Assembly (NCBI RefSeq): GCF_045037415.1
Contig: NZ_CP173438.1
Direction: 5' to 3' (one strand)
DNA from: Escherichia coli
GTDB lineage: Bacteria; Pseudomonadota; Gammaproteobacteria; Enterobacterales; Enterobacteriaceae
Length of the DNA stretch: 64,000 nt
Part shown: positions 1 to 64,000 of the stretch, piece after piece
Numbering within the stretch: position 1 is the stretch's first letter
How the letters are laid out: each line of letters opens with the position of its first letter
The notes under the pieces: model-generated
Seen by the model: the letters and a program-made list of their open reading frames with translations, nothing else
Database searches by the model: none
What the model was told of the DNA's origin: nothing
Program-made: the position numbers and the translations under genes

Positions 1-3000
1 GTCTGGGAGATGCCCCAGACCGGTTTGAGCAGATTACGCCGGGCGAGGAAGTTATCCTGCTCAAAGCCCAGCGCGCTGGTAAAGACGACGGGCATCGGAA
101 CGGCTGGCACGTTTTGCCGTTGCGCCAGTTGACGCATCACGCGGATGGCTGACACATCGCGGTGGTTGAGGTTCTGGCTCAGCCGCTGCTGTAGTGACTG
201 CGCGCTGTGCAGCCAGCTTTCGCCGGGATGCCAGCTCAGCAGCATCAGCGAGGTGAAATCGCCCAGAATCTGGTTGATTTGCGGGTGCAGCGGTCGCCTG
301 TCGAAAAGCGTAAGGTTAAGCGTGAACTCAGGCTGTGCACTCCATGCAGAGAGAACCGTTGACCACACCGACAACAGTACGGCCGACGGGGTGAGATGGG
401 CGTCAGCCGCCCGTTTTTTCAGCCGATGCCAGCGCGTGCTGTCCAGTGCGCCGTTCAGGCGGGCGAAGCGCGGTGTTTCAACCTCCTGAGGCAAGCAGCG
501 CAGCGGCAACGCAGGCGCCGGAGGAATATCATCAAGCTGCGCCTGCCACCATGCCAGAGAATCTGGATTGGGCGACTGTAGCGAGGGTTGTTGCAGATAA
601 TCCCTGAAGGTGACGGGCAGCGGCGGAAGCAGCTGTTGCGGGTAGCGGTAGCCGTGCTCCAGCTCCGCCAACAGAATCTGCATGCTCAGCCCGTCAAGTA
701 ACAGGTTATCCAGACACAGCCACAGGCGGGCGGGCATCCCGTCAACGTAACCGACCTGGAGATCGAATACCGGCCAGACTTCGGGGTTGAGTACCTGATG
801 GGCCAGTTTTTCGCGCACCTGCAACGCCTCTTCAGGCGTATGGAGGATGTGTGCGGGTATTACCCAGCGAGGCGTCTGTTCGAGCACCTGTTGCTGTCCA
901 TCACGCACGACGGCGCGTAGCATATCGTGGCGGGCGATTAATCGGTTCCAGACCGTCTCCAACCGGGTGAGATCCAGATCGGCAATTTCAAATTCAACAA
1001 AGAAATGTGAGCCGACGCCGCCCAGGGCAAAGCCCGGCTGACGCCCCACTAGGTAAGCCTGCTGCACGTCGGTAAGCGCAAAGGGCTGGTAGCGATCTTC
1101 AGGGGAGTGGACGAATGGTTGTTCGACCGGGACGTCGGTTTTCCGCAGCGTGGCGGCAAAATCCGCCAGCCGGGGATGATTAAACAGGTCGCTTAATTGC
1201 GCTTCATAACCTGCCTGATGAAGTTGCCCGGTCAGACGGGTCGCCAGCAGGCTATCGCCGCCTTGCTGGAAGAAGTCGGTTTCTCTGGTGACATTGCCAG
1301 TTGATAAGAGTTGCTGCCAGAGGGCGGCAACCTGTTTTTCAATGTCGCCCTGGGGTAAATCCGCTTCGGCCGGGTTTTCCGCTTCAGGGGTATGACGACG
1401 CTTCAGCGCCTGGTAGTCAATTTTCCCGTTAGCCGTCAGCGGTAAGGCGTCGAGGAAGACGATCCGTTGCGGCACCATCCACCCCGGCAGACGCCCGGCG
1501 AGGGCGGCCTGAAGTTGACGGGGATCGCGGCGCACCTGCCTGTCAGGACATTGTACGAGGAAGCGTTGTAACCCCGCGACCTCATCGCCATGCTGACAGT
1601 TGAAGCCGGCCGCGCTAAATAATGCCGCCCAGTCGGCGCTGTTATGCAGCAAGGCCTCCGGCTGCCCATTGGTTAACAGGAGCGTGCTGAGTAGGGCGGA
1701 CGGCGTTAACTGGCGAAACTCCATCACGTAGAGCAGCGCGCCGGGAACGGCAAGCTGTTGTAATGTCGCAAGGAGCCCGGGATCTTCCGGCAGCAGACGA
1801 TGCAGGGCGTTATTAAGCCAGATAATGTCCGCCGAGTGAGCGTGCGCCGCCAGCGTGTCTGCATTCCAGAGGGACAGACGGGCGCCAGGCCAGGGGGCGA
1901 GCCTCTGCCGGGCGCTCAGCAGCATCTCCTGGCTCTGCTCAAGCCCGACATACTCAATCTGTCCGGCGTTGAGCTGTGCTAACAGCGATTCTGCGGCGCG
2001 GCCAGTGCGGGTTCCCACCTCAAGCAGGCGCACCGGGCGCTGTAAGCGCTGTGCAAGCTGTTGGCAAATTGTCGCCAGTTCCTGAATATACGGGGCGCTG
2101 GCCGGATGGTTAAAGGCCAGGCTTTCCGGCGACCACTGCGCGTCGTTCAGTAACGACAGTTCGTTACGGGCACCGCGAAGAATTTGCGATAACGTTAAAT
2201 CATGTCCGCTGAAGTGCGGGTGCTCATCCTCGCGTTCTTCACCAGCGCAGACCTGATAACCTTCAGCAGCGGGCTTCAGTCGCCGTTGTGTCACCAGAAA
2301 TGCTAACCAGCGTTCCACCACGGCCTGCCAGCGCGGCTGGATAGCGAGTGAGTTCATCAGGGGGAGAGGATCGGCGCCAGCGGTGTGACCCGGCTTCAGT
2401 TTTAGCAGGCGATGCTGAAGGAAATCGGCTACCTGTTCTGCGGAGATCTCTGGCGAGATGGCGCAACAGGGCAACGTTCCCGCAAGCGTGTGCCACGCCT
2501 GCGGCAGTGCCGGGTTCCGATGATCGGTAACGCAAAAAGCCTCGCCCTGAGGAACAACGTATGCCGCCAGCGTTTTTTCTTTTTCGCCGATCGCCAGAAC
2601 GGTTGCTTGTTTCACCCCCGCCAGCTGGCTGAGCGCGCTTTCGATTTCGCCCAGCTCGATGCGATATCCTCCGACTTTGACCTGCTTGTCGCGACGACCG
2701 AGGAACTCGATTGTGCCATCTGGCCAGTAGCAGCCGAGATCGCCGGTGCGATACCAGCGCTCGTCCGGGAGCGTCAAAAATTGCTGCTCGCTACGCAGGG
2801 GATCGTTGAAATAGCCTTCCGCGACCCCAATGCCGCCAATCCATAATTCACCCGGCACCCAGTCAGGGCAGTCCCGGCCCTGTTCATCCACCACCCGGTA
2901 GCGTTGGTTGGTTAGCGGAAAACCGTAAGGGATGGAGCGCCAGTGGGCGGGGACGTCGTGAATTTCGCAGGCGTTAGACCAGATAGACGCCTCGGTGGCA

Positions 3001-5567
3001 CCGCCCATCGCGATAAATTGTCCTTGTGGCCGGAAGGCCCGATAACGGGCGGGGAGGTCAAGCCCGATCCAGTCGCCGGAAAGCATCACTGCGCGCAGGT
3101 TTTCCGGCGTGGCGTCGGCGAAACCTTCACACCAGGTCAGCAGCATATCGAACAGCGCCGGGACGCTGTTCCAGAGCGTGACCTGATGGCGCTGGATCAG
3201 CTCACACCATGCGTGAGGATCGCGCCGTTGATTTTCCATCACCATCACCAGCGCGCCGCCCGCGCGCAGTACGCCAAAAATGTCGTAAACCGATAAATCA
3301 AAATGTAGGGCGGAGAGGGCCAGCACCCTGTCATGCGGGCCAACCTGATAGCGGGTATTGATATCGCAACAGGTGTTAAGCGCTCCCCGGTGAGAAATGA
3401 CTACCCCTTTCGGCGTACCGGTAGAGCCGGAGGTGTAGATAATGTAGGCCGGTTGCGTGGGGGCGCGTACTACCGGGTTGGCGATCGGCTCCGCCTCAAT
3501 GGCCTGCTGCCAGGCAAGGACGGGAATATCGTCTGACCCGGCGCTGGCGTCGTGCTGACAAATGAGCACCAGCCGGACGCTGGCGTCAGCGTAGATTTTC
3601 TCGCGCCGTGCGGCAGGCTGATCCAGCGAAACCGGAACGTAAACCGCCCCAGCCAGCAGGACGGCCAGAACCGCAACAAGTTGTCCTGCACCTTTCGACA
3701 TCGTGATAGCCACATTATCGCCGGGCTGAACCCCGCACTCGATTAACCTGCCCGCGCAACGGCGGGCATAGTCTGTCAGCTCATGATAATTCCACTGATA
3801 ACGCATGTCCGTTACCGCCAGCGCCTGCGGCTGTTGCAGAGCGATACGGAAAATGCCTTCATGCAGCAAGCCTTCGGGAATGGGGGCGCCGGTGGCGTTG
3901 ACCCGTTCGCGTATCGCGCGCTGGCTGGCGGGCATCATATCTGCGAACGGCTTTTGCCAGGCGCTTTCGTCATCGCAGAGTTGGTTAATCAACTGGCAGT
4001 AGGTATCGAACAATGTTTCGACTAACGCCGGAGGGAACAGCGCGTCGTTGCTGTCCCATTGTAGCCAGACCTCGCCGTGATGCTCGAACGCCAGATGATC
4101 TATCCAGACCTGCGGCGTTTGCGAGATGCCCCATTCCGGCTCGCCCAACGGCGATTCTGCGCGGCTGCTGTAGAGGGAACGCCCCAGATTGCTGGTAAAT
4201 ACCACCGGGGCGCCGTGGGGGTAGCGCTGCTGGCGTTTGAGTTCACGGAGTAATTCGACGCCGGACCAGTGGCGATGCTCCCAGTCCTCCGTAAACGTGA
4301 GCTGGTTTTTACGCGCCAGGTTGCTGACGGTATCGCCATCGCAGGCGGTATCCAGCAGAAGAATATTGGTGAAGTCGGCAAGCATCGCGCCAACCGCCGG
4401 GTGCAGCGGCTGGCGGTCGAATAAGGTGATGTTAAGCAGCAGACGCGTCAGGCCGCCCCAGCGAGCCAGCACGGCAGAAAAACAGGTCGCCAGTGCCATT
4501 GTCGGCGTCACGCCATACTCGCCGGCCCGGTTGCTAAAGGCGTGCCAGCGTGTTGCCGGGACAATCATGCGGCGTCGGGTATTACGGACTTCACGTAGCG
4601 TGGCGGGTTCGCAGGCCAGCGGCAAGACGGGCGCGGGGGGAAGCGTCGATGCTTTCGCCAGCCAGTAAGCGCGCGCGTCGTCTCTCAGTGGTTGATTGAT
4701 CTTCTGCTGGTGCAGCAAATACGAGCGGAAATCATAGCGGGTGTCGATAGCCGGCAGCGATTCTCCGGCCAGCAGGGCGTTAAGCTCATCGAAGAAAAGC
4801 GTAAAGCTGGAGGCATCCATAATCAGCAGGTCAATATTGACATGGAGGCGGTGGCGATTGTCCGGCAAGAGCGTCAGCTGAAAATCAAACGTTTCGCCGA
4901 TTTCCACGCGTAAAAGACGGTGGCTCAGGCGCTGGCGCAGTGCGTCCAGATAGGCCTGGCGGCTTTCAGCGTCGTTATGGCGTAAATCATGAACGGTGAC
5001 GCCGTTCCAGTAAGGTTGCGGTAGCCAGACCTGCTGCCCGTCGGGGCGAAAGGCGATATGCAGCATTGGGTGGCGTTGCAGCAAGGTCGTGATGGCCTGC
5101 TCCAGCTGCGACGCCGTCAGACAATGGCCTTCAAACTCCTGATACAGGTGGCAACCCACGCCGCCAAGCGTCTGCCCCGGCATGCGGCCCGTCAGGTAGG
5201 CGTGCTGTACTGGCGTCAATGGGAAGGGGGTACTTTCGGTCATGTTCGGCCAGGATGATTCGTCGGGCGGCGTTTCTTCTTCCGCGTTCTCCGGCGACCG
5301 GCTGAGCATTAACTGGTTCCATGCCGCCAGCGTGGGGGCGGCATACAGCTCGCGAAGGGTAAGGCGGTAGCCATTTTTACGAAACCAGTGTAACCATCTC
5401 ATCAATCTTATGGAATCCAGGCCGGCCTGGATCAGGTTGCTCTCTTCATGTAACTGCTGCGGCGTTAAATTCAGTTCCTGTATGAGCCGCTCGCGTAATT
5501 GTTGGTAATCAGCCGCGTGGCGGTTGTCCGGTAACAGCGAATCCTGAGATGGTGCGCCAGAAATCAT
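1..5567 (-). CDS. irp2: Yersiniabactin nonribosomal peptide synthetase HMWP2, N-terminal part; gene continues beyond window start
   Basis: Minus-strand frame open from window edge to ATG at 5567-5565 with GGAGG upstream; N-terminus [17 protein letters not shown]; very GC-rich; carrier-protein and cyclization/adenylation-type motifs recognised by recall; missing from ORF track because no stop lies in the window; synteny with ybtA/ybtPQXS. Confidence 0.85.
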
Positions 5568-5611
5568 TCTTCCTCCTGATGGCACGTCTTACCGAAAAGC
5601 ATTACTCATAT

Positions 5612-5630
5612 GAGAATAATAATTATTAAC
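5612..5630. promoter_or_regulatory. Fur-box-like site in irp2 promoter region (GAGAATAATAATTATTAAC)
   Basis: AT-rich 19-mer resembling Fur consensus GATAATGATAATCATTATC, about 45 bp upstream of irp2 ATG; iron regulation of yersiniabactin genes is established. Confidence 0.5.
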
Positions 5631-5695
5631 AATTGGATGCTACCCGAAACGGGTTTATTTATGCCCGTTTCGGGTTGGTAACAGGCGGAAAGAAC

Positions 5696-5727
5696 AGAGG
5701 CCCTGATGGGGTATCCGGGCCTCTGTC
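5696..5727 (-). terminator. Hairpin downstream of ybtA stop (CAGAGGCCC...GGGCCTCTG), putative terminator
   Basis: 9-bp inverted repeat 30-60 nt past the ybtA stop codon; no strong U-run, so weak. Confidence 0.35.
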
Positions 5728-5757
5728 AGGGAGGAGTTTAGGGGGGCGCGACCCCGG

Positions 5758-6717
5758 TTACATCCCGCGTTTAAAGGTCGAAGGAGTTACGCCAAACTGT
5801 TTCTGGAAGGCGGCAGAGAAATGGCTGGCGTTGGCATAGCCCAGATCGGCCGCCACCGTCATGACGGAGGTATTGCCGTTGGCCAGGCGTCTTCTGGCTT
5901 CCTGCATTCGTTCAGCCTGAAACAGGCCATAGACGCTGTTGTTGAACAGAACGCGGAAGCCTCGCTTAATTTTGAGAACGCTCAGACCGGACTCTCTGGC
6001 CAGCTCCGCGACGCCCGGCGCTTGCGTCAGATCAGCCAGCAGCAGATCCTTCGCCCGCAGCAGTTTCTGGCGTTCCATCGGGGTGAAGTGGCAGGAGAGG
6101 CAACTGGCGTCTTCGCGATGTTCATCCAGCACCAGACTGAGCATGACCAGACTTTGCCCCTGCAACCATAGCGTCGACGGCTTTTGTTCATGACTGAAGC
6201 CGCTGTGCATGCGCATCAGCGCGTGACGCAAGGCCTGAGCCGTTAAGTGGGTTTCAGCATTACAACGGTGCTGCTGGCAACAGCAGTGGGAGTCGATCTT
6301 ATTCTTAATGACCGCGCTAATATCCGGCACCCACAGCGCGAGGGTTTCAGGGCTGAAGGAGAGGGTAATGCTCTCGAATCGGCCACAATAGGAGGCGCTG
6401 CCGCGACAGTCTGGCGTATGGGTAATGTAATGGCGATTGCGCGCAAGCTCCCAGTCGGTGTGACGCCGGAGTCCCTGAATCGCAAAGCGCGATGTGCCTT
6501 CCAGGATGCACGAGAAGTTAATCCTGCCCAGATCGTCGTGTAGCTGCAACGTCTCAGGCCGCGCAAAATGGCCCCTCCAGAGCAAAATATCCATACCTTC
6601 CTGCAACGAACAGCGCAGCAGTTCACACTGAGCAGGAATATTGCCATCGTTTGCAGGTTTCCCGACCACCAACTGGTGAATAGAGATTTCAGATTGCGTT
6701 TGCGGTGACTCCGTCAT
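5758..6717 (-). CDS. ybtA: AraC-family transcriptional activator of yersiniabactin genes
   Basis: 319-aa ORF; C-terminal AraC-type HTH region; position between irp2 and divergent ybtP as in the HPI. Confidence 0.9.
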   Translation of the reverse strand: MTESPQTQSEISIHQLVVGKPANDGNIPAQCELLRCSLQEGMDILLWRGHFARPETLQLHDDLGRINFSCILEGTSRFAIQGLRRHTDWELARNRHYITHTPDCRGSASYCGRFESITLSFSPETLALWVPDISAVIKNKIDSHCCCQQHRCNAETHLTAQALRHALMRMHSGFSHEQKPSTLWLQGQSLVMLSLVLDEHREDASCLSCHFTPMERQKLLRAKDLLLADLTQAPGVAELARESGLSVLKIKRGFRVLFNNSVYGLFQAERMQEARRRLANGNTSVMTVAADLGYANASHFSAAFQKQFGVTPSTFKRGM

Positions 6718-6786
6718 GACCTGGTTATCTCCCTGTGGCTTAGACCAATGCGGGTATAAATAGAACCGAATGGGGTAGATGAGTTA

Positions 6787-6807
6787 TTGATAATGGTTAT
6801 TATTCAC
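6787..6807. promoter_or_regulatory. Fur-box-like site in ybtA/ybtP divergent promoter region (TTGATAATGGTTATTATTCAC)
   Basis: Match to Fur consensus in the 166-bp intergenic region between divergent ybtA and ybtP. Confidence 0.5.
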
Positions 6808-6883
6808 ATTAATTCTCAGAACGCCACCCTGAATTGTCGTTTTTGGCGTCCGTAAAAATTCATCAGGAAATTCAGTTACTCCC

Positions 6884-8686
6884 ATGTCATCTCAATCATC
6901 CAATACTGAATCGCTGTCCCGATTTCCTCTTTGGCAGGTGATTACACCGGTTCGCAGGAAGGTTATTTTAGCTATGGCGCTGGCGGGGCTGGCGGCATTA
7001 ACCAGCCTGGGGGCGCTCCTTTTTCTGGCGTGGAGCCTGCGTGACATTCGCGCGACGCCTGACGCTATTCCGGCCTGGCCGCTGGGCGGCGTGATCGGCT
7101 GCGTGGTCTTAACTTTTGTTCTGCGCTTACAGGCGTTCAACACCTCTCATTACGCGGCTTTTCATCTGGAGAACATTCTGCGCAGCAGGTTAGCCCGTAA
7201 AGCATTGCAGCTTCCGCCTGGCGTGTTACAGCAAATGGGCAGCGGGTCAGTGGCGAAAGTGATGCTGGATGACGTGAAGTCGTTACATATTTTTGTGGCC
7301 GACAGCACGCCGCTCTATGCCCGCGCGATCATCATGCCGCTGGCGACAATCGTTATCTTGTTCTGGCTGGACTGGCGGCTGGCAATCGCGACGCTGGGGG
7401 TACTGGCGTTTGGATCGGTTGTTCTCGTGCTCGCCCGCCAGCGTTCGGAAGATATGGCTCAGCGTTATCATAAGGCGCGCGAGCAGGTTAGCGCGGCGGT
7501 TATTGAGTTCGTGCAGGCCATGCCCGTGGTGAGAACGTTTGATAGCGGCAGCACCAGTTTTTTGCGCTATCAACGCGCCCTTGAAGAGTGGGTCGATGTG
7601 CTCAAAACCTGGTATCGCAAAGCCGGTTTTTCAGCGCGTTTTTCCTTCTCGATTCTGAATCCTCTCCCGACCCTGTTTGTCCTGATCTGGTCGGGATACG
7701 GCCTGTTGCACTATGGCAGTTTCGATTTTATCGCGTGGGTGGCCGTTTTACTGCTGGGCAGCGGAATGGCCGAAGCCGTAATGCCAATGATGATGCTCAA
7801 TAACCTGGTCGCGCAAACGCGTTTAAGCATTCAGCGTATTTATCAGGTTCTCGCGATGCCGGAGTTATCGCTGCCGCAGTCTGACCAGCAGCCGCAAGAG
7901 GCGAGCATTACCTTTGAGCAGGTGAGCTTTCATTATCCGCAAGCGCGTACTGGCGCCGCGTTGCAGGAGGTGAGCTTTCATGTGCCTGCCGGGCAAATTG
8001 TGGCGCTGGTCGGGCCAAGCGGCGCCGGAAAAAGCACCGTGGTGCGCTTGCTGCTGCGTTACGCCGACCCGGACAAAGGCCATATCCGTATTGGCGGCGT
8101 GGATCTGCGTGATATGCAGACGGACACCCTGATGAAGCAACTCTCGTTTGTGTTTCAGGACAACTTCCTTTTTGCCGACACGATAGCCAATAACATTCGT
8201 CTGGGCGCGCCGGATACGCCGCTGGAGGCGGTTATAGCGGCGGCCAGAGTGGCGCAGGCCCATGATTTTATTAGCGCTCTGCCAGAAGGTTACAACACTC
8301 GAGTCGGGGAACGTGGGGTATTTCTCTCCGGCGGCCAGCGGCAGCGCATTACTATCGCCCGGGCGCTTTTGCAGGATCGCCCCATCCTGGTGCTCGATGA
8401 GGCGACGGCGTTTGCTGACCCGGAAAACGAAGCGGCGCTTATCAAGGCGCTCGCGGCGGCCATGCGTGGCCGGACGGTCATCATGGTCGCGCATCGTCTC
8501 TCAATGGTGACTCAGGCCGATGTGATATTGCTGTTTTCCGACGGACAGCTCAGGGAAATGGGGAACCATACGCAACTGTTGGCGCAGGGCGGCCTGTATC
8601 AACGGCTCTGGCAACACTATCAGCAGGCGCAGCATTGGGTGCCGGGTGGAACACAGGAAGAGGTGATGGAAAATGAAAGACAATAA
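6884..8686 (+). CDS. ybtP: ABC transporter permease/ATPase fusion (yersiniabactin transport)
   Basis: 600-aa ORF; N-terminal transmembrane region then Walker A GPSGAGKST, ABC signature LSGGQRQR, Walker B ILVLDEAT. Confidence 0.9.
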   Translation: MSSQSSNTESLSRFPLWQVITPVRRKVILAMALAGLAALTSLGALLFLAWSLRDIRATPDAIPAWPLGGVIGCVVLTFVLRLQAFNTSHYAAFHLENILRSRLARKALQLPPGVLQQMGSGSVAKVMLDDVKSLHIFVADSTPLYARAIIMPLATIVILFWLDWRLAIATLGVLAFGSVVLVLARQRSEDMAQRYHKAREQVSAAVIEFVQAMPVVRTFDSGSTSFLRYQRALEEWVDVLKTWYRKAGFSARFSFSILNPLPTLFVLIWSGYGLLHYGSFDFIAWVAVLLLGSGMAEAVMPMMMLNNLVAQTRLSIQRIYQVLAMPELSLPQSDQQPQEASITFEQVSFHYPQARTGAALQEVSFHVPAGQIVALVGPSGAGKSTVVRLLLRYADPDKGHIRIGGVDLRDMQTDTLMKQLSFVFQDNFLFADTIANNIRLGAPDTPLEAVIAAARVAQAHDFISALPEGYNTRVGERGVFLSGGQRQRITIARALLQDRPILVLDEATAFADPENEAALIKALAAAMRGRTVIMVAHRLSMVTQADVILLFSDGQLREMGNHTQLLAQGGLYQRLWQHYQQAQHWVPGGTQEEVMENERQ

Positions 8687-10475
8687 TCCTGCGGATAACC
8701 TGGCCTGGCGCGTCATCTGGCGCCAGCTTATCTCCAGCGTTGGCAGTCAGGCCAGGATGCTGCGACGCAGTATGCTGGCGCTGTTGCTGGCGGCATTCAT
8801 GCAGGGGATCGCCTTTGCCTGTCTTTATCCGATCATTGATGCGCTGTTACGGGGAGACGCGCCGCAACTTCTTAACTGGGCTATGGCCTTCAGCGTCGCC
8901 GCAATTGTGACGCTGGTGCTACGCTGGTATGGCCTGGGCTTTGAATACCGTGGTCATCTGGCGCAGGCTACCCATGAGTTGCGCCTGCGACTTGGCGAGC
9001 AGTTACGCCGCGTGCCGCTGGAGAAGCTCCAGCGCGGCAGGGCGGGTGAAATGAACGCCTTGCTGCTGGGCAGCGTGGATGAAAACCTCAATTATGTTAT
9101 TGCGATAGCCAATATTTTGCTGCTCACCATTGTCACGCCGCTGACGGCGTCGCTGGCGACATTGTGGATAGACTGGCGGCTGGGGCTGGTGATGTTGCTG
9201 ATCTTCCCTCTGCTGGTGCCGTTTTATTACTGGCGCCGCCCGGCGATGCGGCGACAAATGCAGACGCTGGGGGAAGCGCACCAGCGTCTGAGCGGCGATA
9301 TCGTTGAATTTGCTCAGGGGATGATGGTATTGCGCACCTGCGGCAGCGATGCCGATAAAAGCCGGGCGCTGCTGGCGCATTTCAATGCGCTGGAAAACTT
9401 ACAGACCCGCACTCACCGTCAGGGCGCTGGCGCGACGATGCTGATCGCCAGCGTCGTGGAGTTGGGCCTACAGGTGGTGGTGTTATCCGGGATCGTCTGG
9501 GTAGTGACGGGCACTCTGAACCTCGCCTTTTTGATTGCCGCCGTCGCGATGATTATGCGCTTCGCAGAACCGATGGCGATGTTTATCAGCTACACCTCGG
9601 TTGTGGAACTGATCGCCAGCGCCCTGCAAAGGATTGAGCAGTTTATGGCGATAGCACCGCTTCCCGTCGCAGAGCAAAGCGAGATGCCGGAACGTTACGA
9701 TATCCGCTTTGACAACGTCAGCTATCGCTACGAAGAAGGTGACGGCCACGCGCTTAATCATGTTTCTTTGACGTTCCCGGCAGCCAGTATGAGCGCGCTG
9801 GTGGGTGCCTCCGGCGCAGGCAAAACTACCGTCACCAAACTGTTAATGCGCTATGCCGATCCGCAGCAAGGGCAGATTTCTATTGGCGGCGTCGATATTC
9901 GCCGCCTGACGCCGGAACAGCTCAATAGCCTGATTTCTGTTGTTTTCCAGGATGTCTGGCTGTTTGATGACACGCTGCTGGCGAATATCCGTATCGCGCG
10001 CCCACAGGCGACGCGGCAGGAGGTAGAAGAGGCCGCCCGCGCGGCGCAGTGCCTTGAGTTTATTTCCCGTCTTCCGCAAGGCTGGCTGACGCCAATGGGA
10101 GAGATGGGCGGCCAGCTATCGGGCGGCGAGCGCCAGCGGATTTCCATTGCCAGAGCGTTATTGAAAAACGCGCCGGTCGTTATTCTCGATGAACCGACTG
10201 CCGCGCTGGATATTGAAAGCGAGCTGGCGGTGCAAAAAGCGATCGATAACCTGGTTTACAACCGGACGGTGATTATCATCGCTCACCGTTTATCCACCAT
10301 CGCCGGGGCCGGAAACATTCTGGTGATGGAAGAGGGACAGGTGGTTGAGCAGGGTACTCATGCGCAATTGCTCTCACATCATGGACGTTATCAGGCGCTG
10401 TGGCAGGCGCAAATGGCCGCGCGCGTGTGGCGCGACGACGGGGTTTCCGCGTCTGGAGAGTGGGGGCATGAGTGA
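8673..10475 (+). CDS. ybtQ: ABC transporter permease/ATPase fusion (yersiniabactin transport)
   Basis: 600-aa ORF overlapping ybtP end; Walker A GASGAGKTT, signature LSGGERQR, Walker B VILDEPT. Confidence 0.9.
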   Translation: MKDNNPADNLAWRVIWRQLISSVGSQARMLRRSMLALLLAAFMQGIAFACLYPIIDALLRGDAPQLLNWAMAFSVAAIVTLVLRWYGLGFEYRGHLAQATHELRLRLGEQLRRVPLEKLQRGRAGEMNALLLGSVDENLNYVIAIANILLLTIVTPLTASLATLWIDWRLGLVMLLIFPLLVPFYYWRRPAMRRQMQTLGEAHQRLSGDIVEFAQGMMVLRTCGSDADKSRALLAHFNALENLQTRTHRQGAGATMLIASVVELGLQVVVLSGIVWVVTGTLNLAFLIAAVAMIMRFAEPMAMFISYTSVVELIASALQRIEQFMAIAPLPVAEQSEMPERYDIRFDNVSYRYEEGDGHALNHVSLTFPAASMSALVGASGAGKTTVTKLLMRYADPQQGQISIGGVDIRRLTPEQLNSLISVVFQDVWLFDDTLLANIRIARPQATRQEVEEAARAAQCLEFISRLPQGWLTPMGEMGGQLSGGERQRISIARALLKNAPVVILDEPTAALDIESELAVQKAIDNLVYNRTVIIIAHRLSTIAGAGNILVMEEGQVVEQGTHAQLLSHHGRYQALWQAQMAARVWRDDGVSASGEWGHE

Positions 10476-11748
10476 TGTTCAGTCGAATGTGAAACCGCTG
10501 ACGTTGACGACCGGGCGGGTGATTTTTGCTATTGCCGGCGTCTATGTGACGCAGAGTCTGGTATCGGCGCTGTCTATGCAGTCCTTACCCGCGCTGGTGC
10601 GCGCTGCTGGCGGTTCGCTGGCGCTTGCCGGTGCGACAACCCTGTTTATGCTGCCCTGGGCGCTGAAGTTTATTTGGGCGCCGTGGATCGAGCGCTGGCG
10701 GCTTCCGCCCGGTAGCCAGGAACGCCGTTCCCGCATGTTAATCCTGCGTGGTCAGGTCGCGCTAGCGGCGATCCTGACTATTGCCGCAGCGATTGGCTGG
10801 TTTGGGCGAGAAGGGGGATTCCCCGATACGCAAATCGTCGCGTTATTTGTTCTGTTTATGGTGGCAGGCACGGTCGCCTCCACCATTGATATCGCCAGCG
10901 ACGGCTTTTGTGTCGATCAACTGACCCGCACGGGTTACGGCTGGGGAAACAGCGTGCAGGTCGGCGGCAGCTATCTGGGAATGATGTGCGGCGGCGGGGT
11001 GTTCATGATGCTGTCGGCGGCATCCGGCTGGCCTGTCGCCATGCTGATGATGGCGGTGCTGATTATGGCGCTGTCACTCCCGCTGTGGCGCATTACGGAG
11101 CCGACGCGAACAGCGACTATCCCGCATGTTCCGGCGTTAGGTTATGCGCTAAGGAGGAAGCAGGCGCGCCTGGGCTTACTGCTGGTATTGATGCTGAATT
11201 CAGGCATGCGGTTTGTGCTGCCTCTTCTGGCACCGCTGTTGTTGGATCATGGGTTGAGCATGTCCGCATTGGGCGCGCTGTTCAGCGGCGGCAATATTGC
11301 AGCGGGCATAGCAGGAACGCTGGCCGGCGGATTGCTGATGAAATACACCTCACCCGGCAGAGCGCTGTTGACGGCTTATGGCGTCCAGGGGATCGCGCTG
11401 CTGGCGGTGGTGATGACGCTCATGATGGCGCCGGGTCATCTGCTGCTGCAGATTCTCCAGTGTCTGGTCATTGTCCAGTCCATTTCGCTGGCCTGCGCGC
11501 TGGTCTGTCTTTACGCCACGCTGATGTCGCTTTCATCGCCTTTGCAGGCCGGTGTCGACTTCACCCTCTTTCAATGTACTGATGCGGCAATCGCCATTCT
11601 GGCAGGCGTTATCGGTGGCGTTGTTGCTCAACATTTTGGCTATGCGGCCTGCTTCCTGTTTGCCGGGGCATTCACGTTGCTGGCGGCGTGGGTTGCTTAT
11701 ATCCGGCTGCATTCGGCAAGAGAACTGATGACAAGCGCAATTGATTGA
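10468..11748 (+). CDS. ybtX: MFS-type membrane protein of the yersiniabactin locus
   Basis: Polytopic hydrophobic protein; start chosen at ATG 10468 (MSDVQSNVK), which overlaps the ybtQ stop and gives 426 aa; the track ORF starting at 10345 is an upstream extension. Confidence 0.8.
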   Translation: MSDVQSNVKPLTLTTGRVIFAIAGVYVTQSLVSALSMQSLPALVRAAGGSLALAGATTLFMLPWALKFIWAPWIERWRLPPGSQERRSRMLILRGQVALAAILTIAAAIGWFGREGGFPDTQIVALFVLFMVAGTVASTIDIASDGFCVDQLTRTGYGWGNSVQVGGSYLGMMCGGGVFMMLSAASGWPVAMLMMAVLIMALSLPLWRITEPTRTATIPHVPALGYALRRKQARLGLLLVLMLNSGMRFVLPLLAPLLLDHGLSMSALGALFSGGNIAAGIAGTLAGGLLMKYTSPGRALLTAYGVQGIALLAVVMTLMMAPGHLLLQILQCLVIVQSISLACALVCLYATLMSLSSPLQAGVDFTLFQCTDAAIAILAGVIGGVVAQHFGYAACFLFAGAFTLLAAWVAYIRLHSARELMTSAID

Positions 11749-11775
11749 TCCGCGAATAACACAGAGAGGTAAGGG

Positions 11776-13080
11776 ATGAAAATCAGTGAATTTCTACATC
11801 TGGCGTTACCAGAGGAACAATGGCTACCGACGATTTCTGGCGTTTTACGCCAGTTCGCAGAAGAAGAGTGTTATGTCTATGAGCGTCAACCCTGTTGGTA
11901 TTTAGGCAAAGGGTGCCAGGCACGGCTGCACATTAATGCCGACGGAACGCAGGCGACATTTATTGATGATGCCGGGGAGCAAAAATGGGCGGTGGATTCC
12001 ATTGCCGACTGCGCGCGTCGTTTTATGGCGCATCCTCAGGTGAAAGGACGTCGGGTATATGGACAGGTTGGGTTCAACTTTGCGGCGCATGCGCGGGGGA
12101 TTGCCTTTAACGCCGGGGAGTGGCCGCTGCTGACGTTAACCGTTCCCCGTGAAGAACTTATTTTTGAAAAGGGAAATGTCACCGTTTATGCGGACTCCGC
12201 CGACGGGTGCCGACGTTTGTGCGAGTGGGTAAAAGAGGCCGGTACAACGACGCAGAACGCACCACTGGCGGTGGATACCGCCCTCAATGGTGAGGCATAT
12301 AAACAACAGGTTGCGCGCGCCGTTGCGGAGATCCGCCGTGGCGAGTATGTCAAAGTGATTGTCTCGCGCGCCATTCCCCTGCCATCGCGGATTGATATGC
12401 CCGCCACGCTGTTATACGGGCGGCAGGCAAACACGCCTGTGCGCTCGTTTATGTTCCGTCAGGAAGGACGCGAAGCGCTGGGCTTTAGCCCAGAACTGGT
12501 GATGTCAGTGACGGGCAATAAAGTGGTCACTGAACCGCTTGCGGGCACCCGCGATCGCATGGGAAACCCGGAGCATAATAAGGCGAAAGAGGCAGAACTG
12601 CTGCACGACAGTAAAGAGGTGCTTGAGCATATCCTTTCTGTCAAAGAAGCTATTGCTGAACTGGAGGCCGTTTGCCAGCCGGGCAGCGTGGTGGTTGAAG
12701 ATTTAATGTCGGTTCGCCAGCGCGGCAGCGTTCAGCATCTGGGGTCTGGCGTGAGCGGTCAGCTTGCGGAAAACAAGGATGCCTGGGATGCGTTTACCGT
12801 GCTGTTTCCGTCGATTACCGCCTCAGGTATCCCTAAAAATGCTGCTCTGAACGCGATTATGCAAATTGAGAAGACGCCGCGAGAGCTTTATTCCGGCGCA
12901 ATCCTGCTGCTGGACGATACGCGCTTTGATGCGGCGCTAGTTCTGCGTTCCGTATTTCAGGATAGCCAGCGCTGCTGGATACAGGCGGGGGCGGGAATCA
13001 TCGCGCAATCTACGCCGGAACGCGAACTGACAGAAACCCGGGAGAAATTAGCGAGCATTGCGCCCTATTTAATGGTGTAG
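11776..13080 (+). CDS. ybtS: Salicylate synthase (chorismate-utilising enzyme)
   Basis: 434-aa ORF with RBS; chorismate-binding fold motifs (anthranilate/isochorismate synthase family); last gene of ybtPQXS operon. Confidence 0.9.
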   Translation: MKISEFLHLALPEEQWLPTISGVLRQFAEEECYVYERQPCWYLGKGCQARLHINADGTQATFIDDAGEQKWAVDSIADCARRFMAHPQVKGRRVYGQVGFNFAAHARGIAFNAGEWPLLTLTVPREELIFEKGNVTVYADSADGCRRLCEWVKEAGTTTQNAPLAVDTALNGEAYKQQVARAVAEIRRGEYVKVIVSRAIPLPSRIDMPATLLYGRQANTPVRSFMFRQEGREALGFSPELVMSVTGNKVVTEPLAGTRDRMGNPEHNKAKEAELLHDSKEVLEHILSVKEAIAELEAVCQPGSVVVEDLMSVRQRGSVQHLGSGVSGQLAENKDAWDAFTVLFPSITASGIPKNAALNAIMQIEKTPRELYSGAILLLDDTRFDAALVLRSVFQDSQRCWIQAGAGIIAQSTPERELTETREKLASIAPYLMV

Positions 13081-13273
13081 GAGTAACTGTTTTCTAACCT
13101 CACAACCAGACTGTCCAAAGACAATTGAGTCGCTCTTTGATTCCTCTGTGACTCTATTGTCTTCTTTTGGGATAAAATAGGTGTTTTTCGTCATGAAGTT
13201 GATAAAAGTCTATATAGAACCACCTCTTGTGGAGGTGGTGGTAATTTGCCAGAGTGTGGGATTCGTTAGTATA

Positions 13274-14536
13274 CTATGGGATAAACTTATTTTTACCAAT
13301 TGTATAAGGCGGTGCATAAGATTCTCGGCATGCTTCCAGATAATCCGACCACCACTGCATCATCGCTTTGCGGGCTTCCAGGTGCTCTGCCTTATGAATA
13401 TAAGCCATGCGCACGGTATTGCGCTCCTGATGACTCATCTGGCGTTCTACTGCGTCCTTTGCCCATAAACCCGATTCCATCAGCGCACTGCATGCCATTG
13501 CCCGGAAGCCGTGACCGCAGATATCCTTTTTCGTGTCGTAACCCATCACCCGCAGTGCCTTATTGACCGTGTTTTCACACATTGGCTTATACGGGTTATG
13601 GTCGCCGGGGAAGATCAGTTCATTATTACCGGTGATATCCTTAATCTGTTTCAGAATGGCGATGGACTGTTCTGAGAGGGGGACGATATGCGGCATTCGC
13701 ATTTTTGCCCCGCGGCCGGAATAACGCACGCCAATAATGGGTTCTCGCGTCGCGGGTATCGTCCAGACTCGGTTTGTGAAATCAATCTCTGACCAGCGGG
13801 CGAAACGCAGTTCACTGGAGCGAATGAACACATGCAGCATCAGCAGAACGGCATGCCGGGTCAGTTCACGGCCCTGATGATATGCCCCAATACGTTCAAG
13901 CAGTTCAGGCAGCCGCTCCAGCGGCAGGGCAGGATAGTGCCGTCTGACAGGAGGTGTGGTCACGCCGCCAAGGTTTGCTGCAGGGTTCGTATCGATTAAC
14001 TCCTGATGGACCGCATGGCGCATTATGTTACTCAGGTGCTGCCGTGTGCGGGACGCAACCTCCAGCAGACCTTTTTCCTCGATCCCTTTCAGCAGGTCAA
14101 TGAAATGACGGGGTTTAAGTTCTGATACAGGTAGGTTCCCGATGACCGGAAAGATGTGATTGTTCAGGCTGGCAAGCAGACGGTCGGCGGTGTTCTGCGA
14201 CCATTTCCTGTTACTTTTATGCCACGCCAGCGCCACGTTTTTAAAAACTTTCTCCGGTGTTCGTGAGCCACGTACAGCAGCCCGCTGCTGTACCGGGTTG
14301 ATATTCAGCGCCAGCATTTTACGGATACCTTCACGTTGCTGTCGCGCATCAGACAGGGAGATGGCTGGATAGGTACCCAGCGCAATGCGGGATTCTTTAC
14401 CGCTAATACGGTATTTGAGATACCAGTGGCGGGAGCCACCCGGCTTGACCCGCAGATACAGACCGTGAGAATCGGAGACTTTAAAGGGTTTATCAGAAGG
14501 CTTGAGGGTGCGGATTTTTGCGCTGGTAAGGGACAT
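13274..14536 (-). CDS. intB: P4-like tyrosine integrase of the HPI
   Basis: 420-aa ORF adjacent to tRNA-Asn; tyrosine recombinase C-terminal catalytic region; HPI synteny. Confidence 0.85.
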   Translation of the reverse strand: MSLTSAKIRTLKPSDKPFKVSDSHGLYLRVKPGGSRHWYLKYRISGKESRIALGTYPAISLSDARQQREGIRKMLALNINPVQQRAAVRGSRTPEKVFKNVALAWHKSNRKWSQNTADRLLASLNNHIFPVIGNLPVSELKPRHFIDLLKGIEEKGLLEVASRTRQHLSNIMRHAVHQELIDTNPAANLGGVTTPPVRRHYPALPLERLPELLERIGAYHQGRELTRHAVLLMLHVFIRSSELRFARWSEIDFTNRVWTIPATREPIIGVRYSGRGAKMRMPHIVPLSEQSIAILKQIKDITGNNELIFPGDHNPYKPMCENTVNKALRVMGYDTKKDICGHGFRAMACSALMESGLWAKDAVERQMSHQERNTVRMAYIHKAEHLEARKAMMQWWSDYLEACRESYAPPYTIGKNKFIP

Positions 14537-14697
14537 ATGGGGGTCACTCCATTATCGAACTAACCTGACCCCAGATTTGACCACCAATTTTTCCCGATGC
14601 GTAGGGTAAAATCAAAATGCACTGAGAAGAGTTTTCACACTAACCTGTTGAATCAACATCAGATAAAGATTCGCAAGGATGCATGAAAACAGAAAAT

Positions 14698-14773
14698 TGG
14701 CTCCTCTGACTGGACTCGAACCAGTGACATACGGATTAACAGTCCGCCGTTCTACCGACTGAACTACAGAGGA
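14698..14773 (-). tRNA. asnT: tRNA-Asn (GTT anticodon)
   Basis: 76-nt exact reverse complement of the E. coli tRNA-Asn sequence as recalled, ending CCA; assignment to the asnT copy is inferred from adjacent mtfA. Confidence 0.9.
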
Positions 14774-14873
14774 ATCGTGAGAACGGGGCGCATATTACTT
14801 AGCGGTACCTTGTCTGTCAACACTAAATTTCATAAGCCATTTCAATTGGTTAATTAATCTGCAAAGTTGTTAA

Positions 14874-15671
14874 TTAATGAACATTCGTCGCCGAAAACGA
14901 GTCTGTATCATTAGCGTGATGCAGTCTCTGCAAAGGATCTTGTTGATAAAATTGACAGAAACGTTGCCACAATGAAGGGAAACGAGGAGCAAAAAGTTCT
15001 GGGGCGCTAAAGAAATATTCAGAAAGTACGGCAAAACATTCAGCAGGATCACTGGCAGCATAAGCATCAATGCTCGCCGCATTCTCACCAACTAATTCGA
15101 TTTCTTCCTGAATGTTGTTCATTGCAGCATGAAGATCGTGTTCCCAGCCAGCAACCTCACGCAACGAAATAAAGGGAACTCCGCTGGCGCGATCGCCGTT
15201 ACGGGTGTCCAGCTTATGAGCGACTTCATGAATAATCAGGTTAAAACCAGAAGCATCAAAAGAATCTTGTATATCCAACCAGTTCAAAACGATAGGCCCT
15301 TGCTGCCAGCTCTGACCTGACTGAACAATACGTTGGTTATGCACCAGACCGATATCGTCTTCCCATTCATCATCGACCACAAATGGCGCAGGATAAATTA
15401 AGATTTCATGAAAACCATCCAGCCATTCCAGTCCTAACTCCAGAACGGGCAGGCAAAATAGAAGTGCTATCCGGCAGCTTCTTAATGAATTCAGCTCAAA
15501 GCCCTGTAAAGGAACAAGCCGTTTTTGCTGTAAAAAACGTTCGGCAAGAGCGACCAATTTGCTTTGTTCCTGTTCTGTCAGACACGTTAAAAGGGGGATC
15601 GATAGTGCTTCCTGCCAGGGAAGGGCAGTTTGATGTGCTGATTCTTGTACTTTCCAGGGCCACTTAATCAT
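14874..15671 (-). CDS. mtfA: Mlc titration factor A (zinc-dependent peptidase family)
   Basis: Start chosen at MIKWPWK (265 aa); HEVAH zinc-binding motif present; the track ORF to 15710 is a 13-codon upstream extension. Confidence 0.85.
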
Positions 15672-15764
15672 CGTTTTGCTCGCAAACTCGTCACTTGAAC
15701 AAAATTGCACGGACAGGGACTGTTAAAATGCCAAATTTCCTGGCATCATGGCAACCATCTGAAC

Positions 15765-15855
15765 GGAGAGATGCCGGAGCGGCTGAACGGACCGGTTCTC
15801 GAAAACCGGAGTGGGGGCAACTCCACCGGGGGTTCAAATCCCCCTCTCTCCGCCA
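15765..15855 (+). tRNA. serU: tRNA-Ser (CGA anticodon region), serU-like, 3' part rebuilt from prophage attachment site
   Basis: 91 nt, GGAGAGA acceptor stem pairing with TCTCTCC, long variable arm, ends CCA; differs from canonical serU as recalled by one extra T in the anticodon loop and a compensatory G/C pair in the variable arm. Confidence 0.75.
15793..15855 (+). repeat. attL core: 63-bp direct repeat (tRNA-Ser 3' segment, phage-type variable arm)
   Basis: Identical to 55886-55948 except two positions (GTGGGGG/CTCCACC here versus GTAGGGG/CTCTACC at attR); identity ends exactly at CCA. Confidence 0.7.
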
Positions 15856-15900
15856 AAATTCAATCACTTACACATCATTAAGTCAGTGACAAAAATCACA

Positions 15901-15933
15901 CTTGGAATTACTTGGAATATTTTCTTGGAATAT
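15901..15933. repeat. Three direct repeats of CTTGGAAT(A/T)T, putative integrase arm-type binding sites
   Basis: CTTGGAATTA, CTTGGAATAT, CTTGGAATAT within 33 bp next to attL core, overlapping int 3' end; related copies at 55774-55783 and inverted at 55838-55846. Confidence 0.45.
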
Positions 15934-16933
15934 TTTCAGGTAACGGGACATCAAGTGTTGGTGAAACTTTAACCTTCCTGTCATAGATTAGCACTTGCCC
16001 CTCGGTTTTGTGACCAGAGAAAAGTTGCTTATCCCGGCTGCTTCCTTCATAGTCTGAAATTCCTTTCGCCTTCAGATCATGAAAGGTGAAGTCGGTTAAA
16101 ATACCTGAAATTTTGCCTGCGCGATTTCTTGCTTCTACCCACATTTCGTTAAAGCCTTTGTACATATATCGGTTGCCATATTGATTGCTGATTACATAGA
16201 CGGATGCTGGTAACTGTTTTGCTTTTTCGATCGCCGCCTGTAATCGTGGACTCCATGCTTTTATCTGTTTTTTCCCTGTTTTCCCTTGCTGGATAAAGAT
16301 CCCGTCGTTTCCAATCTGCTCCCATTTCAGTGATAACACATCGGAAACCCTCGCTGCACACAGATAGGCAATTTCCATTGCGATAAAAACAGGAAGAGGT
16401 GCAACGCTTAATACTGCCTGGTATTCTTTGTCGGTTACATATCGTTCGCGGTTTTTGGCCTTGAATTTACTTACACCTGCACATGGGTTAGCCTTCACGT
16501 ACCCTCGCTCATATCCCCAACTGTAAACGCGGGACATACTGCTTTTTTCATGGTTGGCTTGCGTTTTGCTCTGTTCCCCTCTTTTGTCCATGTATCGACG
16601 GATGTGTTCTGGTTTTATGGAATCCGCTGGTACCTTACCGAATACGGCAAGCAACTTTTTTTGATGTTGCAGATAATCTTTTTGTGTTCTTGGGCTAAGG
16701 TCACTGTAACAGGCGCTGGCGAGGAATTTTTCCCACAAGCGACCGAATGTCATTGCACGATCGCGATTATTTACAGTTTCCTCATACTTTTTCCATAAAG
16801 CAGCTAAACCATCCTTGATGGCGGTTAGTGTTACAGATTCTCTGGATGTTGGTTTCCATACATAACTATATTTATTTGGGTATACATTTGGAGGTAATTT
16901 TTCGTGTTCAGGATTTTTCCTTCGTCTTCCCAT
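15908..16933 (-). CDS. int: Phage tyrosine integrase
   Basis: 341-aa ORF next to attL/tRNA; C-terminal recombinase-type region (candidate HxxR and Tyr motifs). Confidence 0.9.
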   Translation of the reverse strand: MGRRRKNPEHEKLPPNVYPNKYSYVWKPTSRESVTLTAIKDGLAALWKKYEETVNNRDRAMTFGRLWEKFLASACYSDLSPRTQKDYLQHQKKLLAVFGKVPADSIKPEHIRRYMDKRGEQSKTQANHEKSSMSRVYSWGYERGYVKANPCAGVSKFKAKNRERYVTDKEYQAVLSVAPLPVFIAMEIAYLCAARVSDVLSLKWEQIGNDGIFIQQGKTGKKQIKAWSPRLQAAIEKAKQLPASVYVISNQYGNRYMYKGFNEMWVEARNRAGKISGILTDFTFHDLKAKGISDYEGSSRDKQLFSGHKTEGQVLIYDRKVKVSPTLDVPLPENIPRKYSK

Positions 16934-17136
16934 CAGATCGCACCAAAATTCGGCTCTACCTCGCGTGGTGGTAAAGTTTTATTGCAGGTAAATAGATCCC
17001 GGCTGACAATCGGTTTGCCACTACGATTGGTATAGAACGGAAGCCCGTTTTCCATTAACCATTTTCGCTGGTGACTTGCATATTTGCAGCCCGTTAATAT
17101 TAGCAATTCATCTTTGGTTAAAAATAAGCTGCTCAT
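16933..17136 (-). CDS. Putative excisionase / small DNA-binding protein
   Basis: 67-aa ORF immediately upstream of and coupled to int; position typical of xis; no motif confirmed. Confidence 0.45.
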   Translation of the reverse strand: MSSLFLTKDELLILTGCKYASHQRKWLMENGLPFYTNRSGKPIVSRDLFTCNKTLPPREVEPNFGAI

Positions 17137-17194
17137 AGCTATATCTCATAACCGCCGCTAACTATATGCGGTTAGCGGCGATCAGGGTTGAACA

Positions 17195-19669
17195 TTAAAA
17201 ATCAGCCTGACTCGGGATCAGTTTTTGCCAGATAGCTGAAACGTATTTTGCCTGGTAACGGGCGTCATCAAGTGCATTATGGCGCTCACCTTCGAATGGA
17301 ATAGCCGTTCTGGCATCGAAGTCTATGGCTTTCCCCAGCTCAACGATTGTGCGTACATCGCGATCGTTGTAGTAACGCCACGGGCAGGGGATCCCCTGCC
17401 GTTCGTATGAACGGCGCAAAATTGTGTTGTCGAAGTTGGCTCCATTTCCCCAGACCTGAACAAAAAATTCACCGGAGTTTTCGTCGATAAATTCCCGCAA
17501 TTGTAACAGTGCATCATCTAACGGGATTTCATCGGTCATAATGGCAGATTGCGCTTCGCGTGATTGCTTAAGCCACCATTTAATGGTGCCACGATCAATG
17601 ACTCCGCCAGCAGTATCCATATCGATGGTCTTACTAAATTCCGGCCCCATATCTCCGGTTTGCGGATCGAAAAATATTGCACCTATTGAGATAAGCGGGG
17701 CATCGGGATTTTTTCCCATGGTTTCAAGGTCGATCATCATGTGGTGCCACATTCTGCTGGTGGATGTGATTTTATGATGACCGTTCATGGTAATTAAGGG
17801 ATTTGCCGTCCCGCCAGCTTCATTATCGCTGGTGTGATGCTGATTACCGCCAGCGTTCTCTTTGTGCGGATATTCAACACGTTCCATTTCCTCCGGATCA
17901 TTTTCCTGAACTTCAACCTGATTCTCTTCATTGAATGTTTCCTGGTATGTTGCGTCACCCATCACCGCGCCACAATCAGGGCAGTTGCCGCCGCCGGTCT
18001 GACCGCAGGCGGTGCAGACTTTTTCCGGTTCCTGTTGCGCTACTGGTTCAGGTTGTTTCGTTTCTGGCTCGTTTTGTAACGCATTTGGGCTGTTTTGTTC
18101 CGCTTTCTGGCCGTTCTGTTCCGTTTCTTGCTGGTTCTGATTCACTGAATCGCGGGTTTCAATCCCCTTCACCCATTTCGGATCATTCGGGTCGCTAATC
18201 CCTGCAACAAATTCACCACGTGATACAGCAAGCAACTTATTGGCGTCAGGCTGGCTGATATTGGCTGCCTGCATAATTTTGTTTACTTCGTCAGCGGTAA
18301 CTTTTATCGGCTCTGGTTGTGCGATCGTGTCAGATGCACCAGTATTTTGTTGTGAACCTGAGTACGTGCCGTTTTTACGTGCGAAGTATTCCTCTTTTGT
18401 GATTTCCGTAGCTCCCAGGGCCAGTGCTTTTTCCAGACCAGAAAGTTTGTTTGCGCGACCGTATTTTTCGCCGTCCTTATCGGTGAAAAGGAAGTAGAAC
18501 GGTCCCTCACGCTCTACAGATGGTTCGTCTTCCACTTCGCATTCGGTTTTTTCGTTGTCCGGCATTGCCGTTTCCACTGCATCAGTTTCTGGTACTGGTG
18601 ACGGGAGAGTACCAGCTGTGCCCTGATTTGTTCCTTCGTCATCTTCAAACACGCCCTTGGTAGTCAGGTATTCAGTGATGTATTTGTTCAGTGCTACGGG
18701 ATCTTTGTGAATGTCGATCGGACGCTCACGGACAAGGCCAAAAATAGTCTGACGGTCGTAGCGAACGGCATCGGGTTGTTTGCGCATTGATGCGGAAATG
18801 CGCTTCCAGTCTTCGCGATCTTTGTCGATAACTTCATTTTTTGCCCAGCGATGGATGCTGCCGTCAATGTTTCCGGTATCAATATCGCCAGGCCAGAGAG
18901 CGTAGGCCAGTTCTTCATCCAGCGTTTTCCATGTCTGCTTGTATTCGCGACAAATGGCGGCAGTGACTGGGTTGATTTTTCCTGCTGAGTTTTCAGTGTT
19001 CTGTTGATTGACTCTGGCGCTGGCGAGATCAACAACAGACGTGTATTTTCCAGTCTCTTTGCGCTCTGCGTCCTGCCGTTTTTTCCAGTTACGTAATTCA
19101 GCCTGAATTTCGGGCCATTTGGCACCCGGATTACATTTGTGTTTAACCCATCCGATAGCGAACAGTTTGCGTTCCGGATACATAGCGTTAATTTCAGGCG
19201 TTTTCATCAGTGCTTCAACGATATGCCCGTCAAAGGTAGCAACGTCTTCCTGCAGTAATTCCTGCGCGTCAATCGCCATATCAACGGTGATGTTTTCACA
19301 TGTACCGAACTTAACCAGGACCGCGTTCTGTACTTCAAGGGACAGCTTGTCAAAATTGACGTTCATCGGATCGGATTCTGGTTCGACCGGAATAAAGGAA
19401 GCGGATTCCTCATCCCAGCGGTTTTCCTGCATATATTCAGCATCCCAGGAATCGAGGGCAGGGCGGGGTATACCGGGTTTATCCTCGCAAACAAGAAATT
19501 TATAAGCGCAGTCCTGAGCAGCCGGATAATGTTCCAGGAATTGCCAGTGAAATTTTGCGCGGGCGCGACGTTCATCACCGGCTTCAATGGCAGTGGCTAC
19601 AGCGACGGCACCTTCTTCCTTTATTGCCTGTTCGTCCGGAATGGCGGCGCAAATAAAGACTTTACTCAT
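17195..19669 (-). CDS. Large phage exonuclease (C-terminal DnaQ-like 3'-5' exonuclease domain, Cys-rich zinc-finger-like segment)
   Basis: 824-aa ORF; C-terminal region with exonuclease-type acidic motifs (MIDLETMG ... HNALDDA); CTACGQTGGGNCPDCG Cys cluster; resembles exodeoxyribonuclease VIII-like prophage proteins. Confidence 0.7.
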   Translation of the reverse strand: MSKVFICAAIPDEQAIKEEGAVAVATAIEAGDERRARAKFHWQFLEHYPAAQDCAYKFLVCEDKPGIPRPALDSWDAEYMQENRWDEESASFIPVEPESDPMNVNFDKLSLEVQNAVLVKFGTCENITVDMAIDAQELLQEDVATFDGHIVEALMKTPEINAMYPERKLFAIGWVKHKCNPGAKWPEIQAELRNWKKRQDAERKETGKYTSVVDLASARVNQQNTENSAGKINPVTAAICREYKQTWKTLDEELAYALWPGDIDTGNIDGSIHRWAKNEVIDKDREDWKRISASMRKQPDAVRYDRQTIFGLVRERPIDIHKDPVALNKYITEYLTTKGVFEDDEGTNQGTAGTLPSPVPETDAVETAMPDNEKTECEVEDEPSVEREGPFYFLFTDKDGEKYGRANKLSGLEKALALGATEITKEEYFARKNGTYSGSQQNTGASDTIAQPEPIKVTADEVNKIMQAANISQPDANKLLAVSRGEFVAGISDPNDPKWVKGIETRDSVNQNQQETEQNGQKAEQNSPNALQNEPETKQPEPVAQQEPEKVCTACGQTGGGNCPDCGAVMGDATYQETFNEENQVEVQENDPEEMERVEYPHKENAGGNQHHTSDNEAGGTANPLITMNGHHKITSTSRMWHHMMIDLETMGKNPDAPLISIGAIFFDPQTGDMGPEFSKTIDMDTAGGVIDRGTIKWWLKQSREAQSAIMTDEIPLDDALLQLREFIDENSGEFFVQVWGNGANFDNTILRRSYERQGIPCPWRYYNDRDVRTIVELGKAIDFDARTAIPFEGERHNALDDARYQAKYVSAIWQKLIPSQADF

Positions 19670-19748
19670 TTTGTTTTACCTCATTACAGATTTAAGGGTG
19701 AACAAATCCCTGCCATTGCTGGCATATAAAAATGAAACTGGATATTAA

Positions 19749-19958
19749 TTACGGCGCTGTTTTTAATCCTGCCGGGATTTCGTTATTGTCCATGTGAATA
19801 ACTTTATCGACCGGATAACAGTTGCCGGGAATTTTCTGTTCCGCTGCGGCAGCCATGCATTCTTTCATTGAGTTGTACATGCCGGTGATTGCATCAAGCG
19901 ACTCACCAGTATTGAGATATACAGTCAGAATGAGTATGAATAATGTGTTCATCGCCAC
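19749..19958 (-). CDS. Small hypothetical protein with N-terminal hydrophobic segment (AT-rich)
   Basis: 69-aa ORF, low GC, hydrophobic N-terminus LFILILTVYL; no family assigned. Confidence 0.35.
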   Translation of the reverse strand: MAMNTLFILILTVYLNTGESLDAITGMYNSMKECMAAAAEQKIPGNCYPVDKVIHMDNNEIPAGLKTAP

Positions 19959-20137
19959 TCTCCGAAAATACCGAGTTTAAGAAGGGCAATTCTGGAGAGT
20001 ATGGAATTGTCATTCAGCAGGTAGGGTTCATATTTTCTCATATTGATTGCATCCTCGGTGAAATCCCTGTTACTGAGCAGAACACCAATATTAAAGCACC
20101 CGTCAGACGTATTAACGTTTGGTAGTGACGTTTCCAT
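19949..20137 (-). CDS. Small hypothetical protein (AT-rich)
   Basis: 62-aa ORF in AT-rich stretch between exonuclease and rha; no family assigned. Confidence 0.3.
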   Translation of the reverse strand: METSLPNVNTSDGCFNIGVLLSNRDFTEDAINMRKYEPYLLNDNSILSRIALLKLGIFGEWR

Positions 20138-20147
20138 TATCGCGTCC

Positions 20148-20705
20148 TCAACAATGAATTTTTAGCAATTGCTCCACAGTCATATTTTTAATTGCGCTCC
20201 GGTTTACAAGAGTCCATCCTTGTTTCTCCAGATAAAACCGGAAGGTATCCAGGGTGCAGACCATTGCGCCGTCAGGAACGGTTTCAGTGAATTTGATATT
20301 GCCGTGTTCGTCGAGACGGATAACCAGGGTGCGTCCGTCCCCGTGAATCATTTTGTCGGGAGACGGGGCGTTATTCTGGCGCAGTTCTTCCTCCATGCGA
20401 TCGAACTCAGCGATGTAGGCTTCTTTGAAAGTTGCGGCTTTTTTACCTGTGAACCCCATCACCAGGAAAACGAAGCCGTTTTTGGTGATTTGGTACATTG
20501 GGAGTTTGCGCCCGGTTGAGTCGGTGTATTCGCTCGACACAAAATTGTGCTCAGTGAATTTTGCTGAACAGTCCAGATTGCGAATTTTATCCAACACTCG
20601 TTCGTGGCGTTTGCCAAAGAACTCGGCGATCGCAACAGACGTAGTGACAGCGCGACCATTTTCGATGGTTACGTCAGGGTGAGAAAGGGTAAGGATAGTA
20701 GCCAT
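20148..20705 (-). CDS. Rha-family phage regulatory protein (antirepressor-like)
   Basis: Rha-type N-terminal motif VTTSVAIAEFFGKRHERVLDKIRNL; start set at the internal ATG preceded by GGAGG (20705) rather than the track start at 21002. Confidence 0.6.
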   Translation of the reverse strand: MATILTLSHPDVTIENGRAVTTSVAIAEFFGKRHERVLDKIRNLDCSAKFTEHNFVSSEYTDSTGRKLPMYQITKNGFVFLVMGFTGKKAATFKEAYIAEFDRMEEELRQNNAPSPDKMIHGDGRTLVIRLDEHGNIKFTETVPDGAMVCTLDTFRFYLEKQGWTLVNRSAIKNMTVEQLLKIHC

Positions 20706-20873
20706 GATGGCAGCCTCCGCGATGAATTTGATTAACTCACCACCGAGGTTTTCCACGACCATAAGGGTGGTGAGACGTACAGGGGTGGAAATACCGGTCA
20801 TCACGGAACCCGGCCAGCCTTGCGGCTGCCCTGCACGCCCCACCATAATGCGAATGTGGCTGTGCTTAACGCA

Positions 20874-20898
20874 TAAAAAAACCGCCTGAGCGCGGTTA
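20874..20898 (-). terminator. Rho-independent terminator (minus strand) upstream of rha
   Basis: On minus strand AACCGC-GCTCAG-GCGGTT followed by TTTTTTTAT. Confidence 0.45.
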
Positions 20899-21540
20899 TG
20901 CGCCGTGAATGATTTCGGGTTTCCACGCCCGGCACCCGTTTTATGAGGTGCAGGTGCACTATAATTCCACCCGTTCTGGTTTTCAATAGCTACATTCAAC
21001 ATTTTCTCTACCTTTCATCACCGAAGTGAACTTTGTTGATGCGGTGCCTGGTGCCTCCAGGTGACGTTAACCAGTTAACAATTAACGCCGGATACAGAGA
21101 ATCCACCCATAACACTGTTTTTGGTTTTAACTGTTCCGCGTGCGCTTAGCCGCATTCACCGCATCACAAAATTCACTTTAAAAAGGGCGGCAGAGCAGTC
21201 ACGGAGTAGAACTGATACCGCCAAAAGTCACCAGAAAATTGATAACAGAGGGCGTTGCAGCGGGGTTGTCACTTAAGCGTATGGTCAACCTGACAACCCG
21301 GTGTCCTCAACGGGGGAAGGAATAACCCCGCCATACTTACCGCCGCGCCATTTCGCGGATTGCCACAACCGGAAGCGCACGGTCGACGAAAATTTAACGA
21401 CTACCTACAGAGAGACGAACTTCGCCGTGCGCTTTCGCGTTATGCCCTGACTTTTCAGGGATATATCCTTTTCAGTAAACTGTCAGTGCCGGATTCTTAT
21501 CCGTGTCCGGCGCACGCACTCTACCTCACCTGTGAATAAA

Positions 21541-21927
21541 TTAATGATTAATTGATATTTTGTTGTTTGATTCAACTTTCCCATCGGATGTGTGATGCTT
21601 TAAATCACAGGAATTAATACTGCTTGCTGTAAAATGATTTTCAAGGGGAGCTATTCGAATCCCTTTCTTTTTCATTAACAAGCCAAATCCTTTATTAATG
21701 ATGTCCATTAATTCCAGGAAGTATTTTTCATGTAAATCCTGGTTATCAGAGAGCTGCTTCTCTTCGCACAGACCGATAAAGGCACGACGAACGTTACCGG
21801 ATATAGTATCGATGGTTTCTTTTTCTACGGTACTCAGGTCAAGAGTCGCCAGTTGGGAACGAACTATATTCGCTGCCATTTCCTGGAATGGTACTGGTAA
21901 ATCTTTAAATTCCATCGTCAACCTCAT
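21541..21927 (-). CDS. Hypothetical phage early protein
   Basis: 128-aa ORF in early-left operon, coupled by one-base overlap to the upstream ORF; no family assigned. Confidence 0.4.
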   Translation of the reverse strand: MRLTMEFKDLPVPFQEMAANIVRSQLATLDLSTVEKETIDTISGNVRRAFIGLCEEKQLSDNQDLHEKYFLELMDIINKGFGLLMKKKGIRIAPLENHFTASSINSCDLKHHTSDGKVESNNKISINH

Positions 21928-22133
21928 CAGTCAGTGTTTCTGGTTAACCAGCGACGCGCGCCAGCTTCAGTTTTAAACGTTTTGCTTCTGGTATACGTCA
22001 TCGCGGTAAACGTGCCGTCCTGGTTGGGAAACACGCCGCATACCAGAGATTCGTTGTTGCCAAGATCGATAGTATCCATGCTGACCTCATTTCCCCTTAA
22101 CGCCAGGGTAGCGGAACTGTTTGCTGAGAACAC
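21927..22133 (-). CDS. Hypothetical phage early protein
   Basis: 68-aa ORF, first gene leftward of the immunity region. Confidence 0.35.
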   Translation of the reverse strand: MFSANSSATLALRGNEVSMDTIDLGNNESLVCGVFPNQDGTFTAMTYTRSKTFKTEAGARRWLTRNTD

Positions 22134-22158
22134 CGTGCGGTGTCTTGATGAGTAGAAT

Positions 22159-22172
22159 TTAGAATAATCTAA
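22159..22172. promoter_or_regulatory. Putative operator TTAGAATAATCTAA (TTAG-N6-CTAA palindrome), left operator
   Basis: Same 14-bp palindromic pattern as two sites in the repressor/cro intergenic region. Confidence 0.4.
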
Positions 22173-22286
22173 GAATTGTGGTCAAGCTTTTTGTGTAGAA
22201 AAACCTAAGTTTTTTTGATGTAAAAAACACAATCATTTGAAAGTTTGTGCTTTTTATTACAGAGAGTGGCGAAAAAAAAGGGGGGG

Positions 22287-22694
22287 TTATTTATTTGCGC
22301 TTCTTTTGCGAGCTTTGAGTAGTTCTTCAAAAAGTTTGTTGAAATTCTCAACTCGAGCACGCATCTCTGACAACAGAGCCTTTTGCTCTGACTCAGGCAG
22401 TGCGTCGAACAGTTGAAGCAACTCTTTTTGATCTTCTGTCAGATTAACTGGCTGATTATCTGGGATCGGTTCGCCTGGTTGCTTATCTTCATCTCCAAAA
22501 AGAAGCCAAGTCGGCGAGCACTGAAGCGCCTGGCTCAGTGCGAATAATCTCTTCCCCGCTGGCTGTGTTTCATCTCTTTCCCATTGAGAAATTGTTACGT
22601 GAGCCACTTTGACCAGCTTACCTAATGCGGCCTGAGACAGTTTTAATTTTTTACGCCTGTATAAGAGGCGAGCACCGAAGGTTTCGTTTTTCAT
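22287..22694 (-). CDS. Phage repressor, XRE/CI-type helix-turn-helix
   Basis: 135-aa ORF; N-terminal HTH SQAALGKLVKVAHVTISQWERDETQP; divergent from a Cro-like gene. Confidence 0.75.
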   Translation of the reverse strand: MKNETFGARLLYRRKKLKLSQAALGKLVKVAHVTISQWERDETQPAGKRLFALSQALQCSPTWLLFGDEDKQPGEPIPDNQPVNLTEDQKELLQLFDALPESEQKALLSEMRARVENFNKLFEELLKARKRSANK

Positions 22695-22695
22695 A

Positions 22696-22709
22696 TTAGG
22701 TAATTCTAA
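22696..22709. promoter_or_regulatory. Putative operator TTAGGTAATTCTAA abutting repressor start codon
   Basis: TTAG-N6-CTAA palindrome; a TTGACT -35-like hexamer follows at 22716-22721. Confidence 0.4.
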
Positions 22710-22746
22710 TTTTTCTTGACTTAGGTTTCTCTACGATCTAGTTTCC

Positions 22747-22760
22747 TTAGGAAAATCTAA
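22747..22760. promoter_or_regulatory. Putative operator TTAGGAAAATCTAA just upstream of cro RBS
   Basis: Third TTAG-N6-CTAA palindrome, immediately 5' of GGAG and ATG 22771. Confidence 0.4.
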
Positions 22761-22770
22761 GGAGTTCGAT

Positions 22771-22998
22771 ATGTTGAAAATTGATGCTATAGCGTTTTTT
22801 GGCAGCAAAACAAAGCTTGCCAATGCCGCAGGAGTTAGGCTGGCAAGCGTTGCTGCATGGGGGAAACTGGTTCCTGAAGGTCGCGCGATGCGTCTACAGG
22901 AGGCATCCGGCGGGGAACTTCAGTACGACCCCAAAGTTTATGACGAATATCGTAAGGCAAAGCGGGCGGGGCGGTTGAACAATGAAAATCACCCCTGA
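22771..22998 (+). CDS. Cro-like / YdaS-like small DNA-binding protein
   Basis: 75-aa ORF divergent from repressor with GGAG RBS; first gene of rightward early operon. Confidence 0.6.
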   Translation: MLKIDAIAFFGSKTKLANAAGVRLASVAAWGKLVPEGRAMRLQEASGGELQYDPKVYDEYRKAKRAGRLNNENHP

Positions 22999-23533
22999 AC
23001 AGGTTTGTGAGGCTCTGGATGCCTGGGTATGTCGACCAGGAATGACACAGGAGCAAGCGACGATATTAATCACGGAAGCATTCTGGGCTCTGAAAGAACG
23101 CCCGAACATCGATGTTCAACGCGTCACGTTTAATGATGGCGAGGTTGATCAACGGGCGCTGGGCGTTAACCGGGTGAAGATATTCGAACGCTGGAAAGCT
23201 ATCGACACCAGGGATAAGCGGAAAAAATTCACGGCGCTGATTCCGGCAATTATGGAGGCTATCCGAATTAGTGATTTCAGGTTGTATCGTGAGATCAGTG
23301 ATGGAAAAAGCATTACGTACATGATCGCCGGATTAAACAAAGAATATGGCGATGTGGTGGAGTCCGGGTTGCTTTTTGCGGATCCAGCTGTTGTGGAACG
23401 TGAGACTGACGAGCTTATAGAAAAAGCTATTGCTTTCAAGCATGCGTATCGTCAGCAATATCAATATTACTTTGCAGATAAACAAATGTCTGCCAGGGGT
23501 TTGTATGAGTATCGATGCACTACGATGGGCTAA
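22982..23533 (+). CDS. YdaT-like / CII-position regulatory protein
   Basis: 183-aa ORF overlapping cro-like stop; position equivalent to lambda cII or Rac ydaT; family assignment by recall only. Confidence 0.45.
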   Translation: MKITPEQVCEALDAWVCRPGMTQEQATILITEAFWALKERPNIDVQRVTFNDGEVDQRALGVNRVKIFERWKAIDTRDKRKKFTALIPAIMEAIRISDFRLYREISDGKSITYMIAGLNKEYGDVVESGLLFADPAVVERETDELIEKAIAFKHAYRQQYQYYFADKQMSARGLYEYRCTTMG

Positions 23534-24545
23534 AAAGGTGAAAACCGGCAGTTCATCCAGTAAGTCTGTATTGACCTGGCTTGCTGATATGTGCGGTGCC
23601 GATTTGTGTGCATACCCGTCTGTATCTGCACTGGCAGAAGTAACGGAACTAAACAAAAAGACTGTGCAGGACAGCTTACGACACCTGATGGAGATTGGGT
23701 TAATTGTTGATACCGGTGAGAGAAAAGGCAGAACAAAGCAAATTGTGGTGTACCGACTTATCGGTGTAGAAGAAAGTGTTGCCGAGCCTGAATACACCCA
23801 AAAACGGGAGTCTTTAAAGGTGGGTAAAATTGGTGCTGTTAATAAAAACAGTACCGAAAATGGTTATGTTTCAGCACAAAACAGACCCAAAAATGGAACT
23901 CTTAGCTGCATGGAAAATAACCAAAGACACCCAAATTTTCCATCAAAGACACCCAAAAACGGATCACGGAACCCAAAGGAACCCAAAGATCTAAACCCCA
24001 CACATAACGCACGCGAGAGTGCTCCGACCAGTGAGCAGGAAGTTTTGTCGTTACAGGCAGCACCCCTTGTATTCCTGGATGGCCTGAGCGAACCCATCGG
24101 AAAATTTCCGATGACCGATAGCTGGTATCCGTCACGGGATTTTCGACGACGGGCTGCGTTGTGGGGGATGGCTTTGCCGGAGACAGAATTTACACCTGCT
24201 GAACTTGCCGCCTTCCGGGACTACTGGGCAGCGGAGGGGAAAGTGTTTACGCAGATTCAGTGGGAGCAGAAATTCGCCCGTCACGTAAATCACGTCAGGG
24301 CGCAGGTTAAACCAGTCAGCAAGGGGGTAAACCATGCAGCAGCACCAGGTGGCACCGCATCACGGGCAGTTCAGGAAATTCGGGCAGCACGTGAGCAGTG
24401 GGAACGTGAAAACGGATTTATCAGCGACGGAAACAGTCTGGAAGCTGTGGGAACTCATGGGGGAGGTTTATTCGAACCGCTGGACCCAGAAGAACGGGGC
24501 CGCACCTTCGAAGCTCTGGATTGCACAGATTGGCGCGATGACTGA
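23505..24545 (+). CDS. Phage replication initiation protein (N-terminal winged-helix DNA-binding domain)
   Basis: Start chosen at MSIDALRWAKK; N-terminal domain typical of phage replication O-like/primosomal proteins; position after cro/cII-like genes. Confidence 0.55.
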   Translation: MSIDALRWAKKVKTGSSSSKSVLTWLADMCGADLCAYPSVSALAEVTELNKKTVQDSLRHLMEIGLIVDTGERKGRTKQIVVYRLIGVEESVAEPEYTQKRESLKVGKIGAVNKNSTENGYVSAQNRPKNGTLSCMENNQRHPNFPSKTPKNGSRNPKEPKDLNPTHNARESAPTSEQEVLSLQAAPLVFLDGLSEPIGKFPMTDSWYPSRDFRRRAALWGMALPETEFTPAELAAFRDYWAAEGKVFTQIQWEQKFARHVNHVRAQVKPVSKGVNHAAAPGGTASRAVQEIRAAREQWERENGFISDGNSLEAVGTHGGGLFEPLDPEERGRTFEALDCTDWRDD

Positions 24546-24999
24546 GCAGCAAATCCGACAGGTCTGCCGCCAGTGCATGGACCGCTGCCGGGCGGGTGAA
24601 ACATGGCCTCCGGACCTGGCTGAGTTTGTGGCGCTGATTTCAGAAAGCGGGGCCAATCCATTTGGCCTGACGGTGGATGCTGTGATGGAGGAGTACCGCC
24701 GCTGGCGTGATGAGTCCTGGCGATATGACGGAAGCGACAAATATCCGTGGCCTCAGCCTGTGCTGTACCACATCTGCCTCGAAATGCGTACCAGAGGGAT
24801 TGAGCGCCAGATGACGCAGGGTGAGTTAAAACGACTTGCGGAACGGCAACTGACGAAATGGGCAAAGCATGTTGGTAACGGGATGAGTGTTCCGCCAGTG
24901 CGACGACAACTGGAAGGGGCGAAACACCCGCAAGGGCCAACGCCAATTGAACGGCTGAAACAGGAATACGAACGCCGGAAGGCAGCTGGTTTTATTTGA
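24538..24999 (+). CDS. Hypothetical protein, possibly replication-associated
   Basis: ATG 24538 overlaps upstream stop (ATGACTGA coupling); Cys-rich segment CRQCMDRCRAGE; the longer track ORF from 24334 overlaps the previous gene out of frame. Confidence 0.4.
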   Translation: MTEQQIRQVCRQCMDRCRAGETWPPDLAEFVALISESGANPFGLTVDAVMEEYRRWRDESWRYDGSDKYPWPQPVLYHICLEMRTRGIERQMTQGELKRLAERQLTKWAKHVGNGMSVPPVRRQLEGAKHPQGPTPIERLKQEYERRKAAGFI

Positions 25000-25032
25000 A
25001 TCTGAGAAACGATTTTGTCGGAGGAAATTTTA

Positions 25033-25803
25033 ATGGAAACCGTATTTGACGCACTGAAAGCAATGGGAAAAGCCACATCGGTAGAACTGGCCGCGCGACT
25101 TGATATCAGTCGTGAAGAGGTTCTCAACGAGCTGTGGGAACTCAAAAGAAATGGCGTCGTTGATAAAACTGGTCACACCTGGTTTCTGGCTGGCGAAGGT
25201 GAATCCCGGGTAACCGAAGAGCGGCCAGTAAAATCTGAAGCACAGGATATGCTGACCGGGGAGGTCGAACAAAAAGTTACCGCAGACATGATGATTGAGT
25301 TTATCGGTCAGGATGGTGCTAAAACGTGTGAGGAACTGGCGGGTAAGTTCGGCGTCAGTACTCGCAAGGTTGCCTCCACGCTGGCGGTGGTAACCGCAAC
25401 GGGGCGGCTGGCACGCGTTAATCAGAACGGTAAATTTCGTTACTGCATGCCGGGCGATAATTTACCAGCAGAGCCGAAAGCCGCGCTGGTAACGGAAAGT
25501 GATGGTAAGGCCTTTCCTCAGCCAGCAGGTGCTGCGTTACCAGTCCGGGAAGCCGCAACACAGGAAGAAATTAAAACAGAAACTGTGGCGGACATTGTGC
25601 AGCCGTTGCCATCGTTTACCGAAACGCAAGCAGATGAGCTGATTTTTCCGTCCCTTCGCAGGGCAAACCTGGCGCTGCGCAGGGCGAAAAGTGATGTTCA
25701 GAAGTGGGAGCGAGTCTGCGCCGCGCTGCGGGAGCTGAACAAGCACCAGGATATTGTTCGACAGATTGTCGATTCATCCGGTCGTATTGTGTCGGAAAAG
25801 TGA
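25033..25803 (+). CDS. Hypothetical phage protein with N-terminal winged-helix-like segment
   Basis: ATG 25033 with GGAGGA 8 nt upstream; track start 25015 is an alternative TTG. Confidence 0.45.
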
Positions 25804-25818
25804 TTGCCGGAGACGCTT

Positions 25819-26211
25819 ATGGCAAAAGTATTTACACCAGAAGAGCGGGAAGAAGTGAAGGCGCGCATTGTGGAATTCGTGCGCCTGAGCGGACGAGAAA
25901 CTTTTCGACAACTGGCAGATAAAACGGGTGTCAGTAAGACCGCTATTCGTCGTTTATCTGGTGCGCTTGCGGCCAGTGGTGATGTCTGGCTCTCTGGTTG
26001 CGGGGTATTTCCATCAGAGCAGGCGTATCGCGTATGGCGTAAGACACCGGAGAAGGCTGCTGACCCGACACTGATTCGAAAGTTACCTGACGGAGAAATA
26101 CGTCGTTACAACAGACGGCAGAACATAATTTGTCGTGAGTGCCGCCAGAGCGAAGTTATGCAGCGTGTGCTGGCGTTCTATCGGGGAAACTTTCAGGAGG
26201 TGATGGAGTGA
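25819..26211 (+). CDS. Hypothetical phage protein
   Basis: ORF starting MAKVFTPEE with GGAGA RBS. Confidence 0.4.
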   Translation: MAKVFTPEEREEVKARIVEFVRLSGRETFRQLADKTGVSKTAIRRLSGALAASGDVWLSGCGVFPSEQAYRVWRKTPEKAADPTLIRKLPDGEIRRYNRRQNIICRECRQSEVMQRVLAFYRGNFQEVME

Positions 26212-26504
26212 GGGTCAGAGTTTATATTGCCGGTCCAATGACGGGATATGAAAATTTCAACCGTGAGGCGTTTCACAAGGCGGAAGAGGAACTGAAACGG
26301 GAAGGGCATACCGTCTTAAACCCGGCAGTACTTCCGGACGGGCTGACACAGCCGCACTACATGGATATTTGCATGGCAATGATTCGTTGTGTGGATGCGA
26401 TTTACATGCTGAATGGCTGGCAGCGGTCAGCGGGCGCTAAGGCAGAGCTGGCACTGGCGGAGAAACTGGGGCATGCAGTGATTTATCAGGAGGTGGCTCA
26501 ATGA
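26208..26504 (+). CDS. DUF4406-like protein (nucleoside 2-deoxyribosyltransferase-like fold)
   Basis: GTG start with AGGAGG 7 nt upstream; motif VYIAGPMTG typical of this family by recall. Confidence 0.45.
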   Translation: MRVRVYIAGPMTGYENFNREAFHKAEEELKREGHTVLNPAVLPDGLTQPHYMDICMAMIRCVDAIYMLNGWQRSAGAKAELALAEKLGHAVIYQEVAQ

Positions 26505-26962
26505 GAGAGGTTAACTATGAGGCGCTTCGTGAGGCAGCACAAAACTATCAGTCGACGCTGGCGTGGTATCAGGCTATCCCGGACAGCCCAAATGCTGAAC
26601 GGGATTGTGATGCGGCTCTTGCTGCGTTTAAGCGTCACATCCGTCATCGGGAAGCGGATATTATCGCTGATTTGCTGGATGGACTGGAAGAAGCAAAATC
26701 ACAACTCAAAGAGCAGCGTGAGTATTACGAAGGCGTTATCTCTGATGGGAGCAAGCGTATTGCTGAACTGGAAGCGCGGGAAGTTCAATTACCGACTCGC
26801 TACGACCTTCGATATGGACACCCGATAAATGCAGATGAGCGACATGTCATGATACCTAAAGAAAATGGCAGTTGGCTTTACCTGATTGACCTAGAACACG
26901 CATTACGCGTCTCTGGCATTCGCATCAAAGGAGAGGAGCATGGAAATAAAACCAGAGGATGA
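26501..26962 (+). CDS. Hypothetical phage protein
   Basis: 153-aa ORF, translationally coupled. Confidence 0.4.
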   Translation: MREVNYEALREAAQNYQSTLAWYQAIPDSPNAERDCDAALAAFKRHIRHREADIIADLLDGLEEAKSQLKEQREYYEGVISDGSKRIAELEAREVQLPTRYDLRYGHPINADERHVMIPKENGSWLYLIDLEHALRVSGIRIKGEEHGNKTRG

Positions 26963-27296
26963 GTTAAGCAATATCGTTTTATTTCCGGTAAAAGAGGATG
27001 ACCCTCGTAATCAGGTTAATTTTCTTTATGAGCCATCGGAAAGACCATATTGTCATCACGCCTCTGTCCGGGTTGACGAAAAAGAGCGTCAGGTCCGCTG
27101 TAAAATCTGCGGTGCAGTTGTGGAGCCATTTGACTGGATGCTCTCTGTGGCGAAAAGAGAAACCAGACTGGCAGATGATGTAAGGCACTTGCGCCAGGAG
27201 GAGCGGGAAAGGCGAAAAAATATAGAAAAGCTAATTCAGATTGAGCGTAACGCGAAAGCGCGGATACGCAGGGCGACAAAATCCAGAACTGAATAA
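26940..27296 (+). CDS. Hypothetical phage protein with CxxC pair
   Basis: 118-aa ORF; CHH...CKICG possible zinc ribbon. Confidence 0.4.
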   Translation: MEIKPEDELSNIVLFPVKEDDPRNQVNFLYEPSERPYCHHASVRVDEKERQVRCKICGAVVEPFDWMLSVAKRETRLADDVRHLRQEERERRKNIEKLIQIERNAKARIRRATKSRTE

Positions 27297-27389
27297 TTAA
27301 ATTTAGCTCTGTTAAAAATTTAATCCTTAACCGGAGGGATTTCTGCACCCTCAGAACATCAGGAGGCCGCCCGAAAGGGCGGTAGTTAA

Positions 27390-27572
27390 ATGCGAAAGTT
27401 TAAAATAATTATTGAAACGGGAATAGCCGGTGGAGATTTCGAGAATGAATTCGAAGTGGATGATGATGCGACGCCTGATGAAATACATGACGAAGCAAAA
27501 GATATTTTCTTTAACTACTGCAATTACTCATATCACGAAATAAAAGACGAAGAGGAAGAGCAAAATGGCTGA
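27390..27572 (+). CDS. Small acidic hypothetical protein
   Basis: 60-aa ORF preceded by AGGAGG and a GC hairpin. Confidence 0.3.
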   Translation: MRKFKIIIETGIAGGDFENEFEVDDDATPDEIHDEAKDIFFNYCNYSYHEIKDEEEEQNG

Positions 27573-27741
27573 TTTTGGTTCAACTAAATACAACGTCAGT
27601 TTTGAAGCATGGCATGAACTGTTAATGGACTATGCAGAGTTACGTGGTGGCAGTGCTGCTGATGCTGAAGCATGGCGTGATGATTATGAAGCAGGAAAAA
27701 CTCCGGTCGAAGCATATTGTGATGAGTGGGGCGATGAATGA
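27565..27741 (+). CDS. Small hypothetical protein (58 aa, below track cutoff)
   Basis: ATG 27565 to TGA 27739-27741, coupled to neighbours on both sides. Confidence 0.3.
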   Translation: MADFGSTKYNVSFEAWHELLMDYAELRGGSAADAEAWRDDYEAGKTPVEAYCDEWGDE

Positions 27742-28253
27742 GCGAGATTAATTATCAGGAAGGGCATGAAACGGCAGGGCAGGCAAAACCAGTTGCATGG
27801 CGATATCGCTACGTGAAAAAAGACGTTACAGACTTTCAGGGGAAGCCGTGGGCTGGTGACTGGAAATATGTACCGACAAAAGAGGATTGTAACGACAGGC
27901 CGAACTATGAAATTCAGGCCTTATTCATCGGCCCGCCAGTCCCGGTGACATCAGAAGGACTGGTTAAAGCCGTGCGCTTTTATGAACAGGTAAAGCGTGA
28001 GAATCCGCCAGTCGAAACAGGAGCATGGAAGGATGCTGTTGACTGGGTGCTCAGAGAGGCCTGCTGCGCTGCCATTCTGGGTAAAGCCGACAATCCACCA
28101 GCATCCGGCAATCAGGTTAGCGAATTAACAATGTGGGTTAAACGACTGGTCAGTCAACTGAAAAAAGCTCAGCCGGACTGCAAATTACCGGAGAAGGCGA
28201 TGGATTACCTGAAACGAAATGGACTGATAAGCGTGGAGGATGTTTTACGATGA
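27738..28253 (+). CDS. Hypothetical phage protein
   Basis: 171-aa ORF. Confidence 0.4.
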   Translation: MSEINYQEGHETAGQAKPVAWRYRYVKKDVTDFQGKPWAGDWKYVPTKEDCNDRPNYEIQALFIGPPVPVTSEGLVKAVRFYEQVKRENPPVETGAWKDAVDWVLREACCAAILGKADNPPASGNQVSELTMWVKRLVSQLKKAQPDCKLPEKAMDYLKRNGLISVEDVLR

Positions 28254-28373
28254 ATATTTAGACTAAAGAGTTTGTAACGCTATGTAAGTGATTTTTTCTG
28301 GTTTAGATATTTATATGTCCGGCCAAATTGAGGTGTGTTTAAATGTTATTGCACATTGATTGTAGGGGGAATA

Positions 28374-28553
28374 ATGAAAAACGCATTGCAGTTTTTGTTT
28401 GTTGCGTTCTGGTTGTTCGCATCATGTATGCCCATCATCTTCACAGCAAGGTATATGGAAAAAATTGATGTTTTGATATTAATGTTTGGACATATAAATG
28501 CCCTTTTTTTAGGGGTGTTCATGGCGGTCATGTGCATTGAATACTGGCGGTAA
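28374..28553 (+). CDS. Small hydrophobic membrane protein (AT-rich moron)
   Basis: About 59 aa with two hydrophobic segments; low GC. Confidence 0.3.
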   Translation: MKNALQFLFVAFWLFASCMPIIFTARYMEKIDVLILMFGHINALFLGVFMAVMCIEYWR

Positions 28554-28755
28554 ATACAGCGAACGCCATTGGTTTAGTTGGATATTTACTGTGCCGGACA
28601 AAAACGGTTTGCGGGGAAATCTTAGTTAAGTAGAATAACTGCGGGTGCTTGAGGCTATCTGTCTCAGGCATGAACACCAAAAGGCAGATAGAGAAAAGCC
28701 CCAGTTAACATTACGCGTCCTGCAAGACGCTTAACATTAATCTGAGGCCATATCT

Positions 28756-28815
28756 ATGCGACACATAGAGATTAGCCTCTTACGGACCGAAAGGTCAAGG
28801 AGAAGCAGGCTATGA
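28756..28815 (+). other. Short leader ORF (19 codons) ending in TGA overlapping the hok-like start; mok-like coupling frame
   Basis: ATG 28756, stop TGA 28813-28815 overlapping ATG 28812. Confidence 0.3.
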
Positions 28816-28967
28816 AGCAGCAAAAGGCGATGTTAATCGCCCTGATCGTCATCTGTTTAACCGTCATAGTGACGGCACTGGTAACGAGGAAAGACCTCTG
28901 CGAGGTACGAATCCGAACCGGCCAGACGGAGGTCGCTGTCTTCACAGCTTACGAACCTGAGGAGTAA
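28812..28967 (+). CDS. hok: Hok/Gef-family type I toxin (51 aa)
   Basis: MKQQKAMLIALIVICLTVIVTALVTRKDLCEVRIRTGQTEVAVFTAYEPEE: single TM helix plus conserved C-terminal Hok motif; GGAGAAG RBS region. Confidence 0.85.
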   Translation: MKQQKAMLIALIVICLTVIVTALVTRKDLCEVRIRTGQTEVAVFTAYEPEE

Positions 28968-29035
28968 AGAACCCGGCGAGGGATAAATCCCTCGCCACCT
29001 CTGATGTGGCAGGCATCCTCAACGCACCCGCACTT

Positions 29036-29060
29036 AACCCGCTTCGGCGGGTTTTTGTTT
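29036..29060 (+). terminator. Rho-independent terminator after hok-like gene (UUCG tetraloop)
   Basis: CCCGC-TTCG-GCGGG followed by TTTTTGTTTTTATTTT. Confidence 0.6.
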
Positions 29061-29183
29061 TTATTTTCAACGCGTTTGAAGTTCTGGACGGTGCCGGAAT
29101 AGAATCAAAAATACTTAAGTAGCGCGCAGGGATAAGAGGGATGGTCCCTTAAAGGGGAGAGCTAATTATCCGGAAGGATTCTG

Positions 29184-29435
29184 ATGATGAACATCGAAGA
29201 ACTGCGTAAAATTTTTTGTGAAGATGGCCTCTATGCTGTGTGCGTTGAAAATGGAAATATTGTTAGTCATTACCGCATTGTGTGTTTGCAAAAAAATGGG
29301 GCTGCGTTAATTAATTTTGTGGATGCCCGAGTGACGGACGGATTTATCTTGCGCGACGGTGAGTTTGTCACTTCATTACAGGTATTGAAAGAGATCGGAA
29401 TAAAAGCTGGGTTTTCTGCTTTTTCAGAAGAATAA
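29184..29435 (+). CDS. Hypothetical protein
   Basis: 83-aa ORF. Confidence 0.4.
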   Translation: MMNIEELRKIFCEDGLYAVCVENGNIVSHYRIVCLQKNGAALINFVDARVTDGFILRDGEFVTSLQVLKEIGIKAGFSAFSEE

Positions 29436-29501
29436 ACTCATCTACAATCTTGCGCGGGGCTGAACTCCCGCTGAGTAACACCGTGCCACCGGAGAAAACC
29501 G

Positions 29502-29780
29502 ATGGCACGCAACGCAAAATATTACAAACATGATAATTCGACCGTTCTTGCCCACACGCACGAGCGGTATTCTCACGCATTTAAGTCAGACTGGTACCAG
29601 CATCCCCCATGCACTGAAGAACAGGCCGAATGGCTCATTCAGTGTTACCGCAGGCGCGGATGCGAGGTTAAAAAAGCCCTTAGCCTCGACTACCGTCACT
29701 GGATAATCTCCGTCAGGCTTCCTTACTCCGAACGCCCACCGCGTCTGTCCCGCACATTCCAGCAACGCATCTGGAGGTAA
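29502..29780 (+). CDS. Hypothetical protein
   Basis: 92-aa ORF. Confidence 0.4.
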   Translation: MARNAKYYKHDNSTVLAHTHERYSHAFKSDWYQHPPCTEEQAEWLIQCYRRRGCEVKKALSLDYRHWIISVRLPYSERPPRLSRTFQQRIWR

Positions 29781-29781
29781 C

Positions 29782-49109: not shown

Positions 49110-50185
49110 ACGACAATGTCACGCTACGGGTAAATGGCCGGGAGTGGAATGGCTGGACATCGGTGCGCATCGGTGCCGGTATTGAACGGCTGGCGCGGGA
49201 TTTCAGTGTGGAGATCACCCGCCAGTGGCCGGGTGATGAGGGTATCACCACGCTTCAGCCGCGCATTAAAAACGGTTCAAAAGTGGAAGTGCTGATTGGT
49301 GATGAGCTGGTGATCACCGGCTGGGTGGAGGCGACTCCCGTTCATTACGATGCCCGTTCGGTCAGCACCGGTATTGCCGGACGTAGTCTGACGGCTGACC
49401 TGATTGACTGTGCAGCCGAACCGACACAGTTTAACGGACGCTCGCTGGTGCAGATTGCGCAGGCGCTTGCTGCGCCTTTCGGCATTGAGGTGGTGAACAG
49501 CGGTGCGCCATCGGGTGTTATTCCTGATGTTCAGCCTGATCACGGTGAAACGGTGATTGAGGTAATCAACAAAATACTCGGTCAGCAGCAGGCACTGGCT
49601 TACGACGACCCGCACGGCAGGCTGGTGATTGGCGGTATTGGCTCAACGCGGGCACATACCGCGCTGGTACTTGGGGAAAATATCCTTTCCTGTGATACGG
49701 AGAAGAGTATCCGGGAGCGGTTTTCTGTTTACCAGGTGGCGGGGCAGCGTGCCGGAAACGACGATGATTTCGGTGAGGCCACCACCACCGCGCTGCGGGC
49801 CCGCACAGAGGACGCATTTATTGCCCGTTACCGTCCGATGTATATCAGGCAGACAGGGCAGGCTACGGGGGCAGGCTGTATTGCGCGTGCTGACTTTGAA
49901 GCCCGACAACGGGCGGCGCGGACGGATGAAACCACCTATGTGGTGCAGGGCTGGCGACAGGGTAACGGTACGCTGTGGCAGCCCAACCAGCGGGTGATTG
50001 TCTTTGATCCGGTCTGTGGTTTTGACAATACCGAACTGCTTGTCTCGGAAGTCACGTTTACTCAGGACCAGAACGGCACCCTGACGGAAATCCGTGTCGG
50101 CCCGCCTGATGCTTATCTGCCTGAACCCGAAGACCCCGGCGCGCGGAAAAAGAAAAAAGCCAGAGTACAGGAGGACCCGTTCTGA
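49106..50185 (+). CDS. Mu P-like tail/baseplate hub protein
   Basis: 359 aa. Confidence 0.65.
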   Translation: MNDNVTLRVNGREWNGWTSVRIGAGIERLARDFSVEITRQWPGDEGITTLQPRIKNGSKVEVLIGDELVITGWVEATPVHYDARSVSTGIAGRSLTADLIDCAAEPTQFNGRSLVQIAQALAAPFGIEVVNSGAPSGVIPDVQPDHGETVIEVINKILGQQQALAYDDPHGRLVIGGIGSTRAHTALVLGENILSCDTEKSIRERFSVYQVAGQRAGNDDDFGEATTTALRARTEDAFIARYRPMYIRQTGQATGAGCIARADFEARQRAARTDETTYVVQGWRQGNGTLWQPNQRVIVFDPVCGFDNTELLVSEVTFTQDQNGTLTEIRVGPPDAYLPEPEDPGARKKKKARVQEDPF

Positions 50186-50733
50186 TGAGGGCGATTGAAG
50201 CCATGCAGCGACAACTACTCGGCCTGATTGGGCGGGCCGTGGTGAAAAGCATCAGTGCCGCCACGAAATGTCAGACCGTGGATGTGTCCCTGATTGCCGG
50301 TGAACCCAAAGCCGGGGTTGAACATCTTGAACCCTACGGTTTTACCGCAAGGGCAAACAGCGGTGCGGAAGCGGTGGTGTTGTTTCCGGATGGCGACCGT
50401 TCTCATGCGGTGGTTGTTACGGTGTCGGACCGGCGCTACCGCCTGAAAGGACTGCAGACGGGTGAGGTGGCTGTCTATGACGATCAGGGGCAGTCCGTGA
50501 CGCTGACCCGGGAGGGGATCGTGGTGGACGGTGCAGGTAAAACGATCACGTTTCGCAATTCACCTAAAGCACGTTTTGAAATGGACCTGGAAGTGACAGG
50601 ACAGGTGAAAGACCTGTGCGACTCCGGCGGCACCACCATGTCAGCGATGCGGCTTGCCTATAACGGGCATCGTCACAGAGAGAACGGTCAGGGCAGTAAC
50701 ACCGACAAACCGGATAAAGCGATGGAGGCATGA
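50185..50733 (+). CDS. Baseplate assembly protein V-like (spike)
   Basis: 182 aa. Confidence 0.6.
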   Translation: MRAIEAMQRQLLGLIGRAVVKSISAATKCQTVDVSLIAGEPKAGVEHLEPYGFTARANSGAEAVVLFPDGDRSHAVVVTVSDRRYRLKGLQTGEVAVYDDQGQSVTLTREGIVVDGAGKTITFRNSPKARFEMDLEVTGQVKDLCDSGGTTMSAMRLAYNGHRHRENGQGSNTDKPDKAMEA

Positions 50734-51158
50734 TGGAACTGTGGCTGACGGTGAACGGTAAACGCACCTGCGCCAGCGCACCGCTGGATCCGCTGACCCG
50801 CGCCGTGGTGATTTCCCTGTTTACCTGGCGGCGGGCGGAGCCTGATGACAACGCCGACGTCCCGATGGGATGGTGGGGGGATACCTGGCCTGCGGTACAG
50901 AATGACCGTTACGGCTCCCGGCTGTGGCTGCTTCAGCGCAGCAAACTGACCAATCAGCTGGTGCAGACGGTAAGGGGGTATATCCGCGAATGCCTGCAAT
51001 GGATGATTGATGACGGCGTGGTGTCCCGTATTGATCTGGATATCCGCCGCACCGGGATTAATGAACTGGGTAACAGTATCACTCTCTGGCGTCGTGACGG
51101 ACCGGTAATGATTTCTTTTGATGATCTGTGGAGTGCGATAACGCATGGCGGACAGTGA
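50730..51158 (+). CDS. Baseplate protein (Mu gp46 / GPW-like)
   Basis: 142 aa. Confidence 0.6.
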   Translation: MMELWLTVNGKRTCASAPLDPLTRAVVISLFTWRRAEPDDNADVPMGWWGDTWPAVQNDRYGSRLWLLQRSKLTNQLVQTVRGYIRECLQWMIDDGVVSRIDLDIRRTGINELGNSITLWRRDGPVMISFDDLWSAITHGGQ

Positions 51159-52203
51159 ATTTCAGCGCCCGACGCTGGCAGAAAATATCAGTATGCTCCG
51201 TAACGATTTATTCGCCAGGCTGGACGTCAGCGACACGCTCCGGCGCATGGATGAAGACGTGCGGGCAAAGGTGTATGCGGCGGCGCTGCATACGGTTTAT
51301 GGGTACATCGATTATCTGGCAATGAATATGCTGCCTGACCTGTGCGATGAGTCCTGGCTGGCACGACATGCTGCGATGAAACGGTGTCCGCGCAAGGGGG
51401 CCACGGCTGCCAGCGGGTATATGCGCTGGGAAGGTGTCAGCGATGGCCTGAAGGTGACTGCCGGGAGCGTGATTCAGCGCGATGACCTGGTTCAGTACAC
51501 GGCAACTGCCGATGCAACCAGCTCCGGTGGTGTCCTGCGTGCGCCGATCACTTGCTCAACTACAGGCGCGGTCGGTAACGCTGACGACGGTACGGCATTA
51601 ATCCTGGTCACGCCGGTGAATGGTCTGCCGTCTTCCGGTGTTGCAGATACCCTGACTGGCGGATTCGATACTGAAGATCTGGAAACGTGGCGCGCCCGCG
51701 TCATTGAGCGGTATTACTGGACGCCGCAGGGCGGGGCTGACGGGGACTATGTCGTCTGGGCTAAAGAAGTGCCCGGCATTACCCGCGCATGGACATACCG
51801 TCACTGGATGGGAACGGGAACTGTCGGTGTGATGATTGCCAGCAGTGACCTGATTAATCCCATTCCGGAAGAATCAACGGAAACGGCGGCAAGACAACAT
51901 ATCGGGCCACTGGCCCCGGTGGCAGGCTCTGATTTATATGTATTCAGGCCGGTGGCGCATAAAGTGGATTTTCATATCCGCGTGACGCCGGACACACCGG
52001 AAATACGGGCTGCCATCACCGCCGAGTTGCGTTCGTTCCTGCTGCGTGATGGTTATCCGCAGGGAGAACTGAAGGTGTCGCGTATCAGTGAAGCGATTTC
52101 CGGTGCGAACGGGGAATACAGCCATCAGTTGCTTGCACCGGCAGACAATATCTCCATTGCAAAAAATGAACTGGCGGTACTGGGGACGATTTCATGGACG
52201 TGA
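51145..52203 (+). CDS. Baseplate J-like protein
   Basis: 352 aa. Confidence 0.75.
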
Positions 52204-52778
52204 CAAACGATGATTACATCCGTCTGTTGTCGGCACTGTTGCCCCCCGGTCCGGCGTGGTCATCCAGCGATCCAGCGATTGCCGGTGCGGCACCGTCATT
52301 AACCCGCGTTCATCAGCGTGCGGATGCCCTGATGCGGGAGCTGGATCCGCGCACCACCACTGAACTGATAAACCGCTGGGAGCGTCTGTGCGGCCTGCCG
52401 GATGAATGTATTCCGGCGGGAACGCAGACCCTTCGCCAGCGTCAGCAACGGCTGGATGCGAAGGTTAATCTGGCGGGCGGCATCAATGAGGATTTTTACC
52501 TTGCACAGCTTGCTGCCCTGGGCAGACCAGACGCCACCATCACGCGATACGACAAAAGCACGTTCACCTGCTCATCGGCCTGTACTGACGCAGTGAATGC
52601 GACGGAATGGCGGTATTACTGGCAGGTCAACATGCCAGCCGCCACCAACACCACCTGGATGACATGTGGCGATCCCTGTGATTCCGCACTGCGTATCTGG
52701 GGCGATACCGTTGTCGAGTGCGTGCTTAACAAACTCTGCCCTTCGCATACCTACGTAATTTTCAAATATCCGGAGTAA
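52194..52778 (+). CDS. Tail protein, DUF2313/YmfQ-like (Mu gp48-like)
   Basis: 194 aa. Confidence 0.6.
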
Positions 52779-52781
52779 TCC

Positions 52782-55157
52782 ATGCATCGTATAGACACGA
52801 AAACCGCGCAGAAGGATAAGTTCGGCGCGGGTAAGAACGGTTTTACCCGTGGTAACCCCCAGACCGGCACGCCTGCCACCGATCTGGATGATGACTACTT
52901 TGACATGTTGCAGGAAGAACTTTGCAGCGTGGTGGAGGCCTCCGGTGCCAGTCTGGAGAAGGCGCGGCACGACCAGCTGCTTACCGCGCTTCGTGCGCTG
53001 CTGTTAAGCCGCAAAAATCCGTTTGGCGATATCAAATCGGATGGCACGGTAGAACGCGCTCTTGAAAATCTGGGGTTACAGGATGTAAAAGCTGGTTCAT
53101 TGAACAATCTGTACACTAACCATTCCCGTAGTGTCTTAATGGAATTGCCGTTATTATTCCCAGACTACGATACGGTGCTGGCTGCTCAGTCTGGTGCGGA
53201 ATATATGTATCCACAGGGATTTGTGGTGACAGGAGAAAAAATCTATCTGAGTTATACCGTTGAGCCAAAGCAGACACGGAACGTTATAGTTCAGTACACA
53301 ACATCCGGCGAATATGAGGGATATTATTATGTCGATAATGGAGGTCGTGGCGTTGTCAGCGAAGGCCTTGTGGTGACAACGGATTACGGTGGATTACGTT
53401 TGTTCATGTCAGGAGAAAATGGATTACTGAAACAGTTTTCGCTTGATGGGGCAATTTCTGGTTCAGTATTGCCGTTAATTGATGAACATGATGTCGGTGT
53501 TTACAACCAGTTCAGCTATCGTAAAAACCGCTGGGTGGTTGAACAGTCAGCGCCGGAAGTGGGAGGCCTGATCACCCGCACAGTATTTGCGGTGTATGAT
53601 TTTCAGTTTCGTCGGACAGGGACATTCACATTACCGTTGCATGATTCCGGATATATCACGGAAAGCACAGACAGCTATGCAAGACGCTTCACAAAACGTC
53701 AGGGAATTGCTGTGGGAGACGATTATATTGCCTGTTCTTATGGTGGCTATTTTAATACCGGGGCATCAGCCGGATTTAACCAGTTTCAGGGGGTTAAGGT
53801 CTTTTCTCCGGATGGAGTAAAGCAGCAGGAATCCATTCTTCATCCCCAAAAAATGATAGATGTGCTTACCAGGCAGGGTTTTACACCTTCGCGCATTGAG
53901 AACGAAGGAATTTGTATTTCTGACGACGGCGGCAGTATATATTCGCTTTATATCTTTCTGGAGCGTGGGTTACCACAGGCTTATCAGAAAGGAATTGTTC
54001 TGATGAAAGAGTTCAGTACTGGCAGAGATGCTATTGATTTTCGTCAGGCAGCCTGGTTGTACACGGGGTTTGATGTGTCTCATGCCAGTATTGGAACATT
54101 TCCCCGTAGTGCCCAGGGGTTGGTAAACCCGGTGTTGGGGACGGTATTCACATCCCTGTCTGAAATTCTGGCATATATGCGTTCTGTGAGTCAGAAATGG
54201 TTTTGTCTGCATACAACCACGACACCGATTAAAGATCTGAGTGGAAATGACATTCCTGCTGACAATTATGTGTTCATCAAGAATGCTAATAACCAGACAT
54301 TCTATATAACGCAGGAGTCAGCTGAAGGTGGAATAAAATATAAAGCTGTCACTACAGACAGCGGAGAATATGGTTTTCAGCGACAAAGAGAGGCAATCTG
54401 GTCCAATGTTATCACCATCGCACAAAAGAGCGATGGTGAGGATCAGTTTAATCGTATTATCGCTGCCTCGAAAAGTGGTTCAGGTAAAAATCAGGATAAA
54501 ATACTGGTAGTTGACCAACAGGCATCAGAGGGGAATAACACGCTGGTAATTGGCGGTGGTTCATCTGTGTTCAGGTCAGCGACAGTGATTGATTTTGCAA
54601 CGAATCAGGATGCAAATGCCACAGGAGGAGAAAAGAGATGGCGCATAGATTCATCAGGAAATCTCCGCCCTTATACAGATAATACGTATTCGATCGGTTA
54701 TGCCTCATGGCGACCCGCACAGGTTTATTCAGCTACGGGAAGTATCAGTACATCAGACCGGACTCATAAACAGGACGAAACAATTCTGTCGGATGCAGAA
54801 AAAAGGGTTGCCAGAAAGCTGCTCGGGTATATCTGTCGGTTCCGTTTCAGAGATGCAGTGTCCAGCAAAGGGAACGCAGCCAGATGGCATGTAGGAGTGA
54901 TTGCTCAGGACGTACAGAAGGTCTTCTCTGAGGAAGGGCTGGACGCTTTTGATTACGGTATTTTGTGTCGTGATGAATATCCGGCGGAATATGAAGTGGT
55001 TTACGGGACTCGTATGGAGCTTGGTCCTGACGGACTCCTTACAATGGAAGAATACGATACCGGAGAGCGCAAGCTGGTCAGGGAGGCTGGTGAAATAATG
55101 TCTGTAAGGAATGATGAGCTGCATTATTTCATGCTGGCATCGCTGTCTGGCCAGTGA
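52782..55157 (+). CDS. Tail fiber protein with C-terminal intramolecular chaperone (peptidase S74-like) domain
   Basis: 791 aa; conserved N-terminus, AT-rich variable central part, C-terminal S-D-R-T-H-K motif (about 54750-54770) and downstream conserved block typical of self-cleaving chaperone domains. Confidence 0.75.
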
Positions 55158-55773
55158 ATAATATTAATGTAAGGAGCGATATAAGCTCCTTACATCATGC
55201 ATTTTATGCTGCGATTATGCGTTCTCCTGTTGTTTGTTGCTGAGAGTGAAACACCGGAAACATACTGGTGGATTGAAATGTTCTGTGTGGCAGCGTATGA
55301 ATATGTCGTGGTAGGGTGGATAAAAAATGCCCGTGATGATCCGGGCAACATAGCAGTATGCATTTTTCTATTGTGAACTGATGCATTATACAAGTAATGC
55401 TGTTATTGAGGAAAGTTTAAAGAAGCGGCTCTTCTCCGCCTGTAAAGTTTGGTCATTATTGCTTTATATATAAGTTCCACCAGTAGGCGATCATCTATGA
55501 TGTTGGCATATCGACTTTGTATAAGAGGTTTCCGGTCGGAGATAAATGAAACCGTAGCACGTCGTATGCAAGAACGTGCCACGGCTGGCTGGCGAACTTT
55601 CGATAGTGCGAGTATTGAATGATTTCCAGCTGTTACTGATTTTATATAACTGCAGTGGAATTATTCAACACACAGGCAAAACGGAATAAGCTGAGAAAAA
55701 AAAGCGTGCTTTCCCAATCTGGGGTAAATCACATCTGAATGACACCTGAAAACAGGTGGTGGCCTCAAGAAGG

Positions 55774-55846
55774 CTTGGAATATTCTTCTTTAATGTTATG
55801 TAATTTATTGATTTTTCGTGTACGATTTTAAGACATTTATTCCAAG
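55774..55846. repeat. Integrase arm-type site copies at right prophage end (CTTGGAATAT at 55774-55783; inverted TATTCCAAG at 55838-55846)
   Basis: Same decamer as the triple repeat next to attL. Confidence 0.4.
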
Positions 55847-55885
55847 AAAAATTTTTAACTCTTTGATTTTTCGACTCTGTATCAT

Positions 55886-55948
55886 CGGTTCTCGAAAACC
55901 GGAGTAGGGGCAACTCTACCGGGGGTTCAAATCCCCCTCTCTCCGCCA
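55886..55948 (+). repeat. attR core: 63-bp direct repeat carrying the host-type tRNA-Ser 3' segment
   Basis: Matches 15793-15855 with two mismatches; variable arm here matches canonical serU as recalled. Confidence 0.7.
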
Positions 55949-56493
55949 CTTTATCAATGACTTATCTCCCGACTTCCCGCCTTGCTTTTCCTAAACAGAA
56001 CAATCGTAGGATATTCTTGAAGGGTTAGATCGTCACTGTTTTCTGTTCGATACTGTGACATTCAGCACTTGATTCGCTATGGGTCTGACAGGAAGGTTTC
56101 GAGCGAAAATCTACAGTTATTCAGTCGTTTTCTTATCGGTCACCATTATTCTTTTAGACATTGATCCTATGAAACTGCCGCAAAGTTGCTGGCGGGAACT
56201 GAAGTTGCGTAGAGAAGGGGTCAATAATTGAGCCAAAAAAGGAACGCGGCCGTCAGATTAAAGCCGCGGGACAAAGTCCATAATTTCCAAGAGTTGTTGA
56301 ATTTCCCAGCTTTTTTGAAAGCCTTTGTATCATACTAACAAGTAAAAAAGGTTTAAACACCAAAATTAACCTATATTTCTGGTTAGCTTTACCATGACAG
56401 ATGACTTGCTCCTGGAGACATTTGCGCTGCCAGTCTGTATGGCTGAGTTGTGTATTTATTGTTCGCCTTTTTCTCAGTTTTTTTCTACAGACA

Positions 56494-56529
56494 TAATAAA
56501 AAAGACACGACTCAAGTATGAGCGTGTCT
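56494..56529 (-). terminator. Putative rho-independent terminator downstream of zinT
   Basis: On minus strand AGACACG...CGTGTCT hairpin followed by UUUUUUAUUAU. Confidence 0.4.
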
Positions 56530-56617
56530 GAGTTTGTCTTACTTATTTGTCTTGGTAAATTATTGTTGTTACTACCAGGCACTGTTCTGTTAAATAACTG
56601 AAGTCAGCGCAAAAAAA

Positions 56618-57268
56618 TCAATGAGACATCATCTCCTCGACCACTTCTTCGCTACTCAACTGATAGGGATAATACGTTGGCCAGTTTTCCATTTCATTCA
56701 ATAAAGATTGCTGGGAATCATTACCCATAAAAATGTGAAAATGAGATGATTTTCGTGGTGCAATTATATGATCGCTAAATTGTATATATTTAGGGGCTTT
56801 GCTTTCAGGATCTTTACATTCGAATAAGTAACGAACGCCTTTCTTGCCTGATTTATAGGTGAGTATTTTGTATCCATCGTAATCATATTTACAGGATGTT
56901 GTTTCATTATTTCTATGGAATTCGACAATGCCGTCCTCAATGCCAATCATTTCGATATCTGTCGCATAACCTTTGCGATAATAATCTTTAATTTCAGCAA
57001 ATGTTTTGGTTTTATCTGCATCCGCTTTCTTCTGAAAGACGGGGTCAAGTTTGCCACTTTGCAGTAAAGGGTAAACGGATTGCCAGACTCCATCCCAGTC
57101 ACTGAGCGTTCGGTTTTGTACATTGGTATCATCAAAAACACCATTAGCAGCTTTTTGTTCGACCTCTGTTAAGGGTTTGCCGTGTGAGTGATGACCATGC
57201 GAAAAGGCAGGAGCGCTAACAATAAAGACACCTAAAGCAACAGCCAGTTTATGAAGACGAATCGCCAA
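56618..57268 (-). CDS. zinT: Zinc/cadmium-binding periplasmic protein ZinT
   Basis: 216 aa; signal peptide then His-rich HGHHSHG motif; near-identical to E. coli ZinT as recalled. Confidence 0.9.
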
Positions 57269-57300
57269 AACAATTTCCTCCAGAGTTAATGTACATGATG

Positions 57301-57322
57301 TGTAATGTTATATTGTAACATA
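57301..57322. promoter_or_regulatory. Zur-box-like palindrome upstream of zinT (TGTAATGTTATATTGTAACATA)
   Basis: Imperfect palindrome resembling Zur consensus 33-54 bp upstream of zinT start. Confidence 0.4.
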
Positions 57323-57477
57323 TGAAAAAATGCAACAACTCATTAGGAAATGAGAGCATGGTATTCTCAGGTGTATTGAACTATCTTATTGAAATAAAAT
57401 AAATTATTCTGGTGATGAAAGGTTGATGACAAACGAAACATAACTTGATGCGATCTGTGTGGGCCGGATAGGGCGCT

Positions 57478-58910
<1,433 letters not shown>

Positions 58911-58961
58911 GCTCGCGCCGCATCCGGCCGGGATAACGCGAAGTTTGTCGGCAATATGAAG

Positions 58962-59597
58962 TTATAGAGATAATTTGTTGTGGGCCTGCTTGCGTAACCG
59001 GTTGAAAAGGGAAAGCAACTTCTTATACCGTAAGGCTAAAAGCAGTACAGCCAGCCCAGCGTAGATGAGTGGCTGCGGTGAAATAATCTTCACTGACCAC
59101 AGATAATGTATTGGGGTCAGGATCGCGACAAGATAGACGAAGTTATGCAACTGTTGCCAGTGTTTGCCGAGTTTTCGCTGCATCGACTGGGTTGAAGTGA
59201 ACGCTAAAGCAAGCAAAATAACCCAGCTGATAATTCCTAACGTTAAATAAGGCCGGGTAATTAACTCCTTACCTAATAACGCCAGATTATTCACGCCCAA
59301 CTCCAGCAATGCGTAACTGGTTAAATGCAGTGTCGCCCAGGCAAAGCACCATAAGCCTAACAGGCGGCGAGTGCGTATCAATAACGGCTGTTTTGCGTAG
59401 CGTGCCAGAGGTGTGATTAACAAGGCCGCAAGCAAAAATTTCAGTGCAGTGCGACCGGTAAAATGCTGAATATCTTTCACCGGATCGGCACCTAGTCCAC
59501 CGTGATTGATCGCCCAGACCAGCCAGAGAAACGGCAACAATCCGGCAAGATGCAGGCAAACTTTCAGCCATATCACCTGTTTTGCTGTCAGGCGCAT
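58962..59597 (-). CDS. msrQ: Methionine sulfoxide reductase heme-binding subunit MsrQ
   Basis: 211-aa polytopic membrane protein; directly downstream of msrP. Confidence 0.9.
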
Positions 59598-60608
<1,011 letters not shown>

Positions 60609-60710
60609 TCACACTTTTTTGTCGTTAGCCAACAAGAGCCGTTTACTGTTAATCTGTCAGGGAGTCACCTCCCTAACAGTAGCAGAGATCAGCTTTTACA
60701 TATTTACGCA

Positions 60711-61124
60711 TTAACTGCCACGATAGGTTGAATACCCATATTGGCTGAGTAACAAAGGCACATGATAATGCTCGTTCACTTTATTAATATGAAATTCAAC
60801 GGGGATCTCAGGGAAGAAACTTTCAAGATTTTGTTTCTTGAAATAGTCCCCGGTTTTAAATACGACACGGTAATCGCCAGTAGTCGCAGTTTGCTCGGGC
60901 CACAGTGCCTTAATTCGTCCATCCTTATCTGTTTTGGCGGTATTAAGTTGTAACCAGCCGTTATCCGCTTTCTTTTCAAGAGTGACTGTCACGTCGGCAG
61001 CGGGTTTTCCTGTTTGCTGGTTCAAAATGTGCACGCTAAGAATGTTTTGTTGTGCGGCATAAACCAAAGAAGGTAATGAAAATGCTGCCGTTGCTACCGA
61101 GAGTACTAAATAACGCTTTAACAT
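60711..61124 (-). CDS. hiuH: 5-hydroxyisourate hydrolase (transthyretin-like)
   Basis: 137 aa with signal peptide; C-terminal YRGS motif typical of HIU hydrolases. Confidence 0.85.
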
Positions 61125-61193
61125 GTTTATATCCTTGTCATGTGAATGAGTTTTGAGGATAGCGAAAAAACGTCCAGGGTAACCTTACAGCAG

Positions 61194-61211
61194 CATTACA
61201 ATTTTGTAATG
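61194..61211. promoter_or_regulatory. Palindrome CATTACA-ATTT-TGTAATG in hiuH/hprR intergenic region (HprR/CusR-type box candidate)
   Basis: Perfect 7-bp inverted repeat with 4-bp spacer between divergent hiuH and hprR. Confidence 0.45.
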
Positions 61212-61256
61212 AACCAGGTTGTTTCTATAACATATGATTTATGGCATATTATTTTC

Positions 61257-61928
61257 ATGAAGATTCTACTTATTGAAGATAATCAAAGGACCCAGGAATG
61301 GGTAACGCAGGGGCTTTCCGAAGCGGGTTATGTCATTGATGCCGTTTCTGATGGCAGAGATGGGCTTTATCTTGCGCTGAAGGATGATTATGCATTGATC
61401 ATTCTGGATATTATGCTTCCGGGTATGGATGGCTGGCAGATCTTACAAACGTTAAGAACGGCAAAGCAAACTCCTGTTATTTGCCTTACAGCAAGGGATT
61501 CTGTCGATGACAGAGTCAGAGGGCTGGACAGTGGAGCAAATGATTATCTGGTAAAACCTTTTTCATTTTCTGAGTTGCTGGCAAGGGTTCGGGCACAATT
61601 AAGGCAACATCACGCTTTGAATTCAACATTAGAAATCAGTGGCTTAAAAATGGACTCTGTCAGTCAAAGTGTGAGCAGGGACAATATCAGTATTACACTG
61701 ACGCGCAAGGAGTTTCAGTTACTTTGGCTACTGGCCTCCAGAGCTGGCGAGATTATACCCAGAACGGTTATTGCGAGTGAAATTTGGGGAATCAACTTTG
61801 ATAGTGATACCAATACGGTGGATGTCGCCATTCGCAGGCTCCGCGCAAAAGTTGATGATCCTTTTCCTGAAAAGCTAATCGCCACAATCCGGGGGATGGG
61901 CTATTCATTCGTAGCGGTAAAAAAATAA
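61257..61928 (+). CDS. hprR: Two-component response regulator (OmpR family)
   Basis: Start at MKILLIEDN (223 aa); receiver domain and winged-helix output; the track ORF from 61146 is an upstream extension. Confidence 0.85.
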   Translation: MKILLIEDNQRTQEWVTQGLSEAGYVIDAVSDGRDGLYLALKDDYALIILDIMLPGMDGWQILQTLRTAKQTPVICLTARDSVDDRVRGLDSGANDYLVKPFSFSELLARVRAQLRQHHALNSTLEISGLKMDSVSQSVSRDNISITLTRKEFQLLWLLASRAGEIIPRTVIASEIWGINFDSDTNTVDVAIRRLRAKVDDPFPEKLIATIRGMGYSFVAVKK

Positions 61929-63286
61929 TGAAAAGATTATCTATAACCGTCCGTTTAACCTTGCTTTTTATATTTCTGCTGTCTGTTGCTGGCGCTGGAA
62001 TTGTATGGACTCTCTATAATGGCCTGGCAAGTGAGTTGAAATGGCGCGATGATACAACACTCATTAACCGGACAGCGCAGATCAAGCAGTTGTTAATTGA
62101 TGGGGTAAATCCAGATACATTACCTGTCTATTTTAACCGGATGATGGATGTTAGTCAGGATATCTTGATCATTCATGGTGATGGCATCAATAAAATTGTT
62201 AACCGGACAAATGTCAGTGATGACATGTTAAATAACATACCTGCTAGTGAGACAATCAGCGCAGCAGGCATTTACAGAAGCATTATTAATGATACAGAGA
62301 TAGATGCTTTACGAATTAACATTGATGAAGTTTCGCCATCATTAACGGTTACTGTGGCTAAATTGGCTTCAGCCAGACATAATATGCTTGAACAGTATAA
62401 AATTAATAGCATTATAATTTGCATTGTCGTCATTGTATTGTGCTCATTATTAAGTCCGTTGTTAATCAGAACGGGGTTGCGAGAGATCAAAAAGTTGAGT
62501 GGCGTAACGGAAGCGCTGAATTATAACGATAGCCGAGTGCCGGTTGAGGTTAACGCATTACCGAGAGAACTAAAACCTCTTGGGCAGGCGTTGAATAAAA
62601 TGCATCATGCTTTAGTCAAAGATTTTGAGCGCCTTAGTCAATTTGCTGACGATCTCGCTCATGAACTTAGAACGCCAATTAATGCATTACTGGGTCAGAA
62701 TCAGGTTACGCTCAGTCAAACCAGAAGTATCGCTGAATATCAAAAAACAATTGCCGGAAACATCGAAGAGCTGGAAAATATTTCGCGGTTAACAGAGAAT
62801 ATACTGTTTCTTGCCAGGGCAGACAAAAACAATGTTTTGGTGAAACTGGATTCGCTTTCTCTCAATAAGGAAGTTGAAAATCTTTTGGACTATCTTGAAT
62901 ATCTTTCAGACGAGAAAGAGATTTGCTTTAAGGTCAAGTGCAATCAACAAATCTTTGCGGATAAAATTTTACTGCAACGAATGTTATCGAATCTTATTGT
63001 TAACGCCATTCGATATTCACCAGAAAAATCGCGTATTCATATAACCAGTTTTCTTGATGCCAACGGTTCTCTTAATATTGATATCGCCAGTCCTGGAACG
63101 AAAATTAATGAGCCTGAAAAACTCTTCCGTAGATTTTGGCGGGGAGATAATTCGCGTCATTCCGTAGGTCAGGGACTTGGCCTTTCTTTAGTCAAAGCGA
63201 TTGCCGAATTACATGGAGGAAGTGCTACGTATCACTATCTCAGTAAGCATAACGTGTTCCGAATTACGTTACCGCAAAGAAATTAA
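61928..63286 (+). CDS. hprS: Two-component sensor histidine kinase
   Basis: 452 aa; two TM segments, H-box LAHELRTP, ATPase motifs. Confidence 0.85.
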   Translation: MKRLSITVRLTLLFIFLLSVAGAGIVWTLYNGLASELKWRDDTTLINRTAQIKQLLIDGVNPDTLPVYFNRMMDVSQDILIIHGDGINKIVNRTNVSDDMLNNIPASETISAAGIYRSIINDTEIDALRINIDEVSPSLTVTVAKLASARHNMLEQYKINSIIICIVVIVLCSLLSPLLIRTGLREIKKLSGVTEALNYNDSRVPVEVNALPRELKPLGQALNKMHHALVKDFERLSQFADDLAHELRTPINALLGQNQVTLSQTRSIAEYQKTIAGNIEELENISRLTENILFLARADKNNVLVKLDSLSLNKEVENLLDYLEYLSDEKEICFKVKCNQQIFADKILLQRMLSNLIVNAIRYSPEKSRIHITSFLDANGSLNIDIASPGTKINEPEKLFRRFWRGDNSRHSVGQGLGLSLVKAIAELHGGSATYHYLSKHNVFRITLPQRN

Positions 63287-63320
63287 CATCGGGCTTCAGT
63301 ACGCCATAAGTTAACCGTGA

Positions 63321-63358
63321 AAAAACGCAGCCACGTCGTGAGTATTAACGTGGCTGCG
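63321..63358 (-). terminator. Hairpin terminator between convergent hprS and hchA
   Basis: CGCAGCCACG...CGTGGCTGCG 10-bp stem flanked by A-run on plus strand. Confidence 0.45.
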
Positions 63359-63393
63359 ATTGATTATGCGCTTACATTACAATGTAACAGGGA

Positions 63394-64000
63394 TTAACTC
63401 GCGTAAGCTGCCAGCATTTCCTGCGCCGCCAGTTTACCCAACGCATTCGCTGCAAAAGGACTGTCGCCGGTGAGAAGTTTACGGTCCTTATGTACTCGCC
63501 CGGTGATGTCGTCATTAATGATGTTCATGCCCATTTTCTTCAACTCTTCGCCGAAGTACCAGGTGAGATGACCCGGCATATAGCCAATATCTGGCGTTTG
63601 TTTGTCTGCGGCGTCTGGGAATGCGCAAATAGAATAACCATTCAGTGGGTTATCGCTGTGGCGAAGTGCCAGAAAAGCTGCCGGACCGTGGCAAAGGGAG
63701 ATAACAAAACGGTCATTTTTGATTGCCCACTGTAAAGCGGCAGCCACGTCCTGGCTTTCTGGTAAACCAATAAGTGCGCCATGCCCACCAGGAACAAAGA
63801 TTGCTGCATATTCGCTATCAGCGTTGAGGCTGGCGACAACATCCGCGAGTTTCTTCGGATTACGGAATAACGATTTATGCTGTTCAAAGAATGGCATTAC
63901 TTTTTCATCTTTGTGCGGCATAGCCCAGTATTCAAACTTGGTCATCAGACCGGAAATGGTCGCCACTTCGAATTCGAAACCTGCAGCATGGAGATGATAC
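63394..64000 (-). CDS. hchA: Hsp31 glyoxalase/chaperone, C-terminal part; start lies beyond window end
   Basis: Minus-strand frame open to window edge; DJ-1/PfpI-type region with catalytic Cys context (ISLCHGPAAF). Confidence 0.8.
   Translation of the reverse strand, partial: YHLHAAGFEFEVATISGLMTKFEYWAMPHKDEKVMPFFEQHKSLFRNPKKLADVVASLNADSEYAAIFVPGGHGALIGLPESQDVAAALQWAIKNDRFVISLCHGPAAFLALRHSDNPLNGYSICAFPDAADKQTPDIGYMPGHLTWYFGEELKKMGMNIINDDITGRVHKDRKLLTGDSPFAANALGKLAAQEMLAAYAS

Follow-up and report, generated by a model that had tools for sequence, protein, structure and literature searches.

The int-proximal part of the yersiniabactin High-Pathogenicity Island at asnT in an Escherichia coli genome

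Genes of the island and the junction with asnT

[quoted passage not shown] Each of these was found in its place. Read as int-ybtS-ybtX-ybtQ-ybtP-ybtA-irp2, the genes match the yersiniabactin locus in content and order, including the divergence of ybtPQXS from ybtA and irp2. Over the 15 kb the sequence was 100% identical to that of many complete E. coli chromosomes, and the gene names used here are those of their PGAP annotation; the nucleotide identity to annotated E. coli HPI is thus full rather than poor. At least 80% of these 15 kb was carried by 2235 of 5426 genomes (about 41% of the complete E. coli collection). The G+C content was 53–61% across 1–13000 versus 43–49% in the flank. All seven visible genes were intact and identical to widespread alleles (for irp2, over its visible part), and nothing in the window contradicted an HPI at asnT. 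The distal ~17 kb lies outside the window, with the last 541 nt of irp2, the genes irp1, ybtU, ybtT, ybtE, and fyuA, and the far border.

The gene irp2 (1..5567, − strand) is an open frame, 100% identical to annotated irp2, that encodes the nonribosomal peptide synthetase HMWP2, the first assembly-line enzyme in yersiniabactin synthesis. Its 5′ portion had been recognized before, and this portion proved to be more than a stub: 5567 of 6108 nt (91%; length from an annotated identical genome) are in the window, which amounts to codons 1–1855 of 2035, and no stop codon interrupts them. The product has Pfam condensation/cyclization, AMP-binding, methyltransferase, and PP-binding domains and matches the solved HMWP2 fragments 7ry6, 7jtj, and 5u3h. 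Upstream of it lies ybtA (5758..6717, − strand), which encodes an AraC-type regulator of 319 aa, named from PGAP in an identical genome and carrying C-terminal HTH_18/HTH_AraC domains.

Four genes follow on the + strand. YbtP and YbtQ form the inner-membrane ABC transporter of the yersiniabactin system, with YbtX as an associated MFS transporter. The half-transporter gene ybtP (6884..8686) encodes 600 aa that match the solved chain 6p6i_A over its full length (1–600); this length is obtained from the ATG at 6884, and PGAP places the start at 6974. The other half, ybtQ (8673..10475; 600 aa), was assigned by family match and PGAP name, and ybtX (10468..11748; 426 aa by the PGAP start) by an MFS_1 domain and similarity to the RhtX/FptX family. 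The last gene, ybtS/irp9 (11776..13080; 434 aa), encodes a salicylate synthase, which converts chorismate to salicylate. The protein scored 682 bits against the NCBIfam salicylate synthase model TIGR03494 (cut-off 325) and was identical at 431 of 434 positions to Irp9 (2fn0) and at 432 of 434 to 5jy9. Irp9 is the HPI enzyme of Y. enterocolitica (PMC6158457).

The integrase gene (13274..14536, − strand) encodes an intact P4-family tyrosine recombinase of 420 aa, in agreement with the P4-like integrase described earlier. Its domains (Arm-DNA-bind_3, Phage_int_M, and Phage_integrase) give it the same three-domain architecture as the integrase of satellite phage P4, to which it is 48.9% identical across 99% of its length, and inspection of the translation by eye showed SSELR, HGFR, and MAYIH as putative motifs of the R...HxxR...Y series. 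Against the NCBIfam domain model PRK09692 it scored 233 bits, below the cut-off of 434, and so falls outside that narrower model. The N-terminal 81 aa were identical at 77 positions to the solved arm-binding domain of a "CP4-like integrase" (3jtz), a chain that we take to be the Yersinia HPI integrase. P4 likewise integrates in the 3′ end of a tRNA gene; it differs in its target tRNA, which is tRNA-Asn here, and no P4 gene besides int is present.

Both ARAGORN and Rfam (72.6 bits) called a tRNA-Asn(GTT) at 14698..14773 (− strand), as the sequence-only reading had proposed, and this was the only Rfam match in 1–16500. PADLOC applied to the prophage accessory ORFs was essentially negative. Next to the tRNA lies mtfA (yeeI; 14874..15671, − strand; NCBIfam equivalog, 538 bits), which belongs to the chromosomal flank outside the island. 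Since mtfA and serU follow as in K-12 (order serU-mtfA-asnT), the tRNA is specifically asnT. The 17-bp att core, or direct repeat, CCAGTCAGAGGAGCCAA (14697..14713, − strand) is the 3′ end of the tRNA-Asn gene plus 1 nt and occurs as a single copy in the window. Homology to the empty K-12 site stops at this repeat, and homology to the ybtS-int segment of R. planticola stops there from the other side; because the two comparisons map the junction from both sides, the island boundary lies exactly at 14697–14713. The P4-family integrase would once have recombined the attP of the island with the last 17 bp of the tRNA-Asn gene, leaving the repeat at this position. In the literature, the upstream side of the HPI is likewise yeeI (=mtfA)/asnT/int, and this int border is by convention the left one, with the fyuA side as the right or 3′ border (PMC2606025); the term "right arm" given to this block before therefore described only its orientation in the window.

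Promoter elements of irp2 and ybtA/ybtP

Fur-box-like sequences had been noticed at the irp2 and ybtA/ybtP promoters, and a Hamming scan of the full 64 kb found them there in imperfect form, as the best two matches: only three sites reached 15/19 (at most 4 mismatches), and these were two of the three. No site within 3 mismatches of the Fur consensus GATAATGATAATCATTATC was present anywhere in the window. The 19-mer of the irp2 promoter, GAGAATAATAATTATTAAC (5612..5630; 15/19), lies 45–63 nt upstream of the irp2 ATG and aligns with its counterpart in the ybtP promoter, which is located in the ybtA/ybtP intergenic region (6789..6807; 15/19 on the − strand).

Each Fur-box-like site adjoins paired YbtA repeat sequences (RS). 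In the irp2 promoter, ACCCGAAACGGG / CCCGTTTCGGGT (5642..5675) form an inverted repeat whose 12-nt arms match perfectly across a 10-nt spacer. The pair of the divergent ybtA/ybtP region, ACCAATGCGGG ... ACCGAATGGGGTAG (6744..6778), was found by its match to the irp2 RS block (79%), and the alignment showed the RS-RS-Fur-box layout to be common to both promoters. The RS concept and this promoter arrangement have been described previously (PMC5634559, PMC8725597). An exact scan of genome contigs with the irp2 RS palindrome gave no match.

A simple scan picked up no sigma-70 consensus promoter, and the sole "terminator" from the promoter/terminator scan turned out to be an arm of the RS palindrome. 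A GC-rich hairpin just 3′ of the ybtA stop (5694..5726, − strand), an inverted repeat with 14-nt arms that are 93% complementary, is the probable ybtA terminator.

Regulation by Fur and YbtA at these putative sites, seen here as sequence motifs, is taken from the literature. According to this model, Fe-Fur bound at the Fur-box-like sites would repress transcription from the promoters of irp2 and the ybtPQXS operon. YbtA, as an AraC-type protein, would bind the paired RS just upstream of each Fur box and activate the same promoters, and it would repress its own divergent promoter.

Relation to known islands and the fyuA-side border

We compared the block with the HPI types described so far. The common E. 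coli HPI at asnT (for example, PAI IV536 and the asnT islands of UTI89 and CFT073; PMC2606025, PMC7545054) has the same gene order, the same asnT/mtfA junction, and ~57–60% G+C, and no difference from it was detected in the visible part. The HPI of Yersinia (Y. enterocolitica 1B and the Y. pestis pgm locus) has the same genes, with identity taken at the protein level from the sequences of solved structures, and the same 17-bp tRNA-Asn att core. It differs from the E. coli form in having both direct repeats; it is excisable and can use any copy of the asn tRNA (PMC2606025). The ICE-type HPI of ECOR31 and the ICEKp-like ybt elements of Klebsiella and Raoultella have the ybt genes and the integrase in common with the E. 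coli form, and unlike it they possess both repeats as well as a conjugation module; the ECOR31 element sits at asnV (PMC2606025). The ybtS-int segment of R. planticola was 99.5% identical as far as the att repeat, whereas Klebsiella-type copies were more diverged (85–88% identity in K. oxytoca and K. michiganensis, and 92% in R. ornithinolytica). When genome contigs were scanned with a wobble-degenerate ybtS pattern, the representatives of just five species matched; these belong to Klebsiella, Raoultella, and S. enterica subsp. diarizonae, and Yersinia gave no match.

We conclude, with a probability of about 96%, that positions 1–14773 are the int-proximal part of the common, fixed yersiniabactin HPI of E. 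coli at asnT. An HPI block at this site is already known and adds nothing new to biology. It marks carriage of the yersiniabactin siderophore island, a fitness and virulence trait common in extraintestinal pathogenic E. coli, and its practical use is for annotation, where it supplies the exact border of the island, identifies the tRNA as asnT, and locates the regulatory sites. As the far border is outside the window, the fixed state and the completeness of the island are suggested by near-identical genomes. In the nearest relatives, irp1-ybtU-ybtT-ybtE-fyuA gives way to a yeeJ that is truncated. Strain 4/4 and Ecol_AZ146, which have an identical HPI end, showed no copy of the direct repeat within 3 mismatches after fyuA; Ecol_AZ146 is the nearest relative (8 differing positions from the window in the adjacent 49 kb) and has the full yersiniabactin gene set. 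This agrees with the common E. coli HPI, in which the fyuA-side border is deleted and the second direct repeat is lost (PMC2606025). The second repeat is thus expected to be missing beyond the window in the source genome as well. Deletion of the fyuA-side repeat in the E. coli form would leave the island fixed, to be spread by homologous recombination of its flanks.

Two other readings concern the unseen end. The island could be an ICE-type mobile HPI, as in ECOR31 or ICEKp of Klebsiella, with a conjugation or mobilization module and an intact second repeat beyond fyuA. The intact integrase and int-side repeat would suit such an element, whose far end would fall outside the window; the published E. 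coli ICE-type HPI, however, is at asnV (PMC2606025) rather than asnT, and there are genomes with 100% identity over these 15 kb in which the island ends at fyuA and truncated yeeJ, with no repeat. We consider this reading extremely improbable. Equally slight is the chance of a truncated or inactivated island, either an int-proximal remnant or one with irp1 or irp2 disrupted outside the window, which would make no yersiniabactin. Such damage could lie in the distal ~17 kb that is out of view, and disrupted HPI variants do exist, because in strain S6, among the best-matching genomes, the 15 kb is interrupted by ~1.25 kb (two pieces over 16.25 kb of the record). Against it, the seven visible genes are all intact and identical to widespread alleles, and the gene set of Ecol_AZ146 is complete. 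It is very unlikely that the unseen end has kept a second copy of the 17-bp repeat or an ICE module; if it did, then with an intact integrase the asnT island would be excisable instead of fixed.

Sequence changes at GGTCTC/GAGACC sites, including one in serU

An unusual additional T in the neighboring serU tRNA belongs to a set of four changes, located at 15796, 28968–28970, 43843, and 55889: the same 1-nt insertion in three cases and a 3-nt rearrangement in the other. A real anticodon-loop variant of serU was largely rejected, since all four changes are confined to GGTCTC/GAGACC sites; they are most likely assembly artefacts.

Gene content and identity of the island end

Our results supported the interpretation of positions 1-14773 as the integrase-proximal end of the yersiniabactin High-Pathogenicity Island (HPI), with minor corrections. 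All the elements named in the sequence-only reading were recovered by ORF listing, a tRNA search and family scans. On the minus strand, irp2 ran from 5567 to the window start as a stop-free frame of 1855 codons with NRPS domains; the gene has 6108 nt in an identical genome annotated by PGAP, and its first 5567 nt (91%) lie inside the window. The family scans also detected the AraC-type regulator ybtA (5758-6717, minus strand) and, on the plus strand, the ABC half-transporters ybtP (6884-8686) and ybtQ (8673-10475), of 600 aa each, the MFS transporter ybtX (ending at 11748), and the salicylate synthase ybtS (11776-13080; TIGR03494, 682 bits against a cut-off of 325). An integrase of 420 aa (13274-14536; ORF and family scans) and tRNA-Asn(GTT) (14698-14773; tRNA search), both on the minus strand, completed the set. 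The G+C content was 53-61% over 1-13000 and fell to 43-49% in the flank.

The earlier reading had proposed a BLAST check against E. coli HPI references, and this bore it out: when 1-15000 was compared by megablast with 5426 complete E. coli genomes, many chromosomes were 100% identical over the full length, and 2235 of the 5426 covered at least 80% of the query. The PGAP annotation of one identical genome listed irp2, ybtA, ybtP, ybtQ, ybtX, ybtS, a tyrosine integrase and tRNA-Asn at matching offsets. The HPI block is already known and widespread.

In species-representative genomes, an exact scan for the irp2 promoter palindrome gave no match, and a codon-degenerate ybtS pattern matched only Klebsiella, Raoultella and Salmonella diarizonae, with no Yersinia; these representatives were 85% to 99.5% identical to the window. 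The comparison with Yersinia was done at the protein level through the sequences of solved structures. YbtS was identical at 431/434 residues to Irp9 (2fn0), the HPI salicylate synthase of Y. enterocolitica (PMC6158457), and at 432/434 to 5jy9, and irp2 matched the solved HMWP2 fragments 7ry6, 7jtj, and 5u3h. YbtP matched the solved chain 6p6i across all 600 residues, which favours ATG 6884 as the predicted ybtP start over the PGAP start at 6974.

Residues 1-81 of the integrase were identical at 77/81 positions to 3jtz, the solved arm-binding domain of a "CP4-like integrase". The label "P4-like" was justified by 48.9% identity to P4 Int over 99% of the length, found among phage records, and by the matching architecture (Arm-DNA-bind_3, Phage_int_M, and Phage_integrase). 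Three "phage" records (MK416017.1, ON470583.1, and ON470580.1) had an HPI integrase of 98-99.6% identity located at, or close to, a record end; these are probably predicted prophages whose limits were set wrongly and take in the HPI border.

Island borders

The window has a single copy of the 17-mer CCAGTCAGAGGAGCCAA, the att core; it lies at 14697-14713 and overlaps the tRNA 3' end. The empty site of K-12 has the order serU-mtfA-asnT-yeeJ, and the window was near-identical to it through mtfA and asnT, which identifies the tRNA as asnT, the site of the common E. coli HPI (PMC2606025). The match to K-12 breaks right after ...GGAGCCAA, and a ybtS-integrase segment of Raoultella planticola, 99.5% identical to window 11740-14718, diverges directly past the 17-mer. 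The coincidence of both breaks at this repeat places the island boundary at 14697.

In R. planticola ATCC 33531, the HPI integrase end is bordered by an 18-bp att repeat (segment 2960-2980) and then by unrelated DNA. A full tRNA-Asn was not found in the ~3 kb downstream, which suggests that the HPI and another element lie in tandem at the asn tRNA site.

The far end lies beyond the window, and we examined two genomes with an identical integrase-proximal end, strain 4/4 and Ecol_AZ146; the latter has only 8 differing positions across the adjacent 49 kb. In both, the island runs on through irp1, ybtU, ybtT, ybtE, and fyuA to a truncated inverse-autotransporter gene (yeeJ), and no copy of the 17-mer at up to three mismatches was found on the fyuA side. 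These ends agree with the loss of the fyuA-side border published for E. coli, a deletion by which the island became fixed (PMC2606025), and so the absence of a second direct repeat beyond fyuA is expected. The published naming takes the fyuA side as the right border (PMC2606025); the earlier term "right arm" therefore reflects only the orientation of the window.

Promoter sites

No site in the window matched the 19-bp Fur consensus with three or fewer mismatches, and the full scan of 128,000 positions gave just three sites at four mismatches. Two of these are in the promoters for which Fur-box-like sequences had been claimed from sequence: the first, at 5612-5630, precedes the irp2 ATG by 45-63 nt, and the second, at 6789-6807, lies between ybtA and ybtP. 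In the direction of the activated gene, both promoters have a repeat sequence (RS), an ATAAATA spacer, a second RS, about 10 nt, and the Fur-box-like 19-mer. The RS are of the ACC-N-GGG type, and those of irp2 form a perfect 12-nt palindrome, ACCCGAAACGGG/CCCGTTTCGGGT (5642-5675). The putative sites match the arrangement of YbtA repeats and Fur box described for HPI promoters, in which Fur represses, YbtA activates, and YbtA represses its own gene (PMC5634559, PMC8725597).

The serU anomaly and the adjacent prophage

Directly after mtfA lies serU, a tRNA-Ser(CGA) (15765-15855, plus strand), to which ARAGORN assigned no anticodon ("tRNA-???") and which the Rfam tRNA model missed. Both failures are due to an anticodon-loop T at 15796 that K-12 and other prophage-carrying strains lack; with it, the loop would have 8 nt, or else 6 nt on a stem of 6 bp. 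Among 5415 complete E. coli genomes, this insertion is shared by only 12.

Four of the eight positions that differ from Ecol_AZ146 change four of its five GGTCTC/GAGACC (BsaI/Eco31I-type) sites. An identical insertion of 1 nt, which turns GAGACC into GAGAACC on either strand, accounts for three of them: at 15796, at its attR twin 55889, and at 43843, within a stretch annotated as one tail sheath gene of 1497 nt in Ecol_AZ146 and read as two overlapping ORFs in the window. At the fourth changed site, 28968-28970, 3 nt are rearranged (AAGAGACC to AAAGAACC). A fifth difference concerns a homopolymer (A7/A8), and position 58001 is listed alongside the four changed sites. We infer that the changes at GGTCTC/GAGACC most likely represent motif-specific base-calling or assembly errors at a methylated site and not biology, and indels elsewhere in the window should thus be read with caution. 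No GGTCTC/GAGACC site falls within the HPI part, which is unaffected.

The prophage in serU is of ~40 kb (~15797-55950), and its att core, the tRNA 3' half, is repeated at 55890-55950. Its integrase ORF (15908-16933) is annotated as frameshifted in relatives. The early genes are lambdoid (RecE-like exonuclease, dicB, and Rha among them), the late genes encode an HK97-type head and a contractile tail with baseplate, and 48 genomes have at least 80% of the distal 25 kb. A low-G+C stretch (~40-42%) encodes an AAA_16/STAND-like NTPase of 463 aa (31507-32898, plus strand), between a DUF1133 gene and the holin gene and upstream of the holin and lysozyme genes. PADLOC gave no convincing match for it (marginal mad8, E = 2e-4); an accessory or defence gene is possible. 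In the flank past the prophage, the annotations of the relatives examined lack yodB, located between zinT and serU in K-12, and an IS3-family element (57520-58878, plus strand), IS1397 in the annotation of relatives, lies between zinT and msrQ.

Follow-up and report, generated by a model that had tools for sequence, protein, structure and literature searches.

Two integrative elements at the adjacent tRNA genes asnT and serU flank mtfA in an Escherichia coli genome

The window, that is, the whole stretch of 64,000 nucleotides (64 kb) of Escherichia coli DNA that was analyzed, contains two tRNA genes detected by ARAGORN, with mtfA between them. The tRNA-Asn(GUU) gene asnT (positions 14698–14773, minus strand) was identified by ARAGORN (anticodon GTT) and the Rfam tRNA model (72.6 bits) and is identical to that of K-12. 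The gene serU (15765–15855, plus strand), a class-II tRNA gene of 91 nt in the ARAGORN output, corresponds to tRNA-Ser(CGA) and is a host/phage chimera that carries an assembly artefact, the T at 15796. The gene mtfA (yeeI; 14874–15671, minus strand), which encodes the Mlc/DgsA anti-repressor and M90 peptidase, is intact as judged by its open reading frame, Pfam, and comparison with K-12; its product of 265 aa has a full-length Peptidase_M90 match (E = 2.6e-60, Pfam) and differs from K-12 MtfA at four residues. The asnT-mtfA-serU interval spans 1.16 kb, and the DNA from 14694 to about 15870 is collinear with K-12, which has the gene order serU-mtfA-asnT with both tRNA sites empty. The mtfA-serU spacer of 93 nt, the expected location of the mtfA promoter, is identical to K-12, and the asnT-mtfA spacer has three substitutions. 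Both tRNA genes are transcribed outward from mtfA, with their 3' ends facing away from it. Integrative elements go in at the 3' sides of tRNA genes, and asnT and serU are textbook integration hotspots. Because elements insert at these 3' sides and both 3' ends face away from mtfA, the two insertions lie outside the 1.16-kb interval.

The sequence-only reading of this DNA had placed an HPI integrase against tRNA-Asn on one side of mtfA and a prophage integrase against tRNA-Ser on the other, and both placements were borne out: the HPI integrase gene (13274–14536, minus strand) ends 161 nt from the 3' end of asnT, and the prophage integrase gene (15908–16933, minus strand) ends 52 nt from the 3' end of serU. 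The block sizes that it had given, 14+ kb and 40 kb, likewise agree with the 14.7 kb of HPI contained in the window and with prophage repeats 40,093 bp apart. It had further described about 1.1 kb of core DNA (mtfA) sandwiched between the two blocks. The sandwiched interval stands, being collinear with K-12, but the term “core” needs qualification, as yeeI (= mtfA) is co-transferred with the HPI (PMC2606025).

The left block was annotated with reference to E. coli Ecol_AZ146 (AZ146), to which the window is 99.99% identical. Mapping of the PGAP annotation of AZ146 to the window identified the 3' part of irp2 (HMWP2; 1–5567, minus strand), from which the HPI runs on past the left window end. Open reading frames combined with the same annotation identified the yersiniabactin regulator gene ybtA (5758–6717, minus strand), ybtP (6974–8686, plus strand), ybtQ (8673–10475, plus strand), ybtX (10468–11748, plus strand), and ybtS (Irp9, salicylate synthase; 11776–13080, plus strand), the last of which is present in 2,266 of 5,426 genomes. 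The HPI integrase is a P4-type tyrosine recombinase of 420 aa with Arm-DNA-bind_3, Phage_int_M, and Phage_integrase domains. The 17-bp HPI attachment core CCAGTCAGAGGAGCCAA occurs as an exact match at the 3' end of asnT (14697–14713, minus strand), in a single copy in the window, and K-12 homology stops at this point. The annotation of the matching DNA in AZ146 comprises irp2, ybtA, ybtP, ybtQ, ybtX, ybtS, the integrase, and tRNA-Asn, and the island of that genome continues past the window edge with irp1, ybtU, ybtT, ybtE, and fyuA, up to a yeeJ remnant. The block is accordingly an HPI by its ybt/irp cluster, its P4-type integrase by the 3' end of an asn tRNA gene, and the 17-bp core at the junction. 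A search of AZ146 between fyuA and the yeeJ remnant for a second 17-bp core, with three or fewer mismatches, found none. The island therefore has the deleted fyuA-side direct repeat of the common E. coli type, as examined in the near-identical AZ146, and the common type is known to be located at asnT and to be fixed and non-excisable (PMC2606025). Because the distal repeat is lost in AZ146, the HPI of the window strain, whose left end is off-window, is likewise probably fixed, with no site-specific excision. An asnT island of 31,448 bp, 99% identical to the HPI of Y. pestis, was described in the ST131 reference strain EC958 (PMC3203889), and the 100% matches to the segment from the HPI integrase to the putative prophage excisionase gene (13274–17136) include a strain named O25b:H4-ST131.

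The right block is a prophage of 40.1 kb bounded by a 63-nt direct repeat, whose two copies, 40,093 bp apart, are both intact and both located to the right of mtfA. A comparable 25-mer match was found in none of 100 shuffled sequences. The attL copy (15793–15855, plus strand) is the 3' part of serU, 63 nt in length (62 without the artefact), and is followed by phage DNA; in its phage-type variable arm (G15813/C15824), a compensatory G-C pair replaces A-U. The attR copy (55886–55948, plus strand), in which the T at 55889 is likewise attributed to assembly, holds the host's own serU 3' part in its displaced position; its variable arm is of the K-12 type, and the K-12 flank comes next. Comparison of 15813 and 15824 with 55906 and 55917 shows the phage-borne G-C in place of the host A-U, with pairing kept in the chimeric tRNA. 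As these two variable-arm differences separate attL from attR, the crossover must have occurred before 15813, within the serU anticodon stem-loop, and the expressed serU is a host/phage chimera with a host 5' part and phage-borne sequence from the anticodon loop onward. The repeats duplicate the 3' part of the tRNA gene and the gene is regenerated (as tRNA-Ser(CGA) in the error-free genome), as is typical for a temperate phage that uses a tRNA gene. The phage version of the arm occurs in roughly a fifth of genomes, as estimated from sampled match rows, close to the 21% in which serU is joined to the prophage. Two phage records, vB_EcoS-689R5 and vB_EcoM-606R7, were considered as a source of attP and rejected, as both are predicted prophages whose sequence extends over the HPI integrase, asnT, and mtfA and contains only attL.

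The prophage integrase (341 aa) is of the ST64B type, with 58% identity to ST64B Int and conservation of R195, H285, K288, H308, and Y317. The adjacent gene (16933–17136, minus strand) encodes a DUF4224 protein (Pfam) that is probably the excisionase, as it is 35% identical (E = 9e-9) to Sb29 of ST64B, an annotated excisionase. Thus, an integrase with its catalytic residues lies by attL together with a candidate directionality factor, and both proteins may well be active. PGAP labels the integrase (15883–16933) as “frameshifted” in identical genomes. The difference concerns only residues past 328, in the tail that follows the catalytic Tyr317, and this tail exceeds that of ST64B Int by 12 aa; the label was therefore judged to reflect a C-terminal tail difference past the catalytic tyrosine. 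The records found with this integrase included none derived from virions, the two “phage” records being prophage predictions with host flanks.

The prophage body (17195–55157) was characterized by the PGAP annotation of AZ146, Rfam, and comparison of the structural module with the Sf phages. Its early and regulatory content includes a RecE-like exonuclease, dicB/DicF, a repressor, cro, replication genes, and hokD/sok, and its late content includes lysis genes, a P27-type terminase, an HK97-type head, a Mu/SfV-type contractile tail, and a tail fibre. The packaging, head, and contractile-tail module is 94–97% identical to SfV, SfIV, SfII, and SfI over 55–71% of 20 kb, and according to annotation and Sf-phage similarity the regulatory, replication, lysis, and morphogenesis modules are all complete. 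The prophage is a mosaic of an SfV-like body and an ST64B-type, serU-specific integration module. A serotype-converting phage of the SfV kind would be expected to have an SfV-type integration module and gtr genes by the attachment site; here, Int is ST64B-like, the site is serU, and no open reading frame of 90 aa or more is present between the tail fibre gene and attR (55157–55886), the expected position of the gtr O-antigen cluster. The body also contains a cluster of known small RNAs (C4 antisense, isrK, and DicF), dicB, and the hokD/sok toxin-antitoxin locus at 20763–21236 and 28643–28967. A 463-aa AAA_16/STAND-like NTPase is encoded at 31507–32898, with the late-regulator region on one side and the lysis genes on the other, in DNA with a low GC content of about 40–42%. 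By its placement it resembles a typical prophage accessory gene, and it may serve in defence; when the accessory genes of the prophage were scanned with PADLOC for defence systems, weak P-loop matches only were returned. No statement assigning the serU prophage one of the ST131 names (Phi1–Phi7) was found in the EC958 papers or by full-text search.

Beyond the prophage, the first core gene to the right is zinT (56618–57268, minus strand; annotation and mapping from AZ146). About 1 kb of K-12 sequence from the serU flank to zinT is replaced by 222 nt (56396–56617) and yodB is absent; yodB is likewise unannotated in AZ146. An IS1397 (IS3-family) transposase region (57520–58878) differs from AZ146 at 58001, where the programmed-frameshift run is A8 in the window and A7 in AZ146, and the A8 run fuses orfA and orfB into an open reading frame of 452 aa. 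The eighth A is probably a sequencing error in the homopolymer, although a genuine allele with a fused transposase could also account for it.

Two departures from the expected gene structures, one in serU and one in the prophage tail, depend on how single inserted bases are read. ARAGORN reported the window serU as “tRNA-??? (cg)” and not as Ser because its anticodon loop contains an additional T, at 15796, where the window has GGTTCTC and both K-12 and AZ146 have GGTCTC. Taken at face value, this T would give the lysogen a tRNA-Ser with an anticodon loop of 8 nt (or 6 nt) that is inactive or frameshift-prone, and its presence in both attL and attR, as well as in ten other assemblies with the identical 91-nt sequence, fits such a reading. 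We nevertheless consider a real T extremely improbable, as the comparison with AZ146, in which serU is 90 nt long with a single T at both att sites and is called tRNA-Ser(CGA), places the insertion among a recurrent class of miscalls. The window and AZ146 have only seven differences in 64 kb, and four of these hit the GGTCTC/GAGACC motif, at four of its five sites (15796, 28967–28970, 43843, and 55889; mostly GGTCTC to GGTTCTC), for which the chance is about 5e-12. Among 5,425 matching genome records, the 91-nt sequence recurs only in the ten assemblies, which come from a single “Esc” series; a member of this series, Esc8, shows another miscall (GGTTCC) at the serU site, and the other 5,415 records are without the extra T. 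Moreover, the Eco31I-type system EcoMI of ST131 methylates GAG(m6A)CC / GGT(m5C)TC at 100% of sites (PMC4659465). Since the differences fall on this motif, the sharing is restricted to the “Esc” series, and ST131 methylates the motif, the extra T is a basecalling or polishing artefact. The possibility that the T was brought in by the attP arm of the phage, or spread by gene conversion between attL and attR, resulting in a real 8-nt loop, was also considered and rejected on account of the single T at both sites in AZ146 and the position of the differences on GGTCTC. The tail sheath gene (42967–44464) is similarly split in the window into two open reading frames (42967–43938 and 43793–44464), where AZ146 has one gene of 498 aa, and this false split is attributed to an artefactual A at 43843. 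Miscalls at methylated GGTCTC motifs can thus produce an apparently aberrant tRNA and an apparent tail-gene frameshift, either of which could be mistaken for biology. The split sheath frame would otherwise, together with the PGAP flag of a frameshifted integrase and the lack of a virion-derived record among those found, favor a fixed cryptic remnant that has lost the capacity for excision. Such a remnant is unlikely given that the sheath gene is intact in AZ146 and the split lies at a GAGACC artefact, that the catalytic region of an integrase longer than ST64B Int is conserved, and that attL, attR, and the modules for morphogenesis, lysis, and replication are intact or complete.

Comparative genomics of the asnT-mtfA-serU interval, which the sequence-only reading had proposed as a check, was carried out over 5,426 complete E. 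coli genomes. The junction of an HPI-type integrase with asnT and mtfA was found in 2,467 genomes, a count that takes in about 200 genomes lacking ybtS as well as junctions, some in number, at which the integrase is only 86–88% identical. The junction of mtfA, serU, and this prophage integrase was found in 1,143 genomes, and both junctions were contiguous in 488; an empty K-12-type serU was found in 3,850 genomes and an empty K-12-type asnT-yeeJ in 2,670. The 488 genomes with both junctions compare with about 520 expected if the two were independent, in a test that ignores phylogeny, so that, with the same proviso, the HPI and the serU prophage assort about independently. The adjacency of the blocks, the 488 genomes with both, and the possible co-transfer of the HPI with mtfA, given that the HPI spreads by homologous recombination along with the yeeI (= mtfA) flank (PMC2606025), might together suggest that the two blocks form one composite element whose shared ends enclose mtfA. 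A single composite element is refuted by the separate ends and distributions, and we regard it as having virtually no probability: both prophage att copies lie to the right of mtfA, each junction often occurs alone (at least 1,979 genomes with the asnT junction and without this prophage, and about 655 in the reverse state), the interval is collinear with the empty locus of K-12, and neither a pair of ends around both blocks nor a joint distribution was found. The two integrases are also unrelated, with no significant similarity (BLASTP E = 1.3) and a different domain make-up. The earlier description of two independent elements on adjacent tRNA genes is thereby confirmed, and the locus is, with high confidence, a double integration hotspot at which different elements were inserted by unrelated tyrosine recombinases, the HPI on the 3' side of asnT and the prophage on the 3' side of serU. 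We infer the order of the insertion events, in which a P4-type integrase would have targeted the last 17 bp of asnT to insert the HPI, which would then have been fixed by deletion of the fyuA-side repeat (as suggested by the 99.99%-identical genome). An SfV-like prophage with an ST64B-type integrase would have recombined within the serU anticodon stem-loop and supplied its own tRNA 3' part; the original 3' part of serU now lies 40 kb away at attR.

The sequence-only reading had gone on to suggest that mtfA expression and local architecture are potentially sensitive to excision of either element, and this part found no support: the insertions are outside the interval, asnT and the spacer are as in K-12, and the HPI is probably fixed. 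The outward geometry of asnT and serU would have left mtfA and its spacers K-12-like, and excision of the prophage would restore a K-12-type serU with the mtfA promoter region untouched. Some effect of the flanking elements on mtfA expression is nonetheless conceivable by read-through on induction, as mtfA shares its strand with the prophage early-left operon (exo-xis-int) and a simple, crude scan found no terminator-like site between the prophage int stop and mtfA; an analogy is the “escape synthesis” of gal by phage lambda. Such an effect is quite improbable in view of the intact mtfA, the mtfA-serU spacer identical to K-12, and a fixed HPI downstream of asnT, and the two elements probably leave mtfA unaffected. 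A more specific and likewise improbable possibility, based on the matching strands and the lack of a terminator-like site in the scan, is that upon prophage induction transcription of the early-left genes (exonuclease, excisionase, and integrase; minus strand) reads through attL, antisense to serU and in the sense direction into mtfA and asnT. If so, read-through would transiently raise the Mlc anti-repressor MtfA and tie prophage induction to the control of sugar uptake.

The earlier description of the locus was accurate and the arrangement is an ordinary one, with the functional speculation on mtfA unsupported. As a discovery it has little weight, since an HPI at asnT is known from ST131, and 536 and CFT073 are listed with serU and asnT both occupied; its practical use is a measured occupancy table of the locus for 5,426 complete genomes, with about independent assortment of the two elements, together with a caution that the methylated GGTCTC motif is miscalled in this assembly.

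Compared with known systems, the HPI shares with the common E. coli type the ybt/irp cluster, the P4-type integrase by asnT, the 17-bp core at the tRNA 3' end, the missing fyuA-side repeat (checked in the near-identical genome), and the co-transferred yeeI (= mtfA) flank, with nothing notable to distinguish it and its distal end off-window. The integration module of the prophage resembles that of Salmonella phage ST64B, with an Int 58% identical, shared catalytic residues, a small excisionase-like gene upstream, and an attP with the tRNA-Ser(CGA) 3' part from the anticodon stem onward, whereas identity in the structural genes reaches only about 76% and extends over a third of the module. The Shigella flexneri phages SfV, SfIV, SfII, and SfI share the packaging, head, and contractile-tail module but differ in integration: Sf phages integrate at thrW, the closest Int relative among true phage records is 61% identical, and the listed relatives include no Sf phage. 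In the uropathogenic strains 536 and CFT073, a review table lists PAI-serU (TcpC, 22 kb) adjoining the HPI at asnT (PMC7545054). As in our window, both tRNA hotspots are filled there, the two islands being about 1.6 kb apart by their listed coordinates, but serU is occupied in those strains by a 22-kb island with 38% GC that encodes TcpC (PAI VII536 and the CFT073 serU island) and here by a 40-kb SfV-like prophage with an ST64B-type integrase. Double occupancy of asnT and serU is already known, and only the occupant of serU differs from that in 536 and CFT073.

What the first reader, a model, noticed from the sequence alone, without database searches (positions are those of the whole stretch)
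15793..55948. Prophage boundaries defined by 63-bp imperfect direct repeats of the tRNA-Ser 3' end
The repeats run from the anticodon-stem region to the CCA end and differ at only two paired positions in the variable arm. The copy completing the intact tRNA next to int (15793-15855) carries the variant pair, and the distal copy (55886-55948) carries what I recall as the host-type pair. This places the crossover 5' of the variable arm and shows the resident tRNA 3' half is phage-derived. Int arm-type decamers CTTGGAATAT occur three times next to attL (15901-15933) and again, direct and inverted, near attR (55774-55846).
Basis: seen in the sequence. Interest (0 to 1): 0.45.

Follow-up and report, generated by a model that had tools for sequence, protein, structure and literature searches.

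The report
Ordinary prophage inserted in serU tRNA
A 40-kb SfV/ST64B-like prophage sits in the serine tRNA gene serU of an E. coli ST131-type chromosome, bounded by the usual attachment-site repeats; this is textbook and already known, and the odd extra base in the tRNA anticodon loop is almost certainly a sequencing artefact.

Summary
The repeats at 15793-15855 and 55886-55948 are 63 nt and differ at two bases that form one compensatory pair in the tRNA variable arm. Removing the element in silico gives a sequence 100% identical over 1007 nt to prophage-free E. coli, including ST131 and K-12, so the boundaries are exact. The host allele is A-U and the phage allele next to int is G-C. The crossover therefore lies in the anticodon stem-loop (15793-15812).

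The arm-site reading is supported. All five CTTGGAAT copies in the window lie within 112 bp of the cores. Three relatives (KpF5, Chris1, ST64B) have five repeats at the same offsets but with different words, and their Int N-terminal domains differ in parallel.

Three corrections:
- The window's tRNA is 91 nt, with an extra T in the anticodon loop of both copies. None of 5,426 complete E. coli genomes has it. Four of the five GGTCTC/GAGACC sites in the window carry 1-nt indels, and ST131 methylates this motif (EcoMI, identical to Eco31I). I read this as an assembly artefact, so the true repeat is 62 nt.
- Only two of the three attL decamers are exact.
- The RefSeq "frameshifted" int label reflects a 13-bp repeat-number polymorphism downstream of the conserved domain, not a broken gene.

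serU is a well-known prophage site. Interest is low.

The parts
15765..15855 (+). serU, tRNA-Ser(CGA). The 5' part (to 15792) is host; the 3' part is the phage-supplied copy. It is 91 nt in the window because of an extra T at 15796; it is 90 nt in every related genome.
   Evidence: ARAGORN gives 'tRNA-???' on the window but tRNA-Ser(cga), 90 nt, on the otherwise identical THO-003 locus. Alignments.
15793..15855 (+). attL core repeat (phage-type G-C pair at 15813/15824).
15793..15812 (.). Interval that must contain the strand-exchange point: the anticodon stem-loop, CGGT(T)CTCGAAAACCGGAGT. The anticodon stem halves form an inverted repeat (candidate core-type Int sites) around the 7-nt loop CTCGAAA.
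   Evidence: Bounded on the left by the end of attL/attR identity and on the right by the first allele difference. Identity with the tRNA starts at the same CGGTCTCG in KpF5, Chris1 and ST64B attP. The position of the cuts inside the interval is inferred.
15901..15933 (+). Three direct P' arm-type sites (CTTGGAATTA, CTTGGAATAT, CTTGGAATAT). The last two are a 13-bp unit, CTTGGAATATTTT, repeated twice. They overlap the 3' end of int.
15908..16933 (-). int, a tyrosine integrase of 341 aa. The conserved region is complete (R195, H285, H308, Y317). It is 55-61% identical to the Int proteins of ST64B, KpF5 and Chris1.
16933..17136 (-). Putative excisionase (67 aa, DUF4224) immediately upstream of int.
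   Evidence: in ST64B the gene at the same position is annotated 'excisionase'. The function here is inferred.
15856..55885 (.). Prophage body, about 40 kb: int-xis-exonuclease, a lambdoid immunity/replication region, lysis genes, HNH and P27-type terminase, an HK97-type head, and a Mu/SfV-type contractile tail, baseplate and tail fibres.
   Evidence: RefSeq annotation of the near-identical THO-003 region. The structural module is 94-97% identical to Shigella phages SfV, SfIV, SfII and SfI.
55774..55783 (+). P-arm arm-type site, direct (CTTGGAATAT).
55837..55846 (-). P-arm arm-type site, inverted (CTTGGAATAA).
55801..55868 (-). Two matches to the IHF consensus WATCAANNNNTTR (55801-55813 and 55856-55868), one on each side of the inverted arm site.
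   Evidence: three of the four matches in the whole window lie at 55801-55964. Binding is inferred.
55886..55948 (+). attR core repeat, a partial tRNA-Ser 3' copy with the host-type A-U pair (55906/55917). It also carries the extra T, at 55889.
43843..43843 (.). Not part of the att system. An extra A inside a GAGACC site splits the tail-sheath ORF (498 aa in THO-003) into 323 and 223 aa. It has the same signature as the extra T in the two att copies.

Best explanation
This is a temperate phage integrated by Campbell-type site-specific recombination into serU, the E. coli tRNA-Ser(CGA) gene. It combines an SfV-like structural module with an ST64B-type integration module.

The phage attP carries a copy of the tRNA from the 5' strand of the anticodon stem to the CCA end. 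Its tyrosine integrase exchanges strands within the anticodon stem-loop. After integration, attL is the host 5' part of the tRNA joined to the phage 3' part (G-C allele), which keeps the gene whole. attR is the phage P arm joined to the displaced host 3' part (A-U allele).

The recombination complex is probably lambda-like. The Int N-terminal domain would bind five arm-type sites: one direct and one inverted in the P arm, and three direct in the P' arm overlapping the int 3' end. IHF-type bends and a DUF4224 excisionase would help.

Shown here: the repeats, the exact junctions, the origin of each allele, the 20-nt crossover interval, and the conserved arm-site layout. Inferred: the exact cut positions, Int, IHF and Xis binding, and whether the prophage still excises.

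The extra T in both repeat copies is not part of this biology. It is a motif-specific assembly error at methylated GGTCTC sites.
For: 1. The repeats are real and unique in the window.

2. In-silico excision matches empty serU sites at 100.0% over 1007 nt; 3850 genomes have a contiguous site. K-12 agrees.

3. The same attL-int junction is present in 1146 of 5426 complete E. coli genomes from unrelated lineages, always with G-C in attL in the four aligned.

4. Int has the Phage_integrase domain. Its conserved residues align with the Ints of ST64B, KpF5 and Chris1, and those phages' attP regions carry the same tRNA-Ser segment starting at the same base.

5. In all four attP regions the most frequent 7-mer occurs five times, at offsets of about -112 (+), -48 (-), +107, +117 and +130 (+). 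The words differ (CTTGGAA, TGAGAAA, TTGGTAT, GAGAAAA). Across pairs whose words differ, the Int N-terminal 62 columns are 31-48% identical against 60-65% for the rest of the protein. KpF5 and ST64B share a word and are 86% identical there.

6. Three of the four IHF-consensus matches in the window lie at the attR region.

7. serU is a documented prophage site: SE11 PP_SE11-6 with a 77-nt att (PMC2608844), O145:H28 prophages (PMC7067040), and the phage record 'SerU-LTIIb' with a partial tRNA-Ser next to yodB.

8. Artefact reading. Against the near-identical ST131 genome THO-003 the window differs at only 7 events in 64 kb, and 4 of them hit 4 of the 5 GGTCTC/GAGACC sites. One of these breaks the tail-sheath ORF. 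No complete genome has the extra T; the best match is 99.7%, which is one gap. ST131 EC958 encodes EcoMI, 100% identical to M1.Eco31I, and methylates 100% of GAGACC sites (PMC4659465).
Against: No packaged-phage record with this exact attP was found. The two closest 'phage' records (vB_EcoM-606R7 and 689R5) include host flank and are therefore prophage extracts. Excision competence is untested. RefSeq labels this int 'frameshifted', although the difference lies beyond the conserved region. Int carries Lys where the second catalytic Arg is expected (HDLK), though all four homologues do. Counted over the whole window, the 8-mer CTTGGAAT is not over-represented (5 against 2.79 expected); the argument rests on its clustering and on comparative positions. 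The sequencing platform of the window is unknown, so the artefact explanation is an inference from the pattern.
Confidence: 0.93

Rival explanations
1. The extra T is real. The source strain would then carry a serU tRNA with an 8-nt anticodon loop (or a 6-bp stem with a 6-nt loop) and the same change in the attR copy. This could arise from a mutation in the overlap region that spread to both sites through excision and re-integration or through gene conversion. The result would be a non-functional tRNA-Ser(CGA) or a frameshift-suppressor-like one.
For: The same insertion is present in both copies. The site is not a long homopolymer. The 91-nt RNA still folds as a cloverleaf, with a 6-bp anticodon stem.
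Against: The same kind of 1-nt change hits 4 of the 5 GGTCTC/GAGACC sites in the window, including sites unrelated to att, and one of them breaks the tail-sheath gene. Four of 7 differences falling on about 30 nt out of 64,000 is not a chance outcome. None of 5,421 matching genomes has it. The motif is fully methylated in ST131. The variable-arm differences 17 and 28 nt away were not homogenised, which argues against gene conversion.
Confidence: 0.03
2. The element is a fixed, defective prophage remnant that can no longer excise. The repeats would then mark a historical insertion only.
For: RefSeq marks int as a frameshifted pseudogene in ST131, O157:H7 and a swine strain. The prophage is clonally conserved in ST131. 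Int has Lys at the Arg-II position.
Against: The 'frameshift' is a change in copy number of a 13-bp unit. Two copies are present in about 1100 of 1146 genomes and three copies in 24. It alters only residues after about 331, where the Ints of the phages ST64B and KpF5 already end. All modules are present and, apart from artefact sites, the ORFs are intact. Many ST131 genomes have a perfectly empty site, which is compatible with either loss or never having been lysogenised.
Confidence: 0.2
3. The 63-nt repeat is a partial tRNA duplication or a chance repeat unrelated to integration, and the true element is larger or smaller than the interval it bounds.
For: A second island, HPI with its own integrase, lies only 1 kb upstream at tRNA-Asn, so composite structures were conceivable.
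Against: The match of the in-silico excised site to empty sites is exact. int and xis lie directly inside attL. Only two copies of the core exist in the window.
Confidence: 0.01

Closest known systems
Salmonella phage ST64B integration module (Int Sb28, excisionase Sb29, attP with a tRNA-Ser fragment); likewise Klebsiella phage KpF5 and Citrobacter phage Chris1
   Same: Int is 55-61% identical over about 330 aa. attP contains the tRNA-Ser(CGA) segment starting at the same CGGTCTCG. Five arm-type repeats lie at the same offsets. The int-xis-exonuclease gene order is shared.
   Different: The arm-site word differs (CTTGGAAT against TGAGAAAA or TTGGTATA), and the Int N-terminal domain differs with it. 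The phage tRNA copy here carries a G-C variable-arm allele, whereas KpF5 and Chris1 carry the E. coli-type A-U. The Int ORF runs 10 aa further, into the arm sites.
Shigella flexneri serotype-converting phages SfV, SfIV, SfII and SfI
   Same: The packaging, head, contractile tail and baseplate module is 94-97% identical in DNA over 49-62% of a 22.8-kb query.
   Different: From general knowledge, those phages integrate at thrW with another integrase and carry gtr serotype-conversion genes next to att. Here the integration module is serU-specific, and no gtr genes are annotated.
Phage lambda attP/Int/Xis/IHF intasome
   Same: A tyrosine integrase with separate arm-type and core-type recognition. 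There are five arm sites, split two in the P arm and three in the P' arm, with IHF-consensus sites between them and an excisionase gene upstream of int.
   Different: attB is inside a tRNA gene and the identity block is 62 nt, against lambda's 15-bp core (general knowledge). One P-arm site is direct and one inverted. Int has Lys at the Arg-II position. Binding was not tested.
Other E. coli prophages at serU (SE11 PP_SE11-6; O145:H28 and O121:H19 effector-carrying prophages; 'SerU-LTIIb'; phage ev099)
   Same: Same chromosomal site, and a partial tRNA-Ser copy at the distal end. ev099, mEp332 and PhiR70_1 share 195 bp of the P arm at 95-97% identity.
   Different: Their bodies are different (lambdoid siphoviruses carrying toxin or effector cargo). 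The ev099 record carries 278 bp of host right flank after the core.

Membership tests
Integrated temperate phage at a tRNA gene (Campbell model, tyrosine-integrase type) | Direct repeats (attL/attR) flank the element, and one of them completes the tRNA gene | tested here: met
Integrated temperate phage at a tRNA gene (Campbell model, tyrosine-integrase type) | Related genomes have an unoccupied site equal to the flanks joined through a single repeat copy | tested here: met
   100.0% over 1007 nt; a contiguous site in 3850 genomes; K-12 agrees
Integrated temperate phage at a tRNA gene (Campbell model, tyrosine-integrase type) | A tyrosine recombinase gene lies adjacent to one att site, with catalytic residues present | tested here: met
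   PF00589, E=8e-11. R195, H285, H308 and Y317 are invariant across four homologues; the Arg-II position is Lys in all four.
Integrated temperate phage at a tRNA gene (Campbell model, tyrosine-integrase type) | A full set of phage modules lies between the repeats | tested here: met
   Annotation of the near-identical THO-003 region; SfV-like structural module
Integrated temperate phage at a tRNA gene (Campbell model, tyrosine-integrase type) | Excision gives circular attP and restored attB | not testable with these tools
   Needs PCR or sequencing of induced cultures
Anticodon-loop sublocation class of tRNA-integrating elements (Williams 2002 scheme, recalled from knowledge) | The attP/attB identity block starts in the 5' strand of the anticodon stem and runs to the tRNA 3' end | tested here: met
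   Identity begins at CGG of the anticodon stem in this element and in KpF5, Chris1 and ST64B
Anticodon-loop sublocation class of tRNA-integrating elements (Williams 2002 scheme, recalled from knowledge) | Strand exchange occurs across the 7-nt anticodon loop, flanked by the symmetric stem | tested here: inconclusive
   The crossover is confined to 15793-15812, which contains the loop. The exact cuts are not determinable in silico.
Lambda-type (heterobivalent) integrase with arm-type sites | Repeated arm-type words in both arms of attP, distinct from the core sequence | tested here: met
   Five copies, all within 112 bp of the cores. The exact decamer occurs 3 times against 0.08 expected. The same five offsets are found in three relatives with different words.
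Lambda-type (heterobivalent) integrase with arm-type sites | The N-terminal arm-binding domain co-varies with the arm word | tested here: met
   N-terminal identity is 31-48% against 60-65% for the rest of the protein. The pair sharing a word (KpF5 and ST64B) is 86% identical there. This is four sequences only, so it is suggestive.
Lambda-type (heterobivalent) integrase with arm-type sites | Physical binding of Int, IHF and Xis to these sites | not testable with these tools
   IHF consensus matches cluster at the P arm, but binding needs footprinting or EMSA.

The most novel reading that the evidence does not exclude
The 13-bp unit CTTGGAATATTTT is both a P' arm-type Int site and the last codons of int, and it varies between 1, 2 and 3 copies among E. 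coli lysogens. Slippage there could act as a switch that changes the number of P' arm sites and the Int C-terminal tail together (341 versus 360 aa), and so tune integration or excision efficiency. The evidence shows the polymorphism but says nothing about any functional effect.
Probability: 0.1. Interest if true: 0.35.

Novelty: already known. Interest (0 to 1): 0.08.

Why it matters
The biology adds little. It is a clean, well-delimited example of tRNA-targeted phage integration at a site (serU) already catalogued in many E. coli lineages, and the prophage itself is present in hundreds of public ST131 genomes.

The practical points are these:
- The att coordinates can be used with confidence to delimit the prophage.
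- The non-canonical tRNA and the broken tail-sheath gene in this assembly should not be read as biology. They flag motif-specific errors at the Eco31I/EcoMI methylation site, which probably recur genome-wide in the source assembly.
- The 'frameshifted integrase' label on this gene in RefSeq is probably misleading.

Tried and rejected
- I looked for a packaged-phage record with the true attP of this phage. The close hits (vB_EcoM-606R7, vB_EcoS-689R5) include mtfA, tRNA-Asn and HPI genes, so they are prophage extracts. ev099, mEp332 and PhiR70_1 share the P arm and core but continue into E. coli right-flank DNA, so they look like attR rather than attP.
- A literature search for 'serU' with word-start matching mostly returned 'serum'. 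The whole-word search worked. I could not find which named ST131 prophage (Phi1 to Phi7 of EC958) this one is.
- Whole-window enrichment of CTTGGAAT is not significant (5 against 2.79; at one mismatch or fewer for the decamer, 4 against 3.73). Only the exact decamer count, the clustering and the comparative layout carry weight.
- I considered that the extra T might mark a frameshift-suppressor-like tRNA, or a mutation in the overlap region that spread to both sites. I rejected this after the window-versus-THO-003 comparison showed the same lesion at unrelated GGTCTC/GAGACC sites.
- I considered that int is a pseudogene and rejected that as the likely reading.
- I did not run the large metagenome, genome-collection, structure-prediction or protein-database tools. 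Nothing in the question needed them.


Full report
**1. The observation**

The window holds a tRNA at 15765-15855 (+) and a second copy of its 3' part at 55886-55948. The repeat finder reports this as the only convincing direct-repeat family: 63 nt, 61/63 identical, 40,093 bp apart. A 20-mer from it occurs exactly twice, against 0 expected. The two mismatches (15813 G vs 55906 A; 15824 C vs 55917 U) are the two sides of one base pair of the variable-arm helix.

The decamer CTTGGAATAT is exact at 15911, 15924 and 55774, which is 3 matches against 0.08 expected. The copy at 15901 is CTTGGAATTA and the inverted copy at 55837-55846 is CTTGGAATAA. All five copies of the 8-mer CTTGGAAT in the 64 kb lie within 112 bp of a core repeat.

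**2. Context**

The window is an E. coli ST131-type chromosome. The gene order is yersiniabactin island (HPI) with its integrase, tRNA-Asn, mtfA, tRNA-Ser (serU), prophage, zinT. It is 99.99% identical to strain THO-003 and to many other ST131 genomes.

Directly inside attL lie:
- int (15908-16933, minus strand, 341 aa, Phage_integrase domain);
- a 67-aa DUF4224 protein in the excisionase position;
- a large exonuclease.

The rest is a complete-looking phage. It has a lambdoid immunity/replication region, lysis genes, HNH and P27-type terminase, an HK97-type head, a contractile tail and baseplate, and tail fibres. The structural half is 94-97% identical to Shigella phages SfV, SfIV, SfII and SfI. 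The integrase is 55-61% identical to those of Salmonella ST64B, Klebsiella KpF5 and P7641, and Citrobacter Chris1.

**3. Boundaries**

I joined the left flank and tRNA 5' part (15300-15792) to the attR copy and right flank (55886-56400) and removed the extra T discussed in section 6. The 1007-nt product matches prophage-free E. coli genomes at 100.0% over its full length, ST131 strains among them. A contiguous site is present in 3850 of 5426 complete genomes. K-12 has the same arrangement, mtfA-serU-(yodB)-zinT, and its sequence directly 3' of the CCA end equals the window's right flank.

**4. Which allele is whose, and where the crossover lies**

Empty sites and K-12 carry the A-U pair. The copy next to int carries G-C in ST131, O157:H7, a swine isolate and strain 382634_2f. 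Overall, the same attL-int junction is found in 1146 of 5426 genomes. The 3' half of the resident tRNA is therefore phage DNA, and the displaced host half sits at attR.

Strand exchange must have occurred between the left end of identity (15793) and the first allele difference (15813). This interval is the anticodon stem-loop, CGGTCTCGAAAACCGGAGT in the true sequence. In KpF5, Chris1 and ST64B the tRNA-like block of attP starts at the same CGGTCTCG. This fits the well-known anticodon-loop class of tRNA integration sites, in which the symmetric stem serves as core-type sites and the 7-nt loop as the overlap region. That class description is from my own knowledge, and the exact cuts are not determined here.

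**5. Arm-type sites**

I reconstructed attP in silico and compared it with the attP regions of KpF5, Chris1 and ST64B. In each region the most frequent 7-mer outside the core occurs five times, at nearly the same offsets from the core:

| Offset from core | Orientation |
|---|---|
| about -112 | direct |
| about -48 | inverted |
| about +107 | direct |
| about +117 | direct |
| about +130 | direct |

The words differ between phages: CTTGGAA here, TGAGAAA or GAGAAAA in KpF5 and ST64B, and TTGGTAT in Chris1.

The Int N-terminal 62 alignment columns are 31-48% identical between phages with different words, while the rest of the protein is 60-65% identical. KpF5 and ST64B share a word and are 86% identical in that region. 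The window's Int is closest to Chris1 there (48%), and Chris1's word differs from this one by a single base. Conserved position, changed word and matching protein divergence are what real arm sites should show. With only four sequences this is supportive rather than conclusive.

Three of the four matches to the IHF consensus in the whole window lie at 55801, 55856 (P arm) and 55952. This is consistent with a lambda-like intasome.

**6.

The window's tRNA is 91 nt, with GGTTCTC where serU has GGTCTC. ARAGORN cannot assign an anticodon, yet it calls the otherwise identical THO-003 gene tRNA-Ser(CGA), 90 nt. The same extra T is present in the attR copy.

I compared the whole window with THO-003. 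There are only seven difference events in 64 kb, and four of them fall on four of the five GGTCTC/GAGACC sites of the region:
- 15796, +T;
- 55889, +T;
- 43843, +A, which is the same change read on the other strand;
- 28968-28970, GAGACC to AGAACC.

Only the site at 45093 is intact. The change at 43843 splits the tail-sheath ORF from 498 aa into 323 and 223 aa. A fifth difference is an A7 to A8 homopolymer change.

No complete E. coli genome has the extra T; the best match is 99.7%, which corresponds to one gap. GGTCTC is the Eco31I site. ST131 strain EC958 encodes EcoMI, 100% identical to M1.Eco31I, with m6A on GAGACC detected at 100% of sites and m5C predicted on GGTCTC (PMC4659465).

The parsimonious reading is a motif-specific base-calling or assembly error at a methylated site. 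The true repeat is then 62 nt and the tRNA is normal. The platform is unknown, so this remains an inference. I put the chance that the insertion is real at about 3%.

**7. The 'frameshifted' integrase**

RefSeq marks this int as a frameshifted pseudogene in ST131, O157:H7 and other strains. The cause is the 13-bp unit CTTGGAATATTTT, which is both an arm site and the end of the ORF. It is present twice here and in about 1100 of the 1146 lysogens, three times in 24 genomes (where int is 360 aa and unflagged), and once in at least one genome. The Ints of ST64B, KpF5 and Chris1 end at about residue 330, upstream of this region, and all conserved residues are present here. The gene is therefore probably functional, but excision competence is untested.

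**8. Comparison with what is known**

serU is an established prophage integration site:
- SE11 PP_SE11-6, with an att of 77 nt (PMC2608844);
- O145:H28 prophages (PMC7067040);
- the 'SerU-LTIIb' phage record, with a partial tRNA-Ser next to yodB.

The mechanism is the textbook Campbell/lambda scheme applied to a tRNA gene, and the prophage itself is in hundreds of public genomes. Nothing here is new in kind.

**9. Verdict**

The main explanation has confidence of about 0.93. Novelty: already known. Interest: low. The useful by-products are quality-control notes on the assembly (errors at the methylated motif) and on the RefSeq annotation of int.

Noticed in passing
window 15796, 55889, 43843, 28968-28970 (intact site at 45093); also 58001: Four of the five GGTCTC/GAGACC (Eco31I/EcoMI) sites carry 1-nt indels relative to a near-identical ST131 genome. 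One of them splits the tail-sheath gene. There is also an A7 to A8 homopolymer difference at 58001. The pattern fits methylation-linked systematic assembly errors that probably recur across the source genome.
   Followed up: yes
window 15911-15936 (3' end of int and P' arm): The 13-bp unit CTTGGAATATTTT varies between 1, 2 and 3 copies among E. coli lysogens. It shifts the int stop codon (341 versus 360 aa) and explains the RefSeq 'frameshifted' label on the commonest (2-copy) form.
   Followed up: yes
L006 (phage ev099, LR597635.1) 2501-3035; also mEp332 and PhiR70_1: These phage genome records contain the same P arm and core, followed by 278 bp of E. coli chromosomal DNA from the right of serU, and then an AraC-type regulator and transposase genes before their integrase. 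This is an attR-like junction inside a phage genome. It could reflect past imprecise excision or an extended att homology.
   Followed up: partly
window 15908-16933 (Int residues 285-288): The Int motif is HDLK, with lysine where tyrosine recombinases usually have the second catalytic arginine. This is conserved in ST64B, KpF5 and Chris1.
   Followed up: no
window 1-14536: The yersiniabactin high-pathogenicity island (irp2, ybtA/P/Q/X/S) and its own integrase (about 13274-14536, minus strand) sit at tRNA-Asn (14698-14773). Two tRNA-targeted mobile elements thus lie only about 1 kb apart, separated by mtfA.
   Followed up: no
window 55949-56617 versus K-12 (L014 1591-3032): The serU-zinT spacer is about 670 bp here and about 1440 bp in K-12, where yodB (cytochrome b) is annotated. 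No gene is annotated in this spacer in THO-003, so this lineage appears to lack yodB. The empty-site ST131 genomes matched the first 452 bp of this spacer (to 56400) exactly; the rest of the spacer was not compared with them.
   Followed up: no
window 52782-55157: A continuous 791-aa tail-fibre ORF is present. The RefSeq annotation of the identical THO-003 sequence lists only a partial stfP and a separate 'tail fiber domain' protein. The EC958 genome paper (PMC4134206) describes invertible tail-fibre segments in ST131 prophages, so orientation variants may exist.
   Followed up: no
window about 57529-58878: By coordinate transfer from THO-003, an IS3-family element (IS1397-like) lies just beyond zinT. 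The weak second repeat family (50163 and 57868, 71% identity) touches it and looks like chance.
   Followed up: no

Follow-up and report, generated by a model that had tools for sequence, protein, structure and literature searches.

A putative Qin-type dicB-ydfD gene pair in the leftward early operon of an Escherichia coli lambdoid prophage

Lambda Kil and Rac KilR are division inhibitors encoded in early-left operons, and they produce a transient division block upon prophage derepression. Two small open reading frames occupy a comparable position in the window, the 64,000-nucleotide stretch of the E. coli contig NZ_CP173438.1 analysed here as a whole, and raise the question of what they encode. 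An initial annotation, made from the sequence letters, had assigned them to no recognisable family and had guessed at a kil- or exclusion-type function. In our view the locus is very probably the dicB-ydfD pair belonging to a dicBF operon of Qin type, on a lambdoid prophage of about 40 kb that seems complete and lies at tRNA-Ser. The feature is an ordinary and already known one: both families are described, the K-12 orthologues have been studied and RefSeq has names on identical DNA. In place of "no recognisable family", the labels should read dicB and ydfD-type gene. A modest interest attaches to the behaviour of the EHEC-type DicB as compared with K-12 DicB, and to the effect of IsrK-C4-Rha on the timing of the toxic pair.

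Two small genes on the minus strand

Both frames announced by the initial annotation are present on the minus strand between the exonuclease and Rha-family genes (Table 1), in the leftward early operon of a lambdoid prophage as it had stated. The length of 62 aa given for the upstream frame was confirmed. For the downstream frame, the length of 69 aa applies only if translation begins at a GTG (19749-19958 in the ORF list). The dicB stop codon TGA (19951-19949) overlaps an ATG (19952-19950), forming an ATGA at 19949-19952. Because of this overlap, of the length of 204 nt (67 aa) given to the downstream gene by RefSeq, and of the same overlap in K-12 dicB/ydfD, the start is likely to be ATG 19952 (67 aa) rather than GTG 19958 (69 aa). 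The plus-strand ORFs 19822-19980 and 19943-20125 were also considered as coding and were rejected, the dN/dS values, family matches and conservation all sitting in the minus-strand frames.

The GC content of the 389-bp region is 42.9%, for a window mean of 50.9% (SD 6.8% in 389-bp windows). What had been called a low-GC island is therefore below the mean, but only mildly so: it falls at the 15th percentile, and lower stretches are found close by at 21500-21800 and 22100-22400. On the same ground, low GC was rejected as the mark of a separate foreign origin.

Table 1. Coordinates of the gene pair and of the neighbouring features in the window, with the evidence for each.
Feature	Position	Strand	Evidence
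Exonuclease gene, 824 aa, downstream of ydfD	17195..19669	-	PF16473 (Rv2179c-like domain), E=3.2e-66
dicB-ydfD ORF pair	19749-20137	-	ORF list
ydfD-type gene (DUF1482), 67 aa from ATG	19749..19952	-	PF07358, PHROG 1092, RefSeq
dicB, 62-aa cell-division inhibitor, EHEC/PPompW-type allele	19949..20137	-	PF05358, NF049927, RefSeq; ORF list
dicB Shine-Dalgarno GAGGA	20145..20149	-	7 nt before ATG; overlaps rha stop codon; sequence reading
rha-family regulator/antirepressor-like gene, 185 aa from ATG 20705	20148..20705	-	PF09669, E=4.7e-31; TIGR02681
isrK-C4-rha segment, 864 bp, absent from K-12 Qin	20163..21026	-	blastn vs Qin
C4 antisense RNA	20763..20850	-	Rfam RF01695, 81.9 bits (gathering 45)
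IsrK sRNA	20875..20951	-	Rfam RF01394, 67.7 bits (gathering 50)
IsrK terminator	20897-20880	-	flanks isrK
isrK promoter-like site TTGAAA-17-TATAGT	20986-20958	-	consensus scan
DicF sRNA	21185..21236	-	Rfam RF00039, 71.5 bits (gathering 48), full length
dicBp-like promoter TTGACC-18-TAAATT, between dicA and ydfA	22156..22185	-	consensus scan
dicA-like repressor, 135 aa	22287..22694	-	63% to K-12 DicA over 131 aa, E=6e-62
dicC/cro-like regulator	22771..22998	+	RefSeq "Cro/CI family transcriptional regulator"; divergent from dicA as in K-12

Contrary to the statement that no family could be recognised, both ORFs match curated Pfam families above the gathering score. The upstream product matches PF05358 over residues 1-60 of 62 (E=1.3e-32, 111.7 bits for a cut-off of 27) and passes the NCBIfam model NF049927, "cell division inhibition protein DicB", by a narrow margin (103.4 bits, cut-off 100). 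Identical DNA in RefSeq is named dicB (WP_000450218.1). The gene also has the size of the family (about 62 aa) and its genomic setting, downstream of DicF in a leftward operon with a DicA/DicC switch, with an 864-bp rha module in between. Its Shine-Dalgarno stretch aligns with the K-12 dicB leader.

Compared with DicB of the K-12 cryptic prophage Qin, also called Kim (b1575, PF05358), the window protein is 64% identical over a 55-residue BLASTP alignment (E=1e-22) and 58% over all 62 residues. It is 85% identical to DicB of the PPompW prophage, as against 58-63% to the K-12 type. The two proteins share their length of 62 aa and nearly identical N-terminal 35 residues, and their genes share a slot downstream of DicF in a DicA-repressed operon and the ATGA overlap with ydfD. 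In an alignment of seven sequences, residues 1-35 are almost invariant across alleles and the divergence all lies after residue 35. The N-terminus, METSLPNVNTSDGC in the window and MKTLLPNVNTSEGC in K-12, is identical at 11 of 14 positions and is not truncated; like mEp460 and other alleles, the window protein has E as residue 2. In contrast, the C-terminal half is rewritten (EPYLLNDNSILSRIALLKLGIFGEWR in the window, ERELLNKICIVSMLARLRLMPKGCAQ in K-12) and is acidic instead of basic, with a net charge of the protein of -2 as compared with +3. The alleles fall into two discrete groups, with no intermediates among the seven aligned sequences, and the window allele belongs to the EHEC PPompW-type group. 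This pattern of conservation fits the reported properties of DicB, whose N-terminus (first ~14 residues) is essential and needed for strong MinC binding, and whose C-terminal 8 aa are dispensable (PMC4967827).

A DicB of the EHEC/PPompW type could nevertheless have kept the fold and changed its partners or its output, excluding other phages or no longer targeting ZipA, in which case the K-12 mechanism would not be transferable. The extent of the divergence past residue 35 and the change of charge would agree with this, as would the NCBIfam score barely past the cut-off and the gap between the two allele groups; our literature search found no published test of an allele of this type. We consider such a change quite unlikely, since the almost invariant residues 1-35 include the 14 reported to be critical for MinC interaction and activity, and since the allele keeps its operon slot, its length and its coupling to ydfD, with a dN/dS of about 0.2 that indicates a maintained function.

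RefSeq additionally reports a partial DicB pseudogene ("DicB, incomplete") at 21032-21115 on the minus strand. This is a translation of the leader (VLWVDSLYPALIVNWLTSPGGTRHRINK), which matches the N-terminal extension of an over-long mEp460 DicB. It was rejected as a second dicB, being translated dicB leader; it is an annotation artefact, and marks the left edge of the rha insertion described below. A search of solved structures found none for DicB or the YdfD homologue, the lone match (E=0.06) being noise.

The downstream product matches PF07358 over all profile positions (1-57 of 57; E=3.5e-19, 68.9 bits for a gathering score of 25) and PHROG 1092 (E=1e-35), a family listed by PHROGs as "unknown function". 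Identical DNA in RefSeq is labelled "DUF1482 family protein" (WP_021562668.1). The protein is 65% identical (E=3e-33) to K-12 YdfD of Qin (b1576, PF07358), annotated "lysis protein". Common to both are the hydrophobic N-terminal segment, the core EQKIPGNCYPVDKVIH...NEIPAGL, both cysteines and the coupled position directly downstream of dicB. The hydrophobic N-terminus noticed in the initial annotation belongs to this ORF (TLFILILTVYL, Kyte-Doolittle mean 2.59 over 11 residues). The hydrophobic peak covers residues 3-13, and the conserved core, with C32 and C45, comes after it; over 19 residues the N-terminal segment is less hydrophobic than in K-12 (Kyte-Doolittle mean 1.42 vs 2.00). Masuda et al. 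are said to have described YdfD, in 2016, as a hydrophobic N-terminal stretch of about 22 residues followed by a soluble C-terminal domain. A hydrophobic N-terminus of ~22 residues with a conserved soluble C-terminal domain likewise figures in the description cited in PMC8835842.

The two homologues differ at their ends, ...AGLKTAP (67 aa) in the window vs ...AGL (63 aa) in K-12, that is by four extra residues, KTAP. Natural C-termini in the YdfD family are AG, AGF, AGL and AGLKTAP. The KTAP variant is common to prophages of the strains APEC O1, TD225-C4 and 120899, and the 67-aa KTAP form occurs in other prophages with 81% amino-acid identity and under purifying selection. Because of this recurrence under purifying selection, the extension is probably a tolerated natural variant. 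Its position may be of some consequence, as deletion of the last residue of K-12 YdfD, or the substitution L63A, weakened lysis (PMC8835842).

The requirement for an intact C-terminus in K-12 is one of the arguments for a different view, that the DUF1482 protein is here neither a lysis protein nor an IspG inhibitor but plays some other part as a small early protein associated with the membrane. For lysis the prophage can rely on a holin/endolysin/spanin cassette of its own, the ydfD-type gene lies in the early-left operon outside this late lysis cassette, and PHROGs assigns no function to the family. Given the 65% identity to K-12 YdfD with conserved core and cysteines, and the recurrence of the KTAP form, we hold this other role to be unlikely, and retain a YdfD-type product as the preferred reading.

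The dN/dS ratios were obtained from five comparators: K-12, mEp460, vB_EcoS-689R5 and the prophages of TD225-C4 and 120899. Both genes gave values of 0.18-0.27 (0.18-0.25 for dicB) at dS of 0.5-2.2, and this purifying selection indicates that they are far more than chance ORFs. The ATGA overlap is also annotated in K-12, mEp460, vB_EcoS-689R5 and other prophages (K-12 and five other loci). The initial annotation had proposed conservation across related prophages as a check, and a lack of conservation is not what we observed: the 389-bp region has megablast matches in 1331 of 5426 complete E. coli genomes, and queries containing dicB with its flanks match 3811-4324 of them. Positions 19600-20300 of the window are 100% identical in many RefSeq E. 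coli chromosomes, where the labels read "DUF1482 family protein", dicB, "Rha family phage regulatory protein" and exonuclease. Among phage sequences, 22 records contain the pair, and in 8 of these the match extends over most of the query. Viable lambdoid phages that carry it include mEp460, Tritos, HannyBb and vB_Eco isolates, with the exonuclease gene again next to it. A survey of 2016 reported no DicB/DicF match among about 2,000 phage genomes (PMC5069750), an absence that no longer holds. The dicBF genes, usually called a relic of cryptic prophages, are found here in a seemingly complete prophage as well as in viable phages.

These observations bear on the possibility that the two frames arose by chance in an AT-rich spacer, or are what is left, decaying and unexpressed, of a cryptic prophage. 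The K-12 dicBF operon is indeed silent in standard laboratory conditions (PMC10448788), and two terminators lie between dicBp and dicB. The frames are however intact, with a Shine-Dalgarno sequence and ATGA coupling, and dN/dS stays at about 0.2 for dS up to 2; the pair occurs in viable phages, and around it lies a prophage whose integrase is intact and whose modules for replication, lysis and morphogenesis are full. Decay or chance is accordingly most improbable.

Operon layout and the isrK-C4-rha segment

The locus is syntenic with K-12 Qin, in the order dicC / dicA - ydfA - DicF - dicB - ydfD - ydfE/exonuclease. In K-12, dicBp is located between dicA and ydfA, and this intergenic region can be aligned with the -35 box of the dicBp-like site and with the transcribed leader. 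A ydfA homologue (DUF1391) is located between the dicBp-like site and DicF. DicF itself sits within a block 93% identical to K-12. At the other end, homology to K-12 extends past ydfD into the start of the exonuclease gene, corresponding to K-12 ydfE, which is a truncated remnant of the 824-aa exonuclease. Other prophages, and mEp460, likewise have the exonuclease gene after ydfD. The K-12 locus is part of a 20-kb remnant, whereas dicB of the window lies in an apparently complete prophage and is parted from DicF by the rha module.

Between the ydfA homologue and DicF, in the place of ydfB/ydfC, there is a 128-aa ORF (21541-21927, minus strand) that RefSeq annotates as hypothetical. It gave no family match, with just a sub-threshold hit to Pfam VLPT.

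On the plus strand, rem (29184-29435) and hokD/sok (28643-28967) are present as in Qin, the latter as a type I toxin-antitoxin with sok at 106.7 bits in Rfam and a HokD ORF of 51 aa. Because rem, the antirepressor of DicA in K-12, is also encoded, the full known dicBF control circuit is found on the prophage.

Comparison with Qin by blastn gave two matches, 21534-21027 at 93% (dicF region and dicB leader) and 20162-19600 at 76% (dicB-ydfD-ydfE), which adjoin in K-12 with an overlap of 8 bp (3585-3592). Since the K-12 matches meet, the 864 bp between them (20163-21026) were inserted, at a point some 25 nt ahead of the dicB start codon. The region of the ORF pair can moreover be seen as a distinct mosaic segment, given its identity to Qin of 76% next to an upstream neighbour at 93%. 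Alignment of the junction shows that the native dicB leader supplies the last codons and the stop codon of rha. This rha-dicB junction was found in 264 of the 5426 complete E. coli genomes (about 5%).

RefSeq/PGAP annotates rha as a 284-aa ORF (20148-21002, minus strand), the first ~100 codons of which cross the IsrK and C4 RNA genes. The sequence GGAGG is found 8 nt before ATG 20705, and the Rha domain starts about 20 residues after this codon. As the long ORF crosses RNA genes, and as ATG 20705 with its GGAGG precedes the domain, the RefSeq start is probably too far upstream.

The DicF and IsrK terminators are located between dicBp and dicB, and there is no terminator between rha and dicB. 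For this reason, dicB and ydfD are probably also the distal genes of a read-through transcript from the isrK promoter. The inserted module can be likened to the c4-icd-ant immI module of P1/P7. It resembles the isrK-orf45-anrP locus of Salmonella Gifsy-1: in both, an IsrK sRNA that has a promoter and a terminator to itself is followed by a structured leader and then by a Rha/antirepressor-like gene (PMC4825925). In Gifsy-1 the isrJ terminator comes next, whereas the module of the window is embedded in the dicBF operon and is followed by dicB-ydfD; isrJ was not detected in the window by the Rfam search. It is conceivable, if unlikely, that splicing of isrK-C4-rha 25 nt upstream of dicB rewires the toxic pair to the IsrK/C4 switch and that, together with the rewritten acidic DicB, it makes a functionally distinct cassette for division block and exclusion, with other triggers and perhaps other targets.

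Proposed mode of action and comparison with Kil

In K-12, DicA represses dicBp, relief of repression being stochastic or due to stress or Rem, and RNase III and RNase E process DicF out of a polycistronic RNA (PMC10448788). By analogy, the DicA-like repressor would hold the leftward dicBp-like promoter off in a lysogen. Derepression, whether stochastic, under stress or by the prophage-encoded Rem, would lead to transcription of the operon, with DicF being processed out. DicF represses ftsZ translation (PMC6832061), and its counterpart in the window would be expected to lower ftsZ translation likewise.

K-12 DicB brings MinC to the septum via ZipA, where the Z ring is depolymerised, and inhibits ManYZ, giving ~100-fold resistance to lambda-type phages (PMC6832061). 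If its homologue behaves in the same way, it would bind MinC and target it to the septal ring via ZipA, so that the Z ring would be broken up and filamentation would follow. Also in a MinC-dependent manner, it would shut ManYZ and thereby prevent both mannose uptake and the entry of lambda-type phage DNA; this putative exclusion activity is transferred from the K-12 literature.

YdfD of K-12 is a toxic lysis protein whose division-dependent lysis is blocked by co-expression of DicB or SulA (PMC8835842). It binds IspG, and overexpression of ispG or the IspG product rescues the cells (PMC8835842); the IspG mechanism comes from this single study. In the window, translation of ydfD would be coupled to that of dicB and would yield a small membrane-associated protein, predicted to bind IspG, to block the MEP isoprenoid pathway and to lyse dividing cells. 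Because lysis needs active division, DicB would mask it. The ATGA overlap points to synthesis of YdfD only together with DicB, and in proportion to it, lysis being masked during the division block.

The guess of a kil- or exclusion-type gene was right in kind as far as DicB is concerned, but neither protein gave a Kil-family match in Pfam at E<=0.1. A leftward early operon is a kil-like position and the class of phenotype is the same, a division block, as one would expect of ORFs that belong to the lambda Kil family; the other possibility raised was a catalogued anti-phage defence system. At E<=0.1, Pfam returned just DicB and DUF1482, each protein being fully covered by its own family, and PADLOC-DB v2 gave no match for dicB, ydfD or rha at the same threshold. 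A Kil or catalogued defence identity is therefore extremely improbable, and in the absence of any Kil match DicB and the YdfD homologue are placed outside the lambda Kil family. Likeness of dicB to lambda Kil and Rac KilR is one of genomic niche and phenotype class, the difference being the lack of a sequence relationship in Pfam searches. The route to the division block is also different: lambda Kil acts on FtsZ via ZipA and independently of MinC (PMC3961180), whereas DicB works through MinC (PMC6832061). By what its K-12 orthologue does, DicB would be a functional analogue of lambda Kil, as a small division inhibitor.

The prophage and its attachment site

The prophage is about 40 kb long (~15793-55964), and a 79-bp repeat derived from the 3' part of tRNA-Ser marks its two ends, at 15793-15870 and 55886-55964. 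The prophage modules cover replication, the Q region, holin/endolysin, terminase, head and contractile tail, with a P27-family small terminase, HK97-type head genes and Mu-like baseplate/contractile-tail genes; the lysis genes encode a lambda-family holin, a GH24 endolysin and a lysis protein. The integrase (341 aa) is intact in the window and is flagged as frameshifted in the RefSeq twin. From its gene content the prophage is apparently complete.

Over 49.9 kb the window shares 99.98% identity with E. coli Ecol_AZ146. Relative to NZ_CP018991.1 (99.98% identical), single-base indels were observed at four of the five GGTCTC/GAGACC (Eco31I/BsaI) sites of the reference, at positions 15797, 28968-28970, 43844 and 55890, the site at 45093 being kept; four other differences between the two sequences lie away from such sites. 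The motif is strongly under-represented: it occurs once in the window and five times over the 49.9 kb of the reference, where base composition predicts ~32 per 64 kb. The indels look like a base-calling error that recurs systematically at a methylated motif, or like a deliberate removal of the sites.

One such extra base falls in the anticodon loop (GGTTCTCGAAAACC) of the tRNA-Ser that serves as attachment site (15765-15855, plus strand). Because of it, ARAGORN assigns no anticodon to this tRNA, which was also not reported by Rfam at the gathering threshold. The extra base is probably a sequence error and not biology. The partial tRNA-Ser copy at 55886-55964 has the same extra T.

Follow-up and report, generated by a model that had tools for sequence, protein, structure and literature searches.

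What occupies the 835 nt that separate the stop codon of a 128-aa gene (21541) from the ATG of rha (20705) in this Escherichia coli lambdoid prophage? The window, that is, the whole 64,000-nt stretch of DNA that was analysed, has 100% identity to strain Ecol_AZ146, and all features described below lie on its minus strand. An earlier note, made from the letters alone, had described the segment as highly structured and without a convincing ORF, and had proposed a regulatory RNA or riboregulator, with a decayed gene as the alternative. The seemingly gene-free 0.8 kb is a row of small-RNA genes that have already been described, namely DicF, IsrK and a P1-type C4 RNA together with its targets, and this row most likely keeps an antirepressor-like gene off in the lysogen. 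We are fairly confident that the segment forms the non-coding middle part of a Qin-like early-left operon (dicBF type) into which an antisense unit of the P1 immI type has been inserted.

The high degree of structure is borne out by the minimum free energy (MFE) of the 835-nt minus strand, −324 kcal/mol compared with −275 ± 7 kcal/mol for 20 dinucleotide shuffles (z = −6.75), and the inverted repeats are present (CCCTGAAAAGTCAGGG at 21460–21445; GGGTTGTCA...TGACAACCC at 21299–21263). An Rfam covariance-model scan of the segment places three families above their gathering scores (DicF, 48; isrK, 50; C4, 45), and their pairings covary across related phages. The regulatory-RNA reading thus stands, although as a chain of separate, described elements rather than as one novel riboregulator. 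The lack of a convincing ORF holds for the part upstream of 21003, where the ORF list contains no frame longer than 59 aa, but not for 20706–21002, which is overlapped by a 284-aa ORF. The part upstream of 21003 is non-coding, since hairpin exchanges and indels of varied length set related loci apart there. A search of the small ORFs of the segment against NCBIfam matched nothing besides the Rha domain. The decayed-gene alternative is unsupported. The public annotation carries none of these RNAs; over their positions it has a "Rha" protein of 284 aa and a pseudogene named "DicB".

The DicF half and its relation to Qin

Positions 21534–21027 of the window are 93% identical to the ydfC–dicF–dicB interval of the K-12 Qin prophage. 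The structured, untranslated 5′ part of the DicF precursor (21540–21237) shows 93% identity to K-12 Qin between ydfC and dicF. It is followed by DicF itself (21236–21185), which matches the full Rfam model RF00039 with a covariance score of 71.5 bits (gathering score 48) and differs from K-12 DicF by two substitutions. The terminator hairpin is present, and a T-run directly after DicF (21184–21180) gives the RNA its own terminator. The DicF of K-12 is processed out of the polycistronic transcript of the dicB operon, with RNase III setting the 5′ end of a species of 190 nt and RNase E yielding the 53-nt form (PMC10448788). A 13-bp helix in the precursor (21437–21425 with 21382–21370) is the likely RNase III site for the 190-nt species here, as counting 190 nt back from the terminator leads to about 21370.

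The alignment of the DicF precursor (A2) consists of invariant cores that are broken by wholesale-replaced hairpins and by inserts of many lengths. This pattern is incompatible with coding and therefore answers the pseudogene alternative for the DicF half. In the RNAalifold consensus of the precursor, just two pairs are changed on both sides; we claim no defined fold for this region, because its structure rests mainly on invariance and on hairpin swapping. The hairpin at 21460–21445 was considered as a functional element and dropped, as the commonest (K-12-type) variant loses two pairs.

Downstream of DicF lies a structured spacer (21173–21032) that is closed by a 15-nt outer stem (21171–21157 with 21046–21032). 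It resembles the STnc100/PasD prophage small RNAs (RF02076; bioRxiv 10.64898/2026.05.13.724894) in its long closing stem and in a partial match to model positions 22–154, whereas its score of 38 bits is below the gathering score of 47, so the spacer is termed STnc100-like here. The K-12 spacer carries the same element, also below threshold (34.4 bits). Invariant cores surround a hypervariable insert of varying length, and one hairpin of the spacer shows compensatory changes in one of the compared loci (L050). It is in this spacer that RefSeq places a partial "DicB" pseudogene (21115–21032), and the 35-aa ORF at this position matches the first 30 positions of PHROG 24763. These two observations would favor a segment made of decayed protein-coding genes, a reading that we regard as highly improbable: the 35-aa ORF sits in the hypervariable, many-length insert between invariant RNA-like cores, K-12 has the same spacer with a full dicB downstream, and the part upstream of 21003 offers only short ORFs (59 aa at most), which are without an NCBIfam match.

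The spacer is followed by a dicB-type RBS and start codon (21019–21000), and the homology to K-12 dicB stops at the ATG (21002–21000), which also starts the 284-aa ORF named Rha in RefSeq. The locus thus has in common with the Qin dicBF operon DicF, its structured precursor, the spacer up to the dicB RBS, and a dicB homologue downstream. It differs from Qin in the upstream genes, with the 128-aa gene in place of ydfB and ydfC, and in an IsrK–C4–rha unit of 855 bp whose insertion point is the dicB start codon itself. The dicB homologue (20137–19949; 64% identity to K-12 DicB; dicB in RefSeq) follows directly after rha, and therefore the IsrK–C4–rha unit sits between dicF and dicB.

IsrK, C4 and the rha leader

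The gene at the end of this unit, rha (20705–20148), encodes a Rha-family, antirepressor-like protein of 185 aa from ATG 20705 and would be the regulated gene of the locus. The protein matches Pfam Phage_pRha (1.9e-30), TIGR02681 (110 bits), and PHROG Rha and anti-repressor families, and the Rha domain begins 20 codons after ATG 20705. Its similarity to P1 Ant1 is marginal (pairwise E value of 0.01), and for this reason homology of the two proteins is not claimed. We fetched 80 loci with close relatives of the Rha protein, which yielded 29 distinct versions of the interval 21000–20690, and assembled a covariation set of 24 diverse modules that includes phage P1. Across alignments A1 and A3, the rha ATG is conserved and the Shine–Dalgarno sequence (SD) nearly so.

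A sigma-70 promoter (20986–20958; TTGAAA-17 nt-TATAGT) agrees with the consensus at 10 of 12 positions, and both hexamers are invariant in 29/29 variants. In P1, where the promoter is named P1c4, and in 12 other phages, promoter-like −35 and −10 sequences likewise stand upstream of IsrK. This promoter places the predicted transcription start at about 20951, the presumptive 5′ end of IsrK (20951–20875), which scores 67.7 bits against RF01394 (gathering score 50). At the level of sequence, the IsrK assignment is further consistent with three hairpins, the last of which is an intrinsic terminator, and with a promoter of its own directly upstream. The terminator, AACCGCGCTCAGGCGG followed by seven T residues, lies at 20897–20875, 1 nt from the position at which the earlier note had recognized it (20874–20898). 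Site a1 (20926–20920) occupies the loop of hairpin 2, and site b1 follows at 20912–20903. IsrK overlaps a sub-threshold match to the Rfam c4-a1b1 family (25.7 versus 46.7 bits). Across the 24 modules the IsrK fold is 95.5% paired, with seven compensatory pairs.

The C4 antisense RNA (20850–20763) matches the full model RF01695 (positions 1–87) with 81.9 bits against a gathering score of 45. It folds into a long outer stem around two hairpins; the recognition element b′ (20808–20798) lies in the loop of hairpin 2 and a′ (20791–20785) lies in the junction. We took the ends of C4, the site map and the nomenclature from the annotation of the P1 GenBank record. Alignment to the 5′ end of P1 c4 suggests a cleavage position between U20845 and G20844, and by homology the mature C4 would span about 20844–20766. 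In the covariation set the C4 fold is 99.5% paired with 11 compensatory pairs, compared with 36–48% for slid controls, and the outer stem is 100% paired in 24/24 modules.

The rha leader (20762–20714) carries a second copy of each site. Site a2 (20756–20750) forms seven contiguous pairs with a′, and site b2 (20725–20715) forms 11 contiguous pairs with b′, a duplex that takes in the first three bases of the rha SD (GGAGG, 20718–20714). C4 thus has both of its elements complementary to downstream sites, with b2 at the RBS, and to the upstream duplicates a1 and b1; in the window, b1 pairs with b′ only with a 1-nt bulge. An icd-like ORF coupled to the antirepressor gene is absent from the leader, and the rha ATG lies 8 nt after the SD behind b2. 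These pairings were scored by a search for contiguous complementarity limited to the a′ and b′ windows, which replaced RNAduplex on whole RNAs, the latter giving uninformative long duplexes. In almost all of the 24 modules the 7 nt of a′ are perfectly complementary to both a1 and a2, with at least 10 sequence types; b′ and b2 pair over 8–13 nt in most of them, reaching the GAGG of the SD; and in 20 of the 24 no other leader matches as well as the cognate one. For a1/b1 against a′/b′, 92.7% of the cells in the 24 modules are paired and 15/16 pairs are compensatory, whereas slid controls reach 28–51%. The paired regions are thus conserved across related phages, P1 among them. A leader hairpin that the MFE predicts to sequester the SD is 82.8% paired and shows no compensatory change.

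Variation among the 29 close versions tells the same sites apart. It is gathered in six short patches that change together: the a1, a′ and a2 patches come in four matched forms, and the patches at b1 (the stretch after IsrK hairpin 2), b′ and b2 (which abuts the SD) come in at least eight. In 12/12 more distant phages (ST64B, Stx1a, Stx2c, phiP27, Hafnia yong2, Yersinia phage (39), Citrobacter Shae_phiSM, P88, TL-2011b, JLK-2012, PhiR12_1 and VT2phi_272), IsrK is followed by C4, both above gathering score. In P1, C4 and c4-a1b1 pass their thresholds and the overlapping isrK match (35.1 bits) fails.

The interleaved helices and the open reading frame

Just upstream of the rha RBS, the earlier note had seen two interleaved helices that could form an H-type pseudoknot. 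Both helices are 100% complementary, at positions shifted by 1 nt from those first given: 20736–20744 with 20766–20774 (9 nt) and 20750–20756 with 20785–20791 (7 nt). The latter, TTTCCAC with GTGGAAA, is real, but its identity is that of the P1-type antisense–target pairing a′/a2, which in the established P1-type model forms in trans once C4 has been processed. In the former, CTCACCACC with GGTGGTGAG, the C4 outer stem contributes its 3′ strand (20774–20766) and the leader a complementary strand (20744–20736) between a2 and b2. This helix is invariant among close relatives and is 95.8% paired in the 24 modules, with four of nine pairs compensatory and slid controls at 33–61%. The helix and the C4 outer stem are mutually exclusive, which makes the former a conserved alternative pairing within the transcript before processing. 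Forcing the helix costs the read-through RNA 5.5 kcal/mol relative to its MFE, and in the resulting conformer IsrK is predicted to pair in cis with the a′/b′ region; this predicted fold resembles "structure A" of Gifsy-1.

The conservation of both helices (20774–20766/20744–20736 by its 95.8% pairing, a′/a2 by its covariation), their interleaved order in cis in the unprocessed transcript, and a forced conformer that is just 5.5 kcal/mol over the MFE would all suit a single cis-acting riboregulator, in which the pseudoknot gates the rha RBS and no trans-acting RNA takes part. We nonetheless judge such a device quite improbable, since a1 is an equally good partner for a′; the element adjoining the SD, and the main RBS contact, is b2, which the earlier note had missed and whose partner is a hairpin loop 80 nt away; and the C4 outer stem, with which the helix is in competition, is fully paired in the 24 modules. 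The P1 homologue, moreover, acts in trans as a processed 77-nt RNA according to the annotation of the P1 record.

The 284-aa ORF (21002–20148), annotated as a Rha protein in RefSeq, raises a different question, as its first 100 codons overlie the promoter, IsrK, the terminator and C4. The frame from ATG 21002 through the promoter, IsrK, terminator, C4 and leader is open in 27/29 variants, and within it AUG 20846 is in frame with the rha ATG, with no stop codon between the two, in 28/29. A 3-nt indel at a2 keeps the frame. The frame is likewise open in ST64B, Stx1a, Stx2c, phiP27 and Hafnia yong2, and in some lineages, such as ST64B, it runs more than 100 codons further upstream; it is closed in P1, P88, Citrobacter Shae, Yersinia 39, TL-2011b, JLK-2012, PhiR12_1 and VT2phi272.

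This ORF could encode a genuine Ash–Rha fusion protein, with the RNA elements embedded in its coding sequence or with the RNA reading secondary. The RefSeq annotation and a start at exactly the dicB-type RBS and ATG where the K-12 homology ends agree with such a protein, as do the open frame in 27 of the 29 variants and in five other lineages and the frame-preserving indel at a2. Residues 1–104 of its product match Phage_ASH in Pfam (3.5e-16) and the N-terminal parts of four PHROG families; since the PHROG matches fall on the RNA elements, they are not counted as protein evidence. We read the family "Ash" (Pfam PF10554) and the N-termini of several PHROGs as being, for the most part, the RNA module in translation. 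Downstream of AUG 20846, on the other hand, the variable columns are spread evenly over the three codon positions (21, 22 and 23), and the amino-acid sequence is therefore without purifying selection, while RNA pairing accounts for all of the variation. A conserved promoter and an intrinsic terminator inside the ORF, 1-nt insertions in two variants, the closed frame in P1 and seven other phages, and the lack of an NCBIfam family match also count against it, and we consider the fusion protein unlikely. The Pfam name "Ash" comes from the ash gene of P4.

Proposed mechanism and related systems

Returning to the antisense unit, the analysis itself establishes which families the RNAs belong to, how they fold, which sites are complementary and covary, and that b2 overlaps the SD. 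By contrast, we infer C4 processing, translational repression of rha, de-repression by IsrK and antirepressor activity of Rha by homology, as the following chain of events. The conserved promoter would fire at about 20951, and most transcripts would end at the terminator to give the 77-nt IsrK. Transcripts that read through would carry C4, which would be excised as a stable RNA of about 79 nt; processing of P1 C4 by RNase P was reportedly described by Hartmann and co-workers in 1995. Elements a′ and b′ of the freed C4 would pair with a2 and b2 of the rha leader, and, with b2 covering the first bases of the SD, rha would stay untranslated while C4 is present. The duplicate sites a1 and b1 of IsrK would compete for C4, either in cis or in trans, and so relieve the block, upon which the Rha-family product may act on the prophage switch, as AnrP does in Gifsy-1. 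For the P1 side of this homology we used the record annotation and review text (PMC8198154).

The closest match in layout is the immI region of P1 and P7, which comprises the c4 antisense RNA, icd and ant1/ant2. The order annotated for P1 (promoter or promoters, a1, b1, c4, a2, b2/SD, icd, ant) is collinear with the window. A constitutive promoter, a terminator-like hairpin between b1 and C4, a b2 site that overlaps an SD, the same C4 fold with a′ in the junction and b′ in the loop of hairpin 2, and a strand between a2 and b2 that is complementary to the 3′ strand of C4 are found in both. In P1, however, the gene behind b2 is icd, to which ant is coupled, whereas here the SD belongs to rha itself; the P1 chain, in which a block of icd leads to Rho termination and loss of ant, is not transferable step by step, because there is no icd-like ORF. 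The regulated protein is of the Rha family, marginally similar to Ant1. The unit sits in a lambdoid early-left operon, whereas P1 is a plasmid prophage; no C1 operator is expected at this locus; and the a and b specificities are wholly different.

A second relative is the isrK–orf45–anrP locus of Gifsy-1 in Salmonella (Hershko-Shalev et al. 2016, PMC4825925), where IsrK likewise has its own promoter and a leaky terminator. Downstream of it lies a processed RNA of ~80 nt, STnc1160 (PMC4825925), which corresponds to C4. In both systems a leader ORF starts at an AUG within the 5′ strand of the C4 stem, a Rha- or antirepressor-like gene stands behind this ORF, and IsrK pairs with the a′/b′ region; AUG 20846 is the counterpart of the orf45 start. 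In Gifsy-1 the orf45 stop overlaps the anrP AUG, whereas an overlap of this type (AUGA) is absent here, where the leader frame from AUG 20846 is in frame with ATG 20705 and enters rha without a stop. A stop-less leader frame into the antirepressor gene has been noted for S. dysenteriae (PMC4825925). The Gifsy-1 locus adjoins antQ, whereas the present one lies between dicF and dicB.

When IsrK was provided in trans in the Gifsy-1 study, translation of anrP rose more than 100-fold, and the pairs G28–C162 and G31–C159 were proven by compensatory mutation (PMC4825925). We infer that these pairs correspond, within 3 nt, to a1:a′ of this locus. Constitutive STnc1160 failed to prevent IsrK toxicity in the same study (PMC4825925), a result that speaks against the antisense model and leaves C4 a presumed repressor in IsrK-type loci.

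A third, more distant comparison is with satellite phage P4. The CI RNA of P4 causes premature transcription termination, not SD occlusion. By its description, CI with seqA and seqC is again a processed antisense RNA situated between upstream and downstream copies of its target (PMC4825925).

The open frame through the module hints at translation beyond a simple antisense model, and its openness is compatible with selection against stop codons, that is, with ribosome transit, which may be at work here. On this basis, the read-through transcript might act as a bistable switch that is sensitive to translation, and not as a simple antisense target, a proposal that we put forward tentatively and hold to be doubtful. 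The conserved helix between the leader and the 3′ strand of C4 is incompatible with the C4 outer stem, and the RNase P cut, if placed as in P1, would fall within AUG 20846, the start of the leader frame; a given transcript would thus have two exclusive fates, maturation into C4 or translation. In this lineage the frame is open from the former dicB start codon (21002) into rha, and ribosomes that come in on the early-left transcript after derepression could unfold the terminator and C4, so that a long form of Rha could be made independently of the C4 lock.

The locus is an uncharacterized new member of known families, the mechanism of which was established in P1 and Gifsy-1, with three variant features: it has no icd gene, its leader frame is fused to rha, and it is inserted between dicF and dicB. 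The covariation shows that the IsrK of Salmonella is the a1/b1 partner of a P1-type C4 RNA, and it thereby joins the work on P1 immI with that on Gifsy-1 IsrK. The a-types, of which there are at least 10, and the many b-types are mixed and matched and form an RNA barcode, which could predict which co-resident prophages cross-regulate each other's antirepressors. The contiguous order DicF–IsrK–C4–rha occurs in 307 of 5,426 complete E. coli genomes.

Protein annotation across the RNA module

In terms of annotation, the RefSeq record NZ_CP018991 (742508–743475), which corresponds to 20148–21115 of the window, has none of the RNAs of the module annotated. Instead, a 284-aa "Rha family" CDS (21002–20148, minus strand) spans the promoter, IsrK (20951–20875), the IsrK terminator, and the C4 antisense RNA (20850–20763), and a partial "DicB" pseudogene is called at 21115–21032, within the structured spacer (21173–21032).

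The conceptual translation of the IsrK-C4-leader module (20691–21002, minus strand) matches the Pfam family PF10554 (Phage_ASH; 3.5e-16) as well as the N-termini of PHROGs 995, 821, 6928, and 3960. Both PF10554 and these PHROG N-termini may be artefacts of the conserved RNA. The records of other phages name the translated module "Ash family protein".

In several phages, the frame across the module stays open for 70 to >100 codons further upstream; in the coordinates of each locus, the extended open frame runs from 2 to 647 in ST64B (L084), from 38 to 644 in L085, from 98 to 644 in L086, and from 188 to 638 in L088. The translation of this upstream-extended frame is not protein-like in appearance. 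Two variants of the module carry single-base insertions (L014 at about 1915, L037 at about 1825), one of which adjoins a′, the junction recognition element of C4 (20791–20785 in the window), and the other of which lies within the T-run of the IsrK terminator. Both insertions disrupt the long frame; they could be either errors in the sequencing or frameshifts that occur naturally.

C4 maturation and leader translation

Alignment with the annotated 5′ end of the P1 c4 RNA was used to place the RNase P cut, which is predicted to fall between U20845 and G20844 and thus within the AUG (20844–20846) that starts the orf45-like leader frame. Because the predicted cut is inside this AUG, any one transcript would undergo either C4 maturation or leader translation, but not both.

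DicF-like sequences in related loci

The terminator scaffold of DicF is kept in related loci, but the 5′ seed of DicF is replaced there by quite different sequences (alignment A2 of the DicF-precursor region, columns 226–250, window about 21250–21222). These sequences suggest that the related loci represent a set of DicF-like sRNAs with exchanged target specificity. For phage P1 (L083), the regions 23740–23834 and 25081–25200 were noted. The P1 region annotated "dicF-like" matches the structured core 5′ of DicF (window 21358–21261) rather than DicF proper, and a sub-threshold STnc100-like element is also observed in P1.

Other RNA genes in the window

A sok antitoxin RNA (RF01794) is matched at 28643–28814 on the plus strand with 106.7 bits against a threshold of 59, which indicates a putative hok/sok-type toxin–antitoxin module in the prophage region that also holds rha. 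A tRNA-Asn (GTT) gene at 14698–14773 on the minus strand may mark the prophage attachment site or be a tRNA carried by the phage.

Follow-up and report, generated by a model that had tools for sequence, protein, structure and literature searches.

Probable operators of a DicA-like repressor in a P22-derived immunity region of an Escherichia coli prophage

Three copies of the palindrome TTAG-N6-CTAA (TTAGNNNNNNCTAA) surround a repressor gene in an Escherichia coli prophage, and one may ask whether they are the operators of that repressor or ordinary features of AT-rich promoter DNA. The original prediction read them as an OL/OR-type switch for an XRE-type repressor. We searched the window, i.e. 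the whole 64,000-bp stretch of DNA that was analysed, and found exactly three exact matches, at 22159-22172, 22696-22709 and 22747-22760, where they had been placed. The genes and candidate operators of the region are given below, with Oc, Om and Oa defined as in Yun 2012 (PMC3441716) and bioRxiv 10.1101/2023.04.14.536235.

22287-22694, minus strand: DicA-like repressor gene, 135 aa (HTH_3, E 4.3e-14; 63% identity to K-12 DicA)
22771-22998, plus strand: Cro-like gene, 75 aa, DicC-like (P22_Cro family, E 2.5e-13)
22696-22709, unstranded: Oa, OR3-like candidate operator, exact match (TTAGGTAATTCTAA)
22721-22734, unstranded: Om, OR2-like middle operator candidate, 1 mismatch (TTAGGTTTCTCTAC), in the PR-like promoter spacer
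22747-22760, unstranded: Oc, OR1-like candidate operator, exact match (TTAGGAAAATCTAA), positional equivalent of Qin Oc
22159-22172, unstranded: OL1 candidate operator, exact match (TTAGAATAATCTAA), downstream of the repressor gene
22195-22208, unstranded: OL2 operator candidate, 1 mismatch (GTAGAAAAACCTAA), directly upstream of the PL-like -35

The exact sites are both in excess and clustered. In 100 dinucleotide shuffles of the window 0.55 sites were expected and three were reached once. All three lie within 229 bp of noncoding DNA on either side of one gene, and when only these two noncoding stretches were shuffled (153 and 76 bp, AT-rich, GC 0.32-0.34), three sites never arose in 20,000 trials and two sites arose twice. 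The two copies with one mismatch, at 22721-22734 and 22195-22208, were absent from the original prediction. Matches with one mismatch are not enriched across the window (12 observed, 15.6 expected), and these two are thus counted solely because of their position and their conservation in relatives. Other such sites, e.g. at 29680 downstream of rem, fall outside the conserved operator positions.

The repressor and K-12 DicA align over 131 of the 135 residues, with 63% identity (E 6e-62), and the protein annotated as 'dicA' in PPompW prophages is 100% identical to the repressor. It consists of an N-terminal HTH_3 domain and a C-terminal two-helix hairpin; a family search matched only helix-turn-helix families and found no peptidase S24 domain. 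The N-terminal domain matches the DNA-binding domain of P22 C2 (E 1e-21; 1ADR/2R1J/3JXB). In a predicted model (pLDDT 85) this domain has an rmsd of 0.5 A to 3JXB, with a TM of 0.97 relative to the target, and the superposition on the chain of the C2-operator complex spans 66 residues at 62% identity. The Cro-like protein, which probably also reads the palindromes, is 84% identical to K-12 DicC, the differences being mainly in the N-terminal ~31 residues. Foldseek also matched the repressor to 1B0N, 9SF2 and 9IAQ, at only 19-23% identity and ~10 A rmsd over the full length. SinR/SinI and the repressor/AimX pairs of SPbeta-like phages share with our system an XRE helix-turn-helix, a short helical C-terminal domain and inactivation by a small antirepressor. 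This likeness parallels DicA/Rem, but we take it as an architectural analogy and not as a sign of shared C-terminal ancestry.

Knowledge of the DicA/DicC switch of the K-12 prophage Qin, and of its descent from P22, goes back to 1986-88. Qin has the same gene order (ydfA<-...<-dicA / dicC->ydaT-like), TTAG-N6-CTAA at the same three positions, TTGACT and TTGACC -35 boxes, a short repressor without cleavage domain, and rem, DicF and dicB. Its PR geometry, TTGACT-17-TATCTT, at which Yun et al. placed the dicC promoter (PMC3441716), equals that of the window, and so does the arrangement of the left promoter in K-12. Qin Oc (TTGTTAGTCATAACTAACAA) contains TTAG-N6-CTAA, and DicA was shown in 2012 to bind it (PMC3441716). 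Repression through this site in vivo depends on dicA and returns when DicA is supplied from a plasmid; one substitution, A->C, which turns CTAA into CTCA, puts an end to DicA-dependent repression in a heterologous promoter context; and spontaneous mutations permitting the cloning of the Qin region in a high-copy plasmid clustered in Oc (PMC3441716). Reg-Seq also recovered a DicA site at the dicC promoter (PMC7567609). When cloned singly, Qin Oa and Om showed no DicA binding in the in vivo assay, as data not shown in the paper (PMC3441716). Hence, the exact core is not sufficient for binding, the three window sites are probably not equivalent, and the one at 22696 may be weak, cooperative or preferred by Cro.

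The two prophages also differ. That of the window adjoins tRNA-Ser/mtfA and looks largely complete, although its integrase is annotated as frameshifted, whereas Qin is decayed. Over the segment at ~22120-22860 the similarity to K-12 is too low for megablast, whereas the sequences on either side reach 90% identity or more, a pattern that looks typical of a swapped immunity cassette. Within it, the inverted repeat at Oc reads TCCTTAG-N6-CTAAGGA here and TTGTTAG-N6-CTAACAA in Qin, i.e. the core is identical whereas centre and flanks (TCC/GGA against TTG/CAA) differ. The recognition helix has A, T and I at residues 31, 34 and 35, against S, S and V in Qin. Heteroimmunity between the two prophages seems likely.

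If the palindromes are operators they should be conserved in homologous immunity regions, as the original prediction had it, and indeed they are. We compared 143 non-identical regulatory regions, two viral-contig scans having supplied the diversity. Where the recognition helix ends in SQWE, the motif occurs upstream at fixed offsets in 136 regions out of 136 and downstream in 126, most of these loci being close relatives and hence not independent observations. Where the helix ends in FKWE or SKWE, it occurs in none of seven regions, most of which carry CTTA-N8-TAAG instead. The motif is missing from Cronobacter phage phiES15 (50% identity), which reflects the different helix of that phage (SSVSVFKWE) and is no failure of conservation. 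In relatives down to 59% identity, the two upstream exact motifs stop 2 bp and 52-53 bp short of the repressor ATG, and the downstream one lies ~72-120 bp past the repressor stop. The ~249 kb of flanking sequence contain no other exact copy.

Conservation holds within both main helix types. The exact motif stands at the Oa offset in all 77 AHVTISQWE-helix and all 21 SHVSVSQWE-helix regions, and at the Oc offset in 74/77 and 20/21, respectively. An exact site is present in the OL region, taken as the 20-140 nt beyond the repressor's stop codon, in 73 of 76 AHVTISQWE-helix regions and in all 21 SHVSVSQWE-helix regions, including Qin (TTAGTCATGGCTAA). Half-site entropy is 0.000 bits at Oa, 0.035 at Om and 0.057 at Oc, against 0.375 in the other intergenic columns. 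Among 67 close relatives OL1 diverges by 0.03 per site, against 0.44 for the 7 nt between OL1 and the -35; this stretch of 6-7 nt between the PL -35 and OL1 is ~7 times more diverse than synonymous sites, and its natural 7-nt variants include ACAATTC, ATAACTC, GCCCACC and ATATGCC. Overlapping signals could be a partial source of conservation: Oa holds the -10 of the repressor promoter, and the PL -10 and the Shine-Dalgarno reach into the margins of OL1 and Oc, respectively. The central six bases vary with the helix. They are A/T-rich with the AHVTI helix (88% A+T), as in the window, and mostly C/T-C-A-T-purine-purine or CATTAG with the SHVSV helix of Qin (59% A+T). We considered Glu42, the reader of the fifth base in P22, as the cause of this difference between window-type and Qin-type centres, and rejected it: the BUCT708 group has Asp there, yet has window-like A/T-rich centres.

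How do the sites relate to the signals for transcription and translation? To the right of the repressor gene two promoters can be proposed:

22716-22744, plus strand: PR-like promoter (dicCp analogue) of the cro-like gene, read from sequence and from K-12/P22 homology
22703-22708, minus strand: candidate -10 TAGAAT of the repressor maintenance promoter (dicAp/PRM analogue), within Oa, suggested by P22

The repressor/cro intergenic region has the 76 bp originally given, between open reading frames at 22287-22694 (minus) and 22771-22998 (plus), and the TTGACT noticed between its two palindromes lies at 22716-22721. As the -35 of the putative PR-like promoter it would be followed by a 17-nt spacer, a -10 TAGTTT (22739-22744) and a predicted start near 22751. 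We assigned this promoter by homology to K-12 and P22; a consensus promoter scan missed it, since no more than 3/6 positions of the -10 agree. This weak -10 reads TGGTTT in some relatives. Oc spans the predicted start of the cro-like transcript. It is the core of a 20-bp inverted repeat at 22744-22763 (TCCTTAG-N6-CTAAGGA, perfect 7-bp arms), and its overlap with the cro ribosome-binding site, also noticed before, amounts to 2 nt shared with the AAGGAG Shine-Dalgarno at 22759-22764. Om, whose form with one mismatch (GTAGAGAAACCTAA in repressor orientation) is kept across the close family, lies 25 and 26 bp from its neighbours, centre to centre. Oa does adjoin the repressor start, as described, ending 1 nt from the ATG. 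The TAGAAT within it is the probable -10 of the repressor's own promoter, by analogy with P22, and the transcript would probably start ~3 nt before the ATG (about 22697), i.e. it would be near-leaderless; the sequence upstream of this ATG has no Shine-Dalgarno. TAGNAT is retained in all motif-bearing groups. In Reg-Seq dicA had no active promoter in the mutagenized region (PMC7567609), hence our reliance on the P22 analogy for this assignment.

The left-hand region comprises a promoter, a hairpin and the genes downstream:

22156-22185, minus strand: PL-like promoter (dicBp analogue), found by promoter scan, 9/12 matches
22221-22256, minus strand: hairpin with a U-tract after it, located between OL2 and the stop codon of the repressor
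21185-21236: DicF RNA (71.5 bits), downstream of the PL-like promoter
19949-20137: dicB, annotated, downstream of the PL-like promoter

The -35 TTGACC (22185-22180) and the -10 TAAATT (22161-22156) are separated by an 18-nt spacer, the predicted start is near 22149, and OL1 lies in the spacer and the first 3 nt of the -10. A DUF1391/ydfA-like gene also lies downstream, and as the PL-like promoter of the region this element drives the ydfA-like...DicF...dicB operon. OL2, centred 36 bp from OL1, has the conserved form TTAGgtttttCTAC among relatives, three of which (L074, L076 and L077) carry an exact TTAG-N6-CTAA there, while the Qin-type and BUCT708-type groups have a degenerate second site at its position. 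A third OL operator was sought ~36 bp further upstream of OL2 and none was found, the position being occupied by the hairpin; three OL sites are described for Qin (bioRxiv 10.1101/2023.04.14.536235), against the two found here. OR thus has two exact sites and one with a mismatch, and OL one of each, the overlap with PL coming from a scan and those with PR and PRM from homology only. The hairpin is a probable terminator of the repressor transcript: its fold (-11.2 kcal/mol, z = -3.3) was matched in stability by 1 of 200 shuffles. A strict terminator scan gave no call at 22221-22256. As read from their sequences, the hairpin stems of relatives differ and yet remain complementary (ATGCGTC/GATGCAT in L074; ATCCGTTT/AAACGGAT in L079).

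The DicA/DicC immunity type is a derivative of the immC region of phage P22. There, too, three operators ~23-26 bp apart lie between divergent repressor and cro genes, TTGACT is the PR -35 in the equal place, and OL lies within PL. P22 OR3 adjoins the c2 ATG without a gap and includes TAAGAT, the -10 of PRM, in a position and register equivalent to those of Oa; the 5' nucleotide of the RM transcript is 4 nt before the c2 ATG. Om has the position of P22 OR2, which likewise abuts a shared AGTCAAG block, the one with the -35. In P22 the half-site is read by V33, Q37 and E42 (PMC5175364), all three conserved in the window repressor. The differences are in the half-site, which in the same 18-bp frame is TTAG(N) here and TTAA(G) in P22, in residue 32, His here and Asn in C2, and in length: the repressor has 135 aa, against 216 in C2, and by alignment lacks the LexA-like S24 self-cleavage and oligomerisation domain. 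The sites do not follow the 18-bp operator pattern of P22, TTAA(G)-N4-(C)TTAA; P22 OR1-3 read TAAAG or TTAAG.

The likeness to the bistable CI/Cro switch of lambda is one of working. As in lambda, a stretch with three operators would serve the promoters of both repressor and cro, which point away from each other, further operators elsewhere would govern the early operon on the left, and the repressor mRNA would lack a leader. In contrast, lambda operators have 17 bp and no sequence relationship to ours, the C-terminal domain of the repressor is another one, and induction is through RecA, whereas here it is probably through an antirepressor. Phage 434 operators (14 bp, ACAA-N6-TTGT) have the same 4-6-4 layout, with conserved outer bases and a variable centre, and in 434 the centre tunes affinity via DNA shape. 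Their half-site is another one, however, and the repressor is much closer to P22 C2 than to the 434 proteins, 434 Cro giving a weak sequence match (E 3.4e-4).

We are thus confident, if short of certain, that the region is a DicA/DicC-type lambdoid prophage immunity switch and that the palindromes are operators of the DicA-like repressor dimer. The switch first proposed stands in substance, given the DicA/DicC homology, the site positions in Qin and the conservation among relatives. In its likely working, the dimer would read the palindromes through its P22-C2-like helix-turn-helix, with affinities that presumably differ among sites. Bound at Oc (and Om), it would silence the cro-like gene and stimulate its own transcription, as reported for Qin. 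Oa, when occupied by excess repressor or by the Cro-like protein, would turn the repressor gene off. On the other side, OL1, between -35 and -10, would block the ydfA-DicF-dicB promoter, with OL2 directly upstream. The switch would probably be flipped by the Rem antirepressor of the same prophage, and not by RecA:

29184-29435, plus strand: rem-like gene, 83 aa, candidate antirepressor (open reading frame; 'protein Rem' in the identical RefSeq record)

The absence of a LexA-type cleavage domain from the repressor, together with the presence of rem, is what makes induction by an antirepressor probable. In Qin, Rem derepressed dicBp 165-fold, and DicA is RecA-independent and Rem-sensitive (bioRxiv 10.1101/2023.04.14.536235); by analogy we infer that the rem-like product inactivates the repressor here.

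Three other explanations deserve weighing. The best of them is a refinement of the operator reading rather than a substitute for it: Oc (22747) and OL1 (22159) alone would be true repressor operators, and the 22696 site, kept mainly because the repressor promoter has its -10 and start there and/or because the Cro-like protein prefers it, would be the 'off' site of the repressor gene. We see this as a genuine possibility, although an unlikely one. Oa holds TAGAAT in the register of the P22 PRM -10, and it is more conserved than Oc (100% against ~96%), as expected if two functions overlap; yet both its halves are invariant, including the CTAA half, which has no promoter role. The symmetric arms are of 7 bp in Oc and of only 5 bp in Oa, but the equivalent OR3 of P22 and lambda is bound by repressor and Cro alike. 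The failure of Qin Oa and Om to bind DicA alone (PMC3441716) points the same way as the short arms, except that the Oa result came from an isolated site, at which cooperative binding is impossible.

Much less probable, to the point of being barely tenable, is that the sites are read by another protein of the module, e.g. the one in the YdaT/CII position (22982-23533), or by a host factor. Since the module is inherited as a block, co-variation with the helix cannot strictly exclude a linked gene. However, repression at Qin Oc depends on dicA as described above (PMC3441716), and the N-terminal domain is a near-copy of that of P22 C2, in which V33 and Q37, both conserved here, read TTAA half-sites spaced by 10 bp. 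Moreover, K-12 DNA is similar to the query only towards the ends of the latter, which take in the 3' portion of the cro-like gene and the beginning of the YdaT-like gene. Specificity thus appears to lie with the repressor, the operators and the 5' portion of the cro-like gene. Finally, we give practically no credence to chance palindromes, or to promoter and ribosome-binding elements without a regulator, for although the region is AT-rich (GC 0.32-0.34) and every site touches a -10, a transcript start or a Shine-Dalgarno, local shuffles never gave three sites, half-sites outside promoter elements are equally invariant, the motif vanishes exactly where the recognition helix changes, and, for the Qin homologue placed in a heterologous promoter, one base change is enough to end repression by DicA (PMC3441716).

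What does the operator reading imply for immunity specificity? One might speculate that all SQWE-helix DicA-like repressors contact the same TTAG half-site, with specificity residing in the central six bp and the flanking triplets, which co-vary with residues 31, 34 and 35, and that the PL spacer tunes the leakiness of the toxic dicB operon. We hold this joint reading to be doubtful and offer it tentatively. If it were true, DicA-type prophages within one E. coli genome could partly cross-repress, and up to 8 matches to parts of the query do occur in one genome.

The finding holds but is an ordinary one, of little consequence for basic knowledge, and its practical value is in annotation. It places operators, promoters and a terminator for this immunity type, and it puts a candidate DicA site at the promoter of the dicB operon, where Reg-Seq gave 'binding location unknown' (eLife 2020, PMC7567609). 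The PPompW paper and a genomic-SELEX review contain nothing on operator sequences. The relatives also make a clean natural data set, in which changes of the recognition helix are linked to changes of the operator within one repressor clade. This immunity type is present in ~14% of complete E. coli genomes (748 of 5,426), including O157:H7 strains and the PPompW prophages. Some PPompW records lie within records of Stx2a-converting phages.

The 64-kb window contains three exact matches to TTAGNNNNNNCTAA (22159-22172, 22696-22709 and 22747-22760), where dinucleotide shuffles of the window lead one to expect a mean of 0.55. All three lie inside 229 bp of noncoding DNA flanking one small gene. Among 20,000 local shuffles none gave three sites and two gave two (AT-rich stretches only, GC 0.32-0.34). 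When one mismatch is permitted, 22721-22734 and 22195-22208 also match, in the same immunity region. Since one-mismatch matches are not enriched across the whole window, these two sites draw their meaning only from where they lie and from being conserved in relatives. An exact pattern search thus finds the three TTAG-N6-CTAA palindromes where the original prediction had placed them. The prediction was also right on the gene geometry: the repressor/cro intergenic region measures 76 bp, 22696-22709 stops 1 nt short of the repressor ATG, 22747-22760 shares 2 nt with the cro Shine-Dalgarno sequence, and a TTGACT hexamer lies between these two copies. The region contains the following features.

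22287-22694, minus strand: DicA-like repressor gene (135 aa; HTH_3 domain, no other domain)
22771-22998, plus strand: Cro-like gene (P22_Cro-family protein)
22747-22760, 22721-22734 and 22696-22709: right-hand candidate operators Oc, Om and Oa, named after those of Qin, a cryptic prophage of K-12
22159-22172 and 22195-22208: left-hand candidate operators OL1 and OL2
22716-22721 and 22739-22744: PR-like promoter, -35 TTGACT, 17 nt, -10 TAGTTT (sequence and homology)
22185 to 22156: PL-like promoter, TTGACC-18-TAAATT (promoter scan)
22221-22256: hairpin with U-tract (-11.2 kcal/mol, z = -3.3), between the repressor stop and OL2

The sequences support the reading of these palindromes as immunity operators, in a system that is already well known. 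K-12 DicA shares 63% identity with the repressor, and DicC 84% with the Cro-like protein. A YdaT-like gene follows the Cro-like gene, the repressor gene is followed first by a DUF1391/ydfA-like gene, and the counterpart locus in K-12 is annotated dicA/dicC/ydfA. The window is an E. coli prophage, with 100% identity to strain Ecol_AZ146, and PPompW prophages of Shiga-toxin-producing E. coli carry an identical repressor deposited as 'dicA'. Relative to K-12, both flanks show DNA identity of at least 90%, whereas ~22120-22860 falls below megablast similarity; judging from this pattern, the segment is a classic swapped immunity cassette. The system is a diverged member of the DicA/DicC family and probably heteroimmune.

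In K-12 Qin, TTAG-N6-CTAA is found at the same three positions: TTAGCTAATGCTAA adjoins dicA, TTAGTTATGACTAA adjoins dicC and TTAGCCATGACTAA lies within the dicB promoter. Qin Oc, a 20-bp inverted repeat (TTGTTAGTCATAACTAACAA), confers DicA-dependent repression in vivo, which a single A-to-C change (CTAA to CTCA) abolishes; spontaneous mutations that permit high-copy cloning of the region cluster there, and from Oc DicA both represses dicC and has a stimulating effect on dicA (Yun et al. 2012, PMC3441716). In the same study the sequence-defined operators Om and Oa, each cloned alone, showed no DicA binding (data not shown). Of the DicA sites, Reg-Seq recovered the one at dicC and listed the one at dicB as of unknown location; it found no active dicA promoter within the mutagenized region (PMC7567609). 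Three operators each have been described for dicCp and dicBp, the latter being derepressed 22-fold by dicA deletion and 165-fold by the Rem antirepressor; independence from RecA and mitomycin C is also reported (Ragunathan and Vanderpool, bioRxiv 10.1101/2023.04.14.536235). What our analysis adds is modest: a DicA-type operator placed within the dicB-operon promoter, and a hypervariable patch of 6-7 nt between the PL-like -35 and OL1.

Conservation in homologous immunity regions, which the original prediction had proposed as a check, was examined in ~165 loci from two viral-contig scans and named phages. Collapsing identical regulatory regions left 143, many of the supporting loci being close relatives. 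Exact motifs recur at fixed offsets in relatives with identities as low as 59% (for a phage deposited under the name Stenotrophomonas phage BUCT708), ending 2 bp and 52-53 bp before the repressor ATG and lying ~72-120 bp beyond its stop; no exact motif was found elsewhere in ~249 kb of their flanking DNA. The motif follows the recognition helix. With (A/S)HV(T/S)(I/V)SQWE it is present upstream in 136/136 regions and downstream in 126/136; with FKWE or SKWE it is absent from both sides in all seven (0/7 and 0/7), most of which have CTTA-N8-TAAG at the corresponding operator positions. These seven DicA-family loci without TTAG-N6-CTAA (L131, L132, L134, L142, L145, L138 and L084), set against the SQWE loci, would represent a natural specificity switch inside one repressor clade. 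Of the computational evidence for the repressor reading the TTAG-N6-CTAA sites, we regard this co-variation as the strongest. Together with the DicA/DicC homology and the conservation, it supports the predicted OL/OR-type switch for an XRE-type repressor.

The central six bases also differ with the helix, being A/T-rich (88% A+T) with AHVTI, the type of the window, and C/T-C-A-T-purine-purine or CATTAG (59% A+T) with SHVSV, the type of Qin. In the close family, entropy is 0.00-0.06 bits in half-site columns vs 0.375 bits in other intergenic columns, and OL1 diverges by 0.03 per site among 67 loci. Promoter and ribosome-binding signals that overlap the sites may be responsible for part of this conservation. 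The middle site is conserved in its one-mismatch form, and the equivalent of 22195-22208 is an exact TTAG-N6-CTAA in three relatives (L074, L076, L077). In the BUCT708 group (L089-L124) a TTCG half-site recurs in weak operators, the middle OR site being a symmetric TTCG-N6-CGAA and OL2 a TTCG-N6-CTAA, which suggests that the weakness of these sites is maintained by a specific substitution and does not stem from random decay.

Repressor residues 2-69 match the DNA-binding domain of P22 C2 (E 1e-21), and over 66 residues the AlphaFold model (pLDDT 85) fits operator-bound C2 with an rmsd of 0.5 A. The operator layout is the same. P22 OR1 (ATTAAAGAACACTTAAAT), OR2 (ACTAAAGGAATCTTTAGT) and OR3 (ATTTAAGATGACTTAACT) are spaced by 23 and 25 bp, the window sites by 26 and 25 bp. 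The P22 PR -35 TTGACT abuts OR2, as TTGACT abuts the middle site here; OR3 runs right up to the c2 ATG and contains the PRM -10 TAAGAT, the RM transcript starting 4 nt before the ATG, and a TAGAAT sits in the same register inside the ATG-proximal site of the window. By analogy, Oa probably overlaps the -10 and start of the repressor promoter. In an 18-bp frame the two differ: xxTTAGx-N4-xCTAAxx in the window, xxT(T/A)AAG-N4-CTT(A/T)Axx in P22, so that the fourth base is G here and A there. According to PMC5175364, citing Watkins 2008, C2 reads TTAA by Val33 and Gln37 and the next G/C by Glu42, the central 4 bp being uncontacted. Val33, Gln37 and Glu42 are kept in the window repressor, whereas Ser31-Asn32 became Ala-His and Ala34 became Thr; we infer that one of these changes might account for the A-to-G shift.

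Oc spans about -5 to +10 of the PR-like promoter and Om lies within its spacer (sequence and homology). OL1 lies within the spacer and -10 of the PL-like promoter and OL2 just upstream of its -35; a third site, looked for in the OL region, was not found. In the mechanism we propose, a repressor dimer joined via a two-helix C-terminal hairpin (H87-98 and H101-134 in the model) would first fill Oc and OL1, silencing the Cro-like gene and the dicB operon and stimulating its own promoter. Degenerate sites would be occupied cooperatively, Oa would be autoregulatory and Cro-preferred, and the switch would be flipped by Rem, not RecA. By analogy only, the repressor is built overall like SinR and the SPbeta-like phage repressors, proteins that small antirepressors neutralise.

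The hairpin at 22221-22256 probably terminates the repressor transcript; its equivalents in relatives, as read from their sequences, have different yet complementary stems. Directly 3' of the repressor stop codon, at 22272-22286, the repressor strand has a run of C7 followed by one of T8; the length of each varies among relatives, about C4-C8 and T6-T9. The 7 nt between the PL-like -35 and OL1 (22173-22179) are hypervariable at constant length, with 18 variants in 67 otherwise near-identical loci. Their mean pairwise difference is 0.44; for comparison, the neighbouring repressor gene gives 0.064 at its four-fold degenerate sites, and the operator and 5' UTR flanking the patch give 0.03-0.05. 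This is the most diverse 7-column window of the immunity-region alignment, its mosaic right end excepted; promoter tuning, a mutational hot spot or an old recombination junction are candidate causes. The leftward operon has in its predicted 5' UTR a perfect inverted repeat (ACACCG-TG-CGGTGT, 22130-22143), a possible RNA element, either nut-like or for processing. About 45 nt around it are highly conserved, even between window-type and Qin-type prophages.

The leftward operon includes the following features.

21185-21236: DicF RNA (Rfam)
~21032-21115: truncated dicB pseudogene, just upstream of the C4/isrK/Rha module
20875-20951: isrK RNA (Rfam)
20763-20850: C4 antisense RNA (Rfam)
20148-21002: ORF for a Rha-family regulatory protein, the C4 and isrK RNAs lying upstream of or overlapping it
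19949-20137: dicB (annotation)

Since it carries DicF RNA and an annotated dicB, this operon is the dicB operon. The module inserted between DicF and dicB (20148-21115) resembles the c4-ant cassettes of P1/P7 or the isrK antirepressor cassettes of Gifsy, and by that analogy could provide a second induction route. The prophage, of ~39 kb, adjoins tRNA-Ser/mtfA and also carries rem. Just upstream of rem lies a hok/sok-type toxin-antitoxin locus (28643-28814), with a sok antitoxin RNA (Rfam, 106.7 bits) beside an annotated hokD toxin gene. At the prophage end, beside a frameshifted integrase gene, the RefSeq tRNA-Ser (15765-15855) is given by ARAGORN as an irregular 'tRNA-???' with a 2-nt anticodon and scores below threshold with the Rfam tRNA model; this tRNA gene may have been altered by integration.

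Follow-up and report, generated by a model that had tools for sequence, protein, structure and literature searches.

A DicC-type Cro-like gene and a YdaT-family gene as probable Cro and CII analogues at the start of the early rightward operon of a DicA-immunity lambdoid prophage of Escherichia coli

Introduction

In a 64,000-nt stretch of Escherichia coli DNA, referred to here as the window, a Cro-like gene of 75 codons is followed, at the position where lambdoid phages have cII, by an overlapping gene for a protein of 183 residues. A sequence-only reading of this stretch proposed that the two genes are of the YdaS/YdaT type and could be a toxin-like module and not a regulator of the choice between lysis and lysogeny. 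The question that this locus raises is which of these two functions the pair is likely to have.

The published work on related pairs bears on both functions. The ydaS-ydaT genes have been flagged as a toxin-antitoxin (TA) pair by an algorithm, and it has been proposed by Jobling, from the genetic context, that they are the equivalents of Cro and CII (PMC5917428). Derepression or induction of ydaS/ydaT of the Rac prophage is reported to be lethal or to result in filamentation (PMC5700377, PMC5700373, PMC11879457). Jurenas et al. find that YdaS and YdaT of CP-933P are regulators and not a bona fide TA system, with YdaT being non-toxic and turning on an otherwise silent reverse promoter (PMC8630535). 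The structure of YdaT reported by Prolic-Kalinsek et al. consists of a POU-like helix-turn-helix (HTH) domain and a tetramerising helix, and the sequence TTGATT-N6-AATCAA is footprinted in the same study (PMC9986795). In the literature YdaT is thus a tetrameric HTH transcription factor that works in the manner of lambda CII, and its toxicity under forced expression stems from the misregulation of genes (PMC5917428, PMC8630535, PMC9986795, PMC11879457).

Results

Organisation of the locus

The list of open reading frames of the window has two overlapping frames on the plus strand, both starting with ATG, which are named gene 1 (22771..22998, 75 aa) and gene 2 (22982..23533, 183 aa). The overlap extends from 22982 to 22998 and is 17 nt long. 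The Shine-Dalgarno sequence AAGGAG is read 6 nt 5' of the ATG of gene 1. The genes of this region are as follows.

22287-22694, minus strand: DicA-type immunity repressor, 135 aa, divergent from the gene pair and immediately to its left
22771-22998, plus strand: gene 1, DicC/P22-Cro-type regulator, 75 aa, identified from NF007282, P22_Cro, 1rzs and the identity with K-12 DicC
22982-23533, plus strand: gene 2, YdaT-family CII analogue, 183 aa, with core residues 1-161 and an allele-specific tail of residues 162-183
23465-23533, plus strand: mosaic junction, where the C-terminal tail of gene 2 lies over the start of the DnaT-type replication gene, with the homology break at 23464
23505-24545, plus strand: O-like replication initiator (HTH and DnaT domains), next in the operon (Pfam DnaT, 61.5 bits; PHROG replication initiation proteins)
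24334-24999, plus strand: lambda-P-like gene (helicase loader), to the right of the DnaT-domain gene

Since the divergent repressor gene is directly to the left and the replication genes are to the right, the pair opens the rightward early operon. Judging from the homology, both reading frames are real genes, with gene 1 scoring 167 bits against DicC and gene 2 having full-length homologues. This is in agreement with the sequence-only reading: its coordinates, its lengths, the 17-nt overlap and the placement of the pair at the start of the rightward operon are borne out by the list of reading frames and by the neighbouring genes.

Gene 1 and the immunity region

Gene 1 matches the NCBIfam DicC profile NF007282 over its full length (residues 1-75 of 75) with 167.4 bits (cut-off 130) and the Pfam family P22_Cro (PF14549) with 50 bits (cut-off 30.2), and it is 84% identical to K-12 DicC. 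The structure of P22 Cro (PDB entry: 1rzs) is found with E = 6.4e-7. With a full-length profile match above the threshold and a relative having the Cro fold, gene 1 falls in the DicC/P22-Cro family, and it is a Cro analogue of the DicC type. The assignment of gene 1 to the YdaS type does not hold, as the score against the YdaS family (PF15943) is below the threshold (22 bits versus a cut-off of 30) and no alignment with Rac YdaS is obtained by BLASTP.

The repressor encoded at 22287-22694 scores 241.6 bits against the NCBIfam DicA profile NF007257 (cut-off 101), also matches Pfam HTH_3 and is 63% identical to K-12 DicA. On both sides of its gene there are operator-like and promoter-like sequences.

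22696-22709, 22721-22734 and 22747-22760, unstranded: three operator-like palindromes TTAG-N6-CTAA in the interval separating the repressor gene from gene 1, two perfect and one with 1 mismatch
22159-22172 (perfect) and 22195-22208 (one mismatch), unstranded: two TTAG-N6-CTAA sites on the left side of the repressor gene, positioned like O_L or dicBp
22716-22744, plus strand: predicted P_R-like promoter TTGACT-17-TAGTTT for the cro-like/ydaT-like operon, found with a custom position weight matrix (PWM)
22185-22156, minus strand: leftward promoter-like sequence TTGACC-18-TAAATT, overlapping the left-hand operator-like sites

The perfect palindrome TTAG-N6-CTAA occurs just three times in 64 kb, and every copy flanks the repressor gene. 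It fits the motif TT(A/C/T)G...C(G/A/T)AA obtained for DicC by ChIP (PMC11430063). The P_R-like sequence has the top promoter score in a 10-kb background when the custom PWM is used, and it overlaps the operator sites. DicA and DicC have been reported to form a CI/Cro-like bistable switch (PMC10448788).

Identity and fold of gene 2

Residues 59-131 of gene 2 match the Pfam family PF06254 (YdaT_toxin) with 25.2 bits (gathering score 21), and this family is present in all the gene 2 homologues. The proposal that gene 2 is of the YdaT type, for which this search had been suggested as the check, is therefore retained. The protein also matches PHROG 163, named 'CII-like transcriptional activator', from end to end (E = 7e-42). 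This name is a functional label for YdaT-type proteins. For the lambda family Phage_CII (PF05269), no Pfam-A match of gene 2 is found even at E <= 10, the HMMER filters being applied. The sequence-only reading had named clear CII-family homology as the observation that would speak against it, and at the level of the sequence such homology is not seen; this is a false choice, however, because YdaT is an analogue of CII and not a sequence-detectable homologue.

The direct similarity to the characterised YdaT proteins is weak, as BLASTP aligns just 29 residues of gene 2 with Rac YdaT, around ..IFERW...LIPAI.., and a family alignment was therefore built from two database searches. Only 63 representatives of this small family are present in 1.84 billion proteins. 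The sequence search of the PDB gives only marginal matches (3c4r and 8bt1, E ~0.2), for which reason a structure prediction was needed. The predicted structure has a pLDDT of 84.6, and when it is used as a query in Foldseek the five best PDB matches are all YdaT (probability 1.00). It shows an all-alpha, POU-like HTH domain, in which the alpha2-alpha3 loop is unusually long, and, after this domain, a long helix at the C-terminus.

Residues N63, R70, W71, L86, P88, A89 and I90 are invariant across the family alignment. The residues R70-W71 align with R57-W58 of Rac YdaT (..HRW..) and with R60 of CP-933P YdaT, such that the Arg-Trp recognition helix is preserved in gene 2; these residues of the recognition helix are needed for DNA binding in Rac (R57-W58; PMC11879457) and in CP-933P (R60; PMC9986795). 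The location of gene 2, after a cro-like gene, before the replication genes and divergent from the immunity repressor, is that of cII. Neither gene 1 nor gene 2 matches a PADLOC defence family or a toxin family (Pfam, PADLOC), and both products have HTH DNA-binding folds.

When gene 2 is compared with an allele of 173 aa, the DNA homology stops at 23464, corresponding to residue 161, and the protein alignment diverges past ...YRQQYQ. The last 22 residues are thus a mosaic-junction tail, which overlaps the replication gene. The pLDDT of this tail is 50-62.

The box at the start codon of gene 2

The binding site of the published YdaT proteins has a counterpart at the beginning of gene 2, and a -10-like sequence is found next to it on the reverse strand.

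22975-22992, unstranded: YdaT-box TTGAACAATGAAAATCAC, with the core TGA-N10-TCA, spanning the gene 2 start codon in the region of the 17-nt overlap
22949-22954, minus strand: -10-like hexamer TACGAT of a predicted pRE-like promoter, 20 nt past the box on the reverse strand

The ATG of gene 2 is in the spacer of TTGAACAATGAAAATCAC, in a register identical to that of the Rac box ATGATTCATGAAAATCAA, which lies over the ydaT start codon and has been footprinted by Wons et al. (PMC11879457). When compared with the published consensus TTGATT-N6-AATCAA, TTGAACAATGAAAATCAC agrees at 9 of the 12 positions. Such agreement is at the chance rate, as sites with up to three mismatches are found 35 times in the 64-kb window, versus 34.9 expected, which makes the consensus match by itself uninformative, and the conservation of the box was tested instead. 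For the YdaT-box of the window, just its position and its conservation are informative.

The sample used for this comparison consists of the loci of distant homologues, which have 31-47% identity and unrelated upstream genes, and of 80 IMG/VR loci. The core TGA-N10-TCA spans the start codon in all the distinct start-codon contexts (25/25). Where the N-terminal part of the gene has one codon less (MITPE...), a 3-nt shift of the left half-site retains the N10 spacing. This shift, together with the unvarying ATC/A nucleotides, speaks for selection at the DNA level, and not at the level of the protein alone.

Several other features of the box sequence have also been inspected. For the right half-site, part of the constraint comes from the conserved N-terminal codons (M-K-I). 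The palindromy of the bases adjoining the TGA/TCA core is inconsistent between the loci, and nothing is drawn from it. A search of the window for the outer palindrome GTGA-N10-TCAC gives one unrelated match, and a generic inverted-repeat search gives only weak pairs.

The reverse-strand hexamer is conserved as well. A TAnnnT sequence is found past the 18-bp box on the reverse strand in 35/35 distinct loci, at a distance of 20 nt (n = 14), 21 nt (n = 20) or 22 nt (n = 1), and the DNA between the box and this hexamer is unrelated among these 35 loci. The same 20-22 nt arrangement is present in three of three further phages, one of which is CP-933P-like and has the perfect published box; the layout of box and hexamer is thus seen in 38/38 distinct family loci, being TATGAT at 20 nt in Rac. 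At this spacing, the box would be centred near -41.5 relative to a leftward promoter that has no -35 element, as is classical for a class II activator. The leftward promoter next to the box, directed antisense through cro towards the repressor gene, is predicted to be the analogue of pRE. The conserved geometry of the box and the -10-like hexamer also suggests that the gene 2 protein may form tetramers, bind DNA specifically and activate a reverse promoter, properties that have been established by experiment for YdaT of CP-933P and Rac (PMC9986795, PMC8630535, PMC11879457).

The proposed -41.5 geometry disagrees with the published promoter placements, since in Rac the activated promoter is, according to Wons et al., PracR4, which is ~190 bp from the box and not box-proximal (PMC11879457), and since in CP-933P the site is, according to Prolic-Kalinsek et al., downstream of their predicted PRE (PMC9986795). 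A generic promoter scan gives no reverse-strand promoter inside the cro-like gene. The best reverse candidate in the scan with the custom PWM, TTGTTT-18-TAGCAT at 22813..22784, is at approximately the position of Rac PracR4, and it is not relied on here.

A second box upstream of the integration genes

When the window is searched with its own box, allowing for at most one mismatch, just two sites are found in 64 kb, being the gene 2 box and the site TTGAACATTAAAAATCAG.

17188-17205, unstranded: second YdaT-box-like site TTGAACATTAAAAATCAG, over the stop codon of an exonuclease gene and upstream of the DUF4224 (xis-like)-integrase operon
17161-17166, minus strand: -10-like hexamer TATAGT of a predicted pI-like promoter, 21 nt past the second box

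On the minus strand, TTGAACATTAAAAATCAG is the same as the gene 2 box at 15 of the 18 positions, as counted by eye. The hexamer TATAGT is in the loop of a 14-bp hairpin (~17149-17184), with a folding energy of -22.4 kcal/mol and z = -4.9. The composite motif, in which TGA-N10-TCA is followed after 21-22 nt by TAnnnT, occurs twice in 64 kb, at 22949-22991 and before xis/int, both copies being leftward; this count of 2 versus 0.77 expected is by itself not significant. An int-proximal box with the -10-like hexamer at 20 nt is also present in PhiR42_1 and in the RM14723 prophage, each having a different integration module, such that the int-proximal box is kept beside three different integration modules in all. 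The second box is in the position expected of a pI analogue and would, if it functions in this way, complete a CII-like regulon. For a third, paQ-like site near the late-gene regulator there is no convincing candidate.

Distribution and relatives of the pair

A 901-nt region with the pair recurs at 100% identity in many complete E. coli genomes, and at least 80% of this 901-nt query is held by 1171 of the 5426 complete E. coli genomes. The pair is already known and is annotated in hundreds of genomes, where PGAP names gene 1 'Cro/CI family transcriptional regulator' (WP_000912294.1) and gene 2 'toxin YdaT family protein' (WP_000705383.1). The 20 kb around the pair match strain THO-003 and others at 100%. 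In THO-003 the identical DNA is a lambdoid prophage beside tRNA-Ser/mtfA, of which the integrase is annotated as frameshifted, and for this reason the role in establishing lysogeny may be vestigial in this copy.

The complete phages mEp460, HannyBb and PhiR42_1 have the 173-aa allele at the cII position, and PhiR42_1 is annotated with cI, Cro and cII; plaque-forming or complete phages thus keep a relative of gene 2. The divergent repressor gene, followed on the other side by a Cro or YdaS gene, a YdaT-like gene and the replication genes, is found in the same order in six distant loci. The YdaT-like genes are paired with unrelated Cro types, being P22_Cro/DicC in the window and YdaS in other loci.

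Discussion

It is probable that the pair encodes the early-right regulators, a Cro analogue and a YdaT-family CII analogue, of a lambdoid prophage with Qin/DicA immunity. The mode of action that we propose brings together the gene identity, fold, conserved residues, synteny and the conservation of the box and its geometry, as computed here, with the DNA binding to the box, reverse-promoter activation and tetramer formation that are taken from the published experiments on homologues. The gene 1 protein most likely binds the TTAG-N6-CTAA operators that it would have in common with the DicA-type repressor, resulting in a bistable switch. After infection or derepression, gene 2 would be translated from the P_R transcript, and the 17-nt overlap suggests that its translation is coupled to that of cro. 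In the gene 2 protein, the N-terminal POU-like HTH domain with the Arg-Trp recognition helix would contact the DNA, and the long C-terminal helix may be used for oligomerisation.

By analogy with its homologues, this 183-aa protein probably binds the inverted repeat over its own start codon (22975-22992). When bound near -41.5, it could recruit RNA polymerase, by a class-II-type activation, to a leftward promoter without a -35 element, with TACGAT (22954-22949) as the presumed -10 sequence. The leftward transcript would run antisense through cro into the repressor gene, such that repression is established, as expected of a pRE analogue. Similarly, the near-identical box at 17188-17205, having a like spacing to TATAGT, would serve the xis-like/int operon, as expected of a pI analogue. 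Should forced expression inhibit growth, as described for Rac YdaT (via rcsA) and for DicC, the cause would be a secondary action of a transcription factor on host targets and not a toxin activity.

The reading of the pair as a toxin or TA-like module, in which growth inhibition is the main role, YdaT or the Cro-like protein is the toxin and the neighbouring repressor restrains it, is suggested by the names 'YdaT_toxin' and 'toxin YdaT family protein' that are still used by Pfam and PGAP, and by the reported lethal or filamenting effect of Rac ydaS/ydaT derepression or induction. This reading, of which the sequence-only analysis had put forward the toxin-like module as a possibility, is nevertheless contradicted by the published experiments on homologues, by the fold, by the varying partner gene and by the cis architecture, and we consider it hardly credible. 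By sequence and fold, the pair does not have the properties of a type II TA system, as both proteins have HTH DNA-binding folds, neither has a toxin-family or PADLOC match and the type of the partner varies, the YdaT-like genes being combined with unrelated Cro-type partners, unlike co-evolving TA pairs. The CP-933P homologue is non-toxic and its pair does not qualify as a genuine TA system (PMC8630535), and the toxicity of Rac YdaT has been traced to the activation of transcription of host rcsA (PMC11879457). As pointed out by Jobling, over-produced lambda CII is toxic too, although CII is a regulator (PMC5917428), and over-production of DicC slows growth via host targets (PMC11430063). The gene is also kept at the cII position in complete temperate phages, and a promoter-like cis architecture is conserved around the binding site.

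Alternatively, gene 2 could chiefly be a repressor or roadblock, which, when bound over its own start codon in the P_R unit, would keep down both its own expression and the expression of the downstream replication genes, without any activating function. In favour of this, every family member has the box over the start codon and the RBS-proximal region of its gene 2, YdaT is termed a repressor in the study that places the CP-933P site downstream of the predicted PRE (PMC9986795), and binding of Rac YdaT has also been seen over the intergenic PydaST (PMC11879457). However, the binding to the Rac box changed the expression of ydaT little, but resulted in reverse transcription towards racR being activated up to 29-fold in a box-dependent manner (PMC11879457), in line with the silent reverse promoter that is switched on by CP-933P YdaT (PMC8630535). 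A roadblock would also leave unexplained the strictly conserved reverse-strand -10-like hexamer at 20-22 nt from the box and, likewise, the second box before xis/int. We therefore regard this alternative as unlikely. It is very unlikely that the pair is domesticated in a possibly defective prophage, with its present function being the regulation of host genes. The frameshifted annotation of the integrase in the identical DNA and the wide occurrence of the identical pair (the 1171 of 5426 genomes mentioned above, for the 901-nt query) would fit with domestication, as would the published host targets of the homologues, being rcsA for Rac YdaT (PMC11879457) and hundreds of sites for Qin DicC (PMC11430063). 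Yet no host target can be predicted, and neither the recognition helix nor the box is the same as in Rac; both of the best sites in the window are phage-internal, at positions that are sensible for phage development, and nearly identical genes function in complete phages. Domestication would in any case supplement the explanation by Cro and CII analogues and not replace it.

The value of the locus as a discovery is small, because the pair is a standard immunity-region module that is already annotated. The name 'toxin YdaT family protein' that is used in the databases misleads, as the protein should be read as a CII-like activator of lysogeny establishment. The only mildly new results are the family-wide geometry of the box and the -10-like hexamer (38 distinct loci) and the int-proximal second site. 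On balance, and with some hesitation, we favour the generalisation that the whole YdaT family has one fixed design, in which an inverted-repeat box over the start codon is centred near -41.5, with the -10 sequence 20-22 nt away and no -35 element; the box-proximal promoter would then be the true pRE analogue, instead of PracR4 or the CP-933P PRE, and the second copy would be the pI analogue before xis/int, having its -10 sequence in a hairpin loop such that only activator-dependent transcripts lack the hairpin. No description of such a fixed promoter design for the YdaT family is found in the accessible literature. The geometry predicts where YdaT-dependent transcription starts, the leftward starts expected in the window being near 22942 and 17154, and it could reconcile the promoter placements proposed for Rac and CP-933P.

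Comparison with known systems

The named systems that are close to gene 2 are CP-933P YdaT (PDB entry: 8bt1; also 3c4r) and Rac YdaT. With lambda Cro-CII and its promoters pRE and pI, the biology of which is summarised in PMC9986795, the window shares position and logic, as the second gene of the P_R operon would act on a leftward, antisense-to-cro promoter that feeds the repressor gene, and as the window also has a second site upstream of the integration genes, in the position of pI. The DNA sites differ, the site of the window and of YdaT being an inverted repeat with a predicted centre near -41.5, whereas lambda CII recognises TTGC-N6-TTGC direct repeats that flank the -35 element. The proteins differ as well: the published YdaT homologue is a 222-symmetric tetramer and lambda CII is an asymmetric dimer of dimers (PMC9986795), and gene 2 and lambda CII are without sequence-detectable homology (no PF05269 match at E <= 10).

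The nearest K-12 counterpart of the pair is dicC-ydfX of the Qin prophage, and not Rac ydaS-ydaT. The gene order and the 17-nt overlap are the same in Qin and in the window, the 3' half of dicC and the box are almost identical in DNA, and the leftward operon has ydfA-like (DUF1391), DicF and dicB in both. K-12 YdfX, whose function is stated to be unknown in PMC11430063, has already been named the Qin YdaT homologue by Wons et al. (PMC11879457). It has 96 aa and shares 89% identity with residues 1-93 of gene 2, which identifies it as the truncated DNA-binding domain of the gene 2 protein. In K-12 it is thus a remnant from which the C-terminal helices are missing; in the window the 183-aa gene is intact and the replication genes come after it. 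Between Qin and the window, divergence is seen in the operator region and in the N-terminal half of DicC, which implies a different immunity specificity.

Mosaic structure of the cro-like gene and the K-12 relative of gene 2

The cro-like gene (22771-22998), when compared with its counterpart in the Qin locus of K-12 (L013, 2121-2351), contains an internal mosaic boundary. Its 5' half, together with the operators, is roughly 60-70% identical to Qin, and identity rises to about 97% across the 3' half (from about 22880), the YdaT-box and the first part of gene 2. This conserved stretch is also where the predicted pRE-like promoter lies. The 5' half of the gene, which encodes the HTH, is the immunity-specific part.

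The similarity to Qin is also seen for the product of gene 2, whose N-terminal 93 residues (22982-23260) share 89% identity with YdfX of K-12 (96 amino acids; L013, 1847-2137). Judged by this high sequence identity, YdfX is a truncated DNA-binding domain of a gene 2-type protein, in which the oligomerisation helices are missing. YdfX is listed as a protein of unknown function (PMC11430063), and its homology is noted in a single sentence by Wons et al. 2025 (PMC11879457).

Predicted promoters at the YdaT-boxes

In Rac (L002, about 2130-2200, reverse strand), the hexamer TATGAT is located exactly 20 nt beyond the footprinted YdaT-box, and a box-to-hexamer spacing of 20-22 nt is common to every YdaT family member examined. 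From this conserved geometry, the YdaT-activated promoter of Rac may be the box-proximal one rather than PracR4, which is about 190 bp off. The Rac reporter construct, going by its published description, included both the box-proximal site and PracR4 (PMC11879457).

A further site is found near the xis/int genes:

17149-17205, minus strand: second YdaT-box-like site and hairpin, the box overlapping the exonuclease gene's stop codon

Here a GC-rich hairpin with a 14-bp stem (-22.4 kcal/mol, z = -4.9) comes after the box, and a -10-like hexamer, TATAGT, sits inside the hairpin loop. The arrangement of box, hairpin and loop -10 (TATTCT) is also present in two other prophages (L094, 2632-2714, and L011, 6280-6351), where the xis/int modules and the hairpin stem sequences differ and the layout is preserved. 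In one conceivable scheme, transcripts reading through the site would fold the hairpin and activator-dependent transcripts would begin within it.

Prophage integrity and neighbouring modules

For the prophage integrase gene (15883-16933), the annotation of strain THO-003, whose DNA is 100% identical here, records a frameshift, and the prophage may therefore be unable to integrate or excise. Immediately left of the prophage, the window begins within the yersiniabactin island (ybtS), which has its own integrase at tRNA-Asn. The leftward operon (features at 20148-21236) and the further part of the rightward operon include:

20148-21002, leftward operon: Rha/Ash-family regulator gene
20763-20850, within the Rha/Ash-family gene: C4 antisense RNA match (Rfam)
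20875-20951, within the Rha/Ash-family gene: isrK RNA match (Rfam)
21185-21236, minus strand, leftward operon: DicF RNA (71.5 bits)
28643-28814, rightward operon: hok/sok-type locus (Rfam sok match, 106.7 bits; hokD in PGAP)

In the PGAP annotation of identical DNA, the Rha/Ash-family gene sits between a dicB fragment and an intact dicB; this pattern suggests that an anti-repressor-type module is inserted in the dicB region. With the hok/sok-type locus, the prophage does carry a genuine toxin-antitoxin system, of type I, but this locus has no relation to the gene pair studied here.

Candidate repressor promoter and possible leaderless mRNA

The candidate promoter of the divergent repressor gene overlaps the first operator:

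22703-22733, minus strand: P_RM-like candidate, -10 TAGAAT at 22708-22703

Its predicted start lies 0-2 nt ahead of the repressor ATG (22694), and no Shine-Dalgarno sequence is found upstream of this ATG, such that the repressor may be translated from a leaderless mRNA. This would parallel lambda cI and paaR2 of CP-933P, which are translated from leaderless mRNAs.

Follow-up and report, generated by a model that had tools for sequence, protein, structure and literature searches.

Does the hok-like gene carried by a prophage of Escherichia coli (contig NZ_CP173438.1 of assembly GCF_045037415.1) still belong to a complete toxin-antitoxin cassette, or is it a relic like the chromosomal copies of K-12, and what would such a cassette do for the prophage? 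The gene was examined within a 64,000-nucleotide stretch of that contig, analysed as a whole and called the window below. With high confidence, positions 28627–29062 can be regarded as a self-contained and intact type I toxin-antitoxin cassette of the hok/sok family, belonging to the hokD/hokW-sokW lineage and operating in the mode described for plasmid R1 and prophage Sp5. Every canonical hok/sok element was located, or in the case of sok predicted, within approximately 28627–29062. The cassette looks functional, yet it is ordinary and previously described: its toxin gene is known as hokD by NCBI annotation, and its lineage as the hokW-sokW of lambdoid phages. The value of the analysis lies mainly in annotation, since RefSeq marks the hokD coding sequence only and coordinates of the full cassette can now be supplied. 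The sole mildly new observation is a three-frame polymorphism of the mok leader reading frame across otherwise near-identical cassettes.

The HokD Toxin and Its Distribution

The toxin is encoded by 51 codons at 28812–28967 on the plus strand, and the earlier assignment of this reading frame to the Hok family is borne out. The deduced 51-aa membrane toxin matches the Pfam model HOK_GEF (PF01848) over its entire length (model positions 1–42 of 42, E = 1.3e-23) and PHROG 251, “MokW-like host killing” (E = 2.8e-33), and it is identical to HokD/RelF of E. coli K-12. An NCBIfam Hok subfamily model is also matched (E = 5.7e-13), under its curated cutoff. Hok coding sequences studied so far are toxic, according to a recent survey (bioRxiv 2025.08.07.668861). 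A tblastn search of the 64-kb window found no further hok copy.

Two UACG motifs occur in hokD, at 28950–28953 and 28906–28909. The former lies in codon 47 (UAC, Tyr), which A-to-I editing would recode to Cys, and according to a 2026 preprint hokD mRNA is edited by TadA at this Cys position. The latter lies in codon 32 (GUA), and editing would leave its amino acid unchanged; Sp5 hokW has GUG hard-coded at this codon. Local hairpins at the two motifs are weak in the folds.

A 561-bp segment of this locus recurs in 4937 of the 5426 complete E. coli genomes, where it is annotated hokD, with a median of two copies and a maximum of nine. Seventy-nine deposited phage genomes contain the segment too, with hok, mok, MokW, or gef as the gene name, and so do some plasmids. 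An enrichment of hok in prophages has been reported (bioRxiv 2025.08.07.668861). Together with the score of the leader against its Rfam model (RF01794, 106.7 bits, E = 3e-23; see below), this distribution excludes a chance origin of the locus. As a separate observation, two IMG/VR loci (L051 and L093) have a premature stop within hok (...IRTG*TEV...), indicating that decayed copies of the cassette circulate beside intact ones.

Genomic Setting and Limits of the Cassette

Positions 22560–35120 of the window are 99.98% identical to a 12.5-kb stretch of a prophage in strain THO-003. In that prophage, Cro, YdaT, replication proteins, small unknown ORFs, hokD, rem, DUF968, DUF1133, holin, and lysozyme follow each other in this order on one strand. 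From these neighbors, the cassette can be assigned to the early-right part (replication-to-Q) of a lambdoid prophage, with the replication genes on one side and the late-gene regulator on the other.

The limits of the cassette are sharp. Homology blocks common to more than 100 viral (phage) contigs start at 28596–28631 and end at 29056–29062. Among 94 unique related loci, column entropy climbs steeply beyond 28627–29056, and the sequence upstream of 28627 is unrelated. These block ends and entropy limits argue for a discrete, exchangeable, moron-like cassette with its own promoter and terminator. No terminator separating it from the preceding genes was found upstream. Direct repeats flanking the locus (28588/29088 and 28623/29112) were considered as insertion scars and rejected as chance-level matches, because their score was reached in 70 of 500 shuffles.

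Several features of the surroundings deserve mention in their own right. Directly 5′ of the cassette lies a 72-aa, strongly hydrophobic ORF with a GTG start (28335–28553, plus strand), which could encode a small membrane protein or be spurious; it is unannotated in the 99.98%-identical RefSeq prophage, and neither PHROG nor PADLOC matched it. About 7.5 kb upstream of hokD, just beyond the stretch aligned to the THO-003 prophage, a cluster of prophage small-RNA matches occupies 20763–21236 on the minus strand, namely C4 antisense RNA (20763–20850, 81.9 bits), isrK (20875–20951, 67.7 bits), and DicF (21185–21236, 71.5 bits). Farther upstream, a tRNA gene at 14701–14773 on the minus strand (72.6 bits) has the anticodon loop CUGUUAA, which suggests the anticodon GUU (Asn); this gene could be a prophage attachment site or a phage-borne tRNA.

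The Predicted mok-hok mRNA

A putative hok promoter can be read from the sequence, with a -10 box TAGAAT at 28631–28636 and a weak -35 box at about 28608–28613 on the plus strand; conservation among the 94 loci starts at 28627, just before the -10 box. Transcription would begin at about G28643 (±2), and a 5′ end near 28643 coincides with the start of the Rfam leader model and, by alignment, with that of the R1-type mRNA. The module bounds first proposed, 28680–29060, therefore enclosed the right content but began too late, as the -10 box and the probable mRNA 5′ end both precede them. The hok promoter scores under the threshold of a consensus scan, as does the sok promoter described below, so that both placements rest on homology. 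The sole promoter-like site above this threshold (TTGAAG, 18-nt spacer, TAGAAT; 29076–29105, plus strand) is located just past the hok terminator and about 80 nt 5′ of rem (29184–29435), and it may be the rem promoter.

The leader, 28643–28814, scores 106.7 bits with Rfam family RF01794, named “sok,” whose gathering score is 59. The match, on the sense strand, takes in the whole model (positions 1–157) and stops at the hok AUG. The same sense-strand match is obtained in the R1-type plasmid locus, in phage Rac, where mok and hok are both annotated, and in mEp460. Given this strand and this end point, RF01794 represents the mRNA leader with the Sok target and not the antisense RNA; an annotation that takes over the Rfam name labels the wrong strand as the antitoxin.

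The full-length mok-hok mRNA probably spans 28643–29060 (about 418 nt, plus strand), as judged from its predicted fold and from the homology-block ends at 29056–29062. The fold has a predicted free energy of -167.8 kcal/mol (z = -7.8 relative to shuffles), and it contains the complementary elements known from R1, whose definitions were taken from a published description (PMC9841398). At the 5′ end lies tac (GGGUGCUUGAGG, 28643–28654), identified from fold pair lists, the Rfam consensus, and inverted repeats I2 and I4. Near the 3′ end lies fbi (CCUCAACGCACCC, 29017–29029), identified from folds and inverted repeat I4. The two pair over 12 bp with one bulge in the in silico fold. The anti-Shine-Dalgarno box ucb (AGCCCC, 28696–28702), placed by folds and Rfam, is predicted to pair with the mok Shine-Dalgarno sequence (GAGG, 28744–28747) in the full-length mRNA, using positions 28698–28702, and with tac in the open form. 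In the open form the mok Shine-Dalgarno sequence would instead pair with dcb (28775–28779). The hok Shine-Dalgarno sequence (AGGAGA, 28798–28803) is predicted to pair with 28775–28781 in the full-length fold. Both Shine-Dalgarno sequences are thus sequestered in the predicted full-length fold.

tac is predicted to have three mutually exclusive partners: fbi in the closed form, ucb in the open form, and 28661–28671 in a metastable nascent hairpin. Indeed, folds of short nascent transcripts contain a 5′ hairpin at 28643–28671, and that of a 78-nt transcript contains the tac-ucb pairing. In the Rfam consensus structure, model positions 1–7 are paired with the AGCCCC segment, the mok Shine-Dalgarno sequence faces CCUC (dcb), and the mok AUG sits atop a hairpin. 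Mutually exclusive pairings of the same kind have been described for R1 hok mRNA (PMC9841398). When 3′-truncated mRNAs were folded by minimum free energy, the switch from closed to open form did not emerge by itself; support for the open form comes only from the consensus structure in Rfam and from the folded 78-nt nascent transcript.

Downstream of the hokD stop codon, a stem-loop at 28973–28997 (GGCGAGGGAT/ATCCCTCGCC; inverted repeat I9, also present in the fold) contains a perfect 10-bp stem-loop at 28975–28996. Its counterpart in R1 is the hairpin that caps the processed, active mRNA at its 3′ end and protects it (PMC9841398), a role that it would presumably share. The mRNA would end at an intrinsic terminator (29036–29062), in which the UUCG-loop hairpin AACCCGCTTCGGCGGGTT at 29036–29053 is followed by a U-tract. 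The UUCG-tetraloop terminator recognized at the outset is accordingly present, T-run included.

The Predicted Sok Antisense RNA and Its Promoter

A Sok-like antisense RNA had been expected on the minus strand at about 28690–28790. Judged by homology to sokW, this position appears essentially right and can be refined to a predicted RNA of about 70 nt running from 28762 to 28692 (ends ±3 nt), with its promoter at 28798–28769. The RNA would start near G28762 and end in the UUUUCUCU tract near 28692. Its predicted parts are a 5′ tail complementary to the mok start codon and loop, a long hairpin, and the UUUUCUCU tail. The antisense strand folds with -31.7 kcal/mol (z = -6.1), and its 3′ two-thirds form a long terminator-like hairpin with a U-tail.

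The predicted sok promoter consists of a -35 box TTGACC (28798 to 28793), an 18-nt spacer, and a -10 box TAATCT (28774 to 28769) on the minus strand. The -10 box agrees with the consensus at three of six positions; its position is homologous to the sokW -10 box and aligns with that of the R1-type locus.

The homologous Sp5 locus has been examined experimentally: HokW is toxic, it is neutralized by sokW expressed from its own promoter, the two RNAs share 71 nt of complementarity, and sokW was detected by northern analysis (PMC8621323). The published Sp5 primers and probes (seven of seven locus-specific) match seven fetched loci, one of which aligns to the window at about 93%. The sokW probe YO-592, which has the sense sequence, corresponds to 28733–28762 of the window. 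In the promoter-less sokW mutant (primers YO-421/422), the altered AGGTTA is the -10 box TAACCT on the minus strand, equivalent to 28769–28774 of the window.

The most variable patch of the cassette, 28747–28766, covers the mok Shine-Dalgarno sequence, start codon, and loop, and hence the Sok 5′ tail. The idea that a variable Sok tail keeps co-resident loci from cross-talk found no support: in 16 genomes with at least two loci, the same variant occurs in 8 of 20 within-genome pairs, against 9.5% of pairs between genomes, although some of the former pairs may be assembly duplicates that raise their share. The variability can be accounted for just as well if the loop and the Mok peptide are under relaxed constraint.

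The mok Leader Reading Frame

Upstream of hok, a 19-codon mok ORF (28756–28815, plus strand) encodes MRHIEISLLRTERSRRSRL; its UGA stop and the hok AUG overlap in the sequence AUGA. Its ATG at 28756 aligns with that of the annotated mok of phage Rac and of R1-type mok, and its start codon is placed atop a hairpin with the loop CGACA. Both this ORF and its overlap with the hok start had been noticed before, and both are confirmed. The arrangement is not the canonical one, in which the mok of R1 and Rac has 68–70 codons. As read from the alignments, this is a shortened, frame-shifted mok allele: the loop just after ATGC is 2 nt shorter than in relatives, which shifts the frame so that translation stops at the AUGA overlap.

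The frame was surveyed in 117 loci with the exact hok Shine-Dalgarno and start sequence, comprising the window, three annotated loci, and contigs from IMG/VR. In 86 of them, including the validated Sp5 locus, the mok ATG precedes the hok ATG by 57 nt and is in frame with it, forming a 70-aa ORF. In 12 loci the distance is 58 nt and gives an overlapping, R1-like 68-aa mok. The window type, with the ATG 56 nt upstream, 19 codons, and UGA over the hok AUG, accounts for 15 loci, and the remaining 4 have other arrangements. The hairpin that pairs the mok Shine-Dalgarno sequence with dcb and contains the mok AUG is kept in all common variants, with -10 to -13.5 kcal/mol. The target loop CGACA of the window (5 nt) is the shortest among the variants, and by eye it lacks the YUNR (pyrimidine-U-any-purine) U-turn motif, which is present in several relatives and is not universal among them. 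When leaders of loci L005–L124 were compared with 28643–28814, variants of the 5′ hairpin and of the mok loop were found in mixed combinations; this mosaic structure implies recombination within the leader of about 170 nt.

Such a shortened mok raises the suspicion that the locus, like the chromosomal copies of K-12, is a decaying hok relic without function. The loss of 2 nt behind the mok ATGC would then have cut mok down to 19 codons and made the Sok target loop smaller, with the result that Hok is no longer expressed or regulated. The spacing of 56 nt, where relatives have 57 or 58 nt, fits this explanation, as does the fate of K-12 hokD, which lost its entire leader to relBE. Decayed relatives do exist, in the form of the two loci with a stop codon inside hok, and the chromosomal hokA, hokB, and hokC, when tested, did not mediate post-segregational killing (bioRxiv 2025.08.07.668861). 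However, the mok stop is located past the hok Shine-Dalgarno sequence, at the hok AUG, and in R1 a stop at such a position does not impair hok translation (PMC9841398). Moreover, tac, ucb, dcb, fbi, both Shine-Dalgarno sequences, the terminator, and the toxin ORF are all intact, the stability of the hairpin equals that of the other variants, and the exact allele is carried at 100% identity by about 15% of complete E. coli genomes. Taken together, these points make a relic very unlikely.

The frequency of the allele can be given more closely. The exact 79-nt leader recurs with at least 99% identity in 776 records, and about 812 of the 5426 complete genomes, roughly 15%, carry it with a coverage of at least 80%. 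The window allele is thus successful and is neither a rare lesion nor a rare decay product. A short-mok allele is widespread in E. coli, ST131-type genomes included.

Under the preferred reading of an intact cassette, the window mok crosses the hok Shine-Dalgarno sequence before stopping at the AUGA. Because it terminates only after this crossing, coupling to hok should persist, plausibly by termination-reinitiation. The majority allele at 57 nt could give an N-terminally extended Hok of 70 aa. A broader proposal is possible, if rather doubtful: all three mok frames may be active, with coupling depending solely on ribosome transit across the hok Shine-Dalgarno sequence, so that the window allele would use termination-reinitiation and the majority allele would yield an extended Hok isoform, and sense early phage transcription into the sok promoter would be the trigger that removes Sok on induction. 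The frame polymorphism can in any case be regarded as a natural experiment on what translational coupling needs in hok/sok systems, an incremental refinement of what is known.

Proposed Mode of Action and Biological Role

By analogy with R1 hok/sok and Sp5 hokW-sokW, the weak hok promoter would produce a stable mRNA of about 418 nt. In this mRNA, tac-fbi pairing and the sequestered mok and hok ribosome-binding sites would allow neither translation nor Sok binding. Slow trimming of the 3′ end would remove fbi, and the leader would then refold into tac-ucb pairing and a hairpin of the mok Shine-Dalgarno sequence with dcb that presents the mok AUG. As long as the cassette is transcribed, the short-lived Sok would pair with the mok start region, block mok translation, and mark the duplex for RNase III. 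Once the supply of Sok stops, ribosomes would translate the 19-codon mok through the hok Shine-Dalgarno sequence and terminate at the AUGA, and this termination would open the hok start or permit re-initiation there. HokD would insert into the inner membrane, and the cell would be depolarized or lysed.

The biological role is most likely that of an extra membrane-damaging function released on prophage induction, by analogy with Sp5. After RecA-dependent induction of Sp5, sokW disappears and HokW appears, about 1 h before the endolysin, and deletion of the locus halves phage release (PMC8621323). This sole experimental evidence on a prophage homologue points to assisted lysis or phage release on induction, not to stabilization or exclusion.

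An intact cassette might instead stabilize the prophage, a possibility raised in the earlier note, through post-segregational killing of cells that lose it, without aiding lysis. This role is somewhat unlikely, considering that the tested prophage homologue gave an induction-linked phenotype, with RecA-dependent Hok after sokW loss and a halved yield in the deletion (PMC8621323), and that the chromosomal hok loci tested did not mediate post-segregational killing (bioRxiv 2025.08.07.668861). Abortive-infection defense has been considered as well: an infecting phage would shut off host transcription, Sok would decay, and Hok would kill the cell before progeny are made. R1 hok/sok on a high-copy plasmid lowered the plating efficiency and plaque size of T4, as cited in PMC8621323, prophages often carry defense genes as morons, and “moron” is the PHROG category of hokD. 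The T4 effect in that citation is modest, however, and was obtained from a high-copy plasmid, PADLOC gave no defense-system match, and hok is not enriched near defense systems (bioRxiv 2025.08.07.668861), which together leave a defensive role distinctly improbable.

As for the release of HokD on induction, a trigger may be suggested from the position of the cassette, which is co-directional with the early-right operon and has no terminator in front. Read-through from the induced early-right operon might collide with the convergent sok promoter and add excess sense RNA, so that Sok would be lost. Such a collision would explain the loss of Sok that the authors of the Sp5 study left open (PMC8621323).

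Comparison With Known hok/sok Systems

The closest characterized relative is hokW-sokW of Sp5 (Sakai prophage 5, Stx2 phage Sp5/933W, E. coli O157:H7; Takada et al., 2021, PMC8621323), with about 93% DNA identity across the cassette. The two loci are alike in the 51-aa toxin, the leader architecture, and their placement within a lambdoid prophage, and the sok promoter and RNA predicted for the window occupy the same position as those of Sp5. They differ at the toxin C-terminus (TAYEPEE in the window, VDYESEK in Sp5 HokW), in the position of the mok ATG (56 nt upstream with a 19-codon uORF versus 57 nt and in frame with hokW), in the target loop (CGACA versus CUGAACA), and in the sok promoter (predicted TTGACC/18/TAATCT versus TTGCCT/17/TAACCT). 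Furthermore, the Sp5 locus diverges past fbi and is without the UUCG terminator present in the window.

In the Qin cryptic prophage of K-12, hokD (relF) is identical to the window gene in both toxin protein and coding DNA. The two 3′ UTRs agree as far as fbi, and rem is the downstream neighbor in each case. Upstream of the ATG, only about 20 nt are kept in K-12 and relBE stands in the leader's place, so that K-12 hokD is without the hok promoter, tac, ucb, mok, and sok, all of which are present or, as for sok, predicted in the window. The window locus can thus be seen as the intact counterpart of the decapitated hokD of K-12.

The plasmid-borne R1 hok/sok (parB), with its proven role in post-segregational killing, has the same elements in the same order, and the Rfam leader match is found in both. 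The sok promoter predicted in the window, like that of R1, is located in the hairpin between mok and the hok Shine-Dalgarno sequence. R1 Hok and the window toxin are about 45% identical, and beyond the conserved boxes the nucleotide sequences have mostly diverged. The mok of R1, with 70 codons, begins 58 nt before hok and extends into it (PMC9841398), and the annotated 68-aa mok of phage Rac overlaps hok in the same manner, whereas the mok of the window is completed in 19 codons.
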